A DNA stretch of 64,000 nucleotides from Vulcanimicrobiota bacterium (GTDB lineage: Bacteria; Vulcanimicrobiota; Vulcanimicrobiia; Vulcanimicrobiales; Vulcanimicrobiaceae): contig CAWGBN010000008.1 of assembly GCA_963820825.1 (NCBI GenBank), forward strand, positions 192,001 through 256,000, read 5' to 3'. How positions within the stretch are numbered: the stretch's first letter is position 1; each line of letters opens with the position of its first letter. The notes beneath the pieces are model-generated. The model saw only the letters and a list, made by a program, of their open reading frames with translations. It did no database searches and was not told the DNA's origin. Below, piece by piece: positions 1 through 64,000 of the stretch. The position numbers and the translations under genes are program-made.

Positions 1-1368
1 GACCTCGAGCCGCTCGGCGTTGGGCATCTTGCCGTGATAGAACATCACCTCATTGCCGAGTTCGCGGCGGAGCCGCCGCGCCACGCTCGCCGCCTCGCTG
101 CGCGAGTTGCAGTAGACGATGCCTTTCCCGCGCTCGCCGGATGCGAAGAGCTCGACCAGATAGGCGTGCTTGTCGCGCGTCTCGCGCGCGTCGACGATGC
201 TCAGGTTCTCGCGCACCGTGGGATCGATCACCCAGGCGTCGATTCGCAGATCCTCGACGATGCGGCGGAACGTCTCGTCGCTCGCGGTCGCGGTCAGCGC
301 GAGCACCTGCGGATTGCCCAGGCCGGCGATCGTTGCGCTCAGCCGGGCGTAGGCGGGCCGGTGGCGCGATTCTTGCACGTGGTGCGCCTCGTCGACGACG
401 GCAAACGCGGGCGTACTCGCGCCGCGCAACGCCTCGCGATGAAACTCGAGAAACTCCGGCGTCGCGAGCACGAGATCCCACGCGCCCTCGCGTAACGCGG
501 CGAAGAGCTCGTCGCGCTCCTCGTTCTCGATCGAGCCGTTGGCACGGAAGCAGCGCAGCCCGAGCGGATCAAGCGTGCGCCGCAGAGCCTCGTATTGATC
601 GTTGGCCAGCGCGCGCAGCGGATAGATGACCAGCGTCTTGCCCGCGCCGGCGAACGCGCGCAGCGCCGCGGCGTACTGAAAACAGAACGATTTTCCGCGC
701 CCGGTTCCCAGCACCGCCAGCGTGTTCTTTCCGGCGGCGAGCCGATCGAGCACCGCGCGCTGCGCTTCGTGCGGCTGCGAAGTGCCGATCAGCGCGCCAC
801 GCACGCGTTCGGCGAGCGCGTCGCCATCGCCGAGCTCCGGCGATGCCGCGACATCGCGGCGCGGCGCCGCGCGCGGCGCCGCGCTCACGCGCTCGACGAA
901 GATATTGACGCCGCGATACTTCCCCCCGGTCTGCGGCGGCGCCATTGCGGACCCGGTGAGCGAGGCGATCCGCGCGGTGTACCGCGCCCCCGCGTCGATG
1001 AGCGGCGCCAAATGCGCGGCCAGCCGCTTATTGAAGAATCCGAGATGGAGGTTGCCGTAATGGACGGCAATCGCATTGGCGTCGTGCGGGTTCTCGAGTT
1101 GGCGATGGAGTTCGAGCGGCGCTCCGGCATGCAGACCGGCGATCACGTCCTGCCGCCCTTCGAACGACACGCCGGCGATCTTGGTGTGAAAGTGCGGGGC
1201 GTCGCCGATCGTCGCGTAGGGATCGTTGAGGTATTCGTCGCTCTTGGCAAAGACGCGCTCGATGAACGCATTCGCGGGATCGCCAAACGCGCGAAACGCC
1301 GCTTCGAAGGCGGCTTCCGACGGCGTGGGCGGGGGAAGTTCTTTAGTGCGTGCTCTCTTCTTCTCCAC
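1..1368 (-). CDS. HIRAN-domain + RecQ-like DEAH-box helicase (partial, runs off window start)
   Basis: Absent from the ORF track because it has no stop in the window; translated by hand. It shows HIRAN-like FHTKIAGVSFEGRQ...ENPHDANAIAV..LGFF, Walker A LAVLGTGRGKSFCFQ, motif Ia IYPLRALANDQ, VVDEAHH, motif III LTATA, IVYCNSR and FYHGKM. The GTG start at 1368 overlapping the secF end is inferred. Confidence 0.85.
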   Translation of the reverse strand, partial: MEKKRARTKELPPPTPSEAAFEAAFRAFGDPANAFIERVFAKSDEYLNDPYATIGDAPHFHTKIAGVSFEGRQDVIAGLHAGAPLELHRQLENPHDANAIAVHYGNLHLGFFNKRLAAHLAPLIDAGARYTARIASLTGSAMAPPQTGGKYRGVNIFVERVSAAPRAAPRRDVAASPELGDGDALAERVRGALIGTSQPHEAQRAVLDRLAAGKNTLAVLGTGRGKSFCFQYAAALRAFAGAGKTLVIYPLRALANDQYEALRRTLDPLGLRCFRANGSIENEERDELFAALREGAWDLVLATPEFLEFHREALRGASTPAFAVVDEAHHVQESRHRPAYARLSATIAGLGNPQVLALTATASDETFRRIVEDLRIDAWVIDPTVRENLSIVDARETRDKHAYLVELFASGERGKGIVYCNSRSEAASVARRLRRELGNEVMFYHGKMPNAERLEV

Positions 1369-2680
1369 GCTCGGCTTGCGCCGAGCCTGGGAGGTCGTCG
1401 AGGTTGAGCGCGATCTCTTCGTGGCCTTGCTCGAGCGCGGCATCGTGCAACCCGGCTTGCTGCGCGTCGAGCGGGTCGATCACCTCTTGCGCGGTATCGG
1501 GCTCTTCGAGCGCGACGCCGCTGGGGGCGTCGGTGCCGGTCGCGTCGGCGACCCCGTCGCCGCGCTTCTTGCGATACCGTGCCGGCGTCGCCGGCACGGT
1601 GGTGCGCGCCGTCTTCGCCTTTTGGCGACGCTCGCGCCGGGCCGCGACGATATCCTCGCGGGCGACGCCGCTGCGGCTCTGCAGCGCGGCGGATTCGGAA
1701 CGCGAGCGTGAGGTAACCGTCCGATCCTGCGCGAGACCCGCGCGGCGCCGCTTTGCGGCCGCTTCGAGCTGCCGCTTGCGAAAGACGAGCACCAGCGGTG
1801 CGGAGTAGAAGATCGAGTGGTAACCGCCCGAGCAGATGCCGACGAGCAGCGCAAAAGCAAAGTTCTTCAGGCTCGCGCCGCCGAGCGCGAGCAGCGCGAC
1901 CAGCGTAATGACCACCGTTGCGAGCGTGTTGAACGAGCGCGTCATCGTCTGCTTGATCGACTCGTTGACGATCTTCTCGTACGGCGCGCCCGCCATCAGC
2001 TTGGTATTCTCGCGTATTCGATCGAGGATGACGATCGTGTCCATGACCGAGTAGCCGATGACGGTCAAGACGGCGGCGAGGAAGGCGTCGTCGGCGCGCT
2101 TGTCGGCAAGCGCGTAGATGCCGATCATCATCGCCGCGTCGCGGACGAGCGCGATGACCGTAACCAAACCGAAGATATAGTTCCAGCCGAAGCGGAAGGC
2201 GATGTACAGGAACTGGATGCTGAGCGCGATGACCAGCGCCCAGAGGGCCCTGGTGAGATACTCGCGTCCGAGCGACGGGCCTACCGAGGTAATCTGCGAG
2301 GCAGCCCGGTCGACCGGCGCGACCGTATTGAGCGCGTTCCAAACGGGCGCCGAGTTATTCGCGAACGCCGTCTGAGTCTGAATGATGAAGCCTTTGCCGT
2401 CGGTCCCGGCCGTCGTCACCGACTCTTCGCTCATGCCGAACCCCGAAAGGGCCTGCTTTACCTTATCGGCGGTCGTCGCTTCAGTGAACCGCACGGTGAT
2501 ATCGGTTCCGCCGGTAAACGAGAGGCCGAGCCGCAGCATGCGGTTGGCGTGGAAGCCGTCGCCGCCGGCAAAGCCGTGGTAGATCATCGAGCCGACGCCC
2601 AGCGCAATGACGAGATACGAGATCGTCGAGACGATCCTGAACCACCCGACGATATTCCAGTTTAAGCGGCGAAAGAGCAT
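1343..2680 (-). CDS. secF: protein translocase subunit SecF with long C-terminal extension
   Basis: LGLSFTGGT, VGPSLGREY, IGYSVMDTIVILDRIREN and QTMTRSFNT motifs; directly downstream of secD. Confidence 0.95.
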   Translation of the reverse strand: MLFRRLNWNIVGWFRIVSTISYLVIALGVGSMIYHGFAGGDGFHANRMLRLGLSFTGGTDITVRFTEATTADKVKQALSGFGMSEESVTTAGTDGKGFIIQTQTAFANNSAPVWNALNTVAPVDRAASQITSVGPSLGREYLTRALWALVIALSIQFLYIAFRFGWNYIFGLVTVIALVRDAAMMIGIYALADKRADDAFLAAVLTVIGYSVMDTIVILDRIRENTKLMAGAPYEKIVNESIKQTMTRSFNTLATVVITLVALLALGGASLKNFAFALLVGICSGGYHSIFYSAPLVLVFRKRQLEAAAKRRRAGLAQDRTVTSRSRSESAALQSRSGVAREDIVAARRERRQKAKTARTTVPATPARYRKKRGDGVADATGTDAPSGVALEEPDTAQEVIDPLDAQQAGLHDAALEQGHEEIALNLDDLPGSAQAERGEEESTH

Positions 2681-2683
2681 CGC

Positions 2684-4063
2684 TTACGCTCCCGCCTCGG
2701 ATGCCGCGGCAGTCCGGGCAAATATGCCCACGTCGGAGCGCTTGACGCCGTAGAGCTCGGGGCTGGTGAGCACGTTGTTGTCGACGAGCGCGTCGACGAA
2801 GAATCGGGTGATGAAGACCGCGGTAACGAGCGAGACGACGGTTCCCCAGAAGAGCGTGAATGCAAAGCCCTTGACCGTGCCGGTGCCGAGCATGTACAGC
2901 ACGCCCGCACCGACGATCGTCGTAAAGTGGCTGTCGAAGACGGCCGAGAAGGCGCGCTGGAACCCGACGCGCACGGCCGCGCGCATCGTCTTGCCGTTCC
3001 AGAGCTCCTCTTTAATGCGCTCGAAGATCAGTACGTTTGCGTCGACCGCCATACCGATCGAGAGCACGAAGCCGGCGATGCCGGGCAGCGTGAGCGTCGC
3101 GTGCGAGAGCGCGAGGATCGCCATCATCACGAGCACGTAGATCGCGAGCGCGAGGTCGGCGAGAAGGCCCGGCAGGCGATAGACCGCGATCATGAAGATC
3201 AAGACGAGACCGAGCCCGAGCGCCGCCGCGCGCATCGACTGAGTCAAGTCGATCTTACCGAGCGTCGGGCCGATCGTCTCCTTCTCGATGATGCTGATGC
3301 TCACCGGAAGGGCGCCGGCATTGAGCTCGTTGGCAAGTGTGATCGTCTCTTCTTGGGTGAAGTTGCCGGTGATCTGACCGTTATCATAGATCGCCCCTTG
3401 AATGATCGGCGCCGAGAGATAGCGGTGATCGAGGAAGATGCCGAGCGGCTTCTGGAGATTTGCCGTCGTGAGCTTGCCGAACCGCGCGGGATCCTTCGTT
3501 TGGAAGAGGATGTCCGGGCGCCCCGCTTGGTCGTAGCCCGCCTGCGCGGCCTTGAGGTCTTTGCCGGAGTAGACGACGTCGCCGCTCTTCTCGTATGCGG
3601 TCTTCGAAACGTAGAGTTCCGCTGCCGCCTTGTCCTTCGGCGATACGTTCGGCTGCGCGAGCACGGCATTGGCGGCGTCGGCCTTCTGCATGATGTCGAA
3701 GGGTACGATCTTATATTCGAGCACCGCGGCCTGTTTGAGGAGTTTCTCCGCTTCGTCGGGATTCTTCACTGCCGGGAGCTCGACGAGAATCCGGTCGGTT
3801 CCGACGTTGCTGATCGAGGGCTCGGCGACGCCGAGACCGTTGATGCGGCGGTCGATGACCTCGCGCGTCTGCGCCTGAACCTCGCTGGTAACCCGCGGCA
3901 CCTCCGCGGTCGGCGAAAGCTGGAGCAAGAGCCGCGCGCCGCCCTGCAGATCGAGCCCGAGATGAATCGTCTTCTGCAGCGGCCAGACGGCCCAAATCGA
4001 AATCGCACAAACAGCGACGATGACGAGCGCCTTGAACGGCGCCTTCCACGTATTCCAGTTCAT
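2684..4063 (-). CDS. secD: protein translocase subunit SecD
   Basis: LGLDLQGG, RRINGLGVAEP, IGPTLG and LTLPGIAGFVLSIGMAVDANVLIFERIKEE motifs. Confidence 0.96.
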   Translation of the reverse strand: MNWNTWKAPFKALVIVAVCAISIWAVWPLQKTIHLGLDLQGGARLLLQLSPTAEVPRVTSEVQAQTREVIDRRINGLGVAEPSISNVGTDRILVELPAVKNPDEAEKLLKQAAVLEYKIVPFDIMQKADAANAVLAQPNVSPKDKAAAELYVSKTAYEKSGDVVYSGKDLKAAQAGYDQAGRPDILFQTKDPARFGKLTTANLQKPLGIFLDHRYLSAPIIQGAIYDNGQITGNFTQEETITLANELNAGALPVSISIIEKETIGPTLGKIDLTQSMRAAALGLGLVLIFMIAVYRLPGLLADLALAIYVLVMMAILALSHATLTLPGIAGFVLSIGMAVDANVLIFERIKEELWNGKTMRAAVRVGFQRAFSAVFDSHFTTIVGAGVLYMLGTGTVKGFAFTLFWGTVVSLVTAVFITRFFVDALVDNNVLTSPELYGVKRSDVGIFARTAAASEAGA

Positions 4064-4078
4064 TGGAGCCGGTGGAGT

Positions 4079-5875
4079 TTAGCCTTCGGCGGGCGCCGGG
4101 CCTGCCGCGGGTCGCCAGAGACGGCGTCCGATCACGAGGAGCCCGACGACCGCCGCCGCGGCGACCGCGCTCCAGACTAGACCTTGCGCCGGGCGGCCGT
4201 AGACGAAGGCGCCGGCCGCGAAGAGCGCGCCGTAGACCGAGGCTAGGCCGAGCACCCACCCGGCAAGCGCGAGCGTCATCGAATCGGGTGAGGCCGGCAG
4301 ATCGCACTCGCGGCGAATCTTCGCCCACCCGGGACCCGCCGGACGGACGCGCGCGTAGAACGAGGCGAGCACGCTGCGCTCGACCGGCGGCGTGCAGTAC
4401 GTTACCGCGATCCACACGACGGTGGTCACGGCGATGGTCGTCAAGAGCACGGTCGTCGTCGCGGCGGTGTGACCGAGTTTGGCGGAGACGAAGAAGGCGA
4501 CTGAGACGACGAACGACGAGAGCATCGCGCTGACCTCGCTCCACGCGTTGATCCGCCACCAGAACCAGCGCAATAAGTAGATCAAGCCCGTTCCCGCTCC
4601 GATCGAGAGCAGCAGGTTGAAAGCATTCTTCGCGTTGTCGAGCGCGAGCGTGAAGAGCACGCCGAGCGCCATCAACAGCGCGGTGACCAGCCGTCCGGCA
4701 AAGACCAGCTCGCGTTGGGTGGAGTTCGGACGAATGAAGCGCTGGTAGAAATCGTGCACGAGATACGAGGTGCCCCAGTTGAGATGGGTCTCGATCGTCG
4801 AGCGATAGGCGGCGAAGATTCCCGCGACCATGAAGCCCGCGAATCCGGCGGGCAAGTACACCAGCATCGCCGGATAGGCGATGTCGTTGCCGATCAAGTT
4901 CGGCGCCACGCCGGGAAAGCGCAGTTGAATATCGTGCAGCGTCGGATAGACGATCGTCGAGGCGAGAGCGACGACGATCCACGGCCACGGCCGCAGTGCG
5001 TAGTGCATCACCTGAAAGGCGAAGGTGCCGAAGAGCGCATCCGATTCCGTCTTCGCGGCGAGCATGCGCTGCGCGACGTAGCTGCCGCCGCCCGGTTCCG
5101 CGCCGGGATACCAGACCGACCACCAGACCACCGTGAGCGGGATGACGAAGATGCCTAGCGCCGTCGGCCAGTCTTTGAAGTTCGGTAATATCGCCAGCGC
5201 GCTCGGATTGGCGCGCGTGAAATGAGCGATGAGGCCGTGCAGACCGCCGACGCCGGGCGCGTGGATCGCGAAGTAGGCCGCGGCGAACGCCGAGGTTATC
5301 GTGATGCAGAACTGGATCGTGTCCGTCACCATGACGCCCCAGAGTCCCGCCGTCGCGGCAAAGATGATGGGCACGACGACCGAGATCGCGAGCGTCTCGG
5401 CGCGCGGCCAGCCGAAGAGAACGCCGGCAATCTTCACCAACGCCAAGTTGACCGTTGCGATGATCCAGCAGTTGAAGAATAGGCCGAGATAGAGCGCGCG
5501 AAAGCCGCGCACGAACGATGCCGCGGGCCCGGCGTAGCGCAGCTCGTAGAACTCGAGATCGGTCAGAACGTTCGAACGGCGCCAGAGCCGCGCGTAAAAG
5601 AAGACCGTCGCCATACCGGTGAGCAGGAACGACCACCAGACCCAGTTCTCGGCGACGCCCCCGTCGCGCACCAGATTGGTGACGAGGTTCGGCGTATCGG
5701 TCGAGAAGGTCGTGGCGACGAGCGATATCCCGATGAGCCACCACGGTGCCGCGCGGCCGGCCGCAAAGAACTCGGTGATGTTGCGCCCGGCTCGCCGCGC
5801 CAGCACGATCGCCGGCACGAAGCTCACGCCCAAGGAAACGACGACGATAACCCAGTCGAGCGTCGTTAAGTGCAC
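4079..5875 (-). CDS. sodium:solute symporter (SSS) family transporter
   Basis: EFFAAGRAAPWWLIGISLVATTFS, GLWGVMVTDTIQF and YVAQRMLAAK motifs; many transmembrane helices. Confidence 0.9.
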   Translation of the reverse strand: MHLTTLDWVIVVVSLGVSFVPAIVLARRAGRNITEFFAAGRAAPWWLIGISLVATTFSTDTPNLVTNLVRDGGVAENWVWWSFLLTGMATVFFYARLWRRSNVLTDLEFYELRYAGPAASFVRGFRALYLGLFFNCWIIATVNLALVKIAGVLFGWPRAETLAISVVVPIIFAATAGLWGVMVTDTIQFCITITSAFAAAYFAIHAPGVGGLHGLIAHFTRANPSALAILPNFKDWPTALGIFVIPLTVVWWSVWYPGAEPGGGSYVAQRMLAAKTESDALFGTFAFQVMHYALRPWPWIVVALASTIVYPTLHDIQLRFPGVAPNLIGNDIAYPAMLVYLPAGFAGFMVAGIFAAYRSTIETHLNWGTSYLVHDFYQRFIRPNSTQRELVFAGRLVTALLMALGVLFTLALDNAKNAFNLLLSIGAGTGLIYLLRWFWWRINAWSEVSAMLSSFVVSVAFFVSAKLGHTAATTTVLLTTIAVTTVVWIAVTYCTPPVERSVLASFYARVRPAGPGWAKIRRECDLPASPDSMTLALAGWVLGLASVYGALFAAGAFVYGRPAQGLVWSAVAAAAVVGLLVIGRRLWRPAAGPAPAEG

Positions 5876-7920
5876 GCTAGCGCGTTCGGTTCGTCCTCTG
5901 CGATGACCTCGGCCGGGGCGAGTGCGATCTCGTTGGGAAGCTCGCCGTAGGCGTAGACGCTCACGCGAATGCCCGAGCGCTGCAAGAAATCGGCGAGCAC
6001 GGGACGCAGCGATGCGGTGCAGACGACCGCGGCGCGTTCGCGCGGCACTTCAGCAGCATACGCTTCGATGCGGGCGCGCAGGGCGAGCGCCGTTGCGGGG
6101 TCGAGCCCCTCCGCTCCATGACCGCACCACGCTGCAACGAGCCTTCGTTCGAACGGCGCCTCGAAGATCACCGGCTCGAGCCGGACGAGCCCGCGGCGGC
6201 GTAACAGGTCCGGTACGATCGCGCGCCGCGCGGCCTCGGCGAGCTCTTGCGGATCGGCCGTCCGCGCCTCGAGCATTGCTTCGAGCACCGCGACGGGATC
6301 GCGCGGCCACGCGCACTCGCGCAAGAGCAGAGCGAAGGCGCGATGCACCGATCCGAACGGCAGGGCCTCGCCGCCGACTTCCTTGATCAGGGCGGGCACG
6401 GTCGCGCGCAGGTGCTCGAGCAGCGTGTGGAGCTCTTGCCGGCCGACGAGCTCGGCGGCGTGCGTTCGCGCGATCTCGGCCAAATGCGACCCGAGCACCG
6501 AGATCGGATCGAAGACGAGCGCGCCCGCATTGCTCGCGCGCTCGCGCCCCGAGGGTTGGATCCACGCCGCCGGCAATCCGTAGACGGGCTCGCGCTCGAT
6601 TCGCGCGTTGAAATGCGCGAGGATCGCTTCGTCTGCGACGGCCAGGAGCCGATCGAGATCGAGCCTGCCGGCGCCTTCCAGACGGTCCCGCACGCGGATT
6701 CCGTAGGTGCGCGGATCGCGTGCGAGATCGTCGCGGAGGCGAACGCCGGGAAGCACGACGCCGATGTCCGCTGCAAGTGCGCGACGCACCTCGCCGATGC
6801 GATCGAGTAAAGCATCGGCAAGGGGTTGTGCGAGAAGCAGTGCGAGATCGGCACCGATCTCGATTGCGATCGAATCGACGCCGACGAGGCCGAGTGCGAG
6901 CTCGGGACGCCGCATCGCGTGACGCTTCGCGCGCTCGCGCGCGCCGATCGTCTCCTCTTCCCGCCGGCGGCGTTGCCGTTGCGCGGCATGAGCGACCGCG
7001 AACGCACCGGCCCCGAGAACCACGAAGAGCGGCCGCGGCAGAGCGGGAACGAGCGCGAGTGCAAGCAGGAGCGCGCCGGCGCTGCGCAGCGCATCGGGGC
7101 GTGCGAGCAGCTGTGAGGCGAGGTCGGCTCCCAACGCGCCGTCGGAAGCGACTCGCGTGACCATCATCCCCATCGCCGTCGAGATGAGAAACGCGGGCAG
7201 CGTCGTGACGAGCGCGTTGCCGATGGAGAGCAGCGCGAAGGTGTCGAGCGCGTCGAGCGGTGAGAGCGCGTGATAGGCGATACCGACGATCACGCCGCCG
7301 CAGAGATTGAGCGCCACGATCACGAGCGCGGCGACCGCATCGCCCTTGACGAACTTTCCGGCCCCGTCCATCGCGCCGTAGAAGTCCGCCTCCCGCTGCA
7401 CGGCCTCTCGCTTGCGCCGCGCGCCTTCGCCGTCGAGCACGCCGGCATGAATGTCGGCGTCGATCGCCATCTGTTTTCCCGGCATCGCATCGAGCGTGAA
7501 GCGTGCCGCAACCTCCGCGACGCGCTGCGAGCCGCTTGCAATGACGACGAACTGAATCGTCACCAAGATCGAGAAGACGATGAGCCCGACGACCAAGTTT
7601 CCGTGGACGACAAATGCGCCGAAGGCCGGAATGATCGCGCCGACCGCGCCCGGCGTCGCACCTGAGGTCAGAATGAGGCGCGTCGCCGAAACGTCGAGCG
7701 AGAGCCGAAAGAGCGTCGCGACAAGCAGCGCGGGTGCGAAGGCCGAAAACTCGAGCGGATCGTCGACGGTCACCGAGAGCAGCAGCACGAGCGACGAGCC
7801 GAAGACGTTGACCCCCAAGAGCACGTCGAGCAGCCATGGCGGCAGCGGAACGATCAGAATTCCGACGATCGCCAACAGCAGCGCCGCAAAGGCGTAGACC
7901 GCCCGCCTCTTCGCGTTCAC
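5866..7920 (-). CDS. flhA: flagellar/T3SS export gate protein FlhA
   Basis: RVAEVAARFTLDAMPGKQMAIDAD and FYGAMDGAGKFVKGDA motifs; start trimmed to GTG 7920, which overlaps the flhB stop (GTGA). Confidence 0.93.
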   Translation of the reverse strand: MNAKRRAVYAFAALLLAIVGILIVPLPPWLLDVLLGVNVFGSSLVLLLSVTVDDPLEFSAFAPALLVATLFRLSLDVSATRLILTSGATPGAVGAIIPAFGAFVVHGNLVVGLIVFSILVTIQFVVIASGSQRVAEVAARFTLDAMPGKQMAIDADIHAGVLDGEGARRKREAVQREADFYGAMDGAGKFVKGDAVAALVIVALNLCGGVIVGIAYHALSPLDALDTFALLSIGNALVTTLPAFLISTAMGMMVTRVASDGALGADLASQLLARPDALRSAGALLLALALVPALPRPLFVVLGAGAFAVAHAAQRQRRRREEETIGARERAKRHAMRRPELALGLVGVDSIAIEIGADLALLLAQPLADALLDRIGEVRRALAADIGVVLPGVRLRDDLARDPRTYGIRVRDRLEGAGRLDLDRLLAVADEAILAHFNARIEREPVYGLPAAWIQPSGRERASNAGALVFDPISVLGSHLAEIARTHAAELVGRQELHTLLEHLRATVPALIKEVGGEALPFGSVHRAFALLLRECAWPRDPVAVLEAMLEARTADPQELAEAARRAIVPDLLRRRGLVRLEPVIFEAPFERRLVAAWCGHGAEGLDPATALALRARIEAYAAEVPRERAAVVCTASLRPVLADFLQRSGIRVSVYAYGELPNEIALAPAEVIAEDEPNALACT

Positions 7921-8927
7921 GCTTCCGACGCGTTCGCTCGCGAAAGGGTCGCGACGACTTCGGCAACGGCTACGAAATGAATCGCCGGAATCGGTTCGCC
8001 GGTCCGCCCGTCGCGGAAGAGCGCGCGAGCCAGCACGACGTCCTCGACGACCGGAATGCGGTATCGTTCCGCGAGCGCGCGCACGTGCAGCGCGGCCGCC
8101 TCCGCGGCGCGCGCCAGCACGCGCGGCACGGGAACCGCCGGCGGCCGGTATTCGAGCGCGACGGCGACGTGCTGCGGGTTCGTTACGACGAACGACGCCT
8201 CTTTGAGCCGGCCGATCCCGCCGCGCAGCAACGCACGATGCAGCGCGCGCCGGCGCCCGCGCGCGATCGCATCGCCCTCTTCTTCTTTCGCCTCGCGTTT
8301 GCGCTCCTCGAAGCTCATTCGCAGATTGCGCAGCCAGGCGCGCCGTGCCGCCGCATACTCGCCGACGGCGAAGCAGAATCCGACCGTGCACGCGGCCACC
8401 GCTACCTCGCGCGCCGCGGCCCAGGCCGTCGCCGCGACGTCTCCGACCGACGACGCCTGCAACGACGCCGCGCAGCTCCACGCGACGAACGGCGTCATCG
8501 CCGCGCTCGCACAGACGAACGCAAGCGCCGCTCGCAGCGAATGCGCGAGCGTTTCGCGAGAGAGAATTCGCTTGACGCCTTCGACCGGATTCAACCGCTC
8601 GAGTTTTACGGCGATCGAAAGTGCGGCAAGGCCGCCGTTCTGAGCGAGGTTTCCGAGCGCACCCGCCAAGGCGGCGGCGCCGACGGGTAAGCAGGCTACG
8701 GCAAGGATCAGCGCGCTTGCCGGGGTCGCTCGCCCGGCGAAACCGGCGACGAATGCATTGCTCGCCGCGGCGGCAAGCACCGGGGCAGTCGCCATCGCGG
8801 TCAAGGCCGCCGCGGCGAATGCGAGATTCGCCGCGAGCTCGCTCGAACGTGCGACGTTACCCTCGCGCAGCGCCTTGGCAATCCGGCGCGGCGTCGCCTC
8901 GAACGGTTTCTCTGCGGTATCGCTCAC
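7917..8927 (-). CDS. flhB: flagellar export switch protein FlhB
   Basis: EKPFEATPRRIAKALREGNVARSSEL, LERLNPVEG, MSFEERKREAKEEEGD and VVTNPQHVAVALEY (NPTH-equivalent); GTG 8927 overlaps the fliR stop. Confidence 0.92.
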   Translation of the reverse strand: MSDTAEKPFEATPRRIAKALREGNVARSSELAANLAFAAAALTAMATAPVLAAAASNAFVAGFAGRATPASALILAVACLPVGAAALAGALGNLAQNGGLAALSIAVKLERLNPVEGVKRILSRETLAHSLRAALAFVCASAAMTPFVAWSCAASLQASSVGDVAATAWAAAREVAVAACTVGFCFAVGEYAAARRAWLRNLRMSFEERKREAKEEEGDAIARGRRRALHRALLRGGIGRLKEASFVVTNPQHVAVALEYRPPAVPVPRVLARAAEAAALHVRALAERYRIPVVEDVVLARALFRDGRTGEPIPAIHFVAVAEVVATLSRANASEA

Positions 8928-9628
8928 GGAATTTCCAACAACGGCGAAGGCAAGCGTTGCGTGACGACCGGAACCGCGATCGCGGTCGCGATCAGCGCGG
9001 CCGCGAATGCCAGCGGAAAGGCCAGCGTGAAGCTGCCGAAGCGGGGGATCACGCGCGACAGGGCGCCGAGCGCGATCTGCACGACGAAGGCCAGCGCGAT
9101 CGCCGGCGCGGCAACCTGCAGTGCGACGAGCGCAATCGTCGATGCAAATGCCGCCGCGTACGCATGCCATCCCGCCGGACGCATCTCGGCAGCGAGCGGA
9201 ATGCGAGCGAAGCTCTCGCTAAAGCCCAGCAGCACGCTGCGATAGGCGCCTGAGAGAAAGAATCCGCCGGTGAACGCCAGCGACCAGACGCGGCCGAAAC
9301 CGCTCGGCGCGACGAGTTCCAGGCTCGGCGCGATCGCCTTCACCCCGACGTAATCGTCGACGACACGGCCGCCGGCATAGGCTGCATCGTAGATCAGCGA
9401 AGCCGTCATGCCGATCGCGCCGCCTACGAGAGACTCTAGCAGCAGCGCCGCCACGATCGTCGCGCCGTCCACTCCCTTCGCTGCCTTGCCGATGCCCGGC
9501 AGAATCGCGCCGGCAAGCGCCAGCGCAAAGCCCGCGCGAAGCGGTGCCGGTACGCTCGGATGCGAGAATCCGGGCGCGCGAAAGACGAAACCCGCGCACC
9601 GGGCGAAGACGAGCAGCCCGGTTACCAT
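8924..9628 (-). CDS. fliR: flagellar export protein FliR
   Basis: FARCAGFVFRAPGFS and GALSRVIPRF pattern; hydrophobic; lies between fliQ and flhB. Confidence 0.85.
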   Translation of the reverse strand: MVTGLLVFARCAGFVFRAPGFSHPSVPAPLRAGFALALAGAILPGIGKAAKGVDGATIVAALLLESLVGGAIGMTASLIYDAAYAGGRVVDDYVGVKAIAPSLELVAPSGFGRVWSLAFTGGFFLSGAYRSVLLGFSESFARIPLAAEMRPAGWHAYAAAFASTIALVALQVAAPAIALAFVVQIALGALSRVIPRFGSFTLAFPLAFAAALIATAIAVPVVTQRLPSPLLEIP

Positions 9629-9891
9629 CCGCTATCGATCGTCGGAATCTCCGCGATCGCGCGATCGAAGAGCGCGCCGAGCAGGTGCATCGCGCCGGGC
9701 CCGAAGAGCGCAATCATCAGACCGACCGCAACGATCTTCGGAAGGAGCGTCAGCGTCTGCTCCTGCACTTGAGTCGCCGCCTGCACGACGGCGATCGCCG
9801 TTCCCACTGCAGCGGCGACGGCCAGCATCGGCAGCGCAATGGTCGCGGTCGTGATCAGCGCATCGTGCAGTAAGCCGCTGAGGACGTCCAC
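9622..9891 (-). CDS. fliQ: flagellar export protein FliQ
   Basis: VVQAATQVQEQTLTLLPKI motif; 89 aa. Confidence 0.93.
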   Translation of the reverse strand: MDVLSGLLHDALITTATIALPMLAVAAAVGTAIAVVQAATQVQEQTLTLLPKIVAVGLMIALFGPGAMHLLGALFDRAIAEIPTIDSGW

Positions 9892-9925
9892 GCCTCAACG
9901 GTAGCGGTGCGCCGTTACGCGCGCG

Positions 9926-10837
9926 TTACCGGCTTGTTATTGCGCCGGAATCGGCAAAGGCCGGGCGCCAGGCGCTCGCGGCCAAGAGCGACGAGACGAT
10001 CGCCCTCGTCGCCGGCGAGCGATTGAGCGTATAAAAATGAATTCCCGGAACGCCGGCCTGGAGCAACGCGAGTACCTGCATGGAAGCGTACGCGACGCCG
10101 AGATCTTCCACCGCCTTATCGTCTCCCTTGCGCGACTCCATCTCCACACGCAGTTTCGGCGGAATGCTCGCACCGCAGACGGCGACGAAACGCTCGATCT
10201 GGGCGAAGTTGGTGATCGGCATCAAACCGGGAAGAACCGGCACCTCGATCCCCGCGCTTCGCGCCCGCCGGGCAAACTCCAAGAAGTTGGCGTTATCGAA
10301 AAAGAGCTGCGAAACGAGAAAATCGGCGCCGGCATCGGCCTTCTGCTTGAGATGCAGCAAGTCGTCGTCGAGCGATGCCGCCTCGGGATGCTTCTCCGGA
10401 TAGCAAGCCGCGCCGATGCAGAAATCGTAGTTGCGGCGCAGCATCGAGATCAGTTCGCTCGCGTGCGCGAAGCCGCCCGGAGTCTGCACGAACGGTCTCC
10501 CCGTTGGAGGATCTCCGCGCAGCGCGAGCACGTTCTCGATGCCGGCACGCGCCAAGTCGTCGAAGAGCGCGCGCAGCTCGCCGCGATCGGCACCGATGCA
10601 AGTGACGTGCGCGACGACCGTCAGACCGATCTGCTGCTGAATCTCCTTCGCAAGTGCGACCGTGCGCGCTCGAGTCGAGCCGCCGGCACCGTAGGTGATC
10701 GAGACGAACGCGGGCCGCAGGGGCCGCAGCGCGGCGATCGTGGTAAAGAGCCGGCGCGAACCTTCGTCGTCTCGGGGCGGAAAGAACTCGAACGAGAAGA
10801 ACGGCCGCTGCGTCGCAAGCGCTTCACTAATGCGCAT
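9926..10837 (-). CDS. metF: 5,10-methylenetetrahydrofolate reductase
   Basis: FSFEFFPP, FVSITYGAGGS, LALRGDPP, YPEKHPE and IHFYTLN motifs; AAGGAG RBS before ATG 10837. Confidence 0.95.
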   Translation of the reverse strand: MRISEALATQRPFFSFEFFPPRDDEGSRRLFTTIAALRPLRPAFVSITYGAGGSTRARTVALAKEIQQQIGLTVVAHVTCIGADRGELRALFDDLARAGIENVLALRGDPPTGRPFVQTPGGFAHASELISMLRRNYDFCIGAACYPEKHPEAASLDDDLLHLKQKADAGADFLVSQLFFDNANFLEFARRARSAGIEVPVLPGLMPITNFAQIERFVAVCGASIPPKLRVEMESRKGDDKAVEDLGVAYASMQVLALLQAGVPGIHFYTLNRSPATRAIVSSLLAASAWRPAFADSGAITSR

Positions 10838-10848
10838 CGGCTCACTCC

Positions 10849-11502
10849 TTATCGGAAGCTTGCGGCAACGCCTCCGCAGAGCAGCGCCCAGCCGTCGACC
10901 ATGACGAAGAGCAGGAGCTTGACCGGCAACGAGACGACGGGCGGACTCAGCATCATCATGCCCAGCCCCATCAGCATTGCCGCAACCGCCAAGTCGATGG
11001 CAACGAACGGCAGATAGAGCGCGAATCCGATCGCAAAGGCACTGCGCAGCTCGCCGACGACGAAGGCGGGAACCACCACCACGATCGGCACCTGCCGCTG
11101 CCGTTCGGGCGGGCGGTGCGCGATGCGTTCGAAGATGGCGACGTCCGCGGCGCGAGTCTGGCGCAGCATGAAGGCGCGCAACGGGACGACCGTCCGGGCA
11201 ATCGCCTGCGACGGCGCGATCGTGCCCCGCGCGTAGGGAGCGAGTGCTTCGCGCTCGATTCGTTCTCCAGTCGGTGCCATGACGACGAACGTCAGGACGA
11301 GCGCGAGCCCGGTGAGAACGGCGTTGGGCGGCAATGCCGAGGCGCCGATCGCCGAACGCACCAGCGAGAGCACGACTACGATGCGGACGAACGAGGTGCA
11401 CGTCACCAGCAGCAGCGGCACGAGGGAGAGCATCGTGAGCGCGAGGAGCAGGTCGAGTGGGAGGGCCGCGTGTCGCGAAGCCGTTAGCAGCTCGAAAGGC
11501 AC
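10849..11502 (-). CDS. fliP: flagellar export protein FliP (short, no evident signal peptide)
   Basis: TSFVRIVVVLSLVR, PPNAVLTGLAL and MMMLSPPVVSLPVKLLLFVMVDGW motifs; GTG 11502 follows AAGGA. Confidence 0.92.
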   Translation of the reverse strand: MPFELLTASRHAALPLDLLLALTMLSLVPLLLVTCTSFVRIVVVLSLVRSAIGASALPPNAVLTGLALVLTFVVMAPTGERIEREALAPYARGTIAPSQAIARTVVPLRAFMLRQTRAADVAIFERIAHRPPERQRQVPIVVVVPAFVVGELRSAFAIGFALYLPFVAIDLAVAAMLMGLGMMMLSPPVVSLPVKLLLFVMVDGWALLCGGVAASFR

Positions 11503-11512
11503 GGAGAAATCC

Positions 11513-11779
11513 TTACAGCGCGAGCAACTCGGTGACGCGCAAGGCAAAACGCTCTTCGACCGCGACGATCTCACCGCGCGCGATCGGCCGGTCGTTGACG
11601 AGCAGCTCGACCGGCTGACTGATCGGGCGATCGAGTTCGACGATCGAGCCCGTACCGAGTCTCAGCACCTCGGCGACCGACATGCTGCAGGTGCCGAGCC
11701 GAACGCTGAGGTGCAGCGGCACGTGCATGAGCAAGCCGATGTTCTCGCGCGCGTCCGGCGGCTTCGCGTCTCCCGCCAT
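11513..11779 (-). CDS. fliN: flagellar C-ring protein FliN (SpoA domain)
   Basis: VPLHLSVRLG...LGTGSIVELDR...VNDRPIARGEIVAVEERFALRV. Confidence 0.9.
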   Translation of the reverse strand: MAGDAKPPDARENIGLLMHVPLHLSVRLGTCSMSVAEVLRLGTGSIVELDRPISQPVELLVNDRPIARGEIVAVEERFALRVTELLAL

Positions 11780-11785
11780 CGCCGA

Positions 11786-12568
11786 CTAGATCGCTTCGCG
11801 AACGGCGTCGACGAAGAACGCGAATCGTCCGTTGCGCGCGCCGCCGCTTCCACGCGCGATCCGCCGGCCATGTGCCGTCAGTTCTCCCCGCTGGAAGGCC
11901 GTGGGATCGATCGGCATCGTCGCTCCGACGGTCAGGCGGGTAATCGCTTCCGCTTGCGTCGTACCGAGATCGAGTGTCGCGCGAACCGGCAGCTCGACGG
12001 CGCTGAGGTGGGCGGCTTCGAGGCAGCCCCGCGTCTCGGGCGACGGATCGCGCGAGAGCGCGATGCCGATGCGCGCACGCACCGGCTCTTCGACCGAGAG
12101 CTCGAAGTAGGTGACAAAGCCGTCGATTGCGGCGGCGCGTTCGATCGCGCGGCCATCGCGCGTTCCGCAGACGGCGCTGAAGTTCGTTGCGATCCCGGCG
12201 ACGAGCCGATCCAACACGTCACATTCGATCGGCGAGAGCCCGCGCTCGACCGGTGCTGCCGGCGATTCGCCGAAGAGCGCCGACGCGAGCGCGCCGGCAT
12301 CGCAGGCGCGAAGGACGATCGCCGCATCGGCAACCTCACCGCGCACGCGATAGAGACGCGCATTGCAAAGAATCGCGCGCCACGCCTGCGGCGCAGGGAT
12401 GAGCGGCGCGAAGAGCCGCATGGCAACGGCTACGCCGAGCAGGGAGCTCAAGGTTTCGCGAACGCCGTTGGCTACGACGCATGCAGCGCTGATCGGTAAC
12501 GACGAACGCGTTTCGAATCGGGCTTCTTTCAAGCGTCTTCCGGAAGGGGGAAAGCCCAGCGACTTCAT
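11786..12568 (-). CDS. divergent FliM-like switch protein (C-terminal SpoA domain)
   Basis: RGLSPIE middle-domain motif; C-terminal LPVRATLDLG...IARGSGGARNGRFAF SpoA-like segment; positioned before fliN. Confidence 0.65.
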   Translation of the reverse strand: MKSLGFPPSGRRLKEARFETRSSLPISAACVVANGVRETLSSLLGVAVAMRLFAPLIPAPQAWRAILCNARLYRVRGEVADAAIVLRACDAGALASALFGESPAAPVERGLSPIECDVLDRLVAGIATNFSAVCGTRDGRAIERAAAIDGFVTYFELSVEEPVRARIGIALSRDPSPETRGCLEAAHLSAVELPVRATLDLGTTQAEAITRLTVGATMPIDPTAFQRGELTAHGRRIARGSGGARNGRFAFFVDAVREAI

Positions 12569-13287
12569 TTGAGCAGATCCATCGTGGTCTTGCCGAGGTG
12601 CACTTTGGCGGCTTCGGCGGCTTGCAAGGCATCGAAGGCCAAGTACGCTTCCTTCAATCGCACGAGGCTTTCGTCAACGTCGATCCGGCTGCGTTCGCGT
12701 CGCATCGGTACGAGCGATCCAAAGGTTGCGTCGCCGGCGAGCCCGACCTCGGCGCTGACGCCGGCCGGGGCGACGGACCGGCCGCCTTCGCTCGTCTGCA
12801 GACGCGTACCGGCGGGGAATCGCGCGAGTACGATTCGACCGGCGACGACGCGCTGCAGCTCTCTCGCTCCACTGCGCGGATCGACGATCTCCCGCCGGTA
12901 AGTTAGGCTGCCGTCGGCTTCGATCCCGACGTCGCGAACGCGCCCCAGTGCAACGTCGACCGGATCGACCGCGAGCTCGTCGAGTGCGCCGCCGGGCGCC
13001 CGTAGGCCGAGAATCGGAGTGCCGTTGCTGCCGACTAACCGTCCGCCGTGCAGCGCGAAGGACCCGTCGCGGGTGTACGATCGCTGCCCGCGTTCGTCGG
13101 CGGTGATAAAGTACGCGCCTTCGGGAGCGGCGACGGCGAGCGGCTCGAGCGTGAAATCGGAGAGAGGCGCGGGCGTGGCAACGTCGTCGTGCATCGGCAG
13201 CGCACCCGGCGTGTAGGCACGACGAACGTCGGCGGCGCGTTCGGCGATTCGATCGAGCGCGGCGCTCAGCGTCGAGTTCAGGAACAT
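12565..13287 (-). CDS. flagellar rod/hook family protein (FlgF/FlgG/FlgE-like, divergent)
   Basis: AYTPG N-terminus, SYTRDGSFAL..GRLVGSNGTPILG, and C-terminal ERSRIDVDESLV resembling LExSNVDxxxEM; 240 aa. Confidence 0.75.
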   Translation of the reverse strand: MFLNSTLSAALDRIAERAADVRRAYTPGALPMHDDVATPAPLSDFTLEPLAVAAPEGAYFITADERGQRSYTRDGSFALHGGRLVGSNGTPILGLRAPGGALDELAVDPVDVALGRVRDVGIEADGSLTYRREIVDPRSGARELQRVVAGRIVLARFPAGTRLQTSEGGRSVAPAGVSAEVGLAGDATFGSLVPMRRERSRIDVDESLVRLKEAYLAFDALQAAEAAKVHLGKTTMDLLK

Positions 13288-13877
13288 GCGACCGCTCCGA
13301 TCGCGCAGAACTCAACGCCTCGAGCCGCGAGCGCGATCCGCGCCTGCGAGAGCGCACGCGCGACGACGTTGCGGAGCTCCGGGCGGCAGATGGCGAGCAG
13401 CGTCGTTCGCCCAGCGCTCGTCTGCAAGATGACGTGGACGCGAGCGCTGCCGCGCCCGAGCGAAAACGTCGCCCTCTTCGGGTTGCCGCCGGATGCGCTG
13501 AATGCGCGCTCGATTCGTTCGGCGAGCCGTCCGCGGCCGGCGCTGCGGTGGAGCGGAGTTGCGCTCTCGCGGCCGGGAGCACTCGCGATACGCTTCGTTC
13601 TTATCGCAGGCGGCCGAAGGATCTCTGAATTGCGGCGCAACGATGGCGCCGCGTTTTCGCGCCGGGCCGCGAGCGGATGCGCGCGCGCGCTTGCGGCCGT
13701 CGGGACGGCTCTCGGTTTTGCCGATTGCGAAGCCATGCCCAGCGCCGAATACCACGCCTGTGAGAGCGCGCGCCGGTCGATCGCGCCCAGCGGCGCCGCC
13801 AAGATGCTGACCTCGAGCTGATGCGTCATCATGGAACCGATCATCGCAACGGCATATGAGCGACCGCTCAACGTCAC
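13278..13877 (-). CDS. hypothetical protein, possible FliK-like length-control protein
   Basis: Low-complexity linker followed by C-terminal ATFSLGRGSARVHVILQ...PELRNVVARALSQARIALAARGV, resembling the FliK/T3S4 fold; occupies the fliK slot; GTGA-coupled to fliI. Confidence 0.5.
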   Translation of the reverse strand: MTLSGRSYAVAMIGSMMTHQLEVSILAAPLGAIDRRALSQAWYSALGMASQSAKPRAVPTAASARAHPLAARRENAAPSLRRNSEILRPPAIRTKRIASAPGRESATPLHRSAGRGRLAERIERAFSASGGNPKRATFSLGRGSARVHVILQTSAGRTTLLAICRPELRNVVARALSQARIALAARGVEFCAIGAVACS

Positions 13878-14917
13878 GTTGCCGAGTTGAGAACGAGGAG
13901 CTCGGCGATCGCTCGCAACTCCGCGACGGTCTCGACATCAGCCGATGCGAGGCGGCTCTGGCGAAGGAAGGCTTCGACGCGGTTCTCCGCCGCGATCGCC
14001 GCCGCAATCGAACGACCCTGCGGAATGATGCCGAGTGAACGCGCATCCTCAACGCGATCGAGCGCCGCAATGGCTGCGCGCACGAGCATGGCATCGGTTT
14101 GGTGCGCTTCGCCGACGACCGCATCCATCGTGCGGCTCGCGCTGGCCGCAACGTCGACGGCCGGGAACCTTCCGGCGTCGGCGAGGCGCGCGCAGAGCGC
14201 GATATGTCCGTCCAAGAGCGAGCGCGCCGCCTCGCTCACCGGATCGCGTGCGTCGCCATCTTGAATCACCGTCGCAACGAGCGTGATCGAACCGCCGGAG
14301 AGTTCGCCGGCAACTTCTATGAGACGCGCCATCTCCGCGAAGACGCTGGGCGGATAGCCGCCGCGGCCCGCGCTCTCGCCGGCCGCGATCCCGATCTCGC
14401 GCAGCGCCGCTGCAAACCGTGCCAGACTGTCGAGGATGAGCAGCACGTGCAGTCCCCGTTCGCGCAGCGCGCCGGCATGTGCGAAAGCGACGTGAGCGGC
14501 CCGTACGCGTTCGTGCGCCCCGCGATCGCTGGTGGCGCAGACGACGGTCGTTCGCCGGTCGCAGCCTTCGATCCAAAGCTGTGCTTCGCGGCCGCGTTCA
14601 CCGACGAGCGCGACGACGACGGCATCCGCGGCACATCCCGCGACGATCGTTTCGATCAACGTCGTCTTTCCGGCACCCGGCGGCCCGAAGATGCCGACGC
14701 GCGCGCCGCGTCCGATCGTCAGCAACGCGTCGACGACGCGGATCCCGGTCCAGAGTGGTACGGCGATCGGCGCACGCTGCGCGGGCGCCGGAGGGTGAAG
14801 CTCGACGGCGACGGTGCGCCCCTGCAAGGGCTTACCGCCGTCGAGCGGCAGACCCCACGCATCGATCGCTCGTCCGAACGCACAGGTCCCTAAAGCAAGG
14901 CGGTGCGGCGCGGTCAC
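13874..14917 (-). CDS. fliI: flagellar export ATPase FliI (lacks N-terminal domain)
   Basis: GIFGPPGAGKTT, VGERGRE, LDSLARFA, GYPPSVF and RSLLDGHI motifs; 347 aa; GTG overlaps the fliH stop. Confidence 0.88.
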   Translation of the reverse strand: MTAPHRLALGTCAFGRAIDAWGLPLDGGKPLQGRTVAVELHPPAPAQRAPIAVPLWTGIRVVDALLTIGRGARVGIFGPPGAGKTTLIETIVAGCAADAVVVALVGERGREAQLWIEGCDRRTTVVCATSDRGAHERVRAAHVAFAHAGALRERGLHVLLILDSLARFAAALREIGIAAGESAGRGGYPPSVFAEMARLIEVAGELSGGSITLVATVIQDGDARDPVSEAARSLLDGHIALCARLADAGRFPAVDVAASASRTMDAVVGEAHQTDAMLVRAAIAALDRVEDARSLGIIPQGRSIAAAIAAENRVEAFLRQSRLASADVETVAELRAIAELLVLNSAT

Positions 14918-15387
14918 GCCAACGCGGCGAGCGCCGCGTCGAGGCGCGCGGAGAGCGTTACGTCGATCGTTCCGCTTCGCAACTGGAGCGCAACGTCGCC
15001 CCGCTCCAACGTGCGGTCGGCAACTCGTTCGAACTCAATCTCGTGCAGCGCGGCGAGGTCGTCGGGATGGACGCGGACCGCGAGCACGTTCTCGCATTCG
15101 AACCGATTGCAGGCCGCCGCGACGATCGCGCGGATCTCCACCGGCCGCAGCTCGAGCTCACGCGCGAGCACGTCGCGCGCGATGCGCGGTAAGAGCTCTT
15201 CGATAGCCGCTTCGAGCGCGTCGGCAAGAGCGGCGCGAAAGCGGCGCGCCGCGCGGATCGCCTCGTCCCGATCGGTCGCGTCGGGGACGGACGCCAGGCC
15301 GTCCCGTTGCGGCGACACCGGCTCGACTGCCGGATCGCTTGGCGTCGGACGCAAGAACGCTGCCAGCGGGACGAAGGGGCTAGACAT
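14914..15387 (-). CDS. fliH: FliH/SctL-like assembly protein (short)
   Basis: VRVHPDDL and DRTLERGDVALQLRSGTIDVTL C-terminal FliH motifs; ATG 15387 overlaps the fliF end. Confidence 0.75.
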   Translation of the reverse strand: MSSPFVPLAAFLRPTPSDPAVEPVSPQRDGLASVPDATDRDEAIRAARRFRAALADALEAAIEELLPRIARDVLARELELRPVEIRAIVAAACNRFECENVLAVRVHPDDLAALHEIEFERVADRTLERGDVALQLRSGTIDVTLSARLDAALAALA

Positions 15388-16852
15388 GCCGCCGTAGCAG
15401 TTCGTCGGGGTTCGAGAGCAGAGGCGTGTGCCGGCGCTGCATCCGGTTGACGATCGCTTCGCGCTCGTGCGGCGGATAGAGCTCGAGAACGGCCGTCGCC
15501 GTCGCCGCGGGCAGCGCGCTGATGATCGCCGCTGCGGCGTGCGGCGGCTCCTCTTCCAGCATGCTGCGTACGCGCGCCGGCGGGAAACCGGCGGCGGCCT
15601 TCGTCGCACGATCGACGGCCGCGCGCTCGACGAACGCCTGCACGAACGCAACTGCCGCCGGTAACGCAATCTTCGCGGCCGCAACGAATCCCGCGGCGAC
15701 GATGATCGCCGGAAAGAGCGCGACGAATGCACCGTAGATCAGCCACCGGATCCTTGCGCGCGCGACCGGCGCATGGCGAAAGGCAACGGCCTCGACGGCA
15801 AGCGTGTCGCCGCGCCGGGCGTCGTAACCGAGCGCGGCAGCGGCGAGTTCGCGCACTCTGGCCAGATCCAACTCGCGCGCGCGATCGACGAAGACCGCCG
15901 CCGAGAGCCGTTTTACTCCTCCGGGCGGCGCAATCGAAAGCGCCTCGCGCGTCTCGTCCCCGCGGTCTTCGGCCTCGTCGAGTTGACGGTATCGCTTCCC
16001 GTTTGCGTCATAGCTTTCGCTGCGGCGAGTCCGGACCACCGCCGTCCCGCTCCCGGGTGCGCGGGTCACGTCGCGTTGGGATCTTCGCGCGACCTCGTAT
16101 TCCGGGCGGACCCGCACGATTGCAGCTCCCTCACCGAACGCGGCATCGAGCGCCGATTGCAGCGATCGCTGCAGATCGGCCGGGTCGTCGCTCGTTGCGG
16201 GATCGTCGCCGAGTGCGACGCCGCGGTCGTCCAGAATTGCGACGCGTGCCGGTTCGAGTTGCGGAACGCTCGCCGCGACGAAGGACCGGATACCCGCAAT
16301 CGCCTGATGCGAGAGCCGCGCACCGGGATGCAGGCGCAACCGGACCGACGCAGTCGCATCCCTGCTCGATTCGTCGGCAAACTCCGCCGGCTTGGCCGGC
16401 GCGACGATGACTCGCGCGTCGTCGACGCCGTCGATACCGCGCAATCCGGCTTCGATATCGCCGGCAAGGCCGGCTCGCGTCTGCGCTTCGATGACGGCCT
16501 GCGGCGTGAGCGCACCGACGTTCGCCAGCGCCTCAACGGTACTCGATAGATGCGCGTGCGGAACGCCGGCCAGCGATAGGCGGAGTAAGAGATCGGCGCG
16601 ACGCCGAGCATCGACGACGACGTTATCGGTCGTCGGCGTAAACGGAACGTTCCACGCTGCGAGACGCTCCTCGACCTCCGTTCGCTGTTCGGGATAGAGC
16701 GGCGACGAGAAGAGCGCGACTCTCGTCTGATGTCCGAGGGCGAGCACAGCGATGGCAAGGACGCATGCGACGCAGAGCGCGCCACTGGTGACGTAGCGGA
16801 CGGCTCGCGGCAACGTATTCCAACGAGCGAGGAGCGGCAGTACGCCGTTCAT
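15380..16852 (-). CDS. fliF: MS-ring protein FliF with fused C-terminal FliG-middle-like domain
   Basis: N-terminal TM, LAGDIEAGLRGIDGVDDARV and ATASVRLRL (YscJ/FliF), VKRLSAAVFVD, GYDARRGDTL, second TM, then EEEPPHAAAAIISALP...AVLELYPPHEREAIVNRM. Confidence 0.82.
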   Translation of the reverse strand: MNGVLPLLARWNTLPRAVRYVTSGALCVACVLAIAVLALGHQTRVALFSSPLYPEQRTEVEERLAAWNVPFTPTTDNVVVDARRRADLLLRLSLAGVPHAHLSSTVEALANVGALTPQAVIEAQTRAGLAGDIEAGLRGIDGVDDARVIVAPAKPAEFADESSRDATASVRLRLHPGARLSHQAIAGIRSFVAASVPQLEPARVAILDDRGVALGDDPATSDDPADLQRSLQSALDAAFGEGAAIVRVRPEYEVARRSQRDVTRAPGSGTAVVRTRRSESYDANGKRYRQLDEAEDRGDETREALSIAPPGGVKRLSAAVFVDRARELDLARVRELAAAALGYDARRGDTLAVEAVAFRHAPVARARIRWLIYGAFVALFPAIIVAAGFVAAAKIALPAAVAFVQAFVERAAVDRATKAAAGFPPARVRSMLEEEPPHAAAAIISALPAATATAVLELYPPHEREAIVNRMQRRHTPLLSNPDELLRRHV

Positions 16853-16863
16853 CCGCCCGGTCC

Positions 16864-17127
16864 TTAGACTTGCATGTTCAAGACGGACTGCACGGATTGA
16901 ACGACCCGCTGCGCCGTCGAGGTCGCGATTGCGAGCGCGACGTCGGCCTGGGCGCGCTCGTAGACGGCGTCCTGCAGCGTTCCGTGGCCATAGGCGAAGC
17001 CTTCCTCGGCGCGGTTGGCGCCGGTCAGCAGAGCGTCGGCGGCGTCGAGCGCTCGGGCAAAATCGTCCGCTCCGACGGTTCGGGCCGCCGTCGCCGGAAC
17101 GTCGGGGACGAACGGTTCGACTCTCAC
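16864..17127 (-). CDS. fliE: flagellar hook-basal body protein FliE
   Basis: C-terminal AQADVALAIA...VQSVLNMQV pattern; 87 aa; between flgC and fliF. Confidence 0.85.
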   Translation of the reverse strand: MRVEPFVPDVPATAARTVGADDFARALDAADALLTGANRAEEGFAYGHGTLQDAVYERAQADVALAIATSTAQRVVQSVQSVLNMQV

Positions 17128-17453
17128 AGTCGCTCCAAGTCGAGCGTCTTTTCGGCCAGTCTCTTGCCGACGTCGAAGATCGAGGCATCCGACTCATACG
17201 CGCGCGACGCGTTCATCACGGCGATCATCTCGGTGAGGATGTCGACGTTTCTTCCGCTCTCGCTGCGCGTGCCGACGAAGTCGACGCGGGCGTCGTCGGG
17301 GTCGCCCTCGATGCGAAAGAGCGGAATCAATCGGGAATACTCGGCGTTCGGGCCTGCCGCCTCGGCGGCGGCGACGTTGCGAGCAGCCACGTCCAGCGCC
17401 GCTCGCTGCGCATCCATTCCGGCCGCCGCGGCGTCGAGCAGCTCGATCCTCAT
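17124..17453 (-). CDS. flgC: flagellar basal-body rod protein FlgC (short)
   Basis: AAAGMDAQRAALDVAARNVAAAE and NVDILTEMIAVMNASRAYE motifs; 109 aa. Confidence 0.85.
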   Translation of the reverse strand: MRIELLDAAAAGMDAQRAALDVAARNVAAAEAAGPNAEYSRLIPLFRIEGDPDDARVDFVGTRSESGRNVDILTEMIAVMNASRAYESDASIFDVGKRLAEKTLDLERL

Positions 17454-17668
17454 TTTGCGACCGCCTTAATCTCTGCAAAGCGAGCGCGTTGCGCGGAGAG
17501 CAGCGCCTCGGTGAAGATCGCAGCTTGCGCCGTCGCCGCAAGCGCAGCGTCGGCGGAGCGGCCGGCGTTCTCGCCCGCATTGGCTCGGGCAACCGCGGCC
17601 TGCGCATCGTTGAGACGCGTCCGGGACGCCAAGAGTGCATCGCGCAGGGTATCACCGACGTCAAACAT
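17450..17668 (-). CDS. putative minimal FlgB-like rod protein (72 aa)
   Basis: First gene of the operon, ATGA-coupled to flgC; two helices resembling FlgB N- and C-termini (…ALLSAQRARFAEIKAVAK). Confidence 0.55.
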   Translation of the reverse strand: MFDVGDTLRDALLASRTRLNDAQAAVARANAGENAGRSADAALAATAQAAIFTEALLSAQRARFAEIKAVAK

Positions 17669-17674
17669 GCGGAG

Positions 17675-17683
17675 AGTTTAGCA
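17675..17683 (-). promoter_or_regulatory. extended -10 element (TGC-TAAACT), putative leaderless promoter of the flagellar-type operon
   Basis: Minus strand reads TGCTAAACTctccgcATG, with no Shine-Dalgarno. Confidence 0.4.
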
Positions 17684-17827
17684 GCGCCGAGTGGCCGCCA
17701 GCCGTACCCGAGATGGACGCCATGTGACGTGAGAGGGCGATGAGGAACGAGTTAGCAAGCACTGATTCTGGGGTAAGAATCCTGTGAAACCGCTAGCGAG
17801 CGCCCTTATAGGCCGGTGCGGCTAGGC

Positions 17828-17833
17828 TATAAT
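17828..17833 (+). promoter_or_regulatory. -10 box TATAAT upstream of YXWGXW-repeat gene
   Basis: Perfect TATAAT in GC-rich DNA, followed by GGGAGG RBS and GTG at 17855. Confidence 0.5.
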
Positions 17834-17854
17834 ACTCTCGGAAAGGGAGGATCA

Positions 17855-18925
17855 GTGAAAACCTTAAGACCGCTCTCCGCAATCATCGCAACCATTCTTA
17901 TTGCGGCAATGCCCTTGGTCGCGTCGGCGCAAGTCAGCATTGGCGTTGGCTTTACCATCGGGAGCGCGCCGCCGCCGCTGCCATACTATTCGCAGCCCGA
18001 GGCGCCGTATCCGAACTATCAGTGGCAGCCGGGCTACTGGGCCTGGGGCCCGGCCGGATACTACTGGGTGCCCGGCACGTGGGTTGCTCCGCCGACCGTC
18101 GGCGTGTTGTGGACCCCGGGATACTGGGGTTATAACAACGGCTATTACGGCTGGAACAACGGCTACTGGGGCGCGACCGTCGGCTTCTACGGCGGTATCA
18201 ACTACGGCTACGGCTACCCGGGCAGCGGCTTCTACGGCGGCGGCTGGAACGGCGGCAACTTCGCCTACAATACCGCCGTCGCCAACGTCAACCGGACCGT
18301 GATCCACAACACCTACAACAAGACCGTCATCAACAAGAACGTCTGCAACAACTGCAAGAACGTCAGCTTCAACGGCGGCAAAGGCGGAACGACCGTTCGT
18401 CCGACGTCCGGGGAGATCCAGGCCCGGAAGAATGGCCGCCCACCGACTACCGCCCAGGTTCAGCAAGCCAAGGTTGCCGCTCAAGATCGCAATCTCTACG
18501 CGAACGTCAACAAAGGCAAACCGCCGGTGACGGCCGTGCAGAAACCGATTAGCGATCCCAAACAGCTCCCGAAGTTCACGCCGGTGACGACTGCCGATAA
18601 GCAGGCTGCTCAGAAGCAAGTCCATACGGCAAACAATGCCAACAACTCGATGCAGAACAAACCGGCGAACCAGAACCCGAACAAGCCGGCCAATAACACC
18701 ATGCAGGGCAAGCCTCCTTCGTCGCAGCAGCATCACAATCAACCGCCGAACAACTCGATGCAGTCGTCGACGCACAAGCCGCCGCAGAACTCGACGAACA
18801 AAGGCAACACGCATCAAGGCAGCACGCAGAGCAAGCCGCCGCAAGGCCAGAATCAGAACAAGAACGGCCAAGGCAAACCGCCGCAGAACAATAATAACGG
18901 CGGAAACAAACCGCCTCGCGCTTAG
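17855..18925 (+). CDS. secreted YXWGXW-repeat protein with N/Q/K/P-rich tail
   Basis: Signal peptide ending ASA; repeats YQWQPGYWAW, YYWVPGTW, LWTPGYWG and WNNGYWG; GGGAGG RBS; downstream terminator. Confidence 0.85.
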   Translation: MKTLRPLSAIIATILIAAMPLVASAQVSIGVGFTIGSAPPPLPYYSQPEAPYPNYQWQPGYWAWGPAGYYWVPGTWVAPPTVGVLWTPGYWGYNNGYYGWNNGYWGATVGFYGGINYGYGYPGSGFYGGGWNGGNFAYNTAVANVNRTVIHNTYNKTVINKNVCNNCKNVSFNGGKGGTTVRPTSGEIQARKNGRPPTTAQVQQAKVAAQDRNLYANVNKGKPPVTAVQKPISDPKQLPKFTPVTTADKQAAQKQVHTANNANNSMQNKPANQNPNKPANNTMQGKPPSSQQHHNQPPNNSMQSSTHKPPQNSTNKGNTHQGSTQSKPPQGQNQNKNGQGKPPQNNNNGGNKPPRA

Positions 18926-18940
18926 GGATCCGATACGTTA

Positions 18941-18975
18941 AAGCGGGGACTCCGAAAAGGAGTTCCCACTTTTTT
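18941..18975 (+). terminator. intrinsic terminator
   Basis: GGGGACTCC-GAAAA-GGAGTTCCC stem followed by TTTTTT. Confidence 0.8.
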
Positions 18976-19984
18976 ATCGCGCGATCGGCAGCCTTTGCGC
19001 GTCGAGTGGTACACCGAGCATCAACCGCGTGACCTCGTCGTAATTCTCGACGCCGGCCGCAATCCGATTGCTCTTGAGGTAGACGTTATAGGTGCGCCAC
19101 GTCCAGTGGGCGAGCATCACGTTGATATGCCGTGCGTCGCGACGGCGCAGGGCGGCGAAATCTTGCCAGACGAGCGGCACGAACTCGCGATGGGCGTATC
19201 GTCGCTTCTGCGGCAGATAGAGAAAGAGCTCGAGCCATCCCGAGTATTGCATGACCGGATCGGGTGAGCGCAGACAGGTGACGATCGCGAGATAGTTCGC
19301 TTCGTCTTCGCGGGCGTACGCGGCGTCGTGGCTCCACTCGTGCGCGAGATCGAACGGGCGCTCGAACCAGAGGAGGTCCGAGGCGAGCGCGACGTTGAGG
19401 GTGAGCGGATTGATGAATCCGCTCGTGCCCGTCGCGAGCATGAAGGGATTCGCGACCGTCGGCTTCGGCTCGCCGACCGAGGGCGTCCAGTCGTCGCCGG
19501 CGCGCCGCACCGCGGGCAGCCACGCCGTAAAGAGCGCATCGCGGTCGAGCGGCATCGTCGCGCGCGCGTGCGCCGCGGCGGCGAGCTGGTTCATCTCTGA
19601 GATCGCCTGCGCACGCAGCGCCGTTGCCTTGCCCGGCGTCACGGCAGCGGCGTCGAACTCGACGCGCGCTTCAAGCGGCGCGCGCGCGTAGTTCCAACCC
19701 CAGCTCAGTTCGAACCAAATTGCGTAGAGTCCAAGTATCGCGGCGCAGTCGAGGAGCAGCATTCCGAAATCGCGCGAACGCTTCGTGCGACCGCGTGCGA
19801 AGATCGCGATCCGCCAAGCGATCGCCGCGATGCCGGCGAGACCGGCGACGTCGCCGAGCGACCATGGCAACGGATGCGTGATCGTGAAGGCGAGGTGCTC
19901 CCAACCCGGATAGGCCCCGTTGACGTATGCCCGCTCGATCCATCCGGCCGAGGGTTGCCAAAGCAAAGCGACCGCGCCAAGCAC
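18974..19984 (-). CDS. DUF3810 family protein (putative HExxH metallopeptidase)
   Basis: GTSGFINPLTL and LAHEWSH..YAREDEANYLA motifs; N-terminal TM segments; start uncertain. Confidence 0.75.
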   Translation of the reverse strand: MLGAVALLWQPSAGWIERAYVNGAYPGWEHLAFTITHPLPWSLGDVAGLAGIAAIAWRIAIFARGRTKRSRDFGMLLLDCAAILGLYAIWFELSWGWNYARAPLEARVEFDAAAVTPGKATALRAQAISEMNQLAAAAHARATMPLDRDALFTAWLPAVRRAGDDWTPSVGEPKPTVANPFMLATGTSGFINPLTLNVALASDLLWFERPFDLAHEWSHDAAYAREDEANYLAIVTCLRSPDPVMQYSGWLELFLYLPQKRRYAHREFVPLVWQDFAALRRRDARHINVMLAHWTWRTYNVYLKSNRIAAGVENYDEVTRLMLGVPLDAQRLPIAR

Positions 19985-20010
19985 GATCGCGAGAACTTTC
20001 GGGAGCGTCT

Positions 20011-20409
20011 TTAGCGTTTGCTGTACTGGAATCGCTTGCGGGCGCGCTTGCGGCCGTACTTCTTCGATTCCTTTTCGCGCGGATCGCGCGTGAGGAAACC
20101 GTTCTTGCGCAGCGTCTCCTTGAGCGACTCGTCGACCGCCAGCAACGCGCGAGCGATGCCGTGGCGAACCGCACCGGCCTGACCGGTGACGCCGCCGCCT
20201 TCCGCTTTTACCCGGACGTCGAAGCGCGAGATGCTCTGCGTCGCCTCGAGCGGCTGACGCACGATCTGCAGGAGCTGAGGACGCGGAAAGTATTCTTCGA
20301 CCGGCTTACCGTTCACGATGATGACGCCCTGACCGAGCGAGAGCTTCACTCGCGCGACCGCACGCTTTCTGCGTCCGGTCGATTGCACGACGTCGATCGA
20401 TTCGTCCAA
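20011..20409 (-). CDS. rpsI: 30S ribosomal protein S9
   Basis: TGRRKRAVARV, GGGVTGQAGAVRHGIARAL and KKYGRKRARKRFQYSKR motifs. Confidence 0.98.
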   Translation of the reverse strand: MDESIDVVQSTGRRKRAVARVKLSLGQGVIIVNGKPVEEYFPRPQLLQIVRQPLEATQSISRFDVRVKAEGGGVTGQAGAVRHGIARALLAVDESLKETLRKNGFLTRDPREKESKKYGRKRARKRFQYSKR

Positions 20410-20417
20410 AGCGGCTC

Positions 20418-20852
20418 CTACGATACCGACGAGAGCGGCGCCGGGTTCTGCGCCTCGTGTGGATGAGTTCCGTCCGCGTAAACGTTCAAACGTCGAAGCT
20501 GCACGTCGCGCATGCGATTGGTCGGGAGCATTCCGCGCACGGCCTTCTCGATGAGACGCTCGGGGTATTTATCGGCGATTTCGCGCGCGGTCTGAACCTT
20601 CAGGCCACCGGGGTAGTTGCTGTGACGGTAGTACAGCTTCTGATTCCATTTCTTGCCGCCCAGCTCGACCTTCGCCGCGTTCACGACGATGACGTGATCG
20701 CCGTCGTCGATGTGGGGCGTCCAGGTCGGTTTGTGCTTACCGGAGAGCGCGCGCGCAATGCGAACCGCAAGCGTTCCAAGACGCTCGCCGGCGGCATCGA
20801 CGATATACCATCGATGCGCGGTCTCAGCACTCTTCTGCTGGTAGGTGCGCAC
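20418..20852 (-). CDS. rplM: 50S ribosomal protein L13
   Basis: WYIVDAAG..LG.LA, GKHKPTWTPHIDDGD and AVRGMLP motifs; GTG 20852 preferred over TTG 20858, which lies only 3 nt after the -10 box. Confidence 0.97.
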   Translation of the reverse strand: MRTYQQKSAETAHRWYIVDAAGERLGTLAVRIARALSGKHKPTWTPHIDDGDHVIVVNAAKVELGGKKWNQKLYYRHSNYPGGLKVQTAREIADKYPERLIEKAVRGMLPTNRMRDVQLRRLNVYADGTHPHEAQNPAPLSSVS

Positions 20853-20861
20853 AACCAACGT

Positions 20862-20891
20862 ATCCTACGGGAAAGGACGGTGCGGCGTCAA
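20862..20891 (-). promoter_or_regulatory. sigma70-type promoter of rplM-rpsI
   Basis: TTGACG-N18-TAGGAT on the minus strand. Confidence 0.6.
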
Positions 20892-20913
20892 GCGGACGGG
20901 ACGCACCGCAAGG

Positions 20914-21690
20914 CTACCGGCACAGGATCGGGGGCTCGGCAAAGGAGTCGTATCCGCCGGCGTAGCGGACGCCCGCTAAGTAGAGGCCGTGCGCGGGCGC
21001 CGTCGGGCCGGCCGCCTCACGGCTGCGGGCGGCCAGCACCGCGGCCAGGCCCGCTGGATCCCGGCGGCCGGTCCCGCACTCGAGCAGCGTTCCGGCGATC
21101 GTCCGCACCATGTGATGGAGAAAGCCGTCGGCGGCCGCCTCGAGGCGCACGAGCTCGCCGCGCGGCTCGATCTCGAGCCGCCGCAGGCAACGGACCGTGC
21201 GCTCGTCTGGGCGGGCTGCCGCGAACGAGCGGAAATCTCGCTCGCCGACGAGGTGAGCAGCCCCAGCCCGCATCGCCTCGAGATCGAGCGGAGGGGGAAC
21301 GTGCGCGGCGTAGCGCGCGAGCAGGGCGTTGCGCTCTCTCCGGTTGAGAACGGCGTAGACGTAGGTACGCTCGCGAGCGGAGAAGCGCGCCGAGAAACCG
21401 GTCTCGACGATTTCGCTCTCGCGGACTGAAAGATCCGGCGGCAGTATCCCGCGCAGGGCGACGAGCAGGCGGTCGAACGGAAAGCCGGACCCGGTCGCGA
21501 GGGAGACGACCTGTCCGGTGGCATGAACGCCGCTGTCGGTGCGTCCGGCTCCGGTGATCTTAACGGGCTCCTCGAAGAGCCGCGAGAGAGCGCCCTCCAA
21601 GACGCCGGCGACCGTCCGGACCTCGGGCTGCCACTGAAAGCCGCAGAAATCGGCGCCGTCGTACTCGACGGTGAGCCGAAGGGTCGTCAG
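20914..21690 (-). CDS. truA: tRNA pseudouridine(38-40) synthase TruA
   Basis: EYDGADFCGFQWQ, AGRTDSGVHATGQV, FLHHMVR and TAPAHGLYL motifs; probable CTG start overlapping the upstream TGA. Confidence 0.95.
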   Translation of the reverse strand: MTTLRLTVEYDGADFCGFQWQPEVRTVAGVLEGALSRLFEEPVKITGAGRTDSGVHATGQVVSLATGSGFPFDRLLVALRGILPPDLSVRESEIVETGFSARFSARERTYVYAVLNRRERNALLARYAAHVPPPLDLEAMRAGAAHLVGERDFRSFAAARPDERTVRCLRRLEIEPRGELVRLEAAADGFLHHMVRTIAGTLLECGTGRRDPAGLAAVLAARSREAAGPTAPAHGLYLAGVRYAGGYDSFAEPPILCR

Positions 21691-22355
21691 AGCTCGGCCC
21701 GGCGCAGCTCCGCCGCCGCTGCGGCGTAGTCGCGCCGGAACGCGGCGTCGCTCATCATGACGTAGGCGGCGAGCGTCCCGGCCGTCCAACCCGAGGCGAC
21801 GTCGCTGGGATAGTGGACTCCCAAGATGATGCGGTTCTCGGCGAAGGTCCGCGCTTGTGTAAAGATCGCGTCACGTTTACCGGGCAAGAGCTGCGCGAGC
21901 ACGATCGCGCTCGCAGCCGCGAAGGCCGCGTGCCCGCTGGGGTAGGAACCGCGCCGCTTCTGCGCGCCGTCGGGACGTGGGCGCGCCCAGTACGACTTAG
22001 CTCCGTCGATGAGCTCCTTCACGTCCGAGCCGATCCGCGCGAAGAATGCCGCCGTTACCGGCAGCCGCTCCGCGGTAAACCCCGGTCCGGCCGAGGGCTC
22101 GTAAAAGAAGACGGTCCGCACCGAGGCATCTTCGGCTTGAAGGAGCTGCGTGCGGCTGCGCGCGGCGACGGCGGCAGCGACTTGCTGCTCGTCGGCGAGC
22201 GCCTGCGCCGAGGCGACGTCCGGCGGCGGCGGCAGCAAGTGCGTCAGATCGAGCTGCGACGGATTCAAGTAGTAGAAATGCTGTTCGGCCGGCGCGCTCA
22301 TCGGAACCACGAGCGCGGCGAGAACGAGCAGCAGCGCGATCGCGCGAAGGTTCAT
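21687..22355 (-). CDS. PAP2-family (class A) acid phosphatase, secreted
   Basis: Signal peptide; KSYWARPRP, SYPSGH and RIILGVHYPSDV motifs. Confidence 0.88.
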   Translation of the reverse strand: MNLRAIALLLVLAALVVPMSAPAEQHFYYLNPSQLDLTHLLPPPPDVASAQALADEQQVAAAVAARSRTQLLQAEDASVRTVFFYEPSAGPGFTAERLPVTAAFFARIGSDVKELIDGAKSYWARPRPDGAQKRRGSYPSGHAAFAAASAIVLAQLLPGKRDAIFTQARTFAENRIILGVHYPSDVASGWTAGTLAAYVMMSDAAFRRDYAAAAAELRRAEL

Positions 22356-22362
22356 GGCCCGC

Positions 22363-23859
22363 TCAGCCGTGCTGGCGTTGGAGCGGAAAGAGCGTGACGT
22401 CGCGGATCGATCGCTCTCCGGTAAGCAGCATGATGAGCCGGTCGACGCCGATCCCGATTCCGGCAGTCGGCGGCATGCCGTATTCGAGCGCGCGAACGTA
22501 ATCCCAATCGGGTTCGGGAATCTCCTCATTTCCTTCGGCTCGCTCGGCGACTTGCGCGGCAAAACGCAAGCGCTGGTCGTCGGGATCGTTGAGCTCGGTG
22601 AAGGCGTTTGAGATCTCCATATGCGCGCAGAAGAGCTCGTAGCGATCGACGATGGCATCGTCGCCGGCGCGGCGTTTCGCGAGCGGCGAGATCACCACCG
22701 GATAGCCGGTCACGAAGGTCGGAGCGATCAAGTTCGGCTCGACGACCCGTTCGAAGATCTTGTCGAGAGCGTGCCCGTGCGAGGGCGAGGGCGGCACGCC
22801 GAGTTCCTCGAGGATGATCTGCGCGTCGTACGGATCGAGGAGGCGTTGGCGCGTGTACTTCCCGTCGCTGAAGCGCGCCATCGCCTCGAGGTACTCGACT
22901 CGGGCGAAGGGGCGCGCGAAAGAGATCGTCACCTCGCCAAACGGCAGATCGGTACCGCCATCGGTCGCAATCGAGACGAGATGCGCGATCAGCGCTTCGT
23001 TGAACTCCATCATGTCCGAAACGTCCCAGTAGGCCGCGTAGAGCTCGAGCATCGTGAACTCCGGGCTGTGGGTCGTATCGATGCCCTCGTTGCGAAAGAT
23101 CCGGCCGATCTCGTAGACGCGCTCGAGCCCGCCGACGATCAACCGCTTCAGGTTCAGCTCCGTCGCTATACGCAGCTGCATGAGTTGATCGAGCGCGTTG
23201 CACTCGGTGACGAACGGGCGCGCCGCGGCGCCGCCGGCAACGTGCAGCAGCGTCGGCGTCTCGACCTCGAAGAAGCCGTGCCCGTCGATGAACCGGCGCA
23301 TCTCGGCAATCAGGCGGCTGCGCATGATCATCGTGTCGCGGACCTCGGGATTGACGATGAGATCCACGTATCGCTGGCGATAGCGCTTCTCGACATCCTG
23401 CAAGCCGTGCCACTTATCGGGCAGCGGCATGAGCGCTTTGCCCAGGACCGAGAAGGCGGTGACGTGCAGCGTCAGCTCGCCCATCTTAGAGCGGAACATA
23501 TAGCCGCGCACGCCGACGAGGTCGCCGCGATCGAGATCGCTCCAGTTGACGAAGGCCTCGTCACCCACTTCTTCTCTGCGCAGGTAGATCTGGAGCTTGC
23601 CGGTGCGGTCGGCGAGATCGGCAAAGCTCGTCTTGCCCATCCTCCGCTTCGAGAGGATCCGCCCAGCCAGACTCCATCCTTCGGCGCTCGCGTCTTGGCC
23701 GGGCACCAGAAACCCGTAACGCTCCAGCAGCTCGCCGGCGGTCGCGTCCACGTCGAAACGCCGCGCCGCAAACGGATCGCTTCCCCGCGAACGCAAAGCG
23801 GCCAGATTCTCACGTCTGGCCGCCACGAGTGCCGCTTCGGTCTTGCCGAGTTCTTCCAA
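22363..23859 (-). CDS. lysS: lysine--tRNA ligase (class II)
   Basis: RYRQRYVDL, GGAAARPF, GRIFRNEGID..HSPEFTMLE and GMPPTAGIGIGVDRL motifs. Confidence 0.98.
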   Translation of the reverse strand: MEELGKTEAALVAARRENLAALRSRGSDPFAARRFDVDATAGELLERYGFLVPGQDASAEGWSLAGRILSKRRMGKTSFADLADRTGKLQIYLRREEVGDEAFVNWSDLDRGDLVGVRGYMFRSKMGELTLHVTAFSVLGKALMPLPDKWHGLQDVEKRYRQRYVDLIVNPEVRDTMIMRSRLIAEMRRFIDGHGFFEVETPTLLHVAGGAAARPFVTECNALDQLMQLRIATELNLKRLIVGGLERVYEIGRIFRNEGIDTTHSPEFTMLELYAAYWDVSDMMEFNEALIAHLVSIATDGGTDLPFGEVTISFARPFARVEYLEAMARFSDGKYTRQRLLDPYDAQIILEELGVPPSPSHGHALDKIFERVVEPNLIAPTFVTGYPVVISPLAKRRAGDDAIVDRYELFCAHMEISNAFTELNDPDDQRLRFAAQVAERAEGNEEIPEPDWDYVRALEYGMPPTAGIGIGVDRLIMLLTGERSIRDVTLFPLQRQHG

Positions 23860-23879
23860 AATTGAATCTCTTTGCGGCC

Positions 23880-24389
23880 TCAGGAGGCCTTCTTTGCGGC
23901 CTTCTTCGGTGAGTTGCTCTTGATCGACTCGATCTTATACTTCACGAGCCCGCGCGGCGTCGCGACGTCGACCGTCGTACCTTTCTTATGCCCCATCAGC
24001 GCGCTGCCGAGCGGCGACTCGTTCGAGATGCGCCGGTTCGGCGGATCGGCTTCGGCAGATCCAACGATCGAGAACTCGTACGTCTCGTTATTCTTGAGGT
24101 CTTTGACCTTGACGACGGCGCCTAGATGCACTTCATCGGCTGCGTACTCGAATTCGTCGATCAGCCGCGCGTTGCGGATCATCGCCTCGAGCTTGAGAAT
24201 CCGACCTTCGATGAAGGCCTGTTCCTGCTTGGCGTCTTCGTACTCCGCGTTTTCGCTCAGGTCGCCATACTCTTTGGCCTGGCGAATGCGGTCGTTGACC
24301 TCGCGCCGATGGACGCTCTTAAGCTCGTCGAGCTCCTGCTCCAACTTCGCCAGACCCTCCGCGGTCAGTACGATCTCTTTTTCGTTCAA
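23880..24389 (-). CDS. greA: transcription elongation factor GreA
   Basis: GDLSENAEYEDAK and ISNESPLGSALMG motifs. Confidence 0.97.
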   Translation of the reverse strand: MNEKEIVLTAEGLAKLEQELDELKSVHRREVNDRIRQAKEYGDLSENAEYEDAKQEQAFIEGRILKLEAMIRNARLIDEFEYAADEVHLGAVVKVKDLKNNETYEFSIVGSAEADPPNRRISNESPLGSALMGHKKGTTVDVATPRGLVKYKIESIKSNSPKKAAKKAS

Positions 24390-24534
24390 CGATTAGGTCC
24401 TCACGGGTCGCTCACGAGGAGAAACCCCAAAGCATTTTCATGGCGCTCTCCAACGCTGGCGCGGGTTGTTCTGAAGGGGCGGCTCCAAGGCCTTCTCCCC
24501 CGCCCGGACGCCCGAAGGTATACCCAGGCCGGCG

Positions 24535-25440
24535 CTACGGGAATCGGATAACCCGCGGTTTGAGCTCCAGTTCGCGCAGCAGACGCTCGTAGTCGGCCGG
24601 CTCGACGTCTTTCCACGCCTTGCCGAGCAACGCCAAGAGCGCGGCCTCCAAAACGTTGGTCCCGAACGATCGCCCCGCAATCTCCGGCGTGGTGGTGATA
24701 AGCAGTTTGACGCCGCGGGCCGCCAGCTCGTCGAGATTCCCCTGAGTCACCGTGTTGGTCAAAACGATCTTGCCGTCGAGCCGGTCGGGCATGAACTGGC
24801 GCATGAAGTGAAAGTCGCCGGCGATGATTTCGGCCCGCTCGTAGTATTGCGGATACTTCGGCTCGGGCGGCTTCTCTTGTTTCTTCCCGGTCGGATAGAA
24901 GAACTGAAACGGCAGCTTGCAGGCATCGGGAAGATACTTCTCGGCCATCGTTTCGAACTCGTGGAGGTCGCGAACCGGCATATCCTTGTCGAGTGCGAAG
25001 ATAAAATCGCCGAAGAGCACGTCGGCGCCGGCATCGACGAAGGCTTGCGCCATCCCGAAGCGATCGAGCGCGCTGACCATCAGCACGTGCCGGCCGCGCA
25101 GGTCGATCCCGAGCTGCTCCTGCATGAAGGCGACCGCCTTTCGCTCGAGCGTGTTCTTCAAGCCGCTGCCGTCTACGACCGGCGTGATCTTGGCGGCCTC
25201 GAGCAGGCGGAGTCCATCTCGCAGCGCGTAACGGTGGCGTCCGGCGTAAAGGTAGACGTCGATGCCGCCGAGTCCGATCGCGTCGACTTTGCCGTCGAGC
25301 TCGCGCACTTTCGCAATGGCCGCATCGAGTTTGCCGTCCATGCCGATTCGCGCGATGTCGAACTCCTCGCCCAAGAAGGTCACCCGTGCTTGGTGATCGC
25401 GGCTGCTCGAACCGAGCGATACCGAGACGACGCGCTTCAT
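24535..25440 (-). CDS. conserved uncharacterised protein (family often auto-labelled 'quinate 5-dehydrogenase')
   Basis: MKRVVSVSLGSSSRDH, DAIGLGGID, PVVDGSGLKNTLER and GRSFGTNVLEA; ATG overlaps the upstream stop; function not established. Confidence 0.7.
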   Translation of the reverse strand: MKRVVSVSLGSSSRDHQARVTFLGEEFDIARIGMDGKLDAAIAKVRELDGKVDAIGLGGIDVYLYAGRHRYALRDGLRLLEAAKITPVVDGSGLKNTLERKAVAFMQEQLGIDLRGRHVLMVSALDRFGMAQAFVDAGADVLFGDFIFALDKDMPVRDLHEFETMAEKYLPDACKLPFQFFYPTGKKQEKPPEPKYPQYYERAEIIAGDFHFMRQFMPDRLDGKIVLTNTVTQGNLDELAARGVKLLITTTPEIAGRSFGTNVLEAALLALLGKAWKDVEPADYERLLRELELKPRVIRFP

Positions 25441-26534
25441 ACGTGACCCACCGCGGCCGCGCGAGCGGCGGCGATCTTCTCCGGCGTGATCGCGGCGTCG
25501 AATGCGCGCATGCCGGCGAGCTCGAAACCGCATCGCTGCGCCATCACTTCGATCTCGATGATCTTTGCCAGCTCGATCCCGCGGCCAAGCGTGAACGGCT
25601 CGAGGCGTCCCTCGAGCGCAAGAACCATCGTCTCGCCCATGCAGGCCAGTGCGGTACGCGGCGGGAGATTCAAGTCGAAATCGGTTCCCGGTTCGCGCAC
25701 GCGCTCGAAACGAGGACTTCCCGGCACGACGACGTTCCCGCCTTCGATGACCAAGACGTCGGGACGTTGCTGCGCGACGCGCCGGCTAACGTCGTGCGGC
25801 AGCGAGAGCTCGCAGACGACCGCGCCGGCTCGAAGATCTTCGGGCTCGATCACGTCCTGCGTCGAGGTCGTCGCTGTGAGAACGAGCTGCGCTCGCCGCA
25901 CGGCGTCGGAGACGACGGTCGTGTACTCGCTCGCACACGGGAGCTCGCCGGCAACTTGTTCGTGAAACTTTCGCAGGCGCGTCTCGTTGCGCGCAACGAG
26001 GATGAGCCGCTCGACCTTCGGAGCGATCAGCCGTGCGCAGGCGCTGCCGATCGAGCCGGTCGCACCGATGACGACCGCCGTCGACGAGGCCGGATCGACG
26101 CCCATCTCGCTCGCGCCGCGGAAGAGGCTCTGCACGCCCGCGGCAATCGTCAGCGAGTTGCCGGTGGTCACCGGAATCGGGGAGCGCTCGTTGATGGTTA
26201 TCCCCGCGTCGCCGACGACCGCGGTAAAGGCGCCGAGACCCGCGACCTGCGCGCCCAGCTCGGCACCGATCTCGATCGCGCGCACGACGCGGCTGTAGAC
26301 CTCTTCGCGCGGAAACTCGACGAGCTGCTGCGGCAGCAGCGGCGCCGCAACGAACCAGCCTTCGGTCTCGCGACCGTCGGGCGTACGTACGCCGGTAACA
26401 TGAACTGCCGCATACGACGGCATCCACTCCATGATCTTGCGCAGGATCGCCTCACCCTTGCCCTTCGCACCGGGCTCGTAACGCGCGATGTCCTCGAACG
26501 AGAGCGGGTGAATGACGAAACAGAACTTGTTCAC
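25437..26534 (-). CDS. acyl-ACP reductase-like NAD(P)-dependent oxidoreductase (COG5322-type)
   Basis: FVIHPLS, LGAFTAVVGD, TTGNSLT, GATGSIGSACA and ACMGETM (candidate catalytic Cys); GTGA-coupled. Confidence 0.75.
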   Translation of the reverse strand: MNKFCFVIHPLSFEDIARYEPGAKGKGEAILRKIMEWMPSYAAVHVTGVRTPDGRETEGWFVAAPLLPQQLVEFPREEVYSRVVRAIEIGAELGAQVAGLGAFTAVVGDAGITINERSPIPVTTGNSLTIAAGVQSLFRGASEMGVDPASSTAVVIGATGSIGSACARLIAPKVERLILVARNETRLRKFHEQVAGELPCASEYTTVVSDAVRRAQLVLTATTSTQDVIEPEDLRAGAVVCELSLPHDVSRRVAQQRPDVLVIEGGNVVVPGSPRFERVREPGTDFDLNLPPRTALACMGETMVLALEGRLEPFTLGRGIELAKIIEIEVMAQRCGFELAGMRAFDAAITPEKIAAARAAAVGHV

Positions 26535-26977
26535 GCGCACGGCTCCGACTCGGCCTCGCGCTTGAGCGCCGCCAGCATCATCTCGCTGTTCTCGCGCACC
26601 TTCTTCTGCAGGGTCGGACCGATGAGCTCGGCGAGCGTCGGCACGCCGAAATCGTACTCCACGCCGAGCACGACGTGCGTGAGGCCGTCGCGGTGCTCGA
26701 ACGTCCAAGCACCTTCGAACTTGTCGAGATCGCCCTCGATCAGCTTGTAGTCGATTCGCAGCGACGCGTCGTCGAAGCGATCCTCTTCCGTCCACTCGAT
26801 CGGCGCTTCCTCGACGAGCGTCTTCCAACGCGAGATCACGCCGTCGGCGCGGCGCGCGAGGATCGTCACCTTCTCCACGTCGGGCATGAACTGCGGAAAC
26901 CGCTCTTGGTCCTTAGCAAGCTCGTAAACGCGGCGGGCCGGTGCGTCGATCACGATTCTACTCTCAACATACGGCAT
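26531..26977 (-). CDS. SRPBCC (START/cyclase-like) family protein
   Basis: IDAPARRVYEL..D.ERFPQFMPDV and GDLDKFEGAWTF motifs. Confidence 0.85.
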   Translation of the reverse strand: MPYVESRIVIDAPARRVYELAKDQERFPQFMPDVEKVTILARRADGVISRWKTLVEEAPIEWTEEDRFDDASLRIDYKLIEGDLDKFEGAWTFEHRDGLTHVVLGVEYDFGVPTLAELIGPTLQKKVRENSEMMLAALKREAESEPCA

Positions 26978-26986
26978 CGCGAACGG

Positions 26987-28270
26987 TTAGAGAGCGCCCA
27001 GCTTCTCGTGCGCGGTAGCGACCCCGGCACGCAAGGCCTCGAGCGCGCGATCGACCTCGGCTTCGCTCACGATCAACGGCGGTTCGAGGCGGATGACGCG
27101 CTGCGCGTTGAGCGTCCAGGCGGCGGTGACGCCGCGCTTGAGCATCTCCGGAATGATCCAACCGCCGTATCCCTCGTTCGTTAGTTCGACGCCGACGAGC
27201 AGGCCCAATCCGCGCGCCTCGCGCACGACCGCCGGGTACTCCGCGGCGACAACGCGTGCACCCTCCAATAACTGCTCGCCGCGAACGCGCGCGCGCTGCG
27301 CCAACCCTTCTTCCTCGAGCACGTCCATCGCGGCGATTGCGGCCGCGCAGGCGATCTCGCTTCCGCCGAAGGTCGAGGTGTGCAGCAGCGGCGCCTTTCC
27401 AAACGCGCGATTCCAGGGGCCGGGACGCGCGATGAAGGCTCCCACGGGAACCACTCCGCCCGAGAGACCTTTGGCCAGCGTCATTACGTCGGGAACGACG
27501 TCGTCGCGATTGCACGCAAACCGATAGCCGCAGCGCCCCATTCCCGTCTGAATCTCGTCGGCAATCAAGAGCGCACCGGTTCGGTCGCAGAGCTCTCGCA
27601 CCGCTTTCAGATACCCGGCGGGAGGGACGTGTACGCCTCCTTCGCCCTGCACCGGCTCGACGACGAAGGCGGCCGCGTCGCGCAGCGCCTCCTCGAGCGA
27701 CTCGACCTCGCCGAACGGGAGGCGGACCGAATCGGCGAGCAGCGGACGAAACGGCGTTTGGAAGGTCTCGCGACCGCTCACCGAGAGCGCTCCGAACGTC
27801 TTGCCGTGAAATGCATCGAACGTTCCGACGATCTTCGCGCGTCCGGTCGCCGCTCGCGCGAGCTTGATCGCACCTTCGATCGCTTCGGTTCCGCTGTTAC
27901 ACCAAAACGAGATTTGCAGGTCGCCCGGCGCGAGCTCCGCCAGCCGGCGCGCGGCGCGGCCGAGCAGCACGTTGAACATGGTTTTACCGGAGAGCGAGAT
28001 CCGGTCGAGCTGCAGGCGCACCGCCTCGACGACGCGCGGATGGCAATAACCAAGTGTAAAGACGCCGTATCCTCCGGCGAAATCGAGATACTCCTTGCCG
28101 GTATGATCCCAAATCGTGCAGCCGCGCGCGCGAACCTCGACCGGCGATCCTGAGAGCTTCATTACCCGTGCGAGCGGCGGATTGACGAACTCTTTGTAGT
28201 TCTCGTATACCTCGCGCGCCAGCGCCTCCGGCGTCGGCGCGCCGTAGAGTTCCGTCCGCTCCTCGATCAT
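26987..28270 (-). CDS. class III PLP-dependent aminotransferase (putrescine/acetylornithine aminotransferase-like)
   Basis: CNSGTEAIEGAIK, FHGKT, EPVQGEGG, DEIQTGMGR, LAKGLSGG and HTSTFGG motifs; alternative start GTG 28279. Confidence 0.9.
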   Translation of the reverse strand: MIEERTELYGAPTPEALAREVYENYKEFVNPPLARVMKLSGSPVEVRARGCTIWDHTGKEYLDFAGGYGVFTLGYCHPRVVEAVRLQLDRISLSGKTMFNVLLGRAARRLAELAPGDLQISFWCNSGTEAIEGAIKLARAATGRAKIVGTFDAFHGKTFGALSVSGRETFQTPFRPLLADSVRLPFGEVESLEEALRDAAAFVVEPVQGEGGVHVPPAGYLKAVRELCDRTGALLIADEIQTGMGRCGYRFACNRDDVVPDVMTLAKGLSGGVVPVGAFIARPGPWNRAFGKAPLLHTSTFGGSEIACAAAIAAMDVLEEEGLAQRARVRGEQLLEGARVVAAEYPAVVREARGLGLLVGVELTNEGYGGWIIPEMLKRGVTAAWTLNAQRVIRLEPPLIVSEAEVDRALEALRAGVATAHEKLGAL

Positions 28271-28316
28271 CGCGAGCACTTCGTCATCGCGAACGCAGGG
28301 CGTGAATCGTCAAGAA

Positions 28317-28480
28317 TCCCCCATAGCTCAAATGAGAGCTCGGTATTGACTACACCGCAGATGCGGGTTTGAGTCCCGCCAGGGGCAACCATACTAACTA
28401 CGCATCTTGATGCGGACCAGTCACCCGCGTTAGAGTCGAGGCGTGTAGTCAGTACTGAAGCCCGAGAGCTACAGATTGAC
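28317..28480 (+). ncRNA. unannotated structured RNA with tRNA-like domain (degenerate cloverleaf / permuted tRNA-mimic fold)
   Basis: D-, anticodon- and T-arm-like elements ending ACCA (28317-28391); 16-bp long-range helix 28340-28355/28443-28458 with two G-U pairs; own plus-strand terminator; no plus-strand ORF. Confidence 0.6.
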
Positions 28481-28509
28481 GGGGCCGGAGGAGTCCGGCC
28501 TCGTTTTTT
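28479..28509 (+). terminator. intrinsic terminator (plus strand)
   Basis: GGGGCCGGA-GGAG-TCCGGCCTC followed by GTTTTTT. Confidence 0.8.
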
Positions 28510-28511
28510 AT

Positions 28512-29513
28512 TCATGCGGCGACCAGCGCTTCGGATTCCAAGCACGCGATCGCCCCTTCGATAACGCCCGTTGCTTCCGCGGCGCCATCGATATGCATGA
28601 TGCGCTCGCGCAGCGCCGCCGCGCCCGGGATGCCTTTGAGATAGAGCGCGACGTGCTTGCGCATCTGCGGAACCGCACGCGCTTCGCCGAGCTCGTCGAC
28701 CATCGTGCGGTAATGTACCAGCGCGAATCGCAATCGTTGCGCGGGCGAGGGCAGCGGCAGCGCGGGGCGACCCTCCATGAGATCGCGGATCTGGGTGATG
28801 AGCCATGGATTGCCGAGCGTCGCCCGTCCGAGCATGATCGCATCGGCGCCGCTGGAGCACATGCGCTCGATTGCGCCATGGGCATCGTCGAGATCGCCGT
28901 TGCCGATCACCGGAATATCGACCGCGCACTTGAGCCGCGCTATGTGTTCCCAGTCGGCCTCGCCGCGATAGAACTGTTTTGCCGTGCGCGCGTGCAAGGT
29001 CACCGCTGCGACGCCGGCTCGTTGCGCCCGCCGCGCCACGTCAACGTACACCATTGTGTCTTCGCTCCAGCCGAGCCGCATCTTCATCGTGACGGGACAG
29101 TCGACCGCGGCGACGACCGCGCGCATGATCTCCTCGCAGCGCTGGGGATCGCGCAGACAGGCCGAGCCGCCATTCGTTTTCGTTACCTTCGGCGCCGGGC
29201 AGCCGAAGTTGATGTCGACGATGTCGGCGCCGCACTCCCGAACGACCTTCGCGGCACGTGCCATCGTCTCGGGATCGTCGCCCCAGAGCTGGGTCGCGAC
29301 GGGCTTCTCGAGTCCGTGCTGATCGATCATCTCCATCGTTCGCCGGTTGCCGTACTTCAGCGCGTTCGACGAAACGAATTCGGTGACGGTGAGGCCGAGT
29401 CCAAACGGACGATAGAGCGCGCGCATGGTCCGATTCGTCACGCCGGACATCGGCGCGAGAATCAACGGCGGCCAGACTTCAATTGGACCGATTCTCAGCG
29501 GGGCGAATCCCAT
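28512..29513 (-). CDS. dusB: tRNA-dihydrouridine synthase (DusB family)
   Basis: LAPMSGVT, DINFGCP, VTMKMRLG, LHART and VIGNGD motifs; ATG 29513 preferred because the upstream in-frame ATGs fall inside the MITE. Confidence 0.92.
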   Translation of the reverse strand: MGFAPLRIGPIEVWPPLILAPMSGVTNRTMRALYRPFGLGLTVTEFVSSNALKYGNRRTMEMIDQHGLEKPVATQLWGDDPETMARAAKVVRECGADIVDINFGCPAPKVTKTNGGSACLRDPQRCEEIMRAVVAAVDCPVTMKMRLGWSEDTMVYVDVARRAQRAGVAAVTLHARTAKQFYRGEADWEHIARLKCAVDIPVIGNGDLDDAHGAIERMCSSGADAIMLGRATLGNPWLITQIRDLMEGRPALPLPSPAQRLRFALVHYRTMVDELGEARAVPQMRKHVALYLKGIPGAAALRERIMHIDGAAEATGVIEGAIACLESEALVAA

Positions 29514-29520
29514 TGCGGTA

Positions 29521-29683
29521 GGAGCCTGTAGGGGTATATTCATTTTCGGATTCGATGCCGAGTTTTGTTCGAAGACGAGGCGCGATGAGGGAGCGAAGCC
29601 GCAGCTTCGTGACCGAAGAGCAACGACGTATTCGGGCAAAAGACGGCTCGAAGGCGGAAATGTGACATAATCCTACAGGCTCC
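29521..29683. mobile_element. MITE with terminal inverted repeats and TA target-site duplication
   Basis: TA|GGAGCCTGTAGG...CCTACAGGCTCC|TA; inverted repeats extend imperfectly to ~30 bp; no transposase inside. Confidence 0.7.
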
Positions 29684-30444
29684 TAGACTTTACGGTGAAA
29701 GAGCTCCAATCCCACCAGGCTCAGGTGCGGATCGACGGCCTCGATGACGGGCGTCTGCTTGGCGACCACCTCGGCGAGGCCGCCCGTCGCGACGACGCGC
29801 GCGTCGATTCCCATCTCGGCGCGCAGCCGAGCGACGATCGCTTCGGTTTGGCCGGTAAATCCGTAGACGATCCCGCTCTGGAGCGCCTCGACCGTGTTAC
29901 GGCCAATCGCGCGTGCTGGTGCTTCGAGCGCTACCTGCGGGAGCTTCGCGGTTCGACCGATCAACGCGTCGACCGAGATCGCGATTCCCGGGGCAATCGC
30001 AACGCCGAGGTACTCGCCCGCTCGCGAAACGGCGATGAAGGCGGTAGCCGTACCGAAGCTTACGATGATGAGCGGGGCGCCGAATCGTTCGCGTCCGCCG
30101 AGTGCAGCCGCGACGAGGTCGGCGCCGACCTCCGACGGGTTCTCGGTCGCAATGGTGATCAGCGGCTGCCGCTGCGGTTTCAAGAAGCGCGGCGTCGCGC
30201 CGAAGAAACGCCGGCAGGCCGACTCGAGCACGGGGTCGAGTTGCGGAACGACGCTCGCGATGACGATTGCGTCGATTGCGCTCGGAGCCAGTTCGCTCGC
30301 GGCAAAGAGCTGCGTGAAGAAGACTCCGTATTCGTCGGGCGTGCGACGAAGCTCGGTCGTCACGCGCCACGTCTTGAGCAGGTCGCTCTCGGAGAAACAC
30401 CCGAGTTTCGTCTCGGTGTTGCCGACGTCGATCGCTAGGAGCAT
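29683..30444 (-). CDS. coaX: type III pantothenate kinase
   Basis: LAIDVGNT, ASVVP, VGADL, SFGTAT, IAPG and ATGG motifs. Confidence 0.94.
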   Translation of the reverse strand: MLLAIDVGNTETKLGCFSESDLLKTWRVTTELRRTPDEYGVFFTQLFAASELAPSAIDAIVIASVVPQLDPVLESACRRFFGATPRFLKPQRQPLITIATENPSEVGADLVAAALGGRERFGAPLIIVSFGTATAFIAVSRAGEYLGVAIAPGIAISVDALIGRTAKLPQVALEAPARAIGRNTVEALQSGIVYGFTGQTEAIVARLRAEMGIDARVVATGGLAEVVAKQTPVIEAVDPHLSLVGLELFHRKV

Positions 30445-31622
30445 TTCATCAGTTCCTCCACGGCATCGAGCAGACGCACTGCGAGTTCGTCTTTTTGCGC
30501 GGTGCCGAGCTCGCGGCGTCCCGCGTCGCCCCAGAGCAGAACGAGCGAGTTCTCACCGGTGCCGAAGCCGCGTTCGTCGCGCACGTCGTTGACCGCAATT
30601 GCATCGAGATGCTTACGGTGCAGCTTTGCGCGCGCGCGCGCCTCGTGGTCGTCGGTCTCCGCGGCGAAGCCGACCAAGAACGTCGTGCCTTTTCGCTCGC
30701 CGAGCGAGGCGAGAACGTCGGGGTTCGGAACCAGCTGCACGGTCAAGTCGCCTCCGTTCTTTGCCAGCTTCGAGGCGGAACGCTCCGCGGGACGCCAATC
30801 GGCGACGGCGGCGGCGGCGATCACGAGGTCGGCGCCGGCCGCGTGCCGCAGCGCGGCCTCTTGCAGCTCTTGCGCCGTGGTGACGCGGATCACGCTCACG
30901 CCGGGCGGCGGTTCCAACAGCGTCGGGCCGAGCAGAAGCGTTACCGTTGCGCCGCGCAGCGATGCCTCGCGCGCGAGCGCGATCGCCGTCGCGCCCGTCG
31001 AAGCATTGCTCAAGAAACGAATCGGGTCGAACGGCTCGCGCGTCGGGCCGCCGGTGATCGCGACGCGCTTGCCGCGCAGCGACGCTCGGCGCGCGAGGCT
31101 GCGTTCGATCGCTTCGAGCAAACGCTCCTCGGCGGCGAGCCGCCCGACCCCGCTCTCGCGCTCGGCCAGAAACCCGCGCTCCGGATCGACGAACTCGTAC
31201 CCGCGCGCGCGCAATGCGGCGATATTTGCCTGCGTTACCGGCTCGTCGTACATCGCGGCATTCATCGCCGGGGCGAGGATCCGGGGAATGCGGGCGGCCA
31301 GCAGCGCGGTCGTCAGCAGATCGTCGGCGACTCCGGCCGCGAGTTTGGCGATGATGTTCGCCGTTGCCGGCGCGACGAGCGCGACGTCGGCTTCGCGTAC
31401 GAGCCGAATGTGCGGTATCCGCTCGGGTGAATCCCAGAGGGACGTGTAGACCGGACGTGCGGTGAGCGACGCAAACGTCAGCGGCGTGACGAAGCGTTCG
31501 GCTTCGGCGGTCATCACCACGTCGACGATCGCGCCGCGCTGGACGAGCGTGCTCGTCAACGCCGCCGCCTTGTAGGCGGCGATGCCGCCGCTGACCCCCA
31601 AGAGTATGCGCGCGCCGTTCAT
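30435..31622 (-). CDS. coaBC: phosphopantothenoylcysteine decarboxylase/synthetase
   Basis: GVSGGIAAYKA, APATANIIAK, APAMNAAM, TGGPTRE..DPIRFLSNASTG and VGFAAET motifs; TAATG overlap with panC. Confidence 0.95.
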   Translation of the reverse strand: MNGARILLGVSGGIAAYKAAALTSTLVQRGAIVDVVMTAEAERFVTPLTFASLTARPVYTSLWDSPERIPHIRLVREADVALVAPATANIIAKLAAGVADDLLTTALLAARIPRILAPAMNAAMYDEPVTQANIAALRARGYEFVDPERGFLAERESGVGRLAAEERLLEAIERSLARRASLRGKRVAITGGPTREPFDPIRFLSNASTGATAIALAREASLRGATVTLLLGPTLLEPPPGVSVIRVTTAQELQEAALRHAAGADLVIAAAAVADWRPAERSASKLAKNGGDLTVQLVPNPDVLASLGERKGTTFLVGFAAETDDHEARARAKLHRKHLDAIAVNDVRDERGFGTGENSLVLLWGDAGRRELGTAQKDELAVRLLDAVEELMKCS

Positions 31623-32446
31623 TACGGCATCCACAGATTGTCGATCAGGCGGGTCGCACCGAAACGCGCCGCACCGATGATAAAAGCGGGGTGTTGCAGG
31701 CGCTCGAGCGGCTCGAACGTCTGGGCGTCGACGAGGTCCAAGTAATCGAGCCGCGCCGAGGGGCTCAACGCAGCCTTGCCGACGCCGATCGCCGCGGCTT
31801 TACCGGCTCCGAGCTCGAGCGCTTCGCGCATCGCCAGCAGCGCTGCATGCAACGTCGGCGCTTGCGCGCGCTGCACCGGATCGAGATACGCGTTGCGGCT
31901 CGACATCGCCAGCCCGTCGTGCTCGCGGACCGTCGGGACGACCTCGACGTTCACGGGGAACTCGAGATCGGCGATCATGCGGCGCAAGACGACGCTTTGC
32001 TGCGCGTCCTTCTGCCCGAGGAAGAGCGCGTCGGGCCGCACGACGTTGAGCAGCTTGGCTATCACGGTCGCGACGCCGCGAAAATGACCCGGACGGATCG
32101 CACCTTCGAATGCGGTGCCGAGCGGTCCGACGTCGACGGAGGTGGCAAAACCGTGCGGGTAGAGCGCGGCGGCATCGGGCGCGAAGAGCGCATCGACGCC
32201 GGCGCTCGAGAGCATCGCTGCGTCCGCCTCGGGTTGGCGCGGATACCGCGAGAGGTCCTCGTTCGGACCGAACTGGAGCGGATTGACGAAGATCGATGCC
32301 GCAACGGAGGCGCAATGCCGGCGCGCGCACGCGACGAGTTCGAGGTGCCCGTCGTGGAGGGCGCCCATTGTCGGCACGAATCCCAGCGGCCGCGGCAGCG
32401 CAGCGAAGAGCGCGCGCGCCCGCGCAATGTCAACGACCAGTTCCAT
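31622..32446 (-). CDS. panC: pantoate--beta-alanine ligase
   Basis: VPTMGALHDGH, FVNPLQF, RPGHFRGV, GLAMSSRN and RLIDN motifs. Confidence 0.96.
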   Translation of the reverse strand: MELVVDIARARALFAALPRPLGFVPTMGALHDGHLELVACARRHCASVAASIFVNPLQFGPNEDLSRYPRQPEADAAMLSSAGVDALFAPDAAALYPHGFATSVDVGPLGTAFEGAIRPGHFRGVATVIAKLLNVVRPDALFLGQKDAQQSVVLRRMIADLEFPVNVEVVPTVREHDGLAMSSRNAYLDPVQRAQAPTLHAALLAMREALELGAGKAAAIGVGKAALSPSARLDYLDLVDAQTFEPLERLQHPAFIIGAARFGATRLIDNLWMP

Positions 32447-32452
32447 TGAAGG

Positions 32453-32746
32453 CTACGCGCGCGTCACCCGCAAGATCGTGCGGCCGACGACGAACGGCGC
32501 GCCGACCGCCAGCGGAACCGCTCCGACCACGGGCTTTCCGCCCAGGCGGGTACCGTTGCGGCTGCGCAGGTCGACGAGGCGTATCGAATCCGCCTCGATC
32601 TGAAGGCGGGCGTGCTCGCGGGAGACGTACCGGTCGAGCGCCAGGCAGGCTTCGGCAAGCGCATCGTCCCGGCCGATCGTGATCTCTCGCTCGAACGGCC
32701 AGGTCTTGCCGTCGAGCGGGCCGCTCAGCACTTCGAGCAGGTACAT
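32453..32746 (-). CDS. FHA domain protein
   Basis: IGRD...VSREHA...DLRSRNGT motif set. Confidence 0.85.
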   Translation of the reverse strand: MYLLEVLSGPLDGKTWPFEREITIGRDDALAEACLALDRYVSREHARLQIEADSIRLVDLRSRNGTRLGGKPVVGAVPLAVGAPFVVGRTILRVTRA

Positions 32747-32848
32747 GGCCGCCAGCCCTTCTCTAACGGCTCCGGCCGCTTCCTGGCGAAGAGCCCCCGC
32801 TGGGGAGCGCTAAAAAACGGGTGCCCCCGGCCGATTACTGGGATAGCG

Positions 32849-33064
32849 ATGAAAGACCGAATCGACGACCTTCTCAACCTGATCGAAGTCGAGCCCGACC
32901 GGCTGCACGCAGCCGAGCTTCTGAACGCGCAAGCCTCGCTCGAGCGGCTCGCCGGCAAGACCGTGGCATCGGCAACGGTCGACGAAACGCGCGTCACGAT
33001 CGTCACCGAGGACGGCGTCCGTTATCACTTTTACGGGTTCCTCGGCTTCGAACCGTCTCCGTAG
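32849..33064 (+). CDS. small hypothetical protein
   Basis: MKDRIDDLLNLIEVEPD...YHFYGFLGFEPSP fills the intergenic gap with protein-like composition. Confidence 0.55.
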   Translation: MKDRIDDLLNLIEVEPDRLHAAELLNAQASLERLAGKTVASATVDETRVTIVTEDGVRYHFYGFLGFEPSP

Positions 33065-33067
33065 CGA

Positions 33068-34315
33068 TCACGCTTCGACGGCGCGAGCGGCAAAGAGCGC
33101 GCCCAGATAGGCGTGGGCGGCACTCACGCCGCCCTGCACGTAGACTTCGAACGGCGCGCGCAACGGCGCGTCGCAGGAGAGCTCGACCGTCGCACCGCTG
33201 ACGAACGATCCCGAGGACATCAATACCGGCTCTGCATAGCCAGGCACGGGTCCCGGTTCCGGACGAAACCGCGCGTTCACGGGCATCGCCGCTTGTAATC
33301 CCGCGGCGAAGCGCCGCAGCGCTTGGGGCGAGCCGAGCCGAATCGCCTGCACGATATCGGTACGTCGTGCGCCCGGCGCCGGGTCGACCGCGTAACCGAG
33401 TTCGTCGAAGAGCGCCGCGATAAAGTCGAGGCCGTGCAGCGTCTGCTCGACGATCAGCGGTGCGAGGAAGAGGCCTTGGGCGAGCGCGCGTCCGGTGCCG
33501 AGCGTGGGTCCGAGCGCATCGCCGAGCCCGGGCGCGTAGATCCGGGATGCGACGCGCTCGACGAGATCGGCGCGCCCGGCGACGTAGGCACCGGCCGGCG
33601 CAAGCGATCCGCCGAGATTCTTGATCAGCGAGCCCATGATCAGATCGGCTCCCGCGTGCGACGGCTCTCGTTCCTCGACGAGTTCGCCGTAGCAGTTGTC
33701 GACCAGCACGATCGCGTTGCGCGCGACGCGTTTCACGCGCGCAATCGCTTCCTCACACTCCGCAACGAAGAGCGAGCGGCGCGGCGCGTAACCGCGTGAG
33801 CGCTGAATGAAAACCGTCGCTACATCGGCATGCGCGAGCGCCTCCTCGACCGCACGAAGATCGACGCCGCCGTCGCCGCCGAGCGCGATCTCGCGATACT
33901 CGATGCCGTGACGCACGAGCGCCTCAGGCGCGTCGCAGATCGCGTTGCGCAGCGTATCGTACGGCCGACCCGTAATCGAGAGCAGCACTCGGCCCGGAGG
34001 CGTACAGGCCGCCAGCGACGCGACGATGGCATGCGTGCCGCTGACGATCGAGAGACGCGCGAGCGCGCGTTCGACGCCGAGGATGCGCGCGAGCAACGAC
34101 TCGTAACGGGCCCGGGCCGCGTCGTCGTATCCGTAACCCGTCGATCCGGCGAGGTCGCTCTCGACGATACCCTCGGCAAGAAAGGCGTGAAGCACGGCTC
34201 CGGCAACGCGCCGCTGCGCCTCGTAGACGACCCCTGCAATGCGTGCGTGCGCGGCGAGCGCGGCCTCGCGTATCCGTCCGCCGATCTCGAAGCGTTCGCA
34301 GAGCTCGGCGATCAT
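33068..34315 (-). CDS. methionine gamma-lyase family protein (YnbB / aluminium-resistance-like)
   Basis: STGYGYDD, SGTHAI, GRPYDTL, QRSRGY, VDNCYGE and GSLIKNLGG motifs. Confidence 0.88.
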   Translation of the reverse strand: MIAELCERFEIGGRIREAALAAHARIAGVVYEAQRRVAGAVLHAFLAEGIVESDLAGSTGYGYDDAARARYESLLARILGVERALARLSIVSGTHAIVASLAACTPPGRVLLSITGRPYDTLRNAICDAPEALVRHGIEYREIALGGDGGVDLRAVEEALAHADVATVFIQRSRGYAPRRSLFVAECEEAIARVKRVARNAIVLVDNCYGELVEEREPSHAGADLIMGSLIKNLGGSLAPAGAYVAGRADLVERVASRIYAPGLGDALGPTLGTGRALAQGLFLAPLIVEQTLHGLDFIAALFDELGYAVDPAPGARRTDIVQAIRLGSPQALRRFAAGLQAAMPVNARFRPEPGPVPGYAEPVLMSSGSFVSGATVELSCDAPLRAPFEVYVQGGVSAAHAYLGALFAARAVEA

Positions 34316-35448
34316 GGCGCCTCGGCCGCGACGTGGCGTTCGTAGGCGCGGACGAACGGATACCAAATCACCGTCGCCAGCGCGACGTTGAGTGCGGCGA
34401 GCGCGACGGCACGAAGATCCTGCGTTGCCAGATATGTCGAGACGAACGTTGGAAACGACGATGGCACGTAGAATGCCGCTCGCGATACGAATCCCAACGC
34501 GACCGCCGCATAGGTGACCGTCGCGAGCACGAGCGGCGCTCCGACGAACGGTAGGACGAGATGCGGATTGAAGACGACCGGAGCGGCGAAGAGCAGCGGC
34601 TCGTTGAGATTGAAGAGCGAGGGCAGCAACGTCGCCCGGCCGACGCGCCGCAACCGCGGCACGCGCGAGATCGCCAGCAGTGCGGCGAGCGGAAGCGTCG
34701 CGCCTGCGCCGCCGGGGAAAATGAACAGGAAGAGCGAGACCACCACGATGTACGGCATCGGCGTGTGTACGGTAAACGCGTGCGTGTTCTGCATCTGCAT
34801 CGTCAGGTAGACGGGCGTCACGATCGCGGCGAGCATCGCCGGTCCGTGGACTCCCGCCGTCCACAGGATCGTTTCAATCGCTACGATCACGACGAGCGCG
34901 AGATAGGTGTCGCCGAGCTGCGCGATCGGATGCATCGCCGCCGCGATCGCGCCGGGCAGCGAAAAATGCAGCGCAGCGAGCGCGGCAAACGTGGCGATCG
35001 CGAGCAGCGCGCCGGCATAATCGGCGATCGGCGCCGCTACGCGCAGTCGCGCGAGTGCGATCCACGCGCCGGTGATGCCGCAGGCTAAGATAGCGATGAA
35101 GAGTCCCGATGCGCCGAGGAAGCGGAGATAGGAGATCGGATCGGGACCGAACGGACGCGGGAGTGCCAATGCGAATCCGCCGATGCTTCCGGCGAGCAGC
35201 GCCACCGCGCTATAACGCGTGGCGCGCGCGAGGCGAAGCGGGAGCACGACTTCGAGCGCCGCGGCCATGACCCCGAAAGCCGGCAGCAGCGCTGCAGCGA
35301 CGCGCAACCCAAGCGAAGCGCTCTGCGGCCCGCCCGAGCGCACTTGGAGTACGAGGATTGCAACGAAGGCGGCCGCGAGGCCGATGAAACTCCACGGCAA
35401 CGCTTCGCGAACGGCAATGACGAACGGGAGCTCCCCGAGGCGGCGCAT
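34312..35448 (-). CDS. PTS IIC component, lactose/cellobiose family (orphan)
   Basis: LGASGLFIAI, LWTAGVHG, GGAGATL and FNLNEPLLFAAPVVFNP motifs; start uncertain. Confidence 0.8.
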   Translation of the reverse strand: MRRLGELPFVIAVREALPWSFIGLAAAFVAILVLQVRSGGPQSASLGLRVAAALLPAFGVMAAALEVVLPLRLARATRYSAVALLAGSIGGFALALPRPFGPDPISYLRFLGASGLFIAILACGITGAWIALARLRVAAPIADYAGALLAIATFAALAALHFSLPGAIAAAMHPIAQLGDTYLALVVIVAIETILWTAGVHGPAMLAAIVTPVYLTMQMQNTHAFTVHTPMPYIVVVSLFLFIFPGGAGATLPLAALLAISRVPRLRRVGRATLLPSLFNLNEPLLFAAPVVFNPHLVLPFVGAPLVLATVTYAAVALGFVSRAAFYVPSSFPTFVSTYLATQDLRAVALAALNVALATVIWYPFVRAYERHVAAEAP

Positions 35449-35485
35449 GACCGGCACCGCCCGCGCCTCGAAGGCGCGAAAGGCT

Positions 35486-36106
35486 TTAGACCCGGCGGAC
35501 GACGGCCTCGACACGGCCGACGATCTCGACATCGCTCGCGTAGATTGGCGCCATCGCATGATTCTCCGGCTGCAGCCGGACCCGGCCGGCCTCGCGGTAG
35601 AACCGTTTGACCGTCGCTTCGCCGTCCAGCATCGCGACCACGATCTCGCCGTTCTCGGCGGATCGCTGGGGTCGCACGAGGATCAGATCGCCGTCGAGAA
35701 TCGCCGCCTCGACCATCGAGTCACCCTGGACCCGCAACATGAACGCGTCCGAGGCGCGCGGGACGAAGGCCTGCGGGAGAACGAACTCGCCCTCGATATC
35801 TTCCTGAGCGGTAATCGGCACGCCGGCCGCGACCCGGCCGAGGACCGGCACGACGAGGGCATCGGCGGCCGCCGCCATTCCGGCCGAACGCAAAGCCCGC
35901 GGCTTCGTCGGATCGCGGGAGATCAAGCCGCGCCGCTCGAGCGCCTTGAGGTGAGCGTGGATCGTCGAGGATGAGGAGAGGCCGACGCGTTCGCCGATCT
36001 CCCGGACCGAGGGCGGATACCCGTGTTCGACGGTAAAGGCCCGGATGACGTCGAGAATGCGCCGCTGCCGCTCCGTGGCCGGCTTCTCCATCGTCTCTTT
36101 GCGCAT
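35486..36106 (-). CDS. lexA: SOS repressor LexA
   Basis: GYPPSVREIG, VAAGVP cleavage site, GDSM and EATVKR motifs. Confidence 0.97.
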   Translation of the reverse strand: MRKETMEKPATERQRRILDVIRAFTVEHGYPPSVREIGERVGLSSSSTIHAHLKALERRGLISRDPTKPRALRSAGMAAAADALVVPVLGRVAAGVPITAQEDIEGEFVLPQAFVPRASDAFMLRVQGDSMVEAAILDGDLILVRPQRSAENGEIVVAMLDGEATVKRFYREAGRVRLQPENHAMAPIYASDVEIVGRVEAVVRRV

Positions 36107-36181
36107 ATTCCTCCAACCAAGAATGCCAAGCGTATGGCACTCGCGGCCGGTACAACCCTATCACAAAAACCATGCGCAAGG

Positions 36182-36195
36182 CAAACATACGTTCG
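36182..36195. promoter_or_regulatory. putative LexA operator 1
   Basis: CAAACATACGTTCG, one mismatch to CGAAC-N4-GTTCG. Confidence 0.65.
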
Positions 36196-36202
36196 GAATC
36201 CC

Positions 36203-36233
36203 TTGACAAGCGTCGGCGCCCCCATGCTAAAAT
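36203..36233 (+). promoter_or_regulatory. putative promoter of LysM gene
   Basis: TTGACA at 36203 and extended -10 TGCTAAAAT (19-nt spacer), flanked by the two SOS boxes. Confidence 0.45.
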
Positions 36234-36241
36234 ATGGGGGA

Positions 36242-36255
36242 CGAACAGGCGTTTG
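36242..36255. promoter_or_regulatory. putative LexA operator 2
   Basis: CGAACAGGCGTTTG, one mismatch to CGAAC-N4-GTTCG. Confidence 0.65.
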
Positions 36256-36294
36256 GCACTACATATAGGCGCGGCAAGGGGGTATAAGAGTAAC

Positions 36295-36579
36295 ATGATC
36301 AGTCGACGGAAACGGTTCACGCTGATGCCGGCAATCGCGTTGGCCGCCCTCGCGCTCATGGTTGCTCTGCCGACGCTTTCGAGCGTCCGTCTCTACGCCG
36401 CTACGGCGCCTCGCTACGTCACGGTGACAGTCGAACCGGGCGATTCGCTCTGGTCGATTGCGGCGGCGCACGCGGGTCCGACCGCCGACGTCCAGGAGAT
36501 CGTCGACCGCATTAGCGATACGAACCATCTCGGCTCGGGAGCGATCCAACCGGGCGAACGGCTCCGCATCCCTCTCTAA
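36295..36579 (+). CDS. membrane-anchored LysM protein, YneA/ChiZ-like SOS division-inhibitor candidate
   Basis: N-terminal TM plus VTVEPGDSLWSIA...IQPGERLRIP; divergent from lexA. Confidence 0.85.
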   Translation: MISRRKRFTLMPAIALAALALMVALPTLSSVRLYAATAPRYVTVTVEPGDSLWSIAAAHAGPTADVQEIVDRISDTNHLGSGAIQPGERLRIPL

Positions 36580-36595
36580 CCCCTTTCCTTAGCGC

Positions 36596-36645
36596 CTGCG
36601 CGAAGCGCAGTCCTGAGCGAGCGCAGCGAGTCGAAGGGTCAGGAC
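36596..36645. repeat. REP-like palindromic element
   Basis: GTCCTGAGCGAGCGCAGCGAGTCGAAGGGTCAGGAC with GTCCTGA/TCAGGAC stem, between convergent genes; related copy at 53333-53373. Confidence 0.6.
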
Positions 36646-36656
36646 GACAAGGGGGT

Positions 36657-36869
36657 CTATCCCCGTGAGACCAGTACGATACTGTGGCCTTGGTGCTCGT
36701 CGAGGAAGGCGAGCCCTTCCATCATCCATGAGTCCAGCCCATCGCCGGAGTGGCGGGCCACCTCGCGCACGACGTGGAGGCGGTCCCTAAGCCAAGCGAG
36801 TTCGGTGCGCGTCGTCGTCGGGAAGATTGCCAGCTCGCAATCCTCACACTGATAGCCGTACTGGGCTAT
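36657..36869 (-). CDS. small CxxC-containing hypothetical protein
   Basis: (I)AQYGYQCEDCELAIFP...HQGHSIVLVSRG; probable ATA start overlapping the upstream TAG. Confidence 0.55.
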   Translation of the reverse strand: MAQYGYQCEDCELAIFPTTTRTELAWLRDRLHVVREVARHSGDGLDSWMMEGLAFLDEHQGHSIVLVSRG

Positions 36870-37599
36870 GGTTTGGTCGCCAGCGAGTCGGAGACGAGTT
36901 TGAGCGTCGTCTGAAACGTCGACGTCGCGGTCGCTTCGGTTCCGCCGTACCGGCGCTCGATGTTGTATTCGTCGACGCTCGTCGGCGCCAACTTGTTGAA
37001 ATCGTAGACGATCTTCGTCTGGACGTTCGACCGGCGTTCGCCCGCACCGCGCTGCGTAACGTCGCGCGTCTCGCTGATCTGCATGACGCCGTTGTTGTTG
37101 CCCCCAATGGTGTAGTTCGCGGTGACGTCGACCACCGGATCGGTCGTTTGGATCTTCCAATGCTGCTTCTCGTCGATCTGGTTGGGGTCGACGAAATTGG
37201 GCCGAGGAAGCGCAGGAGCGTGTACTCCTCAGTGTTCACCGTTGCGTTGGGGTCGCAGATAATGTTTGTGTTGCCGTAGACGACGCAGAGCGCTGCGCCG
37301 GCGTTGCGCCCGTTCGACCCGTGCTCGCTGATCGTTAGCACGAGGCCGCGGTCGGACTGTTCCCTCTGGATGTTGACGGTGATCTGCCCCGCGTCGTTGA
37401 GATTGCCCGAGTAATCGTGCGCCCCCGAGGTGCCGGGGTCGTTGGTCACCTCACCGCTCTGTTGAACGTCGAAGGTAAAATCGTAGACGAGCGTACGGGC
37501 CATCGGCGATGGCGTAGCGGTCGCGTCGGCAAGCGCTGCAGGGGTCGAAGCGACCACTGCGAGCGAGCAAAAGCAAAGCAATCCTTCGAACGTTCTCAT
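36866..37599 (-). pseudogene. secreted hypothetical protein, frameshifted (or assembly indel)
   Basis: Signal-peptide ORF reads to ...LLRFLGP, then continues in another frame as NFVDPNQIDEKQHW...DSLATKP; one base missing near 37199-37201. Confidence 0.65.
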
Positions 37600-37609
37600 T
37601 CGCACCACC

Positions 37610-38471
37610 TCAGTGAGAAGGTTGCAGGTTCACGCCGCAGAGCGATGCCACGGCGCCGACGGAGTCTGCGAGCTGTTTCTCGCGAGCCGTCGTCTCCTGT
37701 TGCACCGATTGAAGCACGCTGACGACGCGCGAGACGGGATTGTACCCGACGCTCAGGCCGGGCATCGCTGCGATGTCGACGGAGTACGGATTCGGCGGCA
37801 GTCCGGGCTGATTCGGATCTTGCGCCGCGGCATAGGGTTGCGTCGCCATCGGCGGCGGCGTCGTGTTCCCGACCGGTCCGTTTCCGTTGATCGACTCGAG
37901 GTACTCTTCTCCGGCATGCTGGATGTCGCCGAGCTGCTGCGTCGTAACGAAACCGTTGATGAGGTCGAGCGAAGCGCTCTGCAAGGCGATCGTCTTGAGC
38001 AGCTCGTCCCGAATCGCCTTCAGGCGCGCGTCGTCCGCGGCGTCTCCGGTGGGGCTGGTCATGGTCGTGTTCTCGACGAGTTTCTGCACTGCGATGACGT
38101 TCTGCGCCAGGCTCGGAACGAGCGCTTCCATTCGCTGCAGCGCCATATCGCGTCCGGCCGAAGTGTAGTTGGTCGCATCGTAGGCCTGCTTGGGATCGGA
38201 GTTCAGGAACGCGTTGCGAAGATAATCGTCGAAGATCGGCGGGCTCTTGGCAATATCCCGGTCGTCTTCCAAGAGCATGCCGATCGCCGGCGCAATGTGA
38301 TGTTGGAGCTCCGAACAGATCGGCCGCGTGATGACGTAAGTAGATCTGCGGCGGCTTGGTAGGCGCGGGCGACGCAGCAGCCACGGCCGACGCAGACGCG
38401 CTAAGAAGTCTCGACGGAAAGACGAGCGAGCAGAGAAGGGCGGCCACAAGTGCCGGCACGAGCCTACGCAT
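37610..38471 (-). pseudogene. secreted hypothetical protein, frameshifted (or assembly indel)
   Basis: Signal peptide MRRLVPALVAALL...PPQIY, then frame change to YVITRPICSEL...; one extra base near 38338. Confidence 0.65.
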
Positions 38472-38497
38472 TACTATTCGCGATTCGATTCTCAACC

Positions 38498-38530
38498 AAA
38501 GAAGAAGGGCCTGCCGGAGCAGGCCCTTCT
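38498..38530 (-). terminator. intrinsic terminator after TonB receptor gene
   Basis: 12-bp stem AGAAGGGCCTGC/GCAGGCCCTTCT followed by TCTTT on the minus strand. Confidence 0.75.
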
Positions 38531-38551
38531 CACGATGGATCGGGTTCTGTT

Positions 38552-41500
38552 CTAGAGCCGGATTTGTCCGGTTATGTAGAGGTTGAACGGTAAGTACCCA
38601 CCGCTCGTGTTGTTGCTCTTAGGAATGTAGGACTGCGTCTCCCACGCCATCGGCGTCGGGTTCGCGTGCTTGTCGTACGGGCTCGTGCCGTTGAAGGCAT
38701 TTGCCGTGTACCAGCCGTTGGGCAAGTAACCGCAGATCGCACCTCCCGGCGGAGCTGCCGCAGTCCACGGCTCGGCCGTTCCACCCCAACAGGCGTGGAA
38801 GATGCCGGCGCCGGTCAACTGCAACCGGACCCGCGGAGAGACGTCGTAGGTCGCCTGCAAGTTGCCGATCAGGATGTTCGGCTGCGTGTACTGGCCGATC
38901 GACGCATACGAGCCCGTCTGCGGGTTCGGGATGTAGAGGTATCCGGCTGCGGGGTACTTGCTCGCCGTTGCCGCCGAGCCGCTGACGATCGTCCGGTAGT
39001 CGCACCAGAGCGAGCTACCCGGCTGACCGAAGTGCGGATTGTCGGCGACCCCGTCCATGCCCTGGTTGTTGGTGCAGGTACGCGGGTCGTTGGCAATCGT
39101 ATCGAGCGGGCTTCCGTACGGAGCACCCGACTCGAACTGAAGGCTCGGGGTAATCGCGAGCTTATCGTGACGCCAGTTGGCCAGAATCGTGGCGACCCAC
39201 GGCGTGTTGTAGAAGCTCGGGTTGTTATTACCGCCGCTCAGTGCGAGCGCGAGTGATCCTTGCGGATACCAGGCATTGGGATCCAAGAAGCCCTGCGGCG
39301 ACTTGTTGTAGTACATGTTGTAGATCGCACCGGCCTTCTTACACGATTCCGGCGTACCGAATCCGGTAGTGAGGCCTGCGCCGCTGTAGCATTGCGATCC
39401 GCCGCCGGCCTTCGTGAGCTGGTTGTAGTTCGCGATGGCCTGATTGACGAGATTGACTTGGCTCTGGCCGAGCAGATTCTGGAACTTGACCTGCGATTGC
39501 GTGTAGGTCAAGGCCAGCGTTCCGGACCAGCCGTTGCGGCTGAAATCGCCGTAGTTGAGCGCGAGCTCAGACCCGTACGATTGCGCCTGGCCGACCGGGA
39601 TCTGCGTGACGAAGTTGGCGCCGATGAAGGACTGTTGTTCCCAGTTCGACGTTGCGTTGTAGAACGGGGTGACCTTCAGGCTCCACTGCGTTCCCGACAT
39701 GTGGTGCTCGTAGGAGAGACTGTACTGTCCCGACGACATGCCGGGGATCGGGTGGAACGGCGACAAGAAGCCGGCGTTCATGAAGCTCGCCCAGAGATTC
39801 ACGCCGCTGCCGCCCCGGTAGAGGTAGTTGACGGAGGCCGAGATCGGCGGCTCCGCATAACGACCGGCCGAGAAACGCCAGACCGTATCGGGCGACTGCG
39901 TGTACGTTCCCGAGATACGCGGTTCCCAGTAGGTTTGCGTGTACTGGCTCGGATAGCTCAGCGTGAAGGGCTTGTTCGTTTGACCCGGATGGATGTAACC
40001 CGGGGCGATGTCGCTACACGAACCGGTCGTTAGAACCGGCGTCGGCGGCGGCACTGCTCCGGCACCCAGCGGATTCGTTAGAACCTGGCCCGTGTTGTAG
40101 TTGTAGCAGACGTAATCGTTGACGATCTGCGCGTAGAACGGATTCTGCGCCTGGCTGAAGCCCGAGGGCAGATTGTAAGTGAAGCTATCGTAGCGAAGCG
40201 CCATATCGAAGAGCCACTTGTCGTTCGGACGCAGTTGATCCGATATCGCCGCGTTATAGAACTGCGGCTTTACTTGGTTGTACGTACCGGATGCGTTATA
40301 GTTCCAGAGCGACGCCCAGTAGGCGCCGGCCTTCGCCGCCGGCGATCCCGGAGGTGCGAAACCGGTCGGACCGCCCGCAGCGTTGCTCCTATAACCGCTG
40401 ATGCATCCGTTCGACGAGGGTTGGCCCGTCGAGGGATCCCAGCACGAGTAGACGCCGTTGCTCTGCGAGATGTAGCCGATCGGCGATGCGCCGCCCGCGT
40501 AGCCCGTATTGTTGAAACGGACGACGCTGGCTTGCGTGTAGTTGCCGGTCACCTGGATGAGGTTCTGGTCGTTGATCTGATTGGTGTACTGCAACTGTCC
40601 ACCGGACGTGTGCGTGATCAGATCGTAGTCGGGCGCAACGCCGCTGAACGGATACTCGAAGGCGAGCGGGCTCGATCCGGAGACCGGGCCGTCCTCGGTC
40701 CAATCCGAGAAGAACGTGTAGGCATATACGCGGAGGAACGACCGCGGATCGAGCGCGTGCGTGTACTGCAGCTTCACGATGCCGGTGTCGTTGTTGGTGA
40801 GGTCGGTGAGATTACCCGGGATCGTCCCGTCGAACGAGTGCTGCGGGCTGTTCGGCTGCGAGTAGACCTGCGTCGGCGCAACGTTAAGGCCCGCCGTGCA
40901 GACGCCCGATGCCGAGACGGTCTCGCAACTCGCGATCCGCGAACCGAAGGGCTGGTTGTAGGTAATCGCGTCGGTGTACTGTGCCTGATAGGGACCGACG
41001 ATTCCGAGGCCCTGCGGCGAGTAACCGTACCAGCCGACCTTGGCGAAACCGAAGTTCGTCGCTCCCGGACCCGCGTCGTTCGGCGCGGACTGGAAGTACG
41101 ACTTCAGCGCCGAGGCGCTCCAGAGCAGCTGCACATCATCGCGCAGCCCGTTGTGATGCGGGATGCCCATGTGCAGGTTGACCACGTTCTCGCGGTCGGT
41201 CAGGAAGTTCTCGAATCCCATCAATCCCGAGTAGGGGATCAAACAGCCCGGCGCGAGGTCTCCACCCGGCGCCTTGAGGTAACTGTCGAACGTGACGTAG
41301 CTCGTTGGGATCCCATACTGTTTCGCGAGCCACTGGTCGAAGAACGGGTTGTACTCCGACGGCGTGCTCTGGAGGTTCGCAGCCGTACATGCACCGTACG
41401 TACCGTTGCCCCACGGATTGCCGCCGAAACCGAATACGCCCGGGATCTGGCCGAGCGCATCGTAGTTGGAGAAGGCCGAACCGTAGTTGGTGATGCCGCC

Positions 41501-42421
41501 GCCGTTATTCTGATCGATATAGCGGAAGGCTTGGTTGTAACCGCTCAGACCGACGTAGTACGAGAAGTTCCGGTCGGGAGTCGACCCGCCGGCTTCAACG
41601 CCGAACTGATGGTAGAACGCGTTCGACCCGATGCCGCCGTTGATGTTGGCGTAGCCCGGGAAGGTACCGGTCTTGATAACCTGGTTGATGAAACCGGAGA
41701 CGCCGTTCGAAGCGATCGCCGACGGACCACCGCCGGTGTAGACTTCGAGCTGCTGCAAGCCGAGGCTCGACCCGGTCGAAGACGTGTAGTTGTCAAAGGC
41801 GCGGTTGACCGGAATACCGTCGTACTCGAACCCGCTGAAGAACGGATTCGAGCCGTGGATGACGACCGGCTGGTTCCAGCCCATGCCGCCCGTTCCAACG
41901 ATCAAACCCGGCGTCGTCGCGATGGCCGAGTAGATGCTATTCAGGTTGCCGCCGCCGCCGACGGCCGTGGAGGCCTGAATCTGCGCGGCGTTGACTTGAT
42001 ACAGGTCGCTGCTGATACCGGACTTGACCAAGCCCGTGGCACCAGCCGTCGAGGTTGTGTGCGCAATGACCTTGAGCTGTTTGGTCATGGTCAGTGCGAT
42101 TTGTTGCGTCTGGTCGGCGAAGACCGTAACGCCGGGAAACGAAATGTCCTGATATCCGCTTTTGCTTAAATTGACGGTGTAGGTATCAGGATTGAGCGAG
42201 AGGAGAATGAAATGCCCTCCCGCGTCCGTCGTGGTGGTCGAGACTCCCGAGGCGGCGACTGCCTGCACACTTACGTCGGCAATCGGTGCGCCGCTCGAAT
42301 CCTTGACCGTACCCGCGATGTTACCGGTGACGCCAGCCAGTGCCCATGTTCCCTGGAGCAGGAAAGCCACCAATAACGACGCGGCGGTGACCGCGTGACG
42401 GAGGGTTCGATGTGAACTCAT
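38552..42421 (-). CDS. TonB-dependent receptor-like outer-membrane protein with N-terminal carboxypeptidase-regulatory-like domain
   Basis: Signal peptide, IAGTVKDSSGAPI..L.PDTY.V, plug-like YDGIPV...GVSGFINQVIKTG, EPRISGTY and C-terminal beta-strand FNLYITGQIRL; 1289 aa. Confidence 0.85.
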   Translation of the reverse strand: MSSHRTLRHAVTAASLLVAFLLQGTWALAGVTGNIAGTVKDSSGAPIADVSVQAVAASGVSTTTTDAGGHFILLSLNPDTYTVNLSKSGYQDISFPGVTVFADQTQQIALTMTKQLKVIAHTTSTAGATGLVKSGISSDLYQVNAAQIQASTAVGGGGNLNSIYSAIATTPGLIVGTGGMGWNQPVVIHGSNPFFSGFEYDGIPVNRAFDNYTSSTGSSLGLQQLEVYTGGGPSAIASNGVSGFINQVIKTGTFPGYANINGGIGSNAFYHQFGVEAGGSTPDRNFSYYVGLSGYNQAFRYIDQNNGGGITNYGSAFSNYDALGQIPGVFGFGGNPWGNGTYGACTAANLQSTPSEYNPFFDQWLAKQYGIPTSYVTFDSYLKAPGGDLAPGCLIPYSGLMGFENFLTDRENVVNLHMGIPHHNGLRDDVQLLWSASALKSYFQSAPNDAGPGATNFGFAKVGWYGYSPQGLGIVGPYQAQYTDAITYNQPFGSRIASCETVSASGVCTAGLNVAPTQVYSQPNSPQHSFDGTIPGNLTDLTNNDTGIVKLQYTHALDPRSFLRVYAYTFFSDWTEDGPVSGSSPLAFEYPFSGVAPDYDLITHTSGGQLQYTNQINDQNLIQVTGNYTQASVVRFNNTGYAGGASPIGYISQSNGVYSCWDPSTGQPSSNGCISGYRSNAAGGPTGFAPPGSPAAKAGAYWASLWNYNASGTYNQVKPQFYNAAISDQLRPNDKWLFDMALRYDSFTYNLPSGFSQAQNPFYAQIVNDYVCYNYNTGQVLTNPLGAGAVPPPTPVLTTGSCSDIAPGYIHPGQTNKPFTLSYPSQYTQTYWEPRISGTYTQSPDTVWRFSAGRYAEPPISASVNYLYRGGSGVNLWASFMNAGFLSPFHPIPGMSSGQYSLSYEHHMSGTQWSLKVTPFYNATSNWEQQSFIGANFVTQIPVGQAQSYGSELALNYGDFSRNGWSGTLALTYTQSQVKFQNLLGQSQVNLVNQAIANYNQLTKAGGGSQCYSGAGLTTGFGTPESCKKAGAIYNMYYNKSPQGFLDPNAWYPQGSLALALSGGNNNPSFYNTPWVATILANWRHDKLAITPSLQFESGAPYGSPLDTIANDPRTCTNNQGMDGVADNPHFGQPGSSLWCDYRTIVSGSAATASKYPAAGYLYIPNPQTGSYASIGQYTQPNILIGNLQATYDVSPRVRLQLTGAGIFHACWGGTAEPWTAAAPPGGAICGYLPNGWYTANAFNGTSPYDKHANPTPMAWETQSYIPKSNNTSGGYLPFNLYITGQIRL

Positions 42422-42620
42422 GTTCGTGCTACCCTCTATCGATTTTAAGTTGTCAAAAGGCGAGCCGCCCCGCTTGTCCCGGCCCGCACTCGGCCCGGGA
42501 CCCACACAAGGTGACCCACGTTCCCAAGCATTTGCTCAGGAAAGGGTCGGTTCCTTTAGAGAGCCTTAACGCTGGGCGTCAGGCGCGGTTGCCTCACCCG
42601 GCAGTCCGGGCGGGCCTGAT

Positions 42621-43499
42621 TTAGGCTCGGACCGCCAGCCGCTCGCCGATGACCCCGGGGATCTCAGAGAGGCGTTCCGCGACCGGCACCCCGGCGGCGC
42701 GGAAGGCCGAAATCTTGCTCTGAGGCGTCCCGAAACTGCCGGAGATGATCGCTCCGGCGTGGCCCAGGGACTTGCCGGGCGGGGCGTTGCGCCCTCCGAT
42801 GAAGGCGACGACCGGGGTCTCGGGGAGGTGCGCGGCGATAAAAGCGGCGGCCTCCTCCTCGTCCGAACCGCCGATCTCGCCGCAGATCACGATCGCCTTG
42901 GTTTGGGGATCGTTCTTGAACTCCCGCAGGCACTCCACGAAGGTGGTGCCGATGATCGGGTCGCCCCCCACCCCGATGCAGGTGGATTGGCCGAGCCCGG
43001 CCCGGGTAAGCAGATCGACCACCTCGTAGGTGAGCGTCCCCGACCGCGAGACGACGCCGACGGCGCCCTCTTTGAAGACCTGGCCGGGCATGATGCCGAC
43101 CAGCGCCTTGCCGGGTGAGACGAGGCCCGGACAGTTCGGTCCGATGATGCGCATCCCGGAGGTGGCGCCGACCACCTTGAGCGTGTCGTGGACCGGAACG
43201 CCCTCGGTGATACAGACGGCGAAGGTGATCCCGGCATCGTAGGCTTCGTAGAGTGCGTCGGCCGCGAAGGGGGGCGGAACGAAGATGCAGGTGTGCGTCG
43301 CTCCCGTGGCATCGACCGCCTCTCGCACCGTATTGAAGACCGGCAGACCCTGGGGGGTCGCCTGTCCACCCTTGCCCGGCGTGACGCCGCCGACGAGATT
43401 GGTGCCGTAGCGGTGCATGCGCTCCGTGTGATAGGAGCCTTCGGCCCCGGTGATGCCCTGCACGATCACTCGGCTGTTCTTATCGAGAAAGATCGACAC
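42621..43499 (-). CDS. sucD: succinyl-CoA ligase alpha subunit
   Basis: QGITG, GVTPGKGG, IGPNCPG, SRSGTLTYE and GHAGAI motifs. Confidence 0.96.
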   Translation of the reverse strand: MSIFLDKNSRVIVQGITGAEGSYHTERMHRYGTNLVGGVTPGKGGQATPQGLPVFNTVREAVDATGATHTCIFVPPPFAADALYEAYDAGITFAVCITEGVPVHDTLKVVGATSGMRIIGPNCPGLVSPGKALVGIMPGQVFKEGAVGVVSRSGTLTYEVVDLLTRAGLGQSTCIGVGGDPIIGTTFVECLREFKNDPQTKAIVICGEIGGSDEEEAAAFIAAHLPETPVVAFIGGRNAPPGKSLGHAGAIISGSFGTPQSKISAFRAAGVPVAERLSEIPGVIGERLAVRA

Positions 43500-43502
43500 G
43501 CT

Positions 43503-44672
43503 TTACGCTCCCTGTGAAAGGCGCACCGCTTCGTGCGCTCCTTCATCCATCGTCTCTACCGGCGTCATCCCCGCCCCGCGCAGAATCCGGCGTCCCTCTT
43601 CTTCGTTGGTCCCCGTCAGACGGATCACGAGCGGAATCTTTCGCGAGGCCGTCTGCTCCATCGCTTGCACGATTCCACGCGCGACCTCGTCGCCGCGGGT
43701 TATACCGCCAAAAATGTTGACGAAGAAAACCGTCGCGCCGGTATTGTTGACGACCAGCTCGTAACAGTTGCGTACGCGCTGCGCGTTCGCACCGCCGCCG
43801 ACGTCGAGGAAATCGGCGACCTCGCCGCCCGCGTTGGCCACGGAGTCCATGGTCGCCATCGCCAGCCCCGCGCCGTTCGCCATCGTCCCGACTCTGCCGG
43901 GGAAGCGGCGAAAGTTCCGGATGCCGACGCCGGCGCTGGCCGCGAGCAGCTCGTCTTCGTCGAGCGGAAGCGCCATGCGCCATTGCTCGAACTCGGGATT
44001 GCGAAAGAGCGCGTCGTCGTCGAGCTCGACTTTTGCATCCGATGCAATCACTCGTCCGTCGGTCGTGAGCGCTAACGGATTGATCTCGACGAGCTTAGCG
44101 CCGTACCGGAAGAAGAGATCGTAGAGCGCGCCGACGATCGGGGGCAGGTGCTTGCGATATCCGGGATCGAGCTGCGCTTCGAAGGCGAGCTCGCGGCCAA
44201 TGAAGGGCGAATACCCGATCGTCGTATCGACGTAAAACTTCGCGATCGATTCGGGATGGTGCTCGGCCACCTCTTCGATGTCCATGCCGCCGAAGCGGCT
44301 CACGACGATCACCGGTTTGCGCGCCGCCCGATCGATCGTAATCGCGCAGTAGGCTTCTTTAGCGATGTCGAGGCGCTCTTCGACGAGCAGCGACTTGATC
44401 GGCTCGCCGTTGGGATTCTGGCGATTCGGCGGCATCGGCGTCGCCACGATCTCTTCGGCGACGGTGCGTCCCTGAGCGACGCCGGTCGCCATCTTGATCT
44501 TACCGGCCTTTCCACGCCCGCCCATGAGCACTTGCGCCTTGACGACCCACTCCTCGGGCTTTCCTTCGAGAAACTCGGCAACCGCTTGCGGCGACGGCGC
44601 GTGGCGGCCTTGCGGGACTGCGATGCCCGAGCGCTTGAAGAGCTCTTTGCCCTGGTATTCCATCAGATTCAT
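43503..44672 (-). CDS. sucC: succinyl-CoA ligase beta subunit
   Basis: MNLMEYQGKELF, VKAQV..GGRGKAG, EINPL, NGAGLAMATMD and NIFGGI motifs. Confidence 0.96.
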   Translation of the reverse strand: MNLMEYQGKELFKRSGIAVPQGRHAPSPQAVAEFLEGKPEEWVVKAQVLMGGRGKAGKIKMATGVAQGRTVAEEIVATPMPPNRQNPNGEPIKSLLVEERLDIAKEAYCAITIDRAARKPVIVVSRFGGMDIEEVAEHHPESIAKFYVDTTIGYSPFIGRELAFEAQLDPGYRKHLPPIVGALYDLFFRYGAKLVEINPLALTTDGRVIASDAKVELDDDALFRNPEFEQWRMALPLDEDELLAASAGVGIRNFRRFPGRVGTMANGAGLAMATMDSVANAGGEVADFLDVGGGANAQRVRNCYELVVNNTGATVFFVNIFGGITRGDEVARGIVQAMEQTASRKIPLVIRLTGTNEEEGRRILRGAGMTPVETMDEGAHEAVRLSQGA

Positions 44673-44757
44673 CGGGCTCGTGTGGTTCGCGCAGGGTCGT
44701 CGAACTCACCTTGCTGCTTTCGTCGCAAGCCGTGATAGAATGGCTGTGAGCAGCACG

Positions 44758-45166
44758 ATGGAAGAGCGCATTGCCCGGCTCGAGGGCGTCAACGAACAGA
44801 TCCGGGATCGGCTCAACGGCATCGACGTACGCCTCAACGGCATCGACGCTCGACTCACCGGCGTCCAGCGCACGATCGAAGACCGATTCAATCAGCTTCT
44901 CGAACGGATCGACTCTCACGCCGCCCAAACCGACTCCCGGTTCGGTCAAATCGATACGAGGTTTGGTCAGATCGAGAACCGCTTCGGTCAGATCGACTCG
45001 CGCTTCGTTCAGATCGACACGCGCTTCGGTCAGATCGACTCGCGCTTCGGTCAGATCGACTCGCGCTTCGGTCAGATCGACTGGTCGGCCGCGCTTTATG
45101 TGGCTTACCGGCGTCGTGATCGGCACCTGGATCACGACGATCCTAACGATCCTCTTTCACCATTAG
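44758..45166 (+). pseudogene. heptad-repeat coiled-coil protein with C-terminal membrane anchor, frameshifted
   Basis: MEERIARLEG...(RFGQIDS-type) x7, then frame change to RFMWLTGVVIGTWITTILTILFHH*; upstream TTGCTG-N18-TAGAAT. Confidence 0.65.
44938..45084 (+). repeat. 21-bp tandem repeat, 7 copies
   Basis: Consensus CGCTTCGGTCAGATCGACTCG. Confidence 0.9.
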
Positions 45167-46323
45167 TCGAATCGCCCGAGCAGCGAGCGAGCGATGATCA
45201 GCTGCTGGATCTCCGAGGTGCCCTCGTAGATCTCGGTGATCTTCGCGTCGCGATAGTGCCGCTCGACTGCAAACTCGCTCGTGTAGCCGTAGCCTCCGTG
45301 AATCTGCAGCGCCTCGGCCGCGTGCTTTCTCGCCGCCGTCGAGGCAAAGAGTTTGGCTTTGCTGGCCGCGAGCGCGAAGCTCTCGCCGGCATCGGCGAGC
45401 GCCGCAGCTCGATAGTTGAGCAGTCGCGCGGCATCGAGATCCATCGCCATCTGCGCGATCTTGAACGAGACGCCTTCAAACGCACCGATCGGCTTGCCGA
45501 AGGCGAGTCGCTCTCTCGCGAACTTCACCGACTCGTCGACGCACGCTGCAAGAATTCCGATCGCTTGCGCCGCGATGCCGATACGGCCCGCGGTCAACGC
45601 GGTCATCGCGTTGCCGAAGCCGGCATTCTCCTCGCCGAGCAACGCATCATCGCCGAGCTCGACTCCGTCGAAGGATAGATCGCACGTATTGCTCGTGTGG
45701 ATTCCGAGCTTCTCGGTGACGCGTTCGATCGTGATGCCGGGAAGACTCGCTTCGATCAAAAAAGCACTCACCCCGCGCGGACCCGGCCCTCCGGTGCGAA
45801 ACATGCCCATGATGAGGCCGGCGTAGCTGCCCGAAGTGCACCACTGCTTTCTTCCGTGCAGCACGTATCCGCCGCTCGACCGCTTCGCGGTTGCGCGCAG
45901 CGCGGCGGCATCCGATCCGGCATCGGATTCGGTCAGCGCGAATCCGGCGATCACGTCGCCGGCGGCAAGCGGCGGCAGCCAGCGTTCCTTTTGTTCGGCG
46001 GTTCCGAGCCTGCAAATCGCCGAGCAGATCATCGAATGGACCGAGACCGTCACCGCGGTTCCCGCATCGACGCGTGCGAGCTCCTCGATTGCCAGCGCGT
46101 ACGAAAGATAGTCGGCGCCGGCGCCGCCGTACTCGTCGGGGACGAGAATCCCCATGATTCCCGCGTCGGTGAGTATCTTGTAGAGCTCGCGCGGAAAGAC
46201 GTGGTCGCGATCCCACCGCGCGACGTTCGGTGCGATCTCTCGCTGCGCGATCTCGGCCGCCAACGCACCGATCGCGCGTTGCTCGCCGGTTAACTCAAAC
46301 TGCCCCCGCTGCGCTGAAAGCAT
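45163..46323 (-). CDS. acyl-CoA dehydrogenase
   Basis: FALTESDAGSDA, GRKQWCT, GRIGIAAQ, QIHGGYGY and YRDAKITEIYEGTSEIQ motifs. Confidence 0.95.
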   Translation of the reverse strand: MLSAQRGQFELTGEQRAIGALAAEIAQREIAPNVARWDRDHVFPRELYKILTDAGIMGILVPDEYGGAGADYLSYALAIEELARVDAGTAVTVSVHSMICSAICRLGTAEQKERWLPPLAAGDVIAGFALTESDAGSDAAALRATAKRSSGGYVLHGRKQWCTSGSYAGLIMGMFRTGGPGPRGVSAFLIEASLPGITIERVTEKLGIHTSNTCDLSFDGVELGDDALLGEENAGFGNAMTALTAGRIGIAAQAIGILAACVDESVKFARERLAFGKPIGAFEGVSFKIAQMAMDLDAARLLNYRAAALADAGESFALAASKAKLFASTAARKHAAEALQIHGGYGYTSEFAVERHYRDAKITEIYEGTSEIQQLIIARSLLGRFD

Positions 46324-46342
46324 ATCTCTAAGCTACCGAATC

Positions 46343-46447
46343 CATCTCGGAATTGATTTTGTTCAGATCGCGGAAGCGAGACCCGAAGTTTACTACGGTA
46401 AACGAGGGTTGAGCCGACAAAGAGCTGGACAAAATCAAACCGAGATG
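46343..46447. repeat. long imperfect inverted repeat (~105-nt foldback)
   Basis: CATCTCGGAATTGATTTTGTTCAG pairs with CTGGACAAAATCAAACCGAGATG; inner hairpin GTTTAC-TACG-GTAAAC. Confidence 0.7.
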
Positions 46448-47769
46448 AGCATCGCGTCGCCTTGGCCGCCTCCCGAACAAATCGCAGCGATACCCAAGCC
46501 GCCACCTCGCTTGCGAAGCTGATTGATCACCGTCGCCGCGATGCGCGCCCCGGAGGCGCCGATCGGATGGCCCATCGCGACCGCGCCGCCCCAGGTATTG
46601 ATCAATCCCTCTTCGAGCCCGAGACGCCGCGCCGCGGTAATCGCCACGGCGGCGAAGGCTTCGTTGATCTCCCACACCGCGATGTCGCCGGGCTGCAATC
46701 CGGTTCGGTCGAGCAGCTTACGCGCCGCCATCGCCGGCGTCAAACTGATGTACGGAGAGTCCCACGCGATCGTCGCGTGCTCGACGATGGTTGCGAGCGC
46801 TTCGTAACCGTGCTCCGCGGCGTATTGCGCGTCGGCGAGGATCATCGCGGCGGCGCCGTCGTTCACGCCCGGCGCATTTCCGGCGGTCACCGTTCCGTTT
46901 CGTTCCAGCGGGCGCAGTTTTGCCATCGCTTCGAGGCTGGTGTCGCCGCGGACCGCTTCGTCGCGATCGACGACCGCGTGCGGAACGTCGCCGGTTACGA
47001 ACGGTGCGTACGCCGCGTAGTCGAGCGTAAATTCTTGCGAGGGTTCGTGCTCCCAGACGTGCCCCGCGGCGCCGACGGCGGCGGGCACGCGCGCGCGACC
47101 CTGCCGCGGAAGCTGCTCGACGACGACTCTGTCTTTCGCTTTGGTCGCGACGTTGACCGCGACGATCTCATCGCCGAAGTGTCCTGCGGCATGCGCGGCG
47201 CCGGCGCGGCGATGGCTTTCGTAGGCAAAGCGATCCTGCTCTTCCCGTGTGAGACCGAGCTCGGTTGCAACCTTGCTGCCCTGCGCCGCCATCGTCATCG
47301 GAAAGTACTGGTCCCAGAGACCGTCGTAGATCATCGCGTCGACGAGCGCACCGTCGCCGAAACGATAGCCGTAGCGCGCGTCGCGCAAGAGATACGGCGC
47401 ATTCGACATCGACTCCATGCCGCCGGCCGCGACGACCGCGTTCGCTCCCGCATTGATCGAACGCATCGCGTTGACGATGGCGAGCAGACCCGACGCACAG
47501 ACTTTGTTGACGGTATCGGCCGTCACCGTCTTGGCGAGTCCCGACTTGAAAACCACTTGCCGCGCGGGATTCTGTCCCACGCCGGCCTGCAAGACTTCGC
47601 CGAACGATACGTGTTCGATCTCCGACGGATCGATCTTGGCGCGCTCGATTGCGCCGGTCAATGCGACCGCGCCGAGCGTCGTGGCGGAGAGCGGAGCGAG
47701 CGCTCCTCCGAGTTTGCCGAACGGCGTACGCGCCATTCCGATTACAACGGCCTTTGAGTTCGTCATCAT
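46435..47769 (-). CDS. acetyl-CoA C-acyltransferase (thiolase)
   Basis: NKVCASG, GGMESMS, TAGNAPGVNDGA, EINEAFA, GHPIGASG and CSGGGQG motifs. Confidence 0.95.
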   Translation of the reverse strand: MMTNSKAVVIGMARTPFGKLGGALAPLSATTLGAVALTGAIERAKIDPSEIEHVSFGEVLQAGVGQNPARQVVFKSGLAKTVTADTVNKVCASGLLAIVNAMRSINAGANAVVAAGGMESMSNAPYLLRDARYGYRFGDGALVDAMIYDGLWDQYFPMTMAAQGSKVATELGLTREEQDRFAYESHRRAGAAHAAGHFGDEIVAVNVATKAKDRVVVEQLPRQGRARVPAAVGAAGHVWEHEPSQEFTLDYAAYAPFVTGDVPHAVVDRDEAVRGDTSLEAMAKLRPLERNGTVTAGNAPGVNDGAAAMILADAQYAAEHGYEALATIVEHATIAWDSPYISLTPAMAARKLLDRTGLQPGDIAVWEINEAFAAVAITAARRLGLEEGLINTWGGAVAMGHPIGASGARIAATVINQLRKRGGGLGIAAICSGGGQGDAMLISV

Positions 47770-47811
47770 AGCAGTCGCTCGATTCGCGACGGGGAGGGCG
47801 CGCCCTGCGGT

Positions 47812-49200
47812 TTATTCGTCGTCGGGGGCGCGACCCGAGGGCTCCTGCGAAAGGAAGTACGCGCGCGAGTACGGAGCGTCAATCGGCCGGAACCTCCGCG
47901 CCGGTTGCTTGAAATTGAAGACGTCGGTCATCGTGTACGCCCGCCCGTCGGTGTAGCCGCCGCCGAGTCCGAGCGAGGAGAGCGACGGAAGCGCGAAGGC
48001 CTCTTCTACGAGCTGAAGGATGCTGCCGAATTCATATTCGGTATGGGATACGTAACCTTTGCGCGCGTACGCCGAGATGACGATGCACGGCACGCGTTCG
48101 CCGAGCCCGCGAAAATCGAGTTGGGGCGGCGAAACGTGATCGTACCATCCGCCCCAGTCGTCCCAAACGACGACGATCGCGGTCGAATCCCAATAGGGCG
48201 ATTCGCCGATTGCGTTGACGACGCTCGAGACCCACGAAGGGCCGCCCGTCGCCCCCGCGCCGGCATGATCGGAGTTCTTCCAGTCGGGAATGACCCACGC
48301 AACGCTTGGAAGTTTGCCCGCGGGTATATCCTGCAGCACCCGGCGCGGCGGCGAGATCACGCTGCGCGACCAATCGGGGCCGTGGCGAATCGACGCAATC
48401 GAATCGAACTCCGACCAGACTCGTCCGCCGGCATCTCGACCACCGACCAGCGGCGCGTAGTACGCCCACGAGACGCTCGCGCGATCCAAAAGCTCCGCGA
48501 GCGTTGCGAACTGCGTGAAGCACGGAAAGGGCCCGGCGCCGAGCGTTTCGTTGCGCGCCGTGTCGACCACCGACGTTTTCGTGCCGCCGGGCGCATCGCA
48601 TCCCCAGGGCATCCCCGACGGCGAGTCGGCCTCGGATCTGCCCATCTGCAGGTTCGTCGTCGCGGCGATCAGGTCGAGATGCGCGGTGAAGCTGCCGCCG
48701 AACATCGTTGCGAACATATTGTCGGCGAGCACGTACTGCTGCGCCATGCTCCAATACGGCTCGATGTAACGGCGGTCGACGTACCGATAGGCGTACTCGC
48801 CGGCCTGCGCGCCGTTGCGCAATTTGTTCTCGTCGAACCGGTCCATTCGGCCGCCGTTCCAGTCATTGACTCCGTCGCGCCAGCCGTGGGAGATATCCTG
48901 ACCGAGCAGCGAGGTCGGCCGAAGCGTTATCCTGCTTCCGTCGTGCCCGTAGCCGTACGTCGCGGTGTTGGCGCCTTTGAAGCCGTGAAAGAAATTGTCG
49001 AAGCTGCGATTCTCTTGCACGATGATGACCACGTGCTTGATATGTTCGCGCACCAGGCGCGGCGGCGGCGGCAATTGCGGGGGCGGTCCGGGCGTGCCGG
49101 TAACCGGTGGAATGTTCGAATCGCTCGACCCGCCACCACCGCCGCAGCCGGCGGCAATCGCCGCGAGCGCGACGACAAAGACCGCGCCGCGCCCGTTCAA
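47812..49200 (-). CDS. phosphoesterase / phospholipase C family lipoprotein
   Basis: Lipobox IAAG-C; IKHVVIIVQENRSFDN, WDDWGGWYDHV and GERVP motifs; TTGA-coupled to the CDF gene. Confidence 0.88.
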   Translation of the reverse strand: MNGRGAVFVVALAAIAAGCGGGGGSSDSNIPPVTGTPGPPPQLPPPPRLVREHIKHVVIIVQENRSFDNFFHGFKGANTATYGYGHDGSRITLRPTSLLGQDISHGWRDGVNDWNGGRMDRFDENKLRNGAQAGEYAYRYVDRRYIEPYWSMAQQYVLADNMFATMFGGSFTAHLDLIAATTNLQMGRSEADSPSGMPWGCDAPGGTKTSVVDTARNETLGAGPFPCFTQFATLAELLDRASVSWAYYAPLVGGRDAGGRVWSEFDSIASIRHGPDWSRSVISPPRRVLQDIPAGKLPSVAWVIPDWKNSDHAGAGATGGPSWVSSVVNAIGESPYWDSTAIVVVWDDWGGWYDHVSPPQLDFRGLGERVPCIVISAYARKGYVSHTEYEFGSILQLVEEAFALPSLSSLGLGGGYTDGRAYTMTDVFNFKQPARRFRPIDAPYSRAYFLSQEPSGRAPDDE

Positions 49201-50060
49201 TGCCGCACCGCGACCGGACAGCTCTCGCACTCGAATTGAACCGTGACGTGCGCGATGCCGAAGTGCGCCTTCGCGCAATCGGTGATTTCGCGCAAGACGT
49301 CCTCGGCTTCGCTTAGACGCCGGTCGTCGAGCAGCACGTGCGCGGAGAGCGCATGCGAGCCGCTGCCGATCGACCAGACGTGCAGGTCGTGGACGCCGGT
49401 GACTCCGCCAATCTTCTCGATGTGCTCCTCGAGATCGCCGGAGTTTACGTCGCCGGGAACGCTTTCGAGCAGCACGTCGGTCGCGTCGCGCAAGACGCGC
49501 ACGACTCCGAAGACGATGATCGCGGCGACGAAGATCGAGAGCAGCGGATCGATCCACGCGCGATGCGTCACGGCGATCGCGATTCCGCCGAGAATCACCG
49601 CGCTCGCACCGAGGGCATCGCCCGCGACGTGGAAGAGCGCCGCGCGGACGTTGAGGTCGCGCTTGCCGTCGTTGCGCAGCAGCAAGCCGACGCAGGCGTT
49701 GACGCCGAGCCCCGCTGCGGCGACGCCGGTCATCAGAGCGGCCCCCGGCTCGATCGGATTGCCGAATCGCCGCGCCGCCTCGTAGACGATCGCGAGCGTC
49801 GCGACGAGCAGCAGCGTTCCGTTGACGAGCGCGCCGAGGACTTCGATGCGCCCGTACCCGAACGTGCGACGGCGATCGGCCGGGCGCGCGGCACCGATCG
49901 CGGCGAGCAGCGCAAGCGCGAGCGCGAGCACGTCGGTACAGACGTGCACGGCATCGGTCGTCAAGGCCAAGCTGTGCGAGACCGCGCCGCCCCAAAACTC
50001 GAGCGCCGCGACGAAGACCGACGCGATGAGCGCAACGGTCAGGTGGCGCCGTACGGGCAT
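49197..50060 (-). CDS. cation diffusion facilitator (CzcD/ZitB-like) transporter
   Basis: SLALTTDAVH..TD, TFGYGRIE, HVAGD, VHDLHVW and HVTVQFE motifs. Confidence 0.92.
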   Translation of the reverse strand: MPVRRHLTVALIASVFVAALEFWGGAVSHSLALTTDAVHVCTDVLALALALLAAIGAARPADRRRTFGYGRIEVLGALVNGTLLLVATLAIVYEAARRFGNPIEPGAALMTGVAAAGLGVNACVGLLLRNDGKRDLNVRAALFHVAGDALGASAVILGGIAIAVTHRAWIDPLLSIFVAAIIVFGVVRVLRDATDVLLESVPGDVNSGDLEEHIEKIGGVTGVHDLHVWSIGSGSHALSAHVLLDDRRLSEAEDVLREITDCAKAHFGIAHVTVQFECESCPVAVRH

Positions 50061-50069
50061 ACCTCTCTC

Positions 50070-50647
50070 TTACCCCGAACCCGCGCGGACGGCCAGCGCG
50101 GCGAGCATCGCGCCGAAGAGCGCGAAGGTCTTGCTCTCGGCCGTCAGCAGCGTCTCGGCATCCCACTCTCCGTTGCCGCCGGGCATCGGTTCGACCTGCG
50201 GAACGATGCGCGGCACCCGTTCGCAATACCGTTCGAAGGCTTCGCCGAACTGCGACCGGAGGAACGCCTCCTCGTGCGGTACGATCGCCGCGTAGAGCGC
50301 GGCCATCGCTCCAAGCGAGCCGGCGACGAGCGCGTACCGCGCGAGCGGCGAGTTCTTTCCGGTAAATGCGATCGCATAACCGGCCGCGGTGATGAAATTC
50401 CCAAGATAGAGCGGATTGCGAACGTAACCGTAGGGACCCGCCGTGATCAGTTCGGGCGCGGTCACCGCGTCGTTGCGCGTCGTCGCGCCGGCATATCCGA
50501 CGGCCCAGCAGCGGAGAAGCTCGCCGGCGATCGCAATCGGTACGCCGACCGCGGCGCTGCGCGCGCTCGGCCGGCCGAAGGTGGCGAGGACCCCTGCGGG
50601 CAGCGACAAGAGCAATCCGCGGTTTTTGAAGAGAAACGAGTGAATAC

Positions 50648-50651
<4 letters not shown>
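50070..50651 (-). CDS. isoprenylcysteine carboxylmethyltransferase family membrane protein
   Basis: LITAGPYGYVRNPLYLG and EEAFL..QFGEAF..Y..RVPR motifs. Confidence 0.85.
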
Positions 50652-53299
<2,648 letters not shown>

Positions 53300-53302
53300 T
53301 CC

Positions 53303-54898
53303 TTATCGCCAAGCGCGCTCGGAGAGCGCGCGGTCCTGAGCGACACTGAGCTTGCCGAAGTGGGGTCGAAGGGGCCCTTCGAACGGGTTATAGTAATCGG
53401 CCGAGCGGGCGAAGACGCCGTCGAAGCCGCGTCCCCCTTCGGGCGTGCGCGAGACGTCGGCGAAGGTCGCCGCTTCGATCGCGTGCATCAAACCCAACGC
53501 CGCCACGCGCTCGAGCAGCGCTTCGCAACCGTCGAGCACCGCCTGAGCCCGCCGCTCGATCGTTCCTCCCGGGCGCAGCACGATCTCGTCGCCGAAGTGC
53601 CGCGCGGTGTTCATGATGTAGCGTGCGTTCTCGAGCGAGAGCGCGCGGTCGCCGAGAAACGGCGTATGGATCGCTTCGGTCAGCATCCCGCAGAGATGAA
53701 TGCTCTGATGCGTCATCACCGAGGTGAGGTTGAACATCGCGTCGATCAAGTGGCCTTTGAAGACGTCGCCGGTCATGTGTTTGGTCGGCGGCATGTACTT
53801 CAGCGAAGCGTCGGGGAAAATTTCGCGCGCCAACTGCGCCTGCGCGACTTGATAGAGGAAGCCGTCCTCGAGATCGGGACTGATTTCGTAGGCGTCGCCC
53901 AGACCGATCTGCGCGTCGGGAAGGCCGGCGCGATGTGCGAACTCTTCGTTGATGAACTGCGAGGCCAAGACCGCCGGAGCTTGGTCGACCGCATCGGCGG
54001 TCGTTAGATAGTTATCCTCGCCGGTGTTGATGATAATCCCGGAATAGGCGTTGAGCATTCGGCTGAAGTGCTGATCGACGAAGGTGCGCTTCATGTTGAT
54101 GTCCCGGAAGAGAATTCCGTACATCGAATCGTTGAGCAGCATGTCGAGGCGTTCGAGTGCGGCCATGACCGCGATCTCCGGCATGCAGAGGCCGCTGGCG
54201 TAGTTCGTCAGCATGACGTAGCGCCCGAGTCTCTCCCCGGCTTCGTCGAGCGCGCCCCGCATGATCGCGAAGTTTGCTTGCGTCGCGTAGGTGCCGCCGA
54301 AGCCCTCGGTCGTCGGACCGAAGGGCACGAAGTCGAGCAGCGATTGTCCCGTGGAGCGAATCACCGCGATAACTTGCGCGCCGGCTTCCGCCGCCGCGAT
54401 CGCCGCGGTTCGATCCTCATAGATGTTGCCGCTGGCGACGATCACGTAGAGCAACGGCGGCGGCAGCTGCGGCAGGCGCGTAAGGCGTTCGGCTCGTTCC
54501 TCGCGCCGTGCGGTAATGCGCGCGAGCGCGGCGTCGACGTAGGGGCGCAAAGCGCCGCGCGCCGCACTGCCGGGAGTCGACGCGAACGCTTCGAGCGTCG
54601 TGCTCCCGTCGGTCAACGCTTGCGCCAGAGCGAGCGGCTCGAGCCCCGTTTCGGCGAGCGCCCGGCCAAAGGCCAGGGCCACGCCGTCGCCTCGCTGCCC
54701 GTGGGGAAGCAGATCGACCACGAAGTTGGGGAGTGGCACCTCGTCGGCGGTGACGCCGTCGACGCCGAGCAGGCGCAGTACCGCGCGTTCGACCGAAACG
54801 GTCGAGTGCGCCGCGATAAAGGTCTCAACGGGATCGGTGATGGCCGCCGCCAGTCTCCGGCAGCGTTCAACGCAGCGACGATCGATCCGCAGTTCCAT
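53303..54898 (-). CDS. kamD: lysine 5,6-aminomutase alpha subunit
   Basis: TVSVERAVLRLLG, YVIVASGNIYED, IRSTGQSLLD, NYASGLCMPE, NTGEDNY and GMLTEAIHTP motifs. Confidence 0.9.
   Translation of the reverse strand: MELRIDRRCVERCRRLAAAITDPVETFIAAHSTVSVERAVLRLLGVDGVTADEVPLPNFVVDLLPHGQRGDGVALAFGRALAETGLEPLALAQALTDGSTTLEAFASTPGSAARGALRPYVDAALARITARREERAERLTRLPQLPPPLLYVIVASGNIYEDRTAAIAAAEAGAQVIAVIRSTGQSLLDFVPFGPTTEGFGGTYATQANFAIMRGALDEAGERLGRYVMLTNYASGLCMPEIAVMAALERLDMLLNDSMYGILFRDINMKRTFVDQHFSRMLNAYSGIIINTGEDNYLTTADAVDQAPAVLASQFINEEFAHRAGLPDAQIGLGDAYEISPDLEDGFLYQVAQAQLAREIFPDASLKYMPPTKHMTGDVFKGHLIDAMFNLTSVMTHQSIHLCGMLTEAIHTPFLGDRALSLENARYIMNTARHFGDEIVLRPGGTIERRAQAVLDGCEALLERVAALGLMHAIEAATFADVSRTPEGGRGFDGVFARSADYYNPFEGPLRPHFGKLSVAQDRALSERAWR
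53333..53373. repeat. REP-like element within the kamD 3' coding region
   Basis: GTCCTGAGCG...GTCGAAGGG, same termini as the element at 36610-36638. Confidence 0.55.
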
Positions 54899-54905
54899 GG
54901 TCAAC

Positions 54906-55751
54906 CTATCTTACTTGAAGATAGGCGTTAATTCCGTCGCGCCAGCCCGGCATGACGATTCCCAGGGCCTCCAGCTTGGTGTTTTTCAACGCCGAGAAGC
55001 GCGGGCGTATCGCCGCGGGCTTCCACTCCTGCGCGGAGATCGGCTCGATCGGGACGGCTCTGCCGGCGACCTCGACGGCCGCGCGCACGAAGTCGTACCA
55101 ACTCACCGGCCCGGTGTTGACCGCGTGATAGAGGCCATATGCCTCCGTGTCGATCAGCTTGCGCAGCGCGACGGCGAGATCGCCGGCAAAGGTCGGCGAT
55201 GCAAGCACGTCGGCAACGACGCGCAGCGGCGCGCCCCCGGCCGGATGCGCGAGCGCGCGCTCGATGAGCGAGCCGTGCGTCCCGGAAGATGCGTTCCCAT
55301 AGAGGCCGCAAGTGCGCACGATGAAGGCGGGCGCGCCGATCCGCTCGCTGAGGTACTCGCCGGCAAGCTTCGAAACGCCGTAGGCCGAGAGCGGATGCGG
55401 CGTGGCATCTTCGGCATACGGCTCGGTCGCCTTGCCGTCGAAGACGTAATCGGTGCTGATCGTTACGAACGGTACGTCGCGTTCGTACGCGAGCGATGCG
55501 GCACGCCCAACCGCAACCGCGTTGATCGCGAAGGCGCGCTCCGGTTCGTTCTCGCACCGGTCGACGTCGTGAAACGCGGCCGCGTTGACGAGTACGTCCG
55601 GACGAATCCGGTCGAGCGCGTCGCGCACGGCGAGACTCTCCTCGAGCGGCAACTCACGGTGCGGCGGCGCGATAATTTCGCAATCGCTCCACCGCTGCCG
55701 AATCGCCGTCCCGAGCCGACCCGATCCGCCGATTAAGAGGACGCGCGTCAC
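54906..55751 (-). CDS. rfbD: dTDP-4-dehydrorhamnose reductase
   Basis: GGSGRLG, NAAAFHDVD, ISTDYVFDG, YGVSKLAGE and SPT motifs. Confidence 0.9.
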   Translation of the reverse strand: MTRVLLIGGSGRLGTAIRQRWSDCEIIAPPHRELPLEESLAVRDALDRIRPDVLVNAAAFHDVDRCENEPERAFAINAVAVGRAASLAYERDVPFVTISTDYVFDGKATEPYAEDATPHPLSAYGVSKLAGEYLSERIGAPAFIVRTCGLYGNASSGTHGSLIERALAHPAGGAPLRVVADVLASPTFAGDLAVALRKLIDTEAYGLYHAVNTGPVSWYDFVRAAVEVAGRAVPIEPISAQEWKPAAIRPRFSALKNTKLEALGIVMPGWRDGINAYLQVR

Positions 55752-57058
55752 ACCGTCGACCGGCGGCCGCTCGTATTTCGCTGCGCGATGAGTGCGATCG
55801 ACACGGCTGCTGCCGCCAGCGCATTCCCCACGACGAGAATCTGCACGACCGTTGCCAGCGTCGGATGGATCGCAACGATCGCACCGAGCGTTCCAAGCGT
55901 ACAGACCAGGAGCGGTACCGTGAAGGCGAGCCGGTGCGTTGCGATGCCGTACGACGTCAACGCGTTGGTGAAAGCGAGCAAGACCATCGCCAATCCGTAG
56001 GTCACCAGCAGCGGGGCGGCCGCGTCGAAGGCGTGGCCGACGAGCGCGTGGATCACGCCGATGCCGAAGTATTTGAAGACGAAGAGCCCGCAGAGCGCGA
56101 CGAAGCCGAACAAGAGCAAGCTTCCGGCTAGGACTTCACGGGTCTTCGCGCCGCGCGCGTGGCGGTCGGCGGCCTGCGGCAGAAGCACCGTCGGAATGAA
56201 GCCGACTAAATAGAGCAGGATCTTCCCGCCCAGGGAGGCCGCCGCGTAGAGCCCGGCCGAGTGGGGATCGAAGAAGTGTTTGACGAGCACGACGTCGGCG
56301 GAGCCGATGAGCGCGAGCGAAACCGTCGCCGCCGCCGCTCCGGCACCGGCATTGAGGATGCGGCGCCAATCGTAGCGGATGCTGCGCGCCTCGACGTCCG
56401 CGTAACGCCGGCGCAGCCGCGTTCCGAGATAAATAAGCGCGAAGACCGGACCGATGAAGAACCCGACGATCCCTCCGCCGAGCTTGAAGCCGACCGCGAG
56501 CAGCGCGACGATGCCGCAGACTTTGGCGATTCCTTCGATCGAATTCGAGAACGCGTAACCCACGAAGTCTTGGGTCCCTTGCGCGATCGCGCGCAGCGCG
56601 CTCAAATAGAGTGCAACGCCGGCGATCAGTCCGACGAACTGCGCCGACCAGACGGGAACGTCGAGGAAGCGCGCAAACGGGATCGCGGCGAAGGCCGCCA
56701 CCACCATGTAGAGCAGGCCGAGCCGCGCGAAACCGTCGGCGATCCCCTGGGTGAGGCCGCGCATGTGACCGTCGTCGTGCAACGCGCGGAACTCGGCCGC
56801 AAGCTGCGCGACGACCGGGCCGACGAAGGCCACCGGCAGCGCTGCGATCAGCGCCGCATTGATCAGCGCGTAGAGACCCCCGTAGACCGTAACGCCGAGT
56901 TCGCGGCTTGCGACGGCGTGGGTGATGAAGTTGCAGAGATTGAGCACCATCCCGGCAGAAAAAACCAGCGCGCTCTGTTTGAGCATGGCGCTGGTGCGAA
57001 GGCGCTCGAGCCCCCGCCGGAGCACGAACGTGCCGGGCGGACTCACGCTGCCGTTCAT
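55748..57058 (-). CDS. polysaccharide flippase (Wzx/MOP family)
   Basis: About 12 TM segments; DVVLVKHFF..AGLYAAA motif; glycan-gene context; start uncertain. Confidence 0.75.
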   Translation of the reverse strand: MNGSVSPPGTFVLRRGLERLRTSAMLKQSALVFSAGMVLNLCNFITHAVASRELGVTVYGGLYALINAALIAALPVAFVGPVVAQLAAEFRALHDDGHMRGLTQGIADGFARLGLLYMVVAAFAAIPFARFLDVPVWSAQFVGLIAGVALYLSALRAIAQGTQDFVGYAFSNSIEGIAKVCGIVALLAVGFKLGGGIVGFFIGPVFALIYLGTRLRRRYADVEARSIRYDWRRILNAGAGAAAATVSLALIGSADVVLVKHFFDPHSAGLYAAASLGGKILLYLVGFIPTVLLPQAADRHARGAKTREVLAGSLLLFGFVALCGLFVFKYFGIGVIHALVGHAFDAAAPLLVTYGLAMVLLAFTNALTSYGIATHRLAFTVPLLVCTLGTLGAIVAIHPTLATVVQILVVGNALAAAAVSIALIAQRNTSGRRSTV

Positions 57059-57073
57059 AGTAGACTGCTTCTC

Positions 57074-57625
57074 ATGGTGGTCGAGCAATTACCTCTCGCC
57101 GGAGCGTTGCTGCTCACGCCGCGCGTCTTCGACGACGATCGCGGCTTCTTTAAGGAAACGTACTCGCTCGATCGCTATCGGGCGTGCGGTATCGAGGAGC
57201 CGTTCGTTCAGGACAATATTTCGCTCTCGCACCGCGGCGTGCTGCGCGGTCTTCACGGCGATTGGCGCATGTCCAAGCTCATCGGCGTGGTGCGCGGCAG
57301 CGTATTCGACGCGATCGTCGACATACGAGCGCAGAGTCCGACGTACCGGCAATGGTTCGGGCGCACGCTCTGCGCTGCCGAGGGGAAGCAAGTTTACGTA
57401 CCGCGCGGATTTCTCCACGGCTTCCTCGCCTTGGAAGACGAGACCATCGTCGCCTACAAACAGAGCGCGCCCTACGACCCCGCGAGCGAGTTCGCCGTCG
57501 CCTGGGACGACCCCGAGATCGGCATTGAGTGGCCGCTCGCCGGCACGCGGCCGATTCTCTCACCTCGCGACGCGGCAAACCCGCGGCTCGCCTCGGTTGT
57601 AACAAACGACGCCCAGCCTAGGTAA
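57074..57625 (+). CDS. rfbC: dTDP-4-dehydrorhamnose 3,5-epimerase
   Basis: DDRGFF.E, VQDN.S.S.RGVLRGLH, DIRAQSPTY.QW, VPRGFLHGF and WDDP motifs. Confidence 0.93.
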   Translation: MVVEQLPLAGALLLTPRVFDDDRGFFKETYSLDRYRACGIEEPFVQDNISLSHRGVLRGLHGDWRMSKLIGVVRGSVFDAIVDIRAQSPTYRQWFGRTLCAAEGKQVYVPRGFLHGFLALEDETIVAYKQSAPYDPASEFAVAWDDPEIGIEWPLAGTRPILSPRDAANPRLASVVTNDAQPR

Positions 57626-57655
57626 GAGCGGCCAGAGGAACCGAATCGAGGGGAG

Positions 57656-58294
57656 ATGGCATTCCATGATCAGAGCGACGAAGCTCTGGTACATCGGGTG
57701 CGCTCCGGGGAACGGGAGGTCTTCGGCGTGCTCGTGGATCGCTACAAACGCGGGATCGCGAATTTCATCGGCGCAACCGTTCGCAACTCGTCCGACACGG
57801 CGGACTTGTCGCAGGAGACCTTCCTGCGCGCCTACGCGCACCTCGGAACCTTCAACCCGCAACTCGGGAAGTTCTCGACCTGGATCTATCAGATTGCGCG
57901 AAACGTGATTCGAACCTATCTCGCCAAGTCGCTGCGCGCTCCGCAACTGCAGGAGCTTCCGCAGGACCAGTCGCTCGAGGGCGCGCTGCCCGACCTCTCG
58001 CCGCAGGCCGATCCTGCCGGCGGAGTCCTACGCGAAGAGGCGGAGCGCGAGCTGCGGGCCGCCCTCGCCGAGCTGCCGGAACGGACGCGCGCGGTATTAG
58101 CGTTGCGCTATTTCGATAACATGGAGTACCAAACGATCGCGAGCACCCTCGGGCTCTCGCTCGGCAACGTGAAGACGCTCATTCACCGCGGAAAGATCGC
58201 GCTGACGAAAAAGATGCGCGAGCGCGAGCTCCGCGCCGTCGAGGCGGTGGGCATTCCGCAAAAAGGGGGCACGAGTGCGCTGCTCCTCGTGTGA
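57656..58294 (+). CDS. ECF RNA polymerase sigma factor
   Basis: DLSQETFLRAY, FSTWIYQIARN, LPERTRAVL and GNVKTLIHRG motifs. Confidence 0.93.
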   Translation: MAFHDQSDEALVHRVRSGEREVFGVLVDRYKRGIANFIGATVRNSSDTADLSQETFLRAYAHLGTFNPQLGKFSTWIYQIARNVIRTYLAKSLRAPQLQELPQDQSLEGALPDLSPQADPAGGVLREEAERELRAALAELPERTRAVLALRYFDNMEYQTIASTLGLSLGNVKTLIHRGKIALTKKMRERELRAVEAVGIPQKGGTSALLLV

Positions 58295-58814
58295 ACGGCT
58301 GCTCGACGCCTACCTCGAGACGACCCTTGCACCCCGCCGGGCGCGCGCGGTCGTGGAGCACGTGCGCTCCTGTTCGGCGTGCGCCGCGCTTCTGGAAGAG
58401 CTGCGGGTTATCGACGCCTTGCTGACGACGGCACGGCCGCCGCGCGTCGGCGCCGGCTTTACGGCCTCCGTGGTCTCGGCGACGCACGCAACGCGACCGC
58501 GGGCGCCGCGGCGCATGCCGCTCGGAATCGCGCTTCTTCTTTATTTAGGGGTCGCCTGGACGCTCGCGGCATTTGCCGCGCTGCGCGCGCCCGACATCGG
58601 CCGCTTTGCCGGCGCGGCCGCATCGTTCGCGCGCGGAGACTTCGCCGCATTCGGTGCGGCGGCTCGCGCGTTCGCGCCGGCGGCACCGGTCGCGGCCGCC
58701 GCCGTCACCGGCGTGCTGCTGCTCGACCTTCTGCTACTCGCCGCGGTCTTTTACGGGTACCAGCGCTTCCGTCCGTTGATCGCGCTCTATCTCGTTCGAG
58801 GAGAACGCTCGTGA
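58275..58814 (+). CDS. zinc-finger (zf-HC2/ZAS) membrane anti-sigma factor
   Basis: C..C..LLDAYL...HVRSCSAC plus TM helices; follows the sigma gene. Confidence 0.85.
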   Translation: MRCSSCERLLDAYLETTLAPRRARAVVEHVRSCSACAALLEELRVIDALLTTARPPRVGAGFTASVVSATHATRPRAPRRMPLGIALLLYLGVAWTLAAFAALRAPDIGRFAGAAASFARGDFAAFGAAARAFAPAAPVAAAAVTGVLLLDLLLLAAVFYGYQRFRPLIALYLVRGERS

Positions 58815-59689
58815 CGGTGCGCCTCGCCGCAATCTTCGCCTTTGCGCTCGCCGCATTCGCGCTCCCCGCCGCGGCGCTCGCCGACGCGCAAGCGGTCTAC
58901 CACGGCGGAACCTACTTCGGCTCGGTCGTCGTCGAGCCGGGTCAGGTCGTCGACGGCGATCTCACGGTGATCTTCGGCGACGCGACGATCGCCGGCATCG
59001 TCGAAGGCGACGTCAACGTCGTCGGCGGCTACTGCGACCCGCGTCCCGGAGGCGTCGTCACCGGACAATGCAACCAAATCGGCGGAGCGGTAACGCAGGC
59101 AGTCGTTCCGTGGGCGCCGACCGAGCTGCCCTATAATCCGCTCGTTCCCGATCATCGCCTGCTCTGGCGGCTCTCTTGGAATCTGCTCGCGCTGCTCGTC
59201 TTCCTCATCTTCCCGCTGCGAACGCGCATGGTGCTCGACCGTCTGGAAGCGCACCCGGGATTGAGCGCGACGGTCGGCGTGCTCGGCTGCGTCGCGGTGA
59301 TTCCGCTCGCGGTGCTGCTGGCGATCACGATTCTGCTGATCCCGCTGATTCTGCTCGAGCTGGTCTTTCTGTTTGCAGGCGTCTTCCTCGGCACAGCGGC
59401 GCTCTCGCTTTTGATCGGGCGACGCCTCTGCGAACTCGTGAGCCCCGCAACGACGCCGTCGCCGCTCGTGGCCCTGCTCGTCGGACTGGCGCTGATCAGC
59501 GCCGCGGAGCTCGTGCCGGTCATCGGGACGCTCGTGCTCATTCTCGTCGGCCTCATCGGATTGGGAGCGACGCTCCTATCCTTTGCGGGAGACTCGGTCG
59601 CAGGACATCCGGCTGCCCCCGTGACCGGAACGGCCGGCCCGCCGATGAGCGGACCCCCGATAAGCGGACCGCCGATGCCAACCGCCTAA
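58811..59689 (+). CDS. membrane protein with N-terminal beta-helix (bactofilin-like) segment
   Basis: Signal peptide, VVDGDLTVIFGDATIAGIVEGDVNVVGG repeats and multiple C-terminal TMs; GTGA-coupled. Confidence 0.7.
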   Translation: MTVRLAAIFAFALAAFALPAAALADAQAVYHGGTYFGSVVVEPGQVVDGDLTVIFGDATIAGIVEGDVNVVGGYCDPRPGGVVTGQCNQIGGAVTQAVVPWAPTELPYNPLVPDHRLLWRLSWNLLALLVFLIFPLRTRMVLDRLEAHPGLSATVGVLGCVAVIPLAVLLAITILLIPLILLELVFLFAGVFLGTAALSLLIGRRLCELVSPATTPSPLVALLVGLALISAAELVPVIGTLVLILVGLIGLGATLLSFAGDSVAGHPAAPVTGTAGPPMSGPPISGPPMPTA

Positions 59690-59699
59690 GTACCGCTCC

Positions 59700-60909
59700 G
59701 TGACCACCATCTCGCGAGCGGCGCAGTTCGCGCAGCGTACGGCGCATCTACGCGCCTCCACCATACGCGAGATGCTCAAGGTCACCCAGCAACCCGACGT
59801 TATCTCGTTTGGCGGGGGCCTCCCGGCTCCGGAGCTCTTTCCAACGGCGGCGATCGCCGCCGCGACCAACGCGGTGATGGACCGGCTCGGGCCGCAAGCG
59901 CTTCAATACAGCGTGACCGAAGGGATTCCCGAGATGCGAACGTGGGTCGCGGAGCGTTTGACGCGCCGCTTCGGACGCATATTCGAAGCGGAGAGCGTCA
60001 CGATCGTCAACGGCTCGCAGCAAGGGCTCGATTTGGTCGGCAAGATCTTTCTCGATCCCGGCGACCACGTGGTCCTCGAGAATCCGTCGTACCTCGGTGC
60101 GATCCAAGCATTCGACGCCTATCAAACGCGATATCTCACCGTCGATACGGATGAAGAGGGGCTGATTTCCGGAGTCGCTCGAGCGCGTGCTCGGACGCGC
60201 CGATCCGTTTCCGAAGTTTCTCTATCTCGTCCCGAACTTCCAGAATCCCACCGGACGCACGCTCTCCCGCCGGCGGCGAGAGATCGTCGTGCGTATCTGC
60301 GAACACTTCGGTCTTCCGATCGTCGAAGACGACCCGTACGGCGAGTTGCGATTCGAGGGCGACGATCTGCCGTCGCTGATCGCGCACGAAACGAGTGCGC
60401 CGATCATTTACTCCGGCACGGGCAGCAAAATCATGGCGCCCGGTATGCGCATCGCCTGGCTGGTGATTCCCGACGCGGAGATACGCGAGAAAATCGTACT
60501 CGCCAAACAAGGCGCCGATCTGCACAGCGGAACGTTCGCACAGTACGTCTTCCACGAGTACGCAAGCGACGGGAACGCCTTCGACGCACACGTTCGCACG
60601 ATCGCCCACACCTACGCGCGGCGCCGCGGCGTCATGGCCGAGGCGCTCGCCGAATTCATGCCGCAGGGCGTGCGCTTCACGCGTCCCGCCGGCGGAATGT
60701 TCCTTTGGGCAACGGTACCGCAGGTCGATACGACGGAGCTCTTGCGCATCTCGGCGGAATCGAAAGTCGTCTTCGTTCCCGGCGTCAACTTCTATCCCGC
60801 GCGCGACGTACACGACGGCATGCGGCTCAACTTTTCCAACGCCTCCGAAAAGAATATCCGGGTGGGCGTCGAACGGCTTGGCCACGCCATCAGGCTATAC
60901 GAAGGCTGA
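59700..60909 (+). pseudogene. class I/II PLP-dependent aminotransferase (2-aminoadipate transaminase-like), frameshifted (or assembly indel)
   Basis: SFGGGLP and NGSQQGLD in the first frame; PNFQNPTG, EDDPYGEL and SKIMAPGMRI in the second; extra T in ATTT at 60165-60168. Confidence 0.85.
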
Positions 60910-60942
60910 AGTTCAAGAACTTTCAAAAAGGAGTCCGGACGC

Positions 60943-61410
60943 GTGGCAGGTTTGGTCGTCGGCATCTTTCCCGAATCGGATCACATGGCGCTCGAGGGCG
61001 CGCTTACGGCGCAGCAGATCGATCTGACCAAAGTGAAGGTGGTCAGCGCAACGCCGCCGATCGAAGACGAGACTCCGTGCCAGCTCGAGTTCGTCGACGT
61101 CATGGTAGAGATGGAGTCGAACTCGCTCTCCGACGACATGACCAAAGGCGTCGGCGTCTGGGATGAAACCGGCACGGACGTACCGGGACTTGGCGGAACG
61201 TCGAGAACGCTCGGCGATTTTACGCACCACGAGGATCCGACGCGGCGTTATCTCGCCGCCTTCGACGTGCCGTCGGACGAAGTCGACAACTTCGGCGACG
61301 CGGTTGCCGAGGGACGAACGGTGGTGCTTTATACCGATGCCGGCACGCAAGCGGAGGCGATTGCCGCCGCGTTCAAAGCGGCCGGCTTGCGCAACGTTCG
61401 CTCGTATTAG
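60943..61410 (+). CDS. hypothetical protein
   Basis: AAGGAG RBS, GTG start, acidic protein-like composition. Confidence 0.7.
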   Translation: MAGLVVGIFPESDHMALEGALTAQQIDLTKVKVVSATPPIEDETPCQLEFVDVMVEMESNSLSDDMTKGVGVWDETGTDVPGLGGTSRTLGDFTHHEDPTRRYLAAFDVPSDEVDNFGDAVAEGRTVVLYTDAGTQAEAIAAAFKAAGLRNVRSY

Positions 61411-61435
61411 TTTCACGTCTCTGGCGGCGAGCGCG

Positions 61436-61678
61436 TTGGTCGCGCTGACGTGCTGCCGGCCGGCGACGCACTACGATTACACGCATCTTCCCTCCGGATA
61501 TCACTGGCGCGCCGTCTACGACCGCTCGACCAACGCGATCGTCTTTTACGGACAGGATCCGCTCACGCTCGAGACGGTCTACGTCGGTCCCGATAGCCGC
61601 TTCTTCATCTACCGTCACCGCGGCCCGATCGGGCCGAAAGATCTTCGGGAGCCCTGGATGCCGCACGATGCCCGCTAA
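61436..61678 (+). CDS. possible small lipoprotein
   Basis: ALTC-C lipobox-like segment and aromatic-rich beta content; fills the gap; start unclear. Confidence 0.35.
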   Translation: MVALTCCRPATHYDYTHLPSGYHWRAVYDRSTNAIVFYGQDPLTLETVYVGPDSRFFIYRHRGPIGPKDLREPWMPHDAR

Positions 61679-62807
61679 CGACTCTTCGGCGCCGGTGCGC
61701 CGCGTCATGATCACGGCCGCCGGTACCGTAACCGCACAATCGGTGATCAAAGCGCTGCGCGAGGACGGACGCGCGTCGTTCATTGCCGCGGCTGATATGA
61801 ATCCGGTCAATGCGACGCGCGCCTTCGTCGACGCGTTCGTCTCGCTTCCGCCCGCGGGCACTGCCGAGTTCGCGCTGCGCTGTCTCGAGGCGGCGCGCGA
61901 ACTAAAGATCGACCTGCTCGTGCCGCTCATCGTCGAGAGCGAGTTTCTCCCGCTCGACGACGCCCGCTCGCGCTTCGAGTCGATCGGGTGCCGGCTCGCG
62001 CTTCCGGCACGCGAGATCGTGCTGCGGACCGGCGACAAGTTGGCGTTCGCGAATTTTCTGCGCGAGATCGGCGTTCCGGGACCGGCGACGATGCCCTACT
62101 CGGCGTCGATCGCCGTCGAACGATTTCCGGTCTACCTGAAGCCGCAGCGCGGCTCCGGTTCGGTCGGAACCTCGCGCGTGGAGAGTGTCCACTCGCTGCA
62201 CGAGGCCGCGCGCGGACGCCGCGGCCTCATCGTGCAAGAGGCAATCGACGGCACCGAGTTCACCGTCGACTGCTTCGCCGCAAGCCCCGGACGCGTCGTC
62301 GCGGCCGTTCCGCGCGAGCGGATCGCGATCAAAGCCGGCGTCTCGGTCAAAGGACGAACCTATCGCCATCCACTTATCGAGAAGATCGCTCGCGAAATCG
62401 TCGAGAAGAGCGGGCTCACCGGACCCGCAAACGTCCAGGGAATGCTGCGCGCGGACGGCAGCTTCTCGATCATCGAGATGAATCCGCGCTTCTCGGGGAC
62501 GCTCGCCCTCACGACCGCGGCCGGCATCAATTTTGCCTCGCTGCTGATCGATACGATCGAAGGCAGACCGATACCGAATCTGCTCGGCCGTCACGAGGAC
62601 GGCCTCGTGATGATGCGCTATTGGAGCGAGGTCTTCGAGAGCCGCGACGGCGCCGTGCGCTTAGGCACGCCGCTGGAGGCGCTGCGCCACGACGATCCCC
62701 GCTTGCCGCCAAAACTCGAAGCCGAAGGCGGCGCTGACGAAGGGATGGTAGAGCCACTCGGCGCGGCGGTCGCGGACGAGTCCCACCACGGCGGCCGCGG
62801 CCGGTAA
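61668..62807 (+). CDS. ATP-grasp domain protein (glycan-cluster type)
   Basis: DKLAF, LKPQRGSGS, VQE.IDG.EFTVD, VPRERI and IEMNPRFSG motifs. Confidence 0.85.
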   Translation: MPANDSSAPVRRVMITAAGTVTAQSVIKALREDGRASFIAAADMNPVNATRAFVDAFVSLPPAGTAEFALRCLEAARELKIDLLVPLIVESEFLPLDDARSRFESIGCRLALPAREIVLRTGDKLAFANFLREIGVPGPATMPYSASIAVERFPVYLKPQRGSGSVGTSRVESVHSLHEAARGRRGLIVQEAIDGTEFTVDCFAASPGRVVAAVPRERIAIKAGVSVKGRTYRHPLIEKIAREIVEKSGLTGPANVQGMLRADGSFSIIEMNPRFSGTLALTTAAGINFASLLIDTIEGRPIPNLLGRHEDGLVMMRYWSEVFESRDGAVRLGTPLEALRHDDPRLPPKLEAEGGADEGMVEPLGAAVADESHHGGRGR

Positions 62808-63653
62808 GGCAAAGCTGACCGAGTAGAACGGCCAGAGATAGGCGCGTATGCGCTGGGCCCGCCGCGAAGCGCGCATGCGATCCCAGACCGGATATCCCGA
62901 GTCGGTCATCCGCTCGCGGAAGCGAGGACCGAATTTGCGCAATGCGTCGCCGATACCGGCGACGGTGTGGTGCTCGAGCTGCGCGTCTTCCACGTAGGCA
63001 ATCTCGGCACCGTCGGCGAGAAGCATCTCTACGGGAGCGACGTCGTCCTCGTCCATCCCCGCGGGCTTACGATAGGGAAGGCGGATCGTGAATCCTTGCG
63101 CCAGCGCGACGAGCGGCCGCGGTCCCGACGCGAAGTCGTACACGACGTAATCGGCGGTGCGCCGTTTGACCCGATAGGTTCGATGGTACGACGCCGGCGA
63201 GGTGCCGGCGCCGTAGAGAAAGTGATTGAATGGGTCGCTGAAGGCATTGAAATATCGCGCGGTCCCGCCATCCGCGGAGGTGCTTACGAGAGCCGGAAAG
63301 ACCGCCCGAACGCTTGCATCGGAGAACGGGCGCGACATCGACTCCAGAAATCGCTCGCCGGCGAAGACGTTATCCGCCGCAAGCCACATCGCAACGTCGC
63401 CGGTCGCCTTCCCCAAGAGCATCGCGGCGCCGGGTTCGGCGCGACGAACCGGGTTGTGAAAGACGCGCGCACCGAAGGCCTCTGCGATCGCGACGGTATC
63501 GTCGGTCGATCCGCCGTCGGCAACGAGCAGCTCGATCTGCGAGGCCGGATACCGCTGACGCCGAATCGATTCGAGGATCGCCGGCAACCGCGCCGATTCG
63601 TTGAGCGTCGGGAGCATCAGCGAAAACCGTACCGGAAGCGCCTGGGCGCTCAC
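62661..63653 (-). CDS. glycosyltransferase family 2
   Basis: LPTLNE and VADGGSTDDT motifs; C-terminal TMs. Confidence 0.85.
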   Translation of the reverse strand: MSAQALPVRFSLMLPTLNESARLPAILESIRRQRYPASQIELLVADGGSTDDTVAIAEAFGARVFHNPVRRAEPGAAMLLGKATGDVAMWLAADNVFAGERFLESMSRPFSDASVRAVFPALVSTSADGGTARYFNAFSDPFNHFLYGAGTSPASYHRTYRVKRRTADYVVYDFASGPRPLVALAQGFTIRLPYRKPAGMDEDDVAPVEMLLADGAEIAYVEDAQLEHHTVAGIGDALRKFGPRFRERMTDSGYPVWDRMRASRRAQRIRAYLWPFYSVSFALPAAAAVVGLVRDRRAEWLYHPFVSAAFGFEFWRQAGIVVAQRLQRRA

Positions 63654-64000
63654 ACCTCGACCTTCGCTCCGTCGCGCTCGGCCGAACGCAGAGCGGCCTC
63701 GATCACGCGCACGACCCCCGCGCCGAATGCGCCGTCCGAACGCGTCGGCGAATCGTCCACGATGGCGCGGGCAAAGTCGGCGACGAGCTTTCCGAGCGCT
63801 TCGCGATTGTCGACGAGCGGAACGTGCAGATCGCCTAAACGATACGAAACCATCTGCTGCTGCAGGGTCGAGCTCGTGGGATCGAGCACGACGCCTTTAT
63901 CGTAGACGTAGATCTTCTCGGTCGGCTCGACGTCGTCCCAGACCGCCATCTTACGGCTTGCGGAGATCACCGTTCGCCGAACCTTCACCGGCGAGAGCCA
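63650..64000 (-). CDS. Gfo/Idh/MocA-type oxidoreductase C-terminus (partial)
   Basis: WLSPVKVR...WDD.EP.EKI..YDKG...YR.GD...P and SDG..G..VV.VIEAA pattern; runs off the window end. Confidence 0.75.
   Translation of the reverse strand, partial: WLSPVKVRRTVISASRKMAVWDDVEPTEKIYVYDKGVVLDPTSSTLQQQMVSYRLGDLHVPLVDNREALGKLVADFARAIVDDSPTRSDGAFGAGVVRVIEAALRSAERDGAKVEV

Follow-up and report, generated by a model that had tools for sequence, protein, structure and literature searches.

A probable second, motor-less flagellar-type type III system in the Vulcanimicrobiota

Buchnera carries flagellar basal bodies that have no filament. It is non-motile and lacks flagellin, it keeps export and basal-body genes, and the basal bodies are thought to act in protein export. 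This is a single ancestral flagellum reduced in an endosymbiont, with FliG and the hook genes retained. The system described here differs: it is a paralog of the flagellum, it belongs to free-living bacteria and its FliG is replaced.

Two further systems are comparable. The 'needleless' type III secretion system (T3SS) of Myxococcales is proposed to descend from a flagellum–injectisome intermediate (Abby and Rocha 2012, PMC3459982; PMC12075869) and to translocate proteins or build a periplasmic structure (PMC3459982). The 2012 paper places these systems in the NF-T3SS clade and reports them to be without FlgBCDEK and FliE/G; like ours they occur in free-living bacteria and have no motility genes, secretin or external filament (PMC3459982). 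Unlike them, our system keeps FliE, FlgC and rod proteins, and its FlhA clusters with the flagellar ones, apart from the two Archangium sequences included in our tree. The other is a putative second, partial flagellar set in Legionella micdadei, L. fallonii and L. israelensis. Its genes specify a basal body, an export apparatus and a putative hook but neither flagellin nor FliD, and its authors do not decide between a T3SS and a second flagellum (PMC5655016). Legionella belongs to a different phylum, and we liken the two sets by description rather than by sequence. The portion of that account used here mentions no FliG loss, no fusion of FliF to a FliG middle domain (FliG_M) and no persistence past the main flagellum (PMC5655016).

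The locus analysed here lies in a window (the whole stretch of DNA studied) of 64,000 nucleotides, from the 2.98-Mb, 85% complete assembly of a soil bacterium. The sequence confirms a flagellar-type export cluster at 5866–17668 on the minus strand. We consider it fairly probable that these genes encode the central parts of a second flagellar-type type III system, one that lacks a motor, is conserved across its class of the Vulcanimicrobiota (Eremiobacterota) and serves non-rotary export and rod building.

Layout and parts of the cluster

The minus strand carries all 15 genes listed in an earlier sequence-only reading, in the order and at the sizes it gave. The list was nevertheless incomplete, having overlooked metF between fliP and fliQ. 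The full order is flgB-like, flgC, fliE, fliF, fliH, fliI, FliK-like ruler, a 240-aa hook/rod gene, fliM, fliN, fliP, metF, fliQ, fliR, flhB, flhA. Junctions are mostly overlaps of 4–10 nt or gaps of at most 41 nt, and most of the proteins score below the NCBIfam equivalog cut-offs.

The axial parts come first. The 72-aa protein in the FlgB position (17450–17668) is a putative FlgB by position; it has no match among Pfam, NCBIfam or PDB profiles, so that the assignment is without family support, and the top named Atlas entry, FlgB at 0.86, counts as a lead only. Its orthologs at 13 loci are 63–72 aa long, with a dN/dS of 0.13–0.24. FlgC, the proximal rod protein (109 aa, 17124–17453), matches Flg_bbr_C (E 1.2e-5), scores 50.9 bits on the NCBIfam FlgC model (cut-off 102) and has a dN/dS of 0.06–0.16. 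FliE (87 aa, 16864–17127) matches its Pfam family at E 2.5e-6. The minimal hook/rod protein of the FlgE/F/G class (240 aa, 12565–13287; LlgE_F_G_D1, E 9.7e-7) sits where canonical operons of other classes have a short FlgE-like gene. The FliK/SctP-like ruler (13278–13877; likely start 13832, giving 184 aa) ends in a T3S4-like domain, modelled at a pLDDT of ~80–87; its top two Foldseek matches, to the SS domain of PscP and the C-domain of FliK, have E-values of 5e-3 and 0.07. Ruler orthologs have conserved N- and C-termini and a variable linker between them; the one at locus L102, in a family of the same order (f2), reaches E 8e-5 on Flg_hook, short of the Pfam cut-off.

The export gate set is complete: FliP (10849–11502; Pfam FliP, E 1.6e-71), FliQ (9622–9891; Bac_export_3, E 5.2e-20), FliR (8924–9628; Bac_export_1, E 2.4e-30), the switch protein FlhB (336 aa, 7917–8927; Bac_export_2, E 2.1e-69) and FlhA (684 aa, 5866–7920; FHIPEP, E 1.6e-188). 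The FlhB autocleavage site reads NPQH here; N, P and H are kept in 16 of 16 sequences, and the third position varies among T, Q, H and E. An FlhA match turns up in 195 of the phylum's 201 genomes and in 108 of 113 from the window's family (f1).

FliH (157 aa, 14914–15387; Pfam FliH, E 2.1e-10) has orthologs of 136–168 aa, and its stop codon is overlapped by the start of fliI. The FliI ATPase (13874–14917) matches ATP-synt_ab (E 3e-61) and T3SS_ATPase_C. At 347 aa, the size noted earlier, it lacks most of its N-terminal domain; this short form is confined to this genus and a few others and is not a trait of the whole system. Normally that domain contacts FliH and builds the collar of the hexamer, and its near-absence in the genus speaks against a working machine. 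All 16 reduced FliI sequences retain Walker A and GERGRE, and the Walker B pattern is matched in 14.

FliF, the MS-ring protein (490 aa, 15380–16852), matches YscJ_FliF and YscJ_FliF_C. Its C-terminus matches FliG_M (E 5e-6; 27.1 bits, cut-off 25), which bears out the proposal that FliG is reduced to a middle-domain-like fragment on FliF. This tail (residues ~430–475), which stands in for FliG, is the most conserved stretch of FliF, with 16 invariant positions, and can be aligned with the part where the FliG middle domain begins, which contains EHPQ. Its profile matches the C-termini of FliF-length proteins and, more weakly, ~340-aa proteins (the length expected of FliG) around residues 108–190. 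The tail occurs in 100 of the 113 f1 genomes, in 3 of 3 of f2 and in 0 of 69 genomes of other classes.

FliM (260 aa, 11786–12568) has a FliMN_C match and a model (pLDDT 82.5) whose top fold matches are Salmonella FliM chains (E ~1e-11). The absence of the CheY-binding N-terminal peptide, also proposed earlier, holds against the canonical FliM of a same-family genome, G136, which begins MSSLSQEEIDALI as the cluster FliM does not. FliN (88 aa, 11513–11779) matches FliMN_C (E 3.1e-25) and, at 92 bits, exceeds the NCBIfam fliN cut-off. A predicted complex of FliM with the FliF tail scored 0.55 against 0.09 for the best control, with at least 95% of contacts agreeing between runs and a partner pLDDT of at least 73. 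Of 157 solved complexes, 116 reach the mark for such predictions, as do 2 of 215 mismatched pairs; with values up to 0.60, only 18 of the 157 reach it, along with both mismatches. FliG–FliM complexes have already been solved, so the score may only mirror likeness, and it lends weak support to the predicted docking of FliF and FliM.

Kinship with flagella and injectisomes

The system had been proposed to be distinct from the injectisome, and FlhA agrees: it lies inside the flagellar clade and not with SctV, the branch to five SctV sequences measuring 1.01 (SH-aLRT 100%). The FliI tree takes no side: it puts cluster FliI, flagellar FliI and SctN in a three-way split and does not place the system inside flagellar FliI. 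FliI and FlhB score slightly higher on the NCBIfam Sct models (SctN, SctU) than on the flagellar ones.

With the canonical flagellum the system shares FlhA/B, FliP/Q/R, FliH/I, FliF, FliM/N, FliE, FlgC, FlgF/G-type rod proteins, a FliK-type ruler, a Bacillus-like operon order and the nesting of its FlhA. By contrast it lacks the FliG N and C domains, MotAB, FlgD, FlgK/L, FliC/D, FlgH/I/A and a che link, and has instead the FliG_M-like tail on FliF and a FliM without the CheY peptide. Against the canonical proteins of G136 most of the parts are much smaller: FliI 347 versus 440 aa, FliK-like 184 versus 561, hook/rod protein 240 versus 609 and FliN 88 versus 302. The likeness to injectisomes would lie in a non-rotating gate, the ATPase, a cytoplasmic platform of FliM/N type, the ruler and the switch. 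The axial parts, however, are flagellar rod proteins and not an SctF/SctI needle, and the cluster ORFs have no secretin-, SctD- or needle-type Pfam match.

Function, spread and competing explanations

On the reading we favour, FliF would dock FliM directly through its fused tail. If so, the FliM/FliN ring would be a static sorting platform, as in injectisomes, rather than a rotor. Lacking both a stator and the FliG C-domain, the machine should be unable to produce torque. It would export and assemble its own rod, perhaps with a short stub resembling a hook, its length gauged by the ruler, although the hook cap FlgD is missing and the stub may not form. Cleavage of FlhB at N-P, together with the T3S4 domain, would then probably switch it to cargo or to a sigma-linked regulatory factor. 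No outer-membrane component was found in the cluster, and export beyond the periplasm is unsupported. FliJ and FliO, from the relic of the canonical operon, probably serve it in trans.

The export machine is larger than the window cluster, as fliJ, fliO and a rod/sigma module lie outside. The module (rodX, a FlgG-like gene and a FliA-like sigma gene) is ~98 kb away on the same contig, where the rod genes encode a 119-aa protein and one like FlgG. Tracked by its FlgG-like gene, the module persists in 134 of 136 class genomes. In each of the five loci examined, from three families, rod genes are linked with the FliA/WhiG-like sigma gene, which at 121 bits falls short of its 189.6 cut-off. This linkage would fit a device that is regulatory or structural rather than effector-secreting: an anti-sigma export checkpoint for the sigma factor, or a periplasmic envelope rod. 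The cluster ORFs include no secretin, tip, translocon or candidate effector, in keeping with such a device. Yet no FlgM-like gene was identified, and the ruler and FlhB switch imply a second substrate class, without saying which. We hold this explanation to be unlikely, if worth keeping in view.

The cluster could also belong to a second true flagellum, forming its base and borrowing the canonical FliG, stators, hook cap and filament, and be merely orphaned where those were lost. The reduced system does coexist with a canonical flagellum in 37 of 136 genomes, and G136 carries it beside a full canonical one. Moreover, no genome has more than one FliJ or one FliO match above the Pfam cut-off, so that some sharing in trans is likely. 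But FliG_C is found in only 37 of the 136; the other 99, including all of family f3 (0 of 32), keep the system without a FliG torque domain, and the sampled members of the window's genus g1 have no FliG_C either (0 of 39). Flagellin exceeds the Pfam cut-off in at most 36 of 136, none in f3 and 0 of 39 in g1, where one of ten sub-cut-off matches, on examination, was Ala/Gln-rich and resembled an HlyD-type membrane-fusion protein. The FliF C-terminus that normally binds FliG-N carries the FliG_M-like tail instead, and FliM lacks its CheY peptide. We regard a second true flagellum as distinctly improbable.

The absence of motor and filament genes, first remarked for the window, extends to the genome. 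The assembly yielded no FliG_C, Flagellin_N or MotA, its sole MotA_ExbB match being an ExbB beside two ExbD genes; nor was a FliG torque domain, stator, flagellin, FlgD, FlgK/L or FlgH/I found genome-wide here or in same-genus relatives 91–98% complete. A cultured family member has no flagella and no flagellin gene in the part of its description used here (PMC9758169), and its gene table lists fliN (PMC9758169, supplement S8). The reported lack of fliJ and fliO, by contrast, holds only within the window: both are on another contig (C7) of the assembly. Between purA and a Vgb-lyase gene only these two survive, both here and in each of the four other genomes examined from the genus, and in a flagellin-less genome of another genus (G011) a fliJ–fliO relic adjoins purA. 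The locus that houses the canonical operon in a relative is assembled here and contains only fliJ and fliO. The canonical flagellar operon has been deleted in this genome, with these two genes its only survivors, and the reduced system has outlived it. FliO is found in 97 of 100 f1 genomes and FliJ in 82; no FliJ was found in several of the flagellum-less genera that keep the cluster (g24, 0 of 6; g3, 0 of 2; g8, 0 of 2).

The reduced system, which coexists with a full flagellum in some related genera, is a separate, fast-evolving paralog and not a decayed remnant of the cell's flagellum. The earlier idea of streamlining stands as to conserved reduction, but what was reduced is a second system and not the cell's own flagellum in place.

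A bleaker explanation is that the cluster no longer has a function and is the relic of a flagellar operon, duplicated or ancestral, in slow decay and held in place only by an essential gene. That gene would be metF (methylenetetrahydrofolate reductase, 303 aa, 9926–10837; Pfam MTHFR, E 1.5e-91), a housekeeping gene inside the operon, the only copy in the assembly and adjacent to fliP in 15 of 15 same-family loci. The proteins are miniaturised and FliI is truncated. Five of 44 g1 genomes have lost the T3SS genes around an intact metF, with differing deletion edges, and one further g1 genome gave no FlhA match. Some of the patchy loss named earlier as a refuter thus does occur; dN/dS near 1, named with it, was not seen. 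The four deletion genomes among those sampled for FliJ and FliO all keep both genes, which weakens the argument for dependence on them. Elsewhere rod242 is broken in two sampled genomes (G173, G154), the FlhA match is missing in 3 of 5 g7 and 1 of 2 g19 genomes, and it is weak in the single g13 genome (E 6.7e-7). Against decay, dN/dS is 0.06–0.41 in all 15 T3SS genes, with open frames, as expected of purifying selection. Synteny and small protein sizes are conserved at 20 loci in three families diverged to 47–60% FlhA identity, so the view that the shrunken parts are kept rather than randomly decayed is upheld. The cluster also persists in f2 and f3, where metF lies outside it, the unlinked rod/sigma module is retained, and the FliF tail is nearly invariant. 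We think a relic very improbable.

Finally, that motor and filament genes sit in the unassembled 15% of an 85% complete genome is scarcely credible, given that FliG_C and above-cut-off flagellin are absent from all 39 g1 genomes of 91–98% completeness and that the canonical-operon locus is itself assembled.

The motor-less export machine that we favour resembles a natural example of a flagellum turned into a non-swimming export device.

A second system beside the canonical flagellum

The minus strand of the window carries, from 5866 to 17668, a tightly packed operon whose genes mostly overlap at their junctions by 4–10 nt. It opens with a 72-aa protein in the FlgB position, which has no family match, followed by FlgC (109 aa), FliE (87 aa), FliF (490 aa), FliH (157 aa) and FliI (347 aa). 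Next come a ruler-like protein of ~184 aa, also without a family match, a 240-aa protein of the FlgE/F/G class, a FliM-like protein of 260 aa, FliN (88 aa) and FliP. The last four genes encode, in this order, FliQ, FliR, FlhB (336 aa) and FlhA (684 aa). The sequence-only reading gave the genes and their sizes correctly throughout, but it overlooked metF (9926–10837, minus strand; 303 aa, MTHFR), which lies between fliP and fliQ. This is the sole MTHFR gene of the assembly, and it is embedded at the same point in all 15 loci examined from the window's family (f1).

The remaining window is ordinary chromosome, with SecDF, a sodium:solute symporter, a tRNA synthetase, pantothenate genes and the like. 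The symporter gene (4079–5875, minus strand) shares 10 nt with the end of flhA, and secD and secF come after it; this junction is conserved in relatives from the window's genus (g1), and in other genera secD comes directly after flhA. The symporter gene may be co-transcribed with the cluster. Adjoining the pantothenate genes is a 118-aa FHA-domain protein (32453–32809, minus strand) that matches the Yop-YscD cytoplasmic domain (PF16697, E 2.3e-12).

The operon had been read as a streamlined, flagellum-derived export system. The cluster is a second system and not a decayed first flagellum. Wherever flagellin and FliG are present, the genome encodes two FlhA proteins, one with 59–74% and the other with 39–41% identity to the FlhA of the window. 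In G136, an f1 genome with both systems, the second FlhA sits within a complete canonical set: FliF (558 aa), FliG (360 aa, with N, M and C domains), FliI (440 aa), FliJ, FliK (561 aa), FlgD, FlgE (609 aa), MotA, MotB, FliM (330 aa), FliN/Y, FliO, FliP, FliQ, FliR, FlhB, che genes, FliC, FlgK, FlgL, FlgH, FlgI and FlgA. On that chromosome, 0.6 Mb separate this set from the reduced cluster.

The site of the canonical operon can be recognized in the source genome. It shares its flanks with G136, namely a phosphoribosyltransferase, GH125 and purA on one side and a Vgb-lyase on the other, and it holds only fliJ (148 aa) and fliO (contig C7:72733-73645; fetched locus L125:8731-9658). The same purA-fliJ-fliO-lyase order occurs in 4/4 further g1 genomes examined, and a fliJ-fliO relic beside purA is also found in the flagellin-less genome G011, from another genus in which six of seven sampled members are flagellated. 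Of the canonical operon, nothing but fliJ and fliO has survived in the source genome.

Two further observations concern other parts of this family's genomes. Contig C5 of the source genome (~200566-201280; L127 ~6567-7281, minus strand) carries a FliA-like sigma gene with 57% identity to a relative's canonical FliA, aligning in three pieces that are each offset by 2 nt; it is either a frameshifted pseudogene or the product of assembly indels. The 1.9-Mb f1 genome G077 (contigs C18 and C62) has two reduced-type FlhA genes (55% identity each), two FliF tails, two FlgG-like rod genes and one FliG_C, and may hold a duplicated reduced system.

Parts kept and parts missing

The absence of motility genes that had been noted in the window extends to the whole source assembly (2.98 Mb, 9 contigs, estimated completeness 85%). 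Neither FliG_C (PF01706), the torque-generating domain, nor Flagellin_N was found there. The only MotA_ExbB gene adjoins two ExbD genes, and the MotA and MotB of an f1 relative gave no tblastn match. When 35 flagellar and chemotaxis proteins encoded at the canonical loci of G136 were used as tblastn queries against the source genome, 21 were unmatched, including FliG, MotA, MotB, FliM, FliK, the hook and filament proteins FlgD, FlgK, FlgL and FliC, then FlgH, FlgI and FlgA, and the chemotaxis proteins CheR and CheC. These absences are not due to incomplete assembly, because FliG_C is found in 0/39 g1 genomes at 91–98% completeness and likewise in 0/32 genomes of the third family, f3, of the same class. 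Across the class, FliG_C occurs in 37/136 sampled genomes, always as one full-length copy adjoining the canonical operon, and flagellin above the cut-off in 36/136.

Two candidates examined were rejected as flagellar parts. Sub-threshold Flagellin_N matches occur in ten g1 genomes; the one examined, in G097, is an Ala/Gln-rich protein of ~425 aa that we read as an HlyD-type membrane-fusion protein. Its ortholog in the source genome covers the site of a weak FliJ match on contig C2. An SRP54-domain protein of the relative, considered as FlhF, has a 74%-identical match in the source genome; this match has no flagellar gene near it and is more probably FtsY.

The only FliG-like piece in the source genome is a FliG_M-like tail of ~45 residues on FliF, in line with the middle-domain-like fragment already noted on this MS-ring protein. 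The last ~60 residues of FliF, past the second membrane helix, match FliG_M and MgtE_N, and by eye the tail aligns with the start of the middle domain of the canonical G136 FliG, including the EHPQ segment. It is the most conserved part of FliF: residues 435–470 contain 16 invariant positions across 15 sequences with overall identities down to 42%. A profile of the tail searched against 1.84 billion representative proteins gave 106 matches at E 0.001 or better. The strong ones are proteins of ~464–512 aa matched at the extreme C-terminus; the weak ones are proteins of ~335–350 aa, a size that would fit FliG, and their matches fall around residues 108–190. At E 1e-6 or better the tail is found in 100/113 genomes of f1, 3/3 of the second family of the same order (f2), 1/15 of f3 and 0/69 from other classes of the phylum. 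By eye, one f3 FliF bears a diverged version of the tail. Canonical FliF has a different C-terminus, and in the other classes of the phylum a separate, full FliG gene follows FliF.

The proposed partner of the tail is FliM. The predicted structure of the FliM-like protein (pLDDT 82.5, from 15 sequences) matches full-length Salmonella FliM chains (E ~1e-11) as well as crystal structures of the FliM middle domain. Its N-terminus lacks the LSQEEIDAL-type peptide present in canonical f1 FliM, in agreement with the earlier observation that the CheY-binding peptide is missing. A predicted complex of FliM with FliF residues 405–490 scored 0.55 against 0.09 for the best control, with contact agreement of at least 95% and partner pLDDT of at least 73. 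The mark used for such predictions is reached by 116/157 solved complexes and 2/215 mismatches; at scores of 0.60 or below it is reached by just 18/157 solved complexes, plus both mismatches. FliG–FliM structures have already been solved, and for that reason the prediction is a likeness at most; it lends weak support to the idea that FliM may bind the FliF tail.

The export apparatus is well preserved. All five proteins of the flagellar core gate, FlhA, FlhB, FliP, FliQ and FliR, are present with strong Pfam matches. FliH and FliI in the cluster, together with FliJ and FliO on C7, complete the ATPase complex set by genes. Source FliJ scores 61.9 bits, above the NCBIfam cut-off; source FliO scores 31 bits against a Pfam cut-off of 22, and 37.6 bits against the NCBIfam cut-off of 55.25, which it does not reach. 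FliJ occurs in 88/136 class genomes (82/100 in f1, 38/39 in g1) and FliO in 118/136 (97/100 in f1), in each case with never more than one match above the Pfam cut-off per genome. We infer that both are used by the reduced system.

Axial parts are found in and outside the window. FliF, FliE, FlgC and two rod-type proteins encoded elsewhere on the contig each match their families. One of the latter (C8:296054-296782) has 242 aa and combines Flg_bb_rod, D1 and Flg_bbr_C domains; on NCBIfam it is FlgG-like at 179 bits, which is under the equivalog cut-off. Its gene is present in 134/136 class genomes at 44–91% identity, and the canonical FlgG of flagellated genomes is distinct from it (~41–43%). 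Immediately upstream lies the gene of a 119-aa mini rod protein (Flg_bb_rod and Flg_bbr_C), the G136 counterpart of which has 186 aa and a D1 domain. Downstream lies that of a sigma factor of 225 aa, for which NCBIfam gives FliA/WhiG as the best match (121 bits; cut-off 189.6). This rod-rod-sigma module is linked in 5/5 loci examined from f1, f2 and f3. The f3 and class tallies for FliJ, FliO and the 242-aa rod gene include the unpublished genomes G128, G203 and G210, used for counts only. Within the cluster, the 240-aa FlgE/F/G-class protein has a putative role as hook. The 72-aa FlgB-position protein has no match in Pfam or NCBIfam, and its family profile gave only chance-level matches against PDB sequences (SNARE-type Sso1/2, E 0.03 or worse). 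The ESM Atlas assigns the family mostly to Vulcanimicrobiota and gives FlgB (0.86) as its best named match, a lead only.

The ~184-aa protein is, with moderate confidence, a short ruler of the FliK/SctP type. Its N-terminus and its C-terminal domain are conserved, and a variable linker rich in Pro, Arg and Ala joins them; the predicted structure is poor as a whole (pLDDT 61) but good in the C-domain (~80–87). Foldseek ranks two substrate-switch domains highest, that of PscP (E 5e-3) and that of FliK (E 0.07), and the f2 ortholog matches Pfam Flg_hook at E 8e-5, under the cut-off. In a single relative, G097 (L113:7811-9094), the ruler and 240-aa hook/rod genes form one open frame of 427 aa with no intervening stop. 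FlhB keeps the N, P and H of its autocleavage site, NP(T/Q/H/E)H, in 16/16 reduced sequences; at the third position most genera have T, whereas g1 has Q, H or E. Walker A and GERGRE are likewise kept by FliI in 16/16 reduced sequences, and the Walker B pattern is matched in 14/16. The size of 347 aa initially reported for FliI is correct, but the truncation is not a general feature of the system: loss of the N-terminal domain is lineage-specific, affecting g1 and one or more further genera but not three other f1 genera, f2 or f3.

Ancestry, selection and loss

By FlhA, the reduced system groups with flagella. From 117 extracted FlhA sequences we dropped 5 that were short or contained stops, and used 62 of the remaining 112 (62 rows, 698 columns; quick search, LG+C20 PMSF, SH-aLRT supports only). 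The reduced FlhAs of f1, f2 and f3, with one MAG labelled 'proteobacterium', form one clade (100) on a long stem of 0.76, inside the flagellar clade (SH-aLRT 100). Its sister group (99) consists of FlhAs from other classes of the same phylum, which occupy canonical operons. The canonical f1 and f2 FlhAs cluster instead with Actinomycetota (83). The MAG in question, L004 ('uncultured proteobacterium'), nests within the f3 part of the clade, and its taxonomic label is probably wrong.

One alternative is that the reduced FlhA arose as a duplicate of the canonical FlhA within the class. When the reduced FlhAs and the canonical ones of f1/f2 were constrained to a single clade, the tree became 38 log-likelihood units worse, with an AU p of 0.064, so that this origin is disfavoured but not rejected. 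Membership of the sampled injectisome clade can be dismissed clearly, by FlhA and gene content: a branch of 1.01 (100) divides the flagellar FlhAs from five SctV, two Archangium, one Chlamydiales and one Lentisphaeria sequence, and the cluster ORFs have no Pfam match to the secretin SctC, the SctD ring, the SctF needle or the SctI inner rod. Whereas the axial parts of injectisomes are the SctF needle and SctI rod, those of the reduced system are of flagellar rod types. FlhA and gene content agree with the proposal of a machine distinct from the injectisome; FliI favours neither side. The FliI tree (36 rows, quick search, one partial row dropped) splits three ways without resolution, into SctN (95), the reduced clade (93) and flagellar FliI (98), the last including the canonical copies of f1 and of other classes.

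The system has been kept widely. Searches with the window proteins (tblastn against 20 fetched loci) showed the gene order to be shared by 15 f1 loci from 10 genera and one f2 locus. In f3 the system is divided between two separate loci: L163 has flgB-like, flgC, fliE, fliF, a probable fliH, a full-length fliI and an SLT transglycosylase, and L108 has a 157-aa ORF, a rod gene, fliM, fliN, fliP, fliQ, fliR, flhB and flhA, with secD adjoining. FliF was found in 5/5 f3 genomes searched, and FlhA in 195/201 genomes of the phylum and 108/113 of f1; the closest named relative's record is a Vulcanimicrobiaceae MAG with 65% FlhA identity. Ortholog sizes are 63–72 aa for the FlgB-position protein, 109–133 for FlgC, 86–95 for FliE, 479–494 for FliF (one outlier of 427), 136–168 for FliH, 223–242 for the rod protein, 250–273 for FliM and 84–98 for FliN. 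Against five g1 relatives, Nei-Gojobori dN/dS is 0.06–0.41 for all T3SS genes, not near 1 as decay would predict, and 0.05–0.22 for neighbouring housekeeping genes (dS 0.4–2.3; ratios against more distant relatives are near saturation).

Nevertheless, the reduced system is dispensable in some lineages, because g1 contains deletions and g7 and g19, two other genera, contain FlhA-less genomes. Just a 29–131-aa 3' stub of flhA is retained in 5/44 sampled g1 genomes. The edges of the deletions vary among these genomes, and in the four of the five loci that extend far enough (L170-L173) metF is intact beside stubs of fliP, fliQ and/or flhA. One further g1 genome has no FlhA match, yet has the FliF tail. 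FlhA matches are also missing from 3/5 g7 and 1/2 g19 genomes, and the single genome of genus g13 has a weak match only. Patchy loss in relatives had been named beforehand as a sign of decay; the low dN/dS and stable sizes speak against decay, although the cluster has indeed been deleted in those five g1 genomes. The genes fliJ, fliO and the rod gene are retained in 4/4 deletion genomes sampled of the five, the rod gene being broken in one; dependence of the system on fliJ and fliO is suggestive, not proven.

A proposed export machine

In the machine we propose, the MS ring would hold FliM and FliN directly through the FliF tail, forming a static sorting platform, and FliH, FliI and FliJ would feed the export gate. 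The machine would export and assemble FliE, the rod proteins and perhaps a short, ruler-measured stub of the 240-aa protein, after which FlhB and the ruler would switch specificity to a second, as yet hypothetical, class of substrate. The linked FliA-like sigma factor would suggest a flagellum-style coupling between export and transcription. Export reaching beyond the periplasm is unsupported because no outer-membrane part was identified. In other genera (L099:6422-8561 and L102:7482-9636), fliI and the ruler gene are separated by genes for an SLT lytic transglycosylase and for a protein of ~580 aa that has two aspartyl-protease domains; neither gene is present in the window or in its closest relative. 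The ~580-aa protein is a candidate substrate or accessory part.

According to the proposal of Abby and Rocha (PMC3459982), motility genes were lost and export was kept on the way to the injectisome, and a secretin was recruited afterwards. We consider it possible, rather than probable, that the reduced system shows the flagellum exapted a second time, independently, as a non-motile type III machine, and is a living analog of that hypothesized first step in which motility parts were lost before a secretin was recruited. FliG would have collapsed to a FliF tail anchoring a static FliM/FliN platform; the machine would have a periplasm-spanning rod and lineage-specific cargo, the aspartyl-protease-domain protein of other genera being one candidate; it would have been kept for the entire history of the class, with FliJ and FliO drawn from the remnants of the canonical operon.

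The kind of system is already known, from that proposal and from an uncharacterized second partial flagellar system lacking flagellin that is mentioned in the consulted sections of a Legionella review (PMC5655016). Neither this variant nor its FliF-FliG_M fusion, its persistence across the class or its relation to the canonical flagellum appears to have been described in the literature searched. In the portions of text retrieved on Eremiobacterota/WPS-2 flagella and on Vulcanimicrobi-/Eremiobacter- type III secretion we found nothing describing the reduced system, and those retrieved on FliF-FliG fusions covered engineered fusions only. The first cultured member of the phylum has, in the excerpted text of its description, neither flagella nor a flagellin gene and moves by type IV pili, and in the consulted part of its supplementary gene table fliN alone appears among the flagellar terms looked for (PMC9758169).

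With a cultured aflagellate member of the family in existence, architecture and cargo are directly testable. The FliF-FliG_M fusion would be a minimal natural way of docking a C-ring-like platform without a rotor. The origin of the injectisome from the flagellum has been argued mostly from phylogeny and, to our knowledge, few living examples exist of a flagellum that lacks motility but retains export. The reduced system provides a case of that first step that is natural, extends across a class and appears to be under selection, with flagellar rod proteins retained, and its relatives cover all the relevant states: both systems together, the reduced system alone and the recently deleted cluster.
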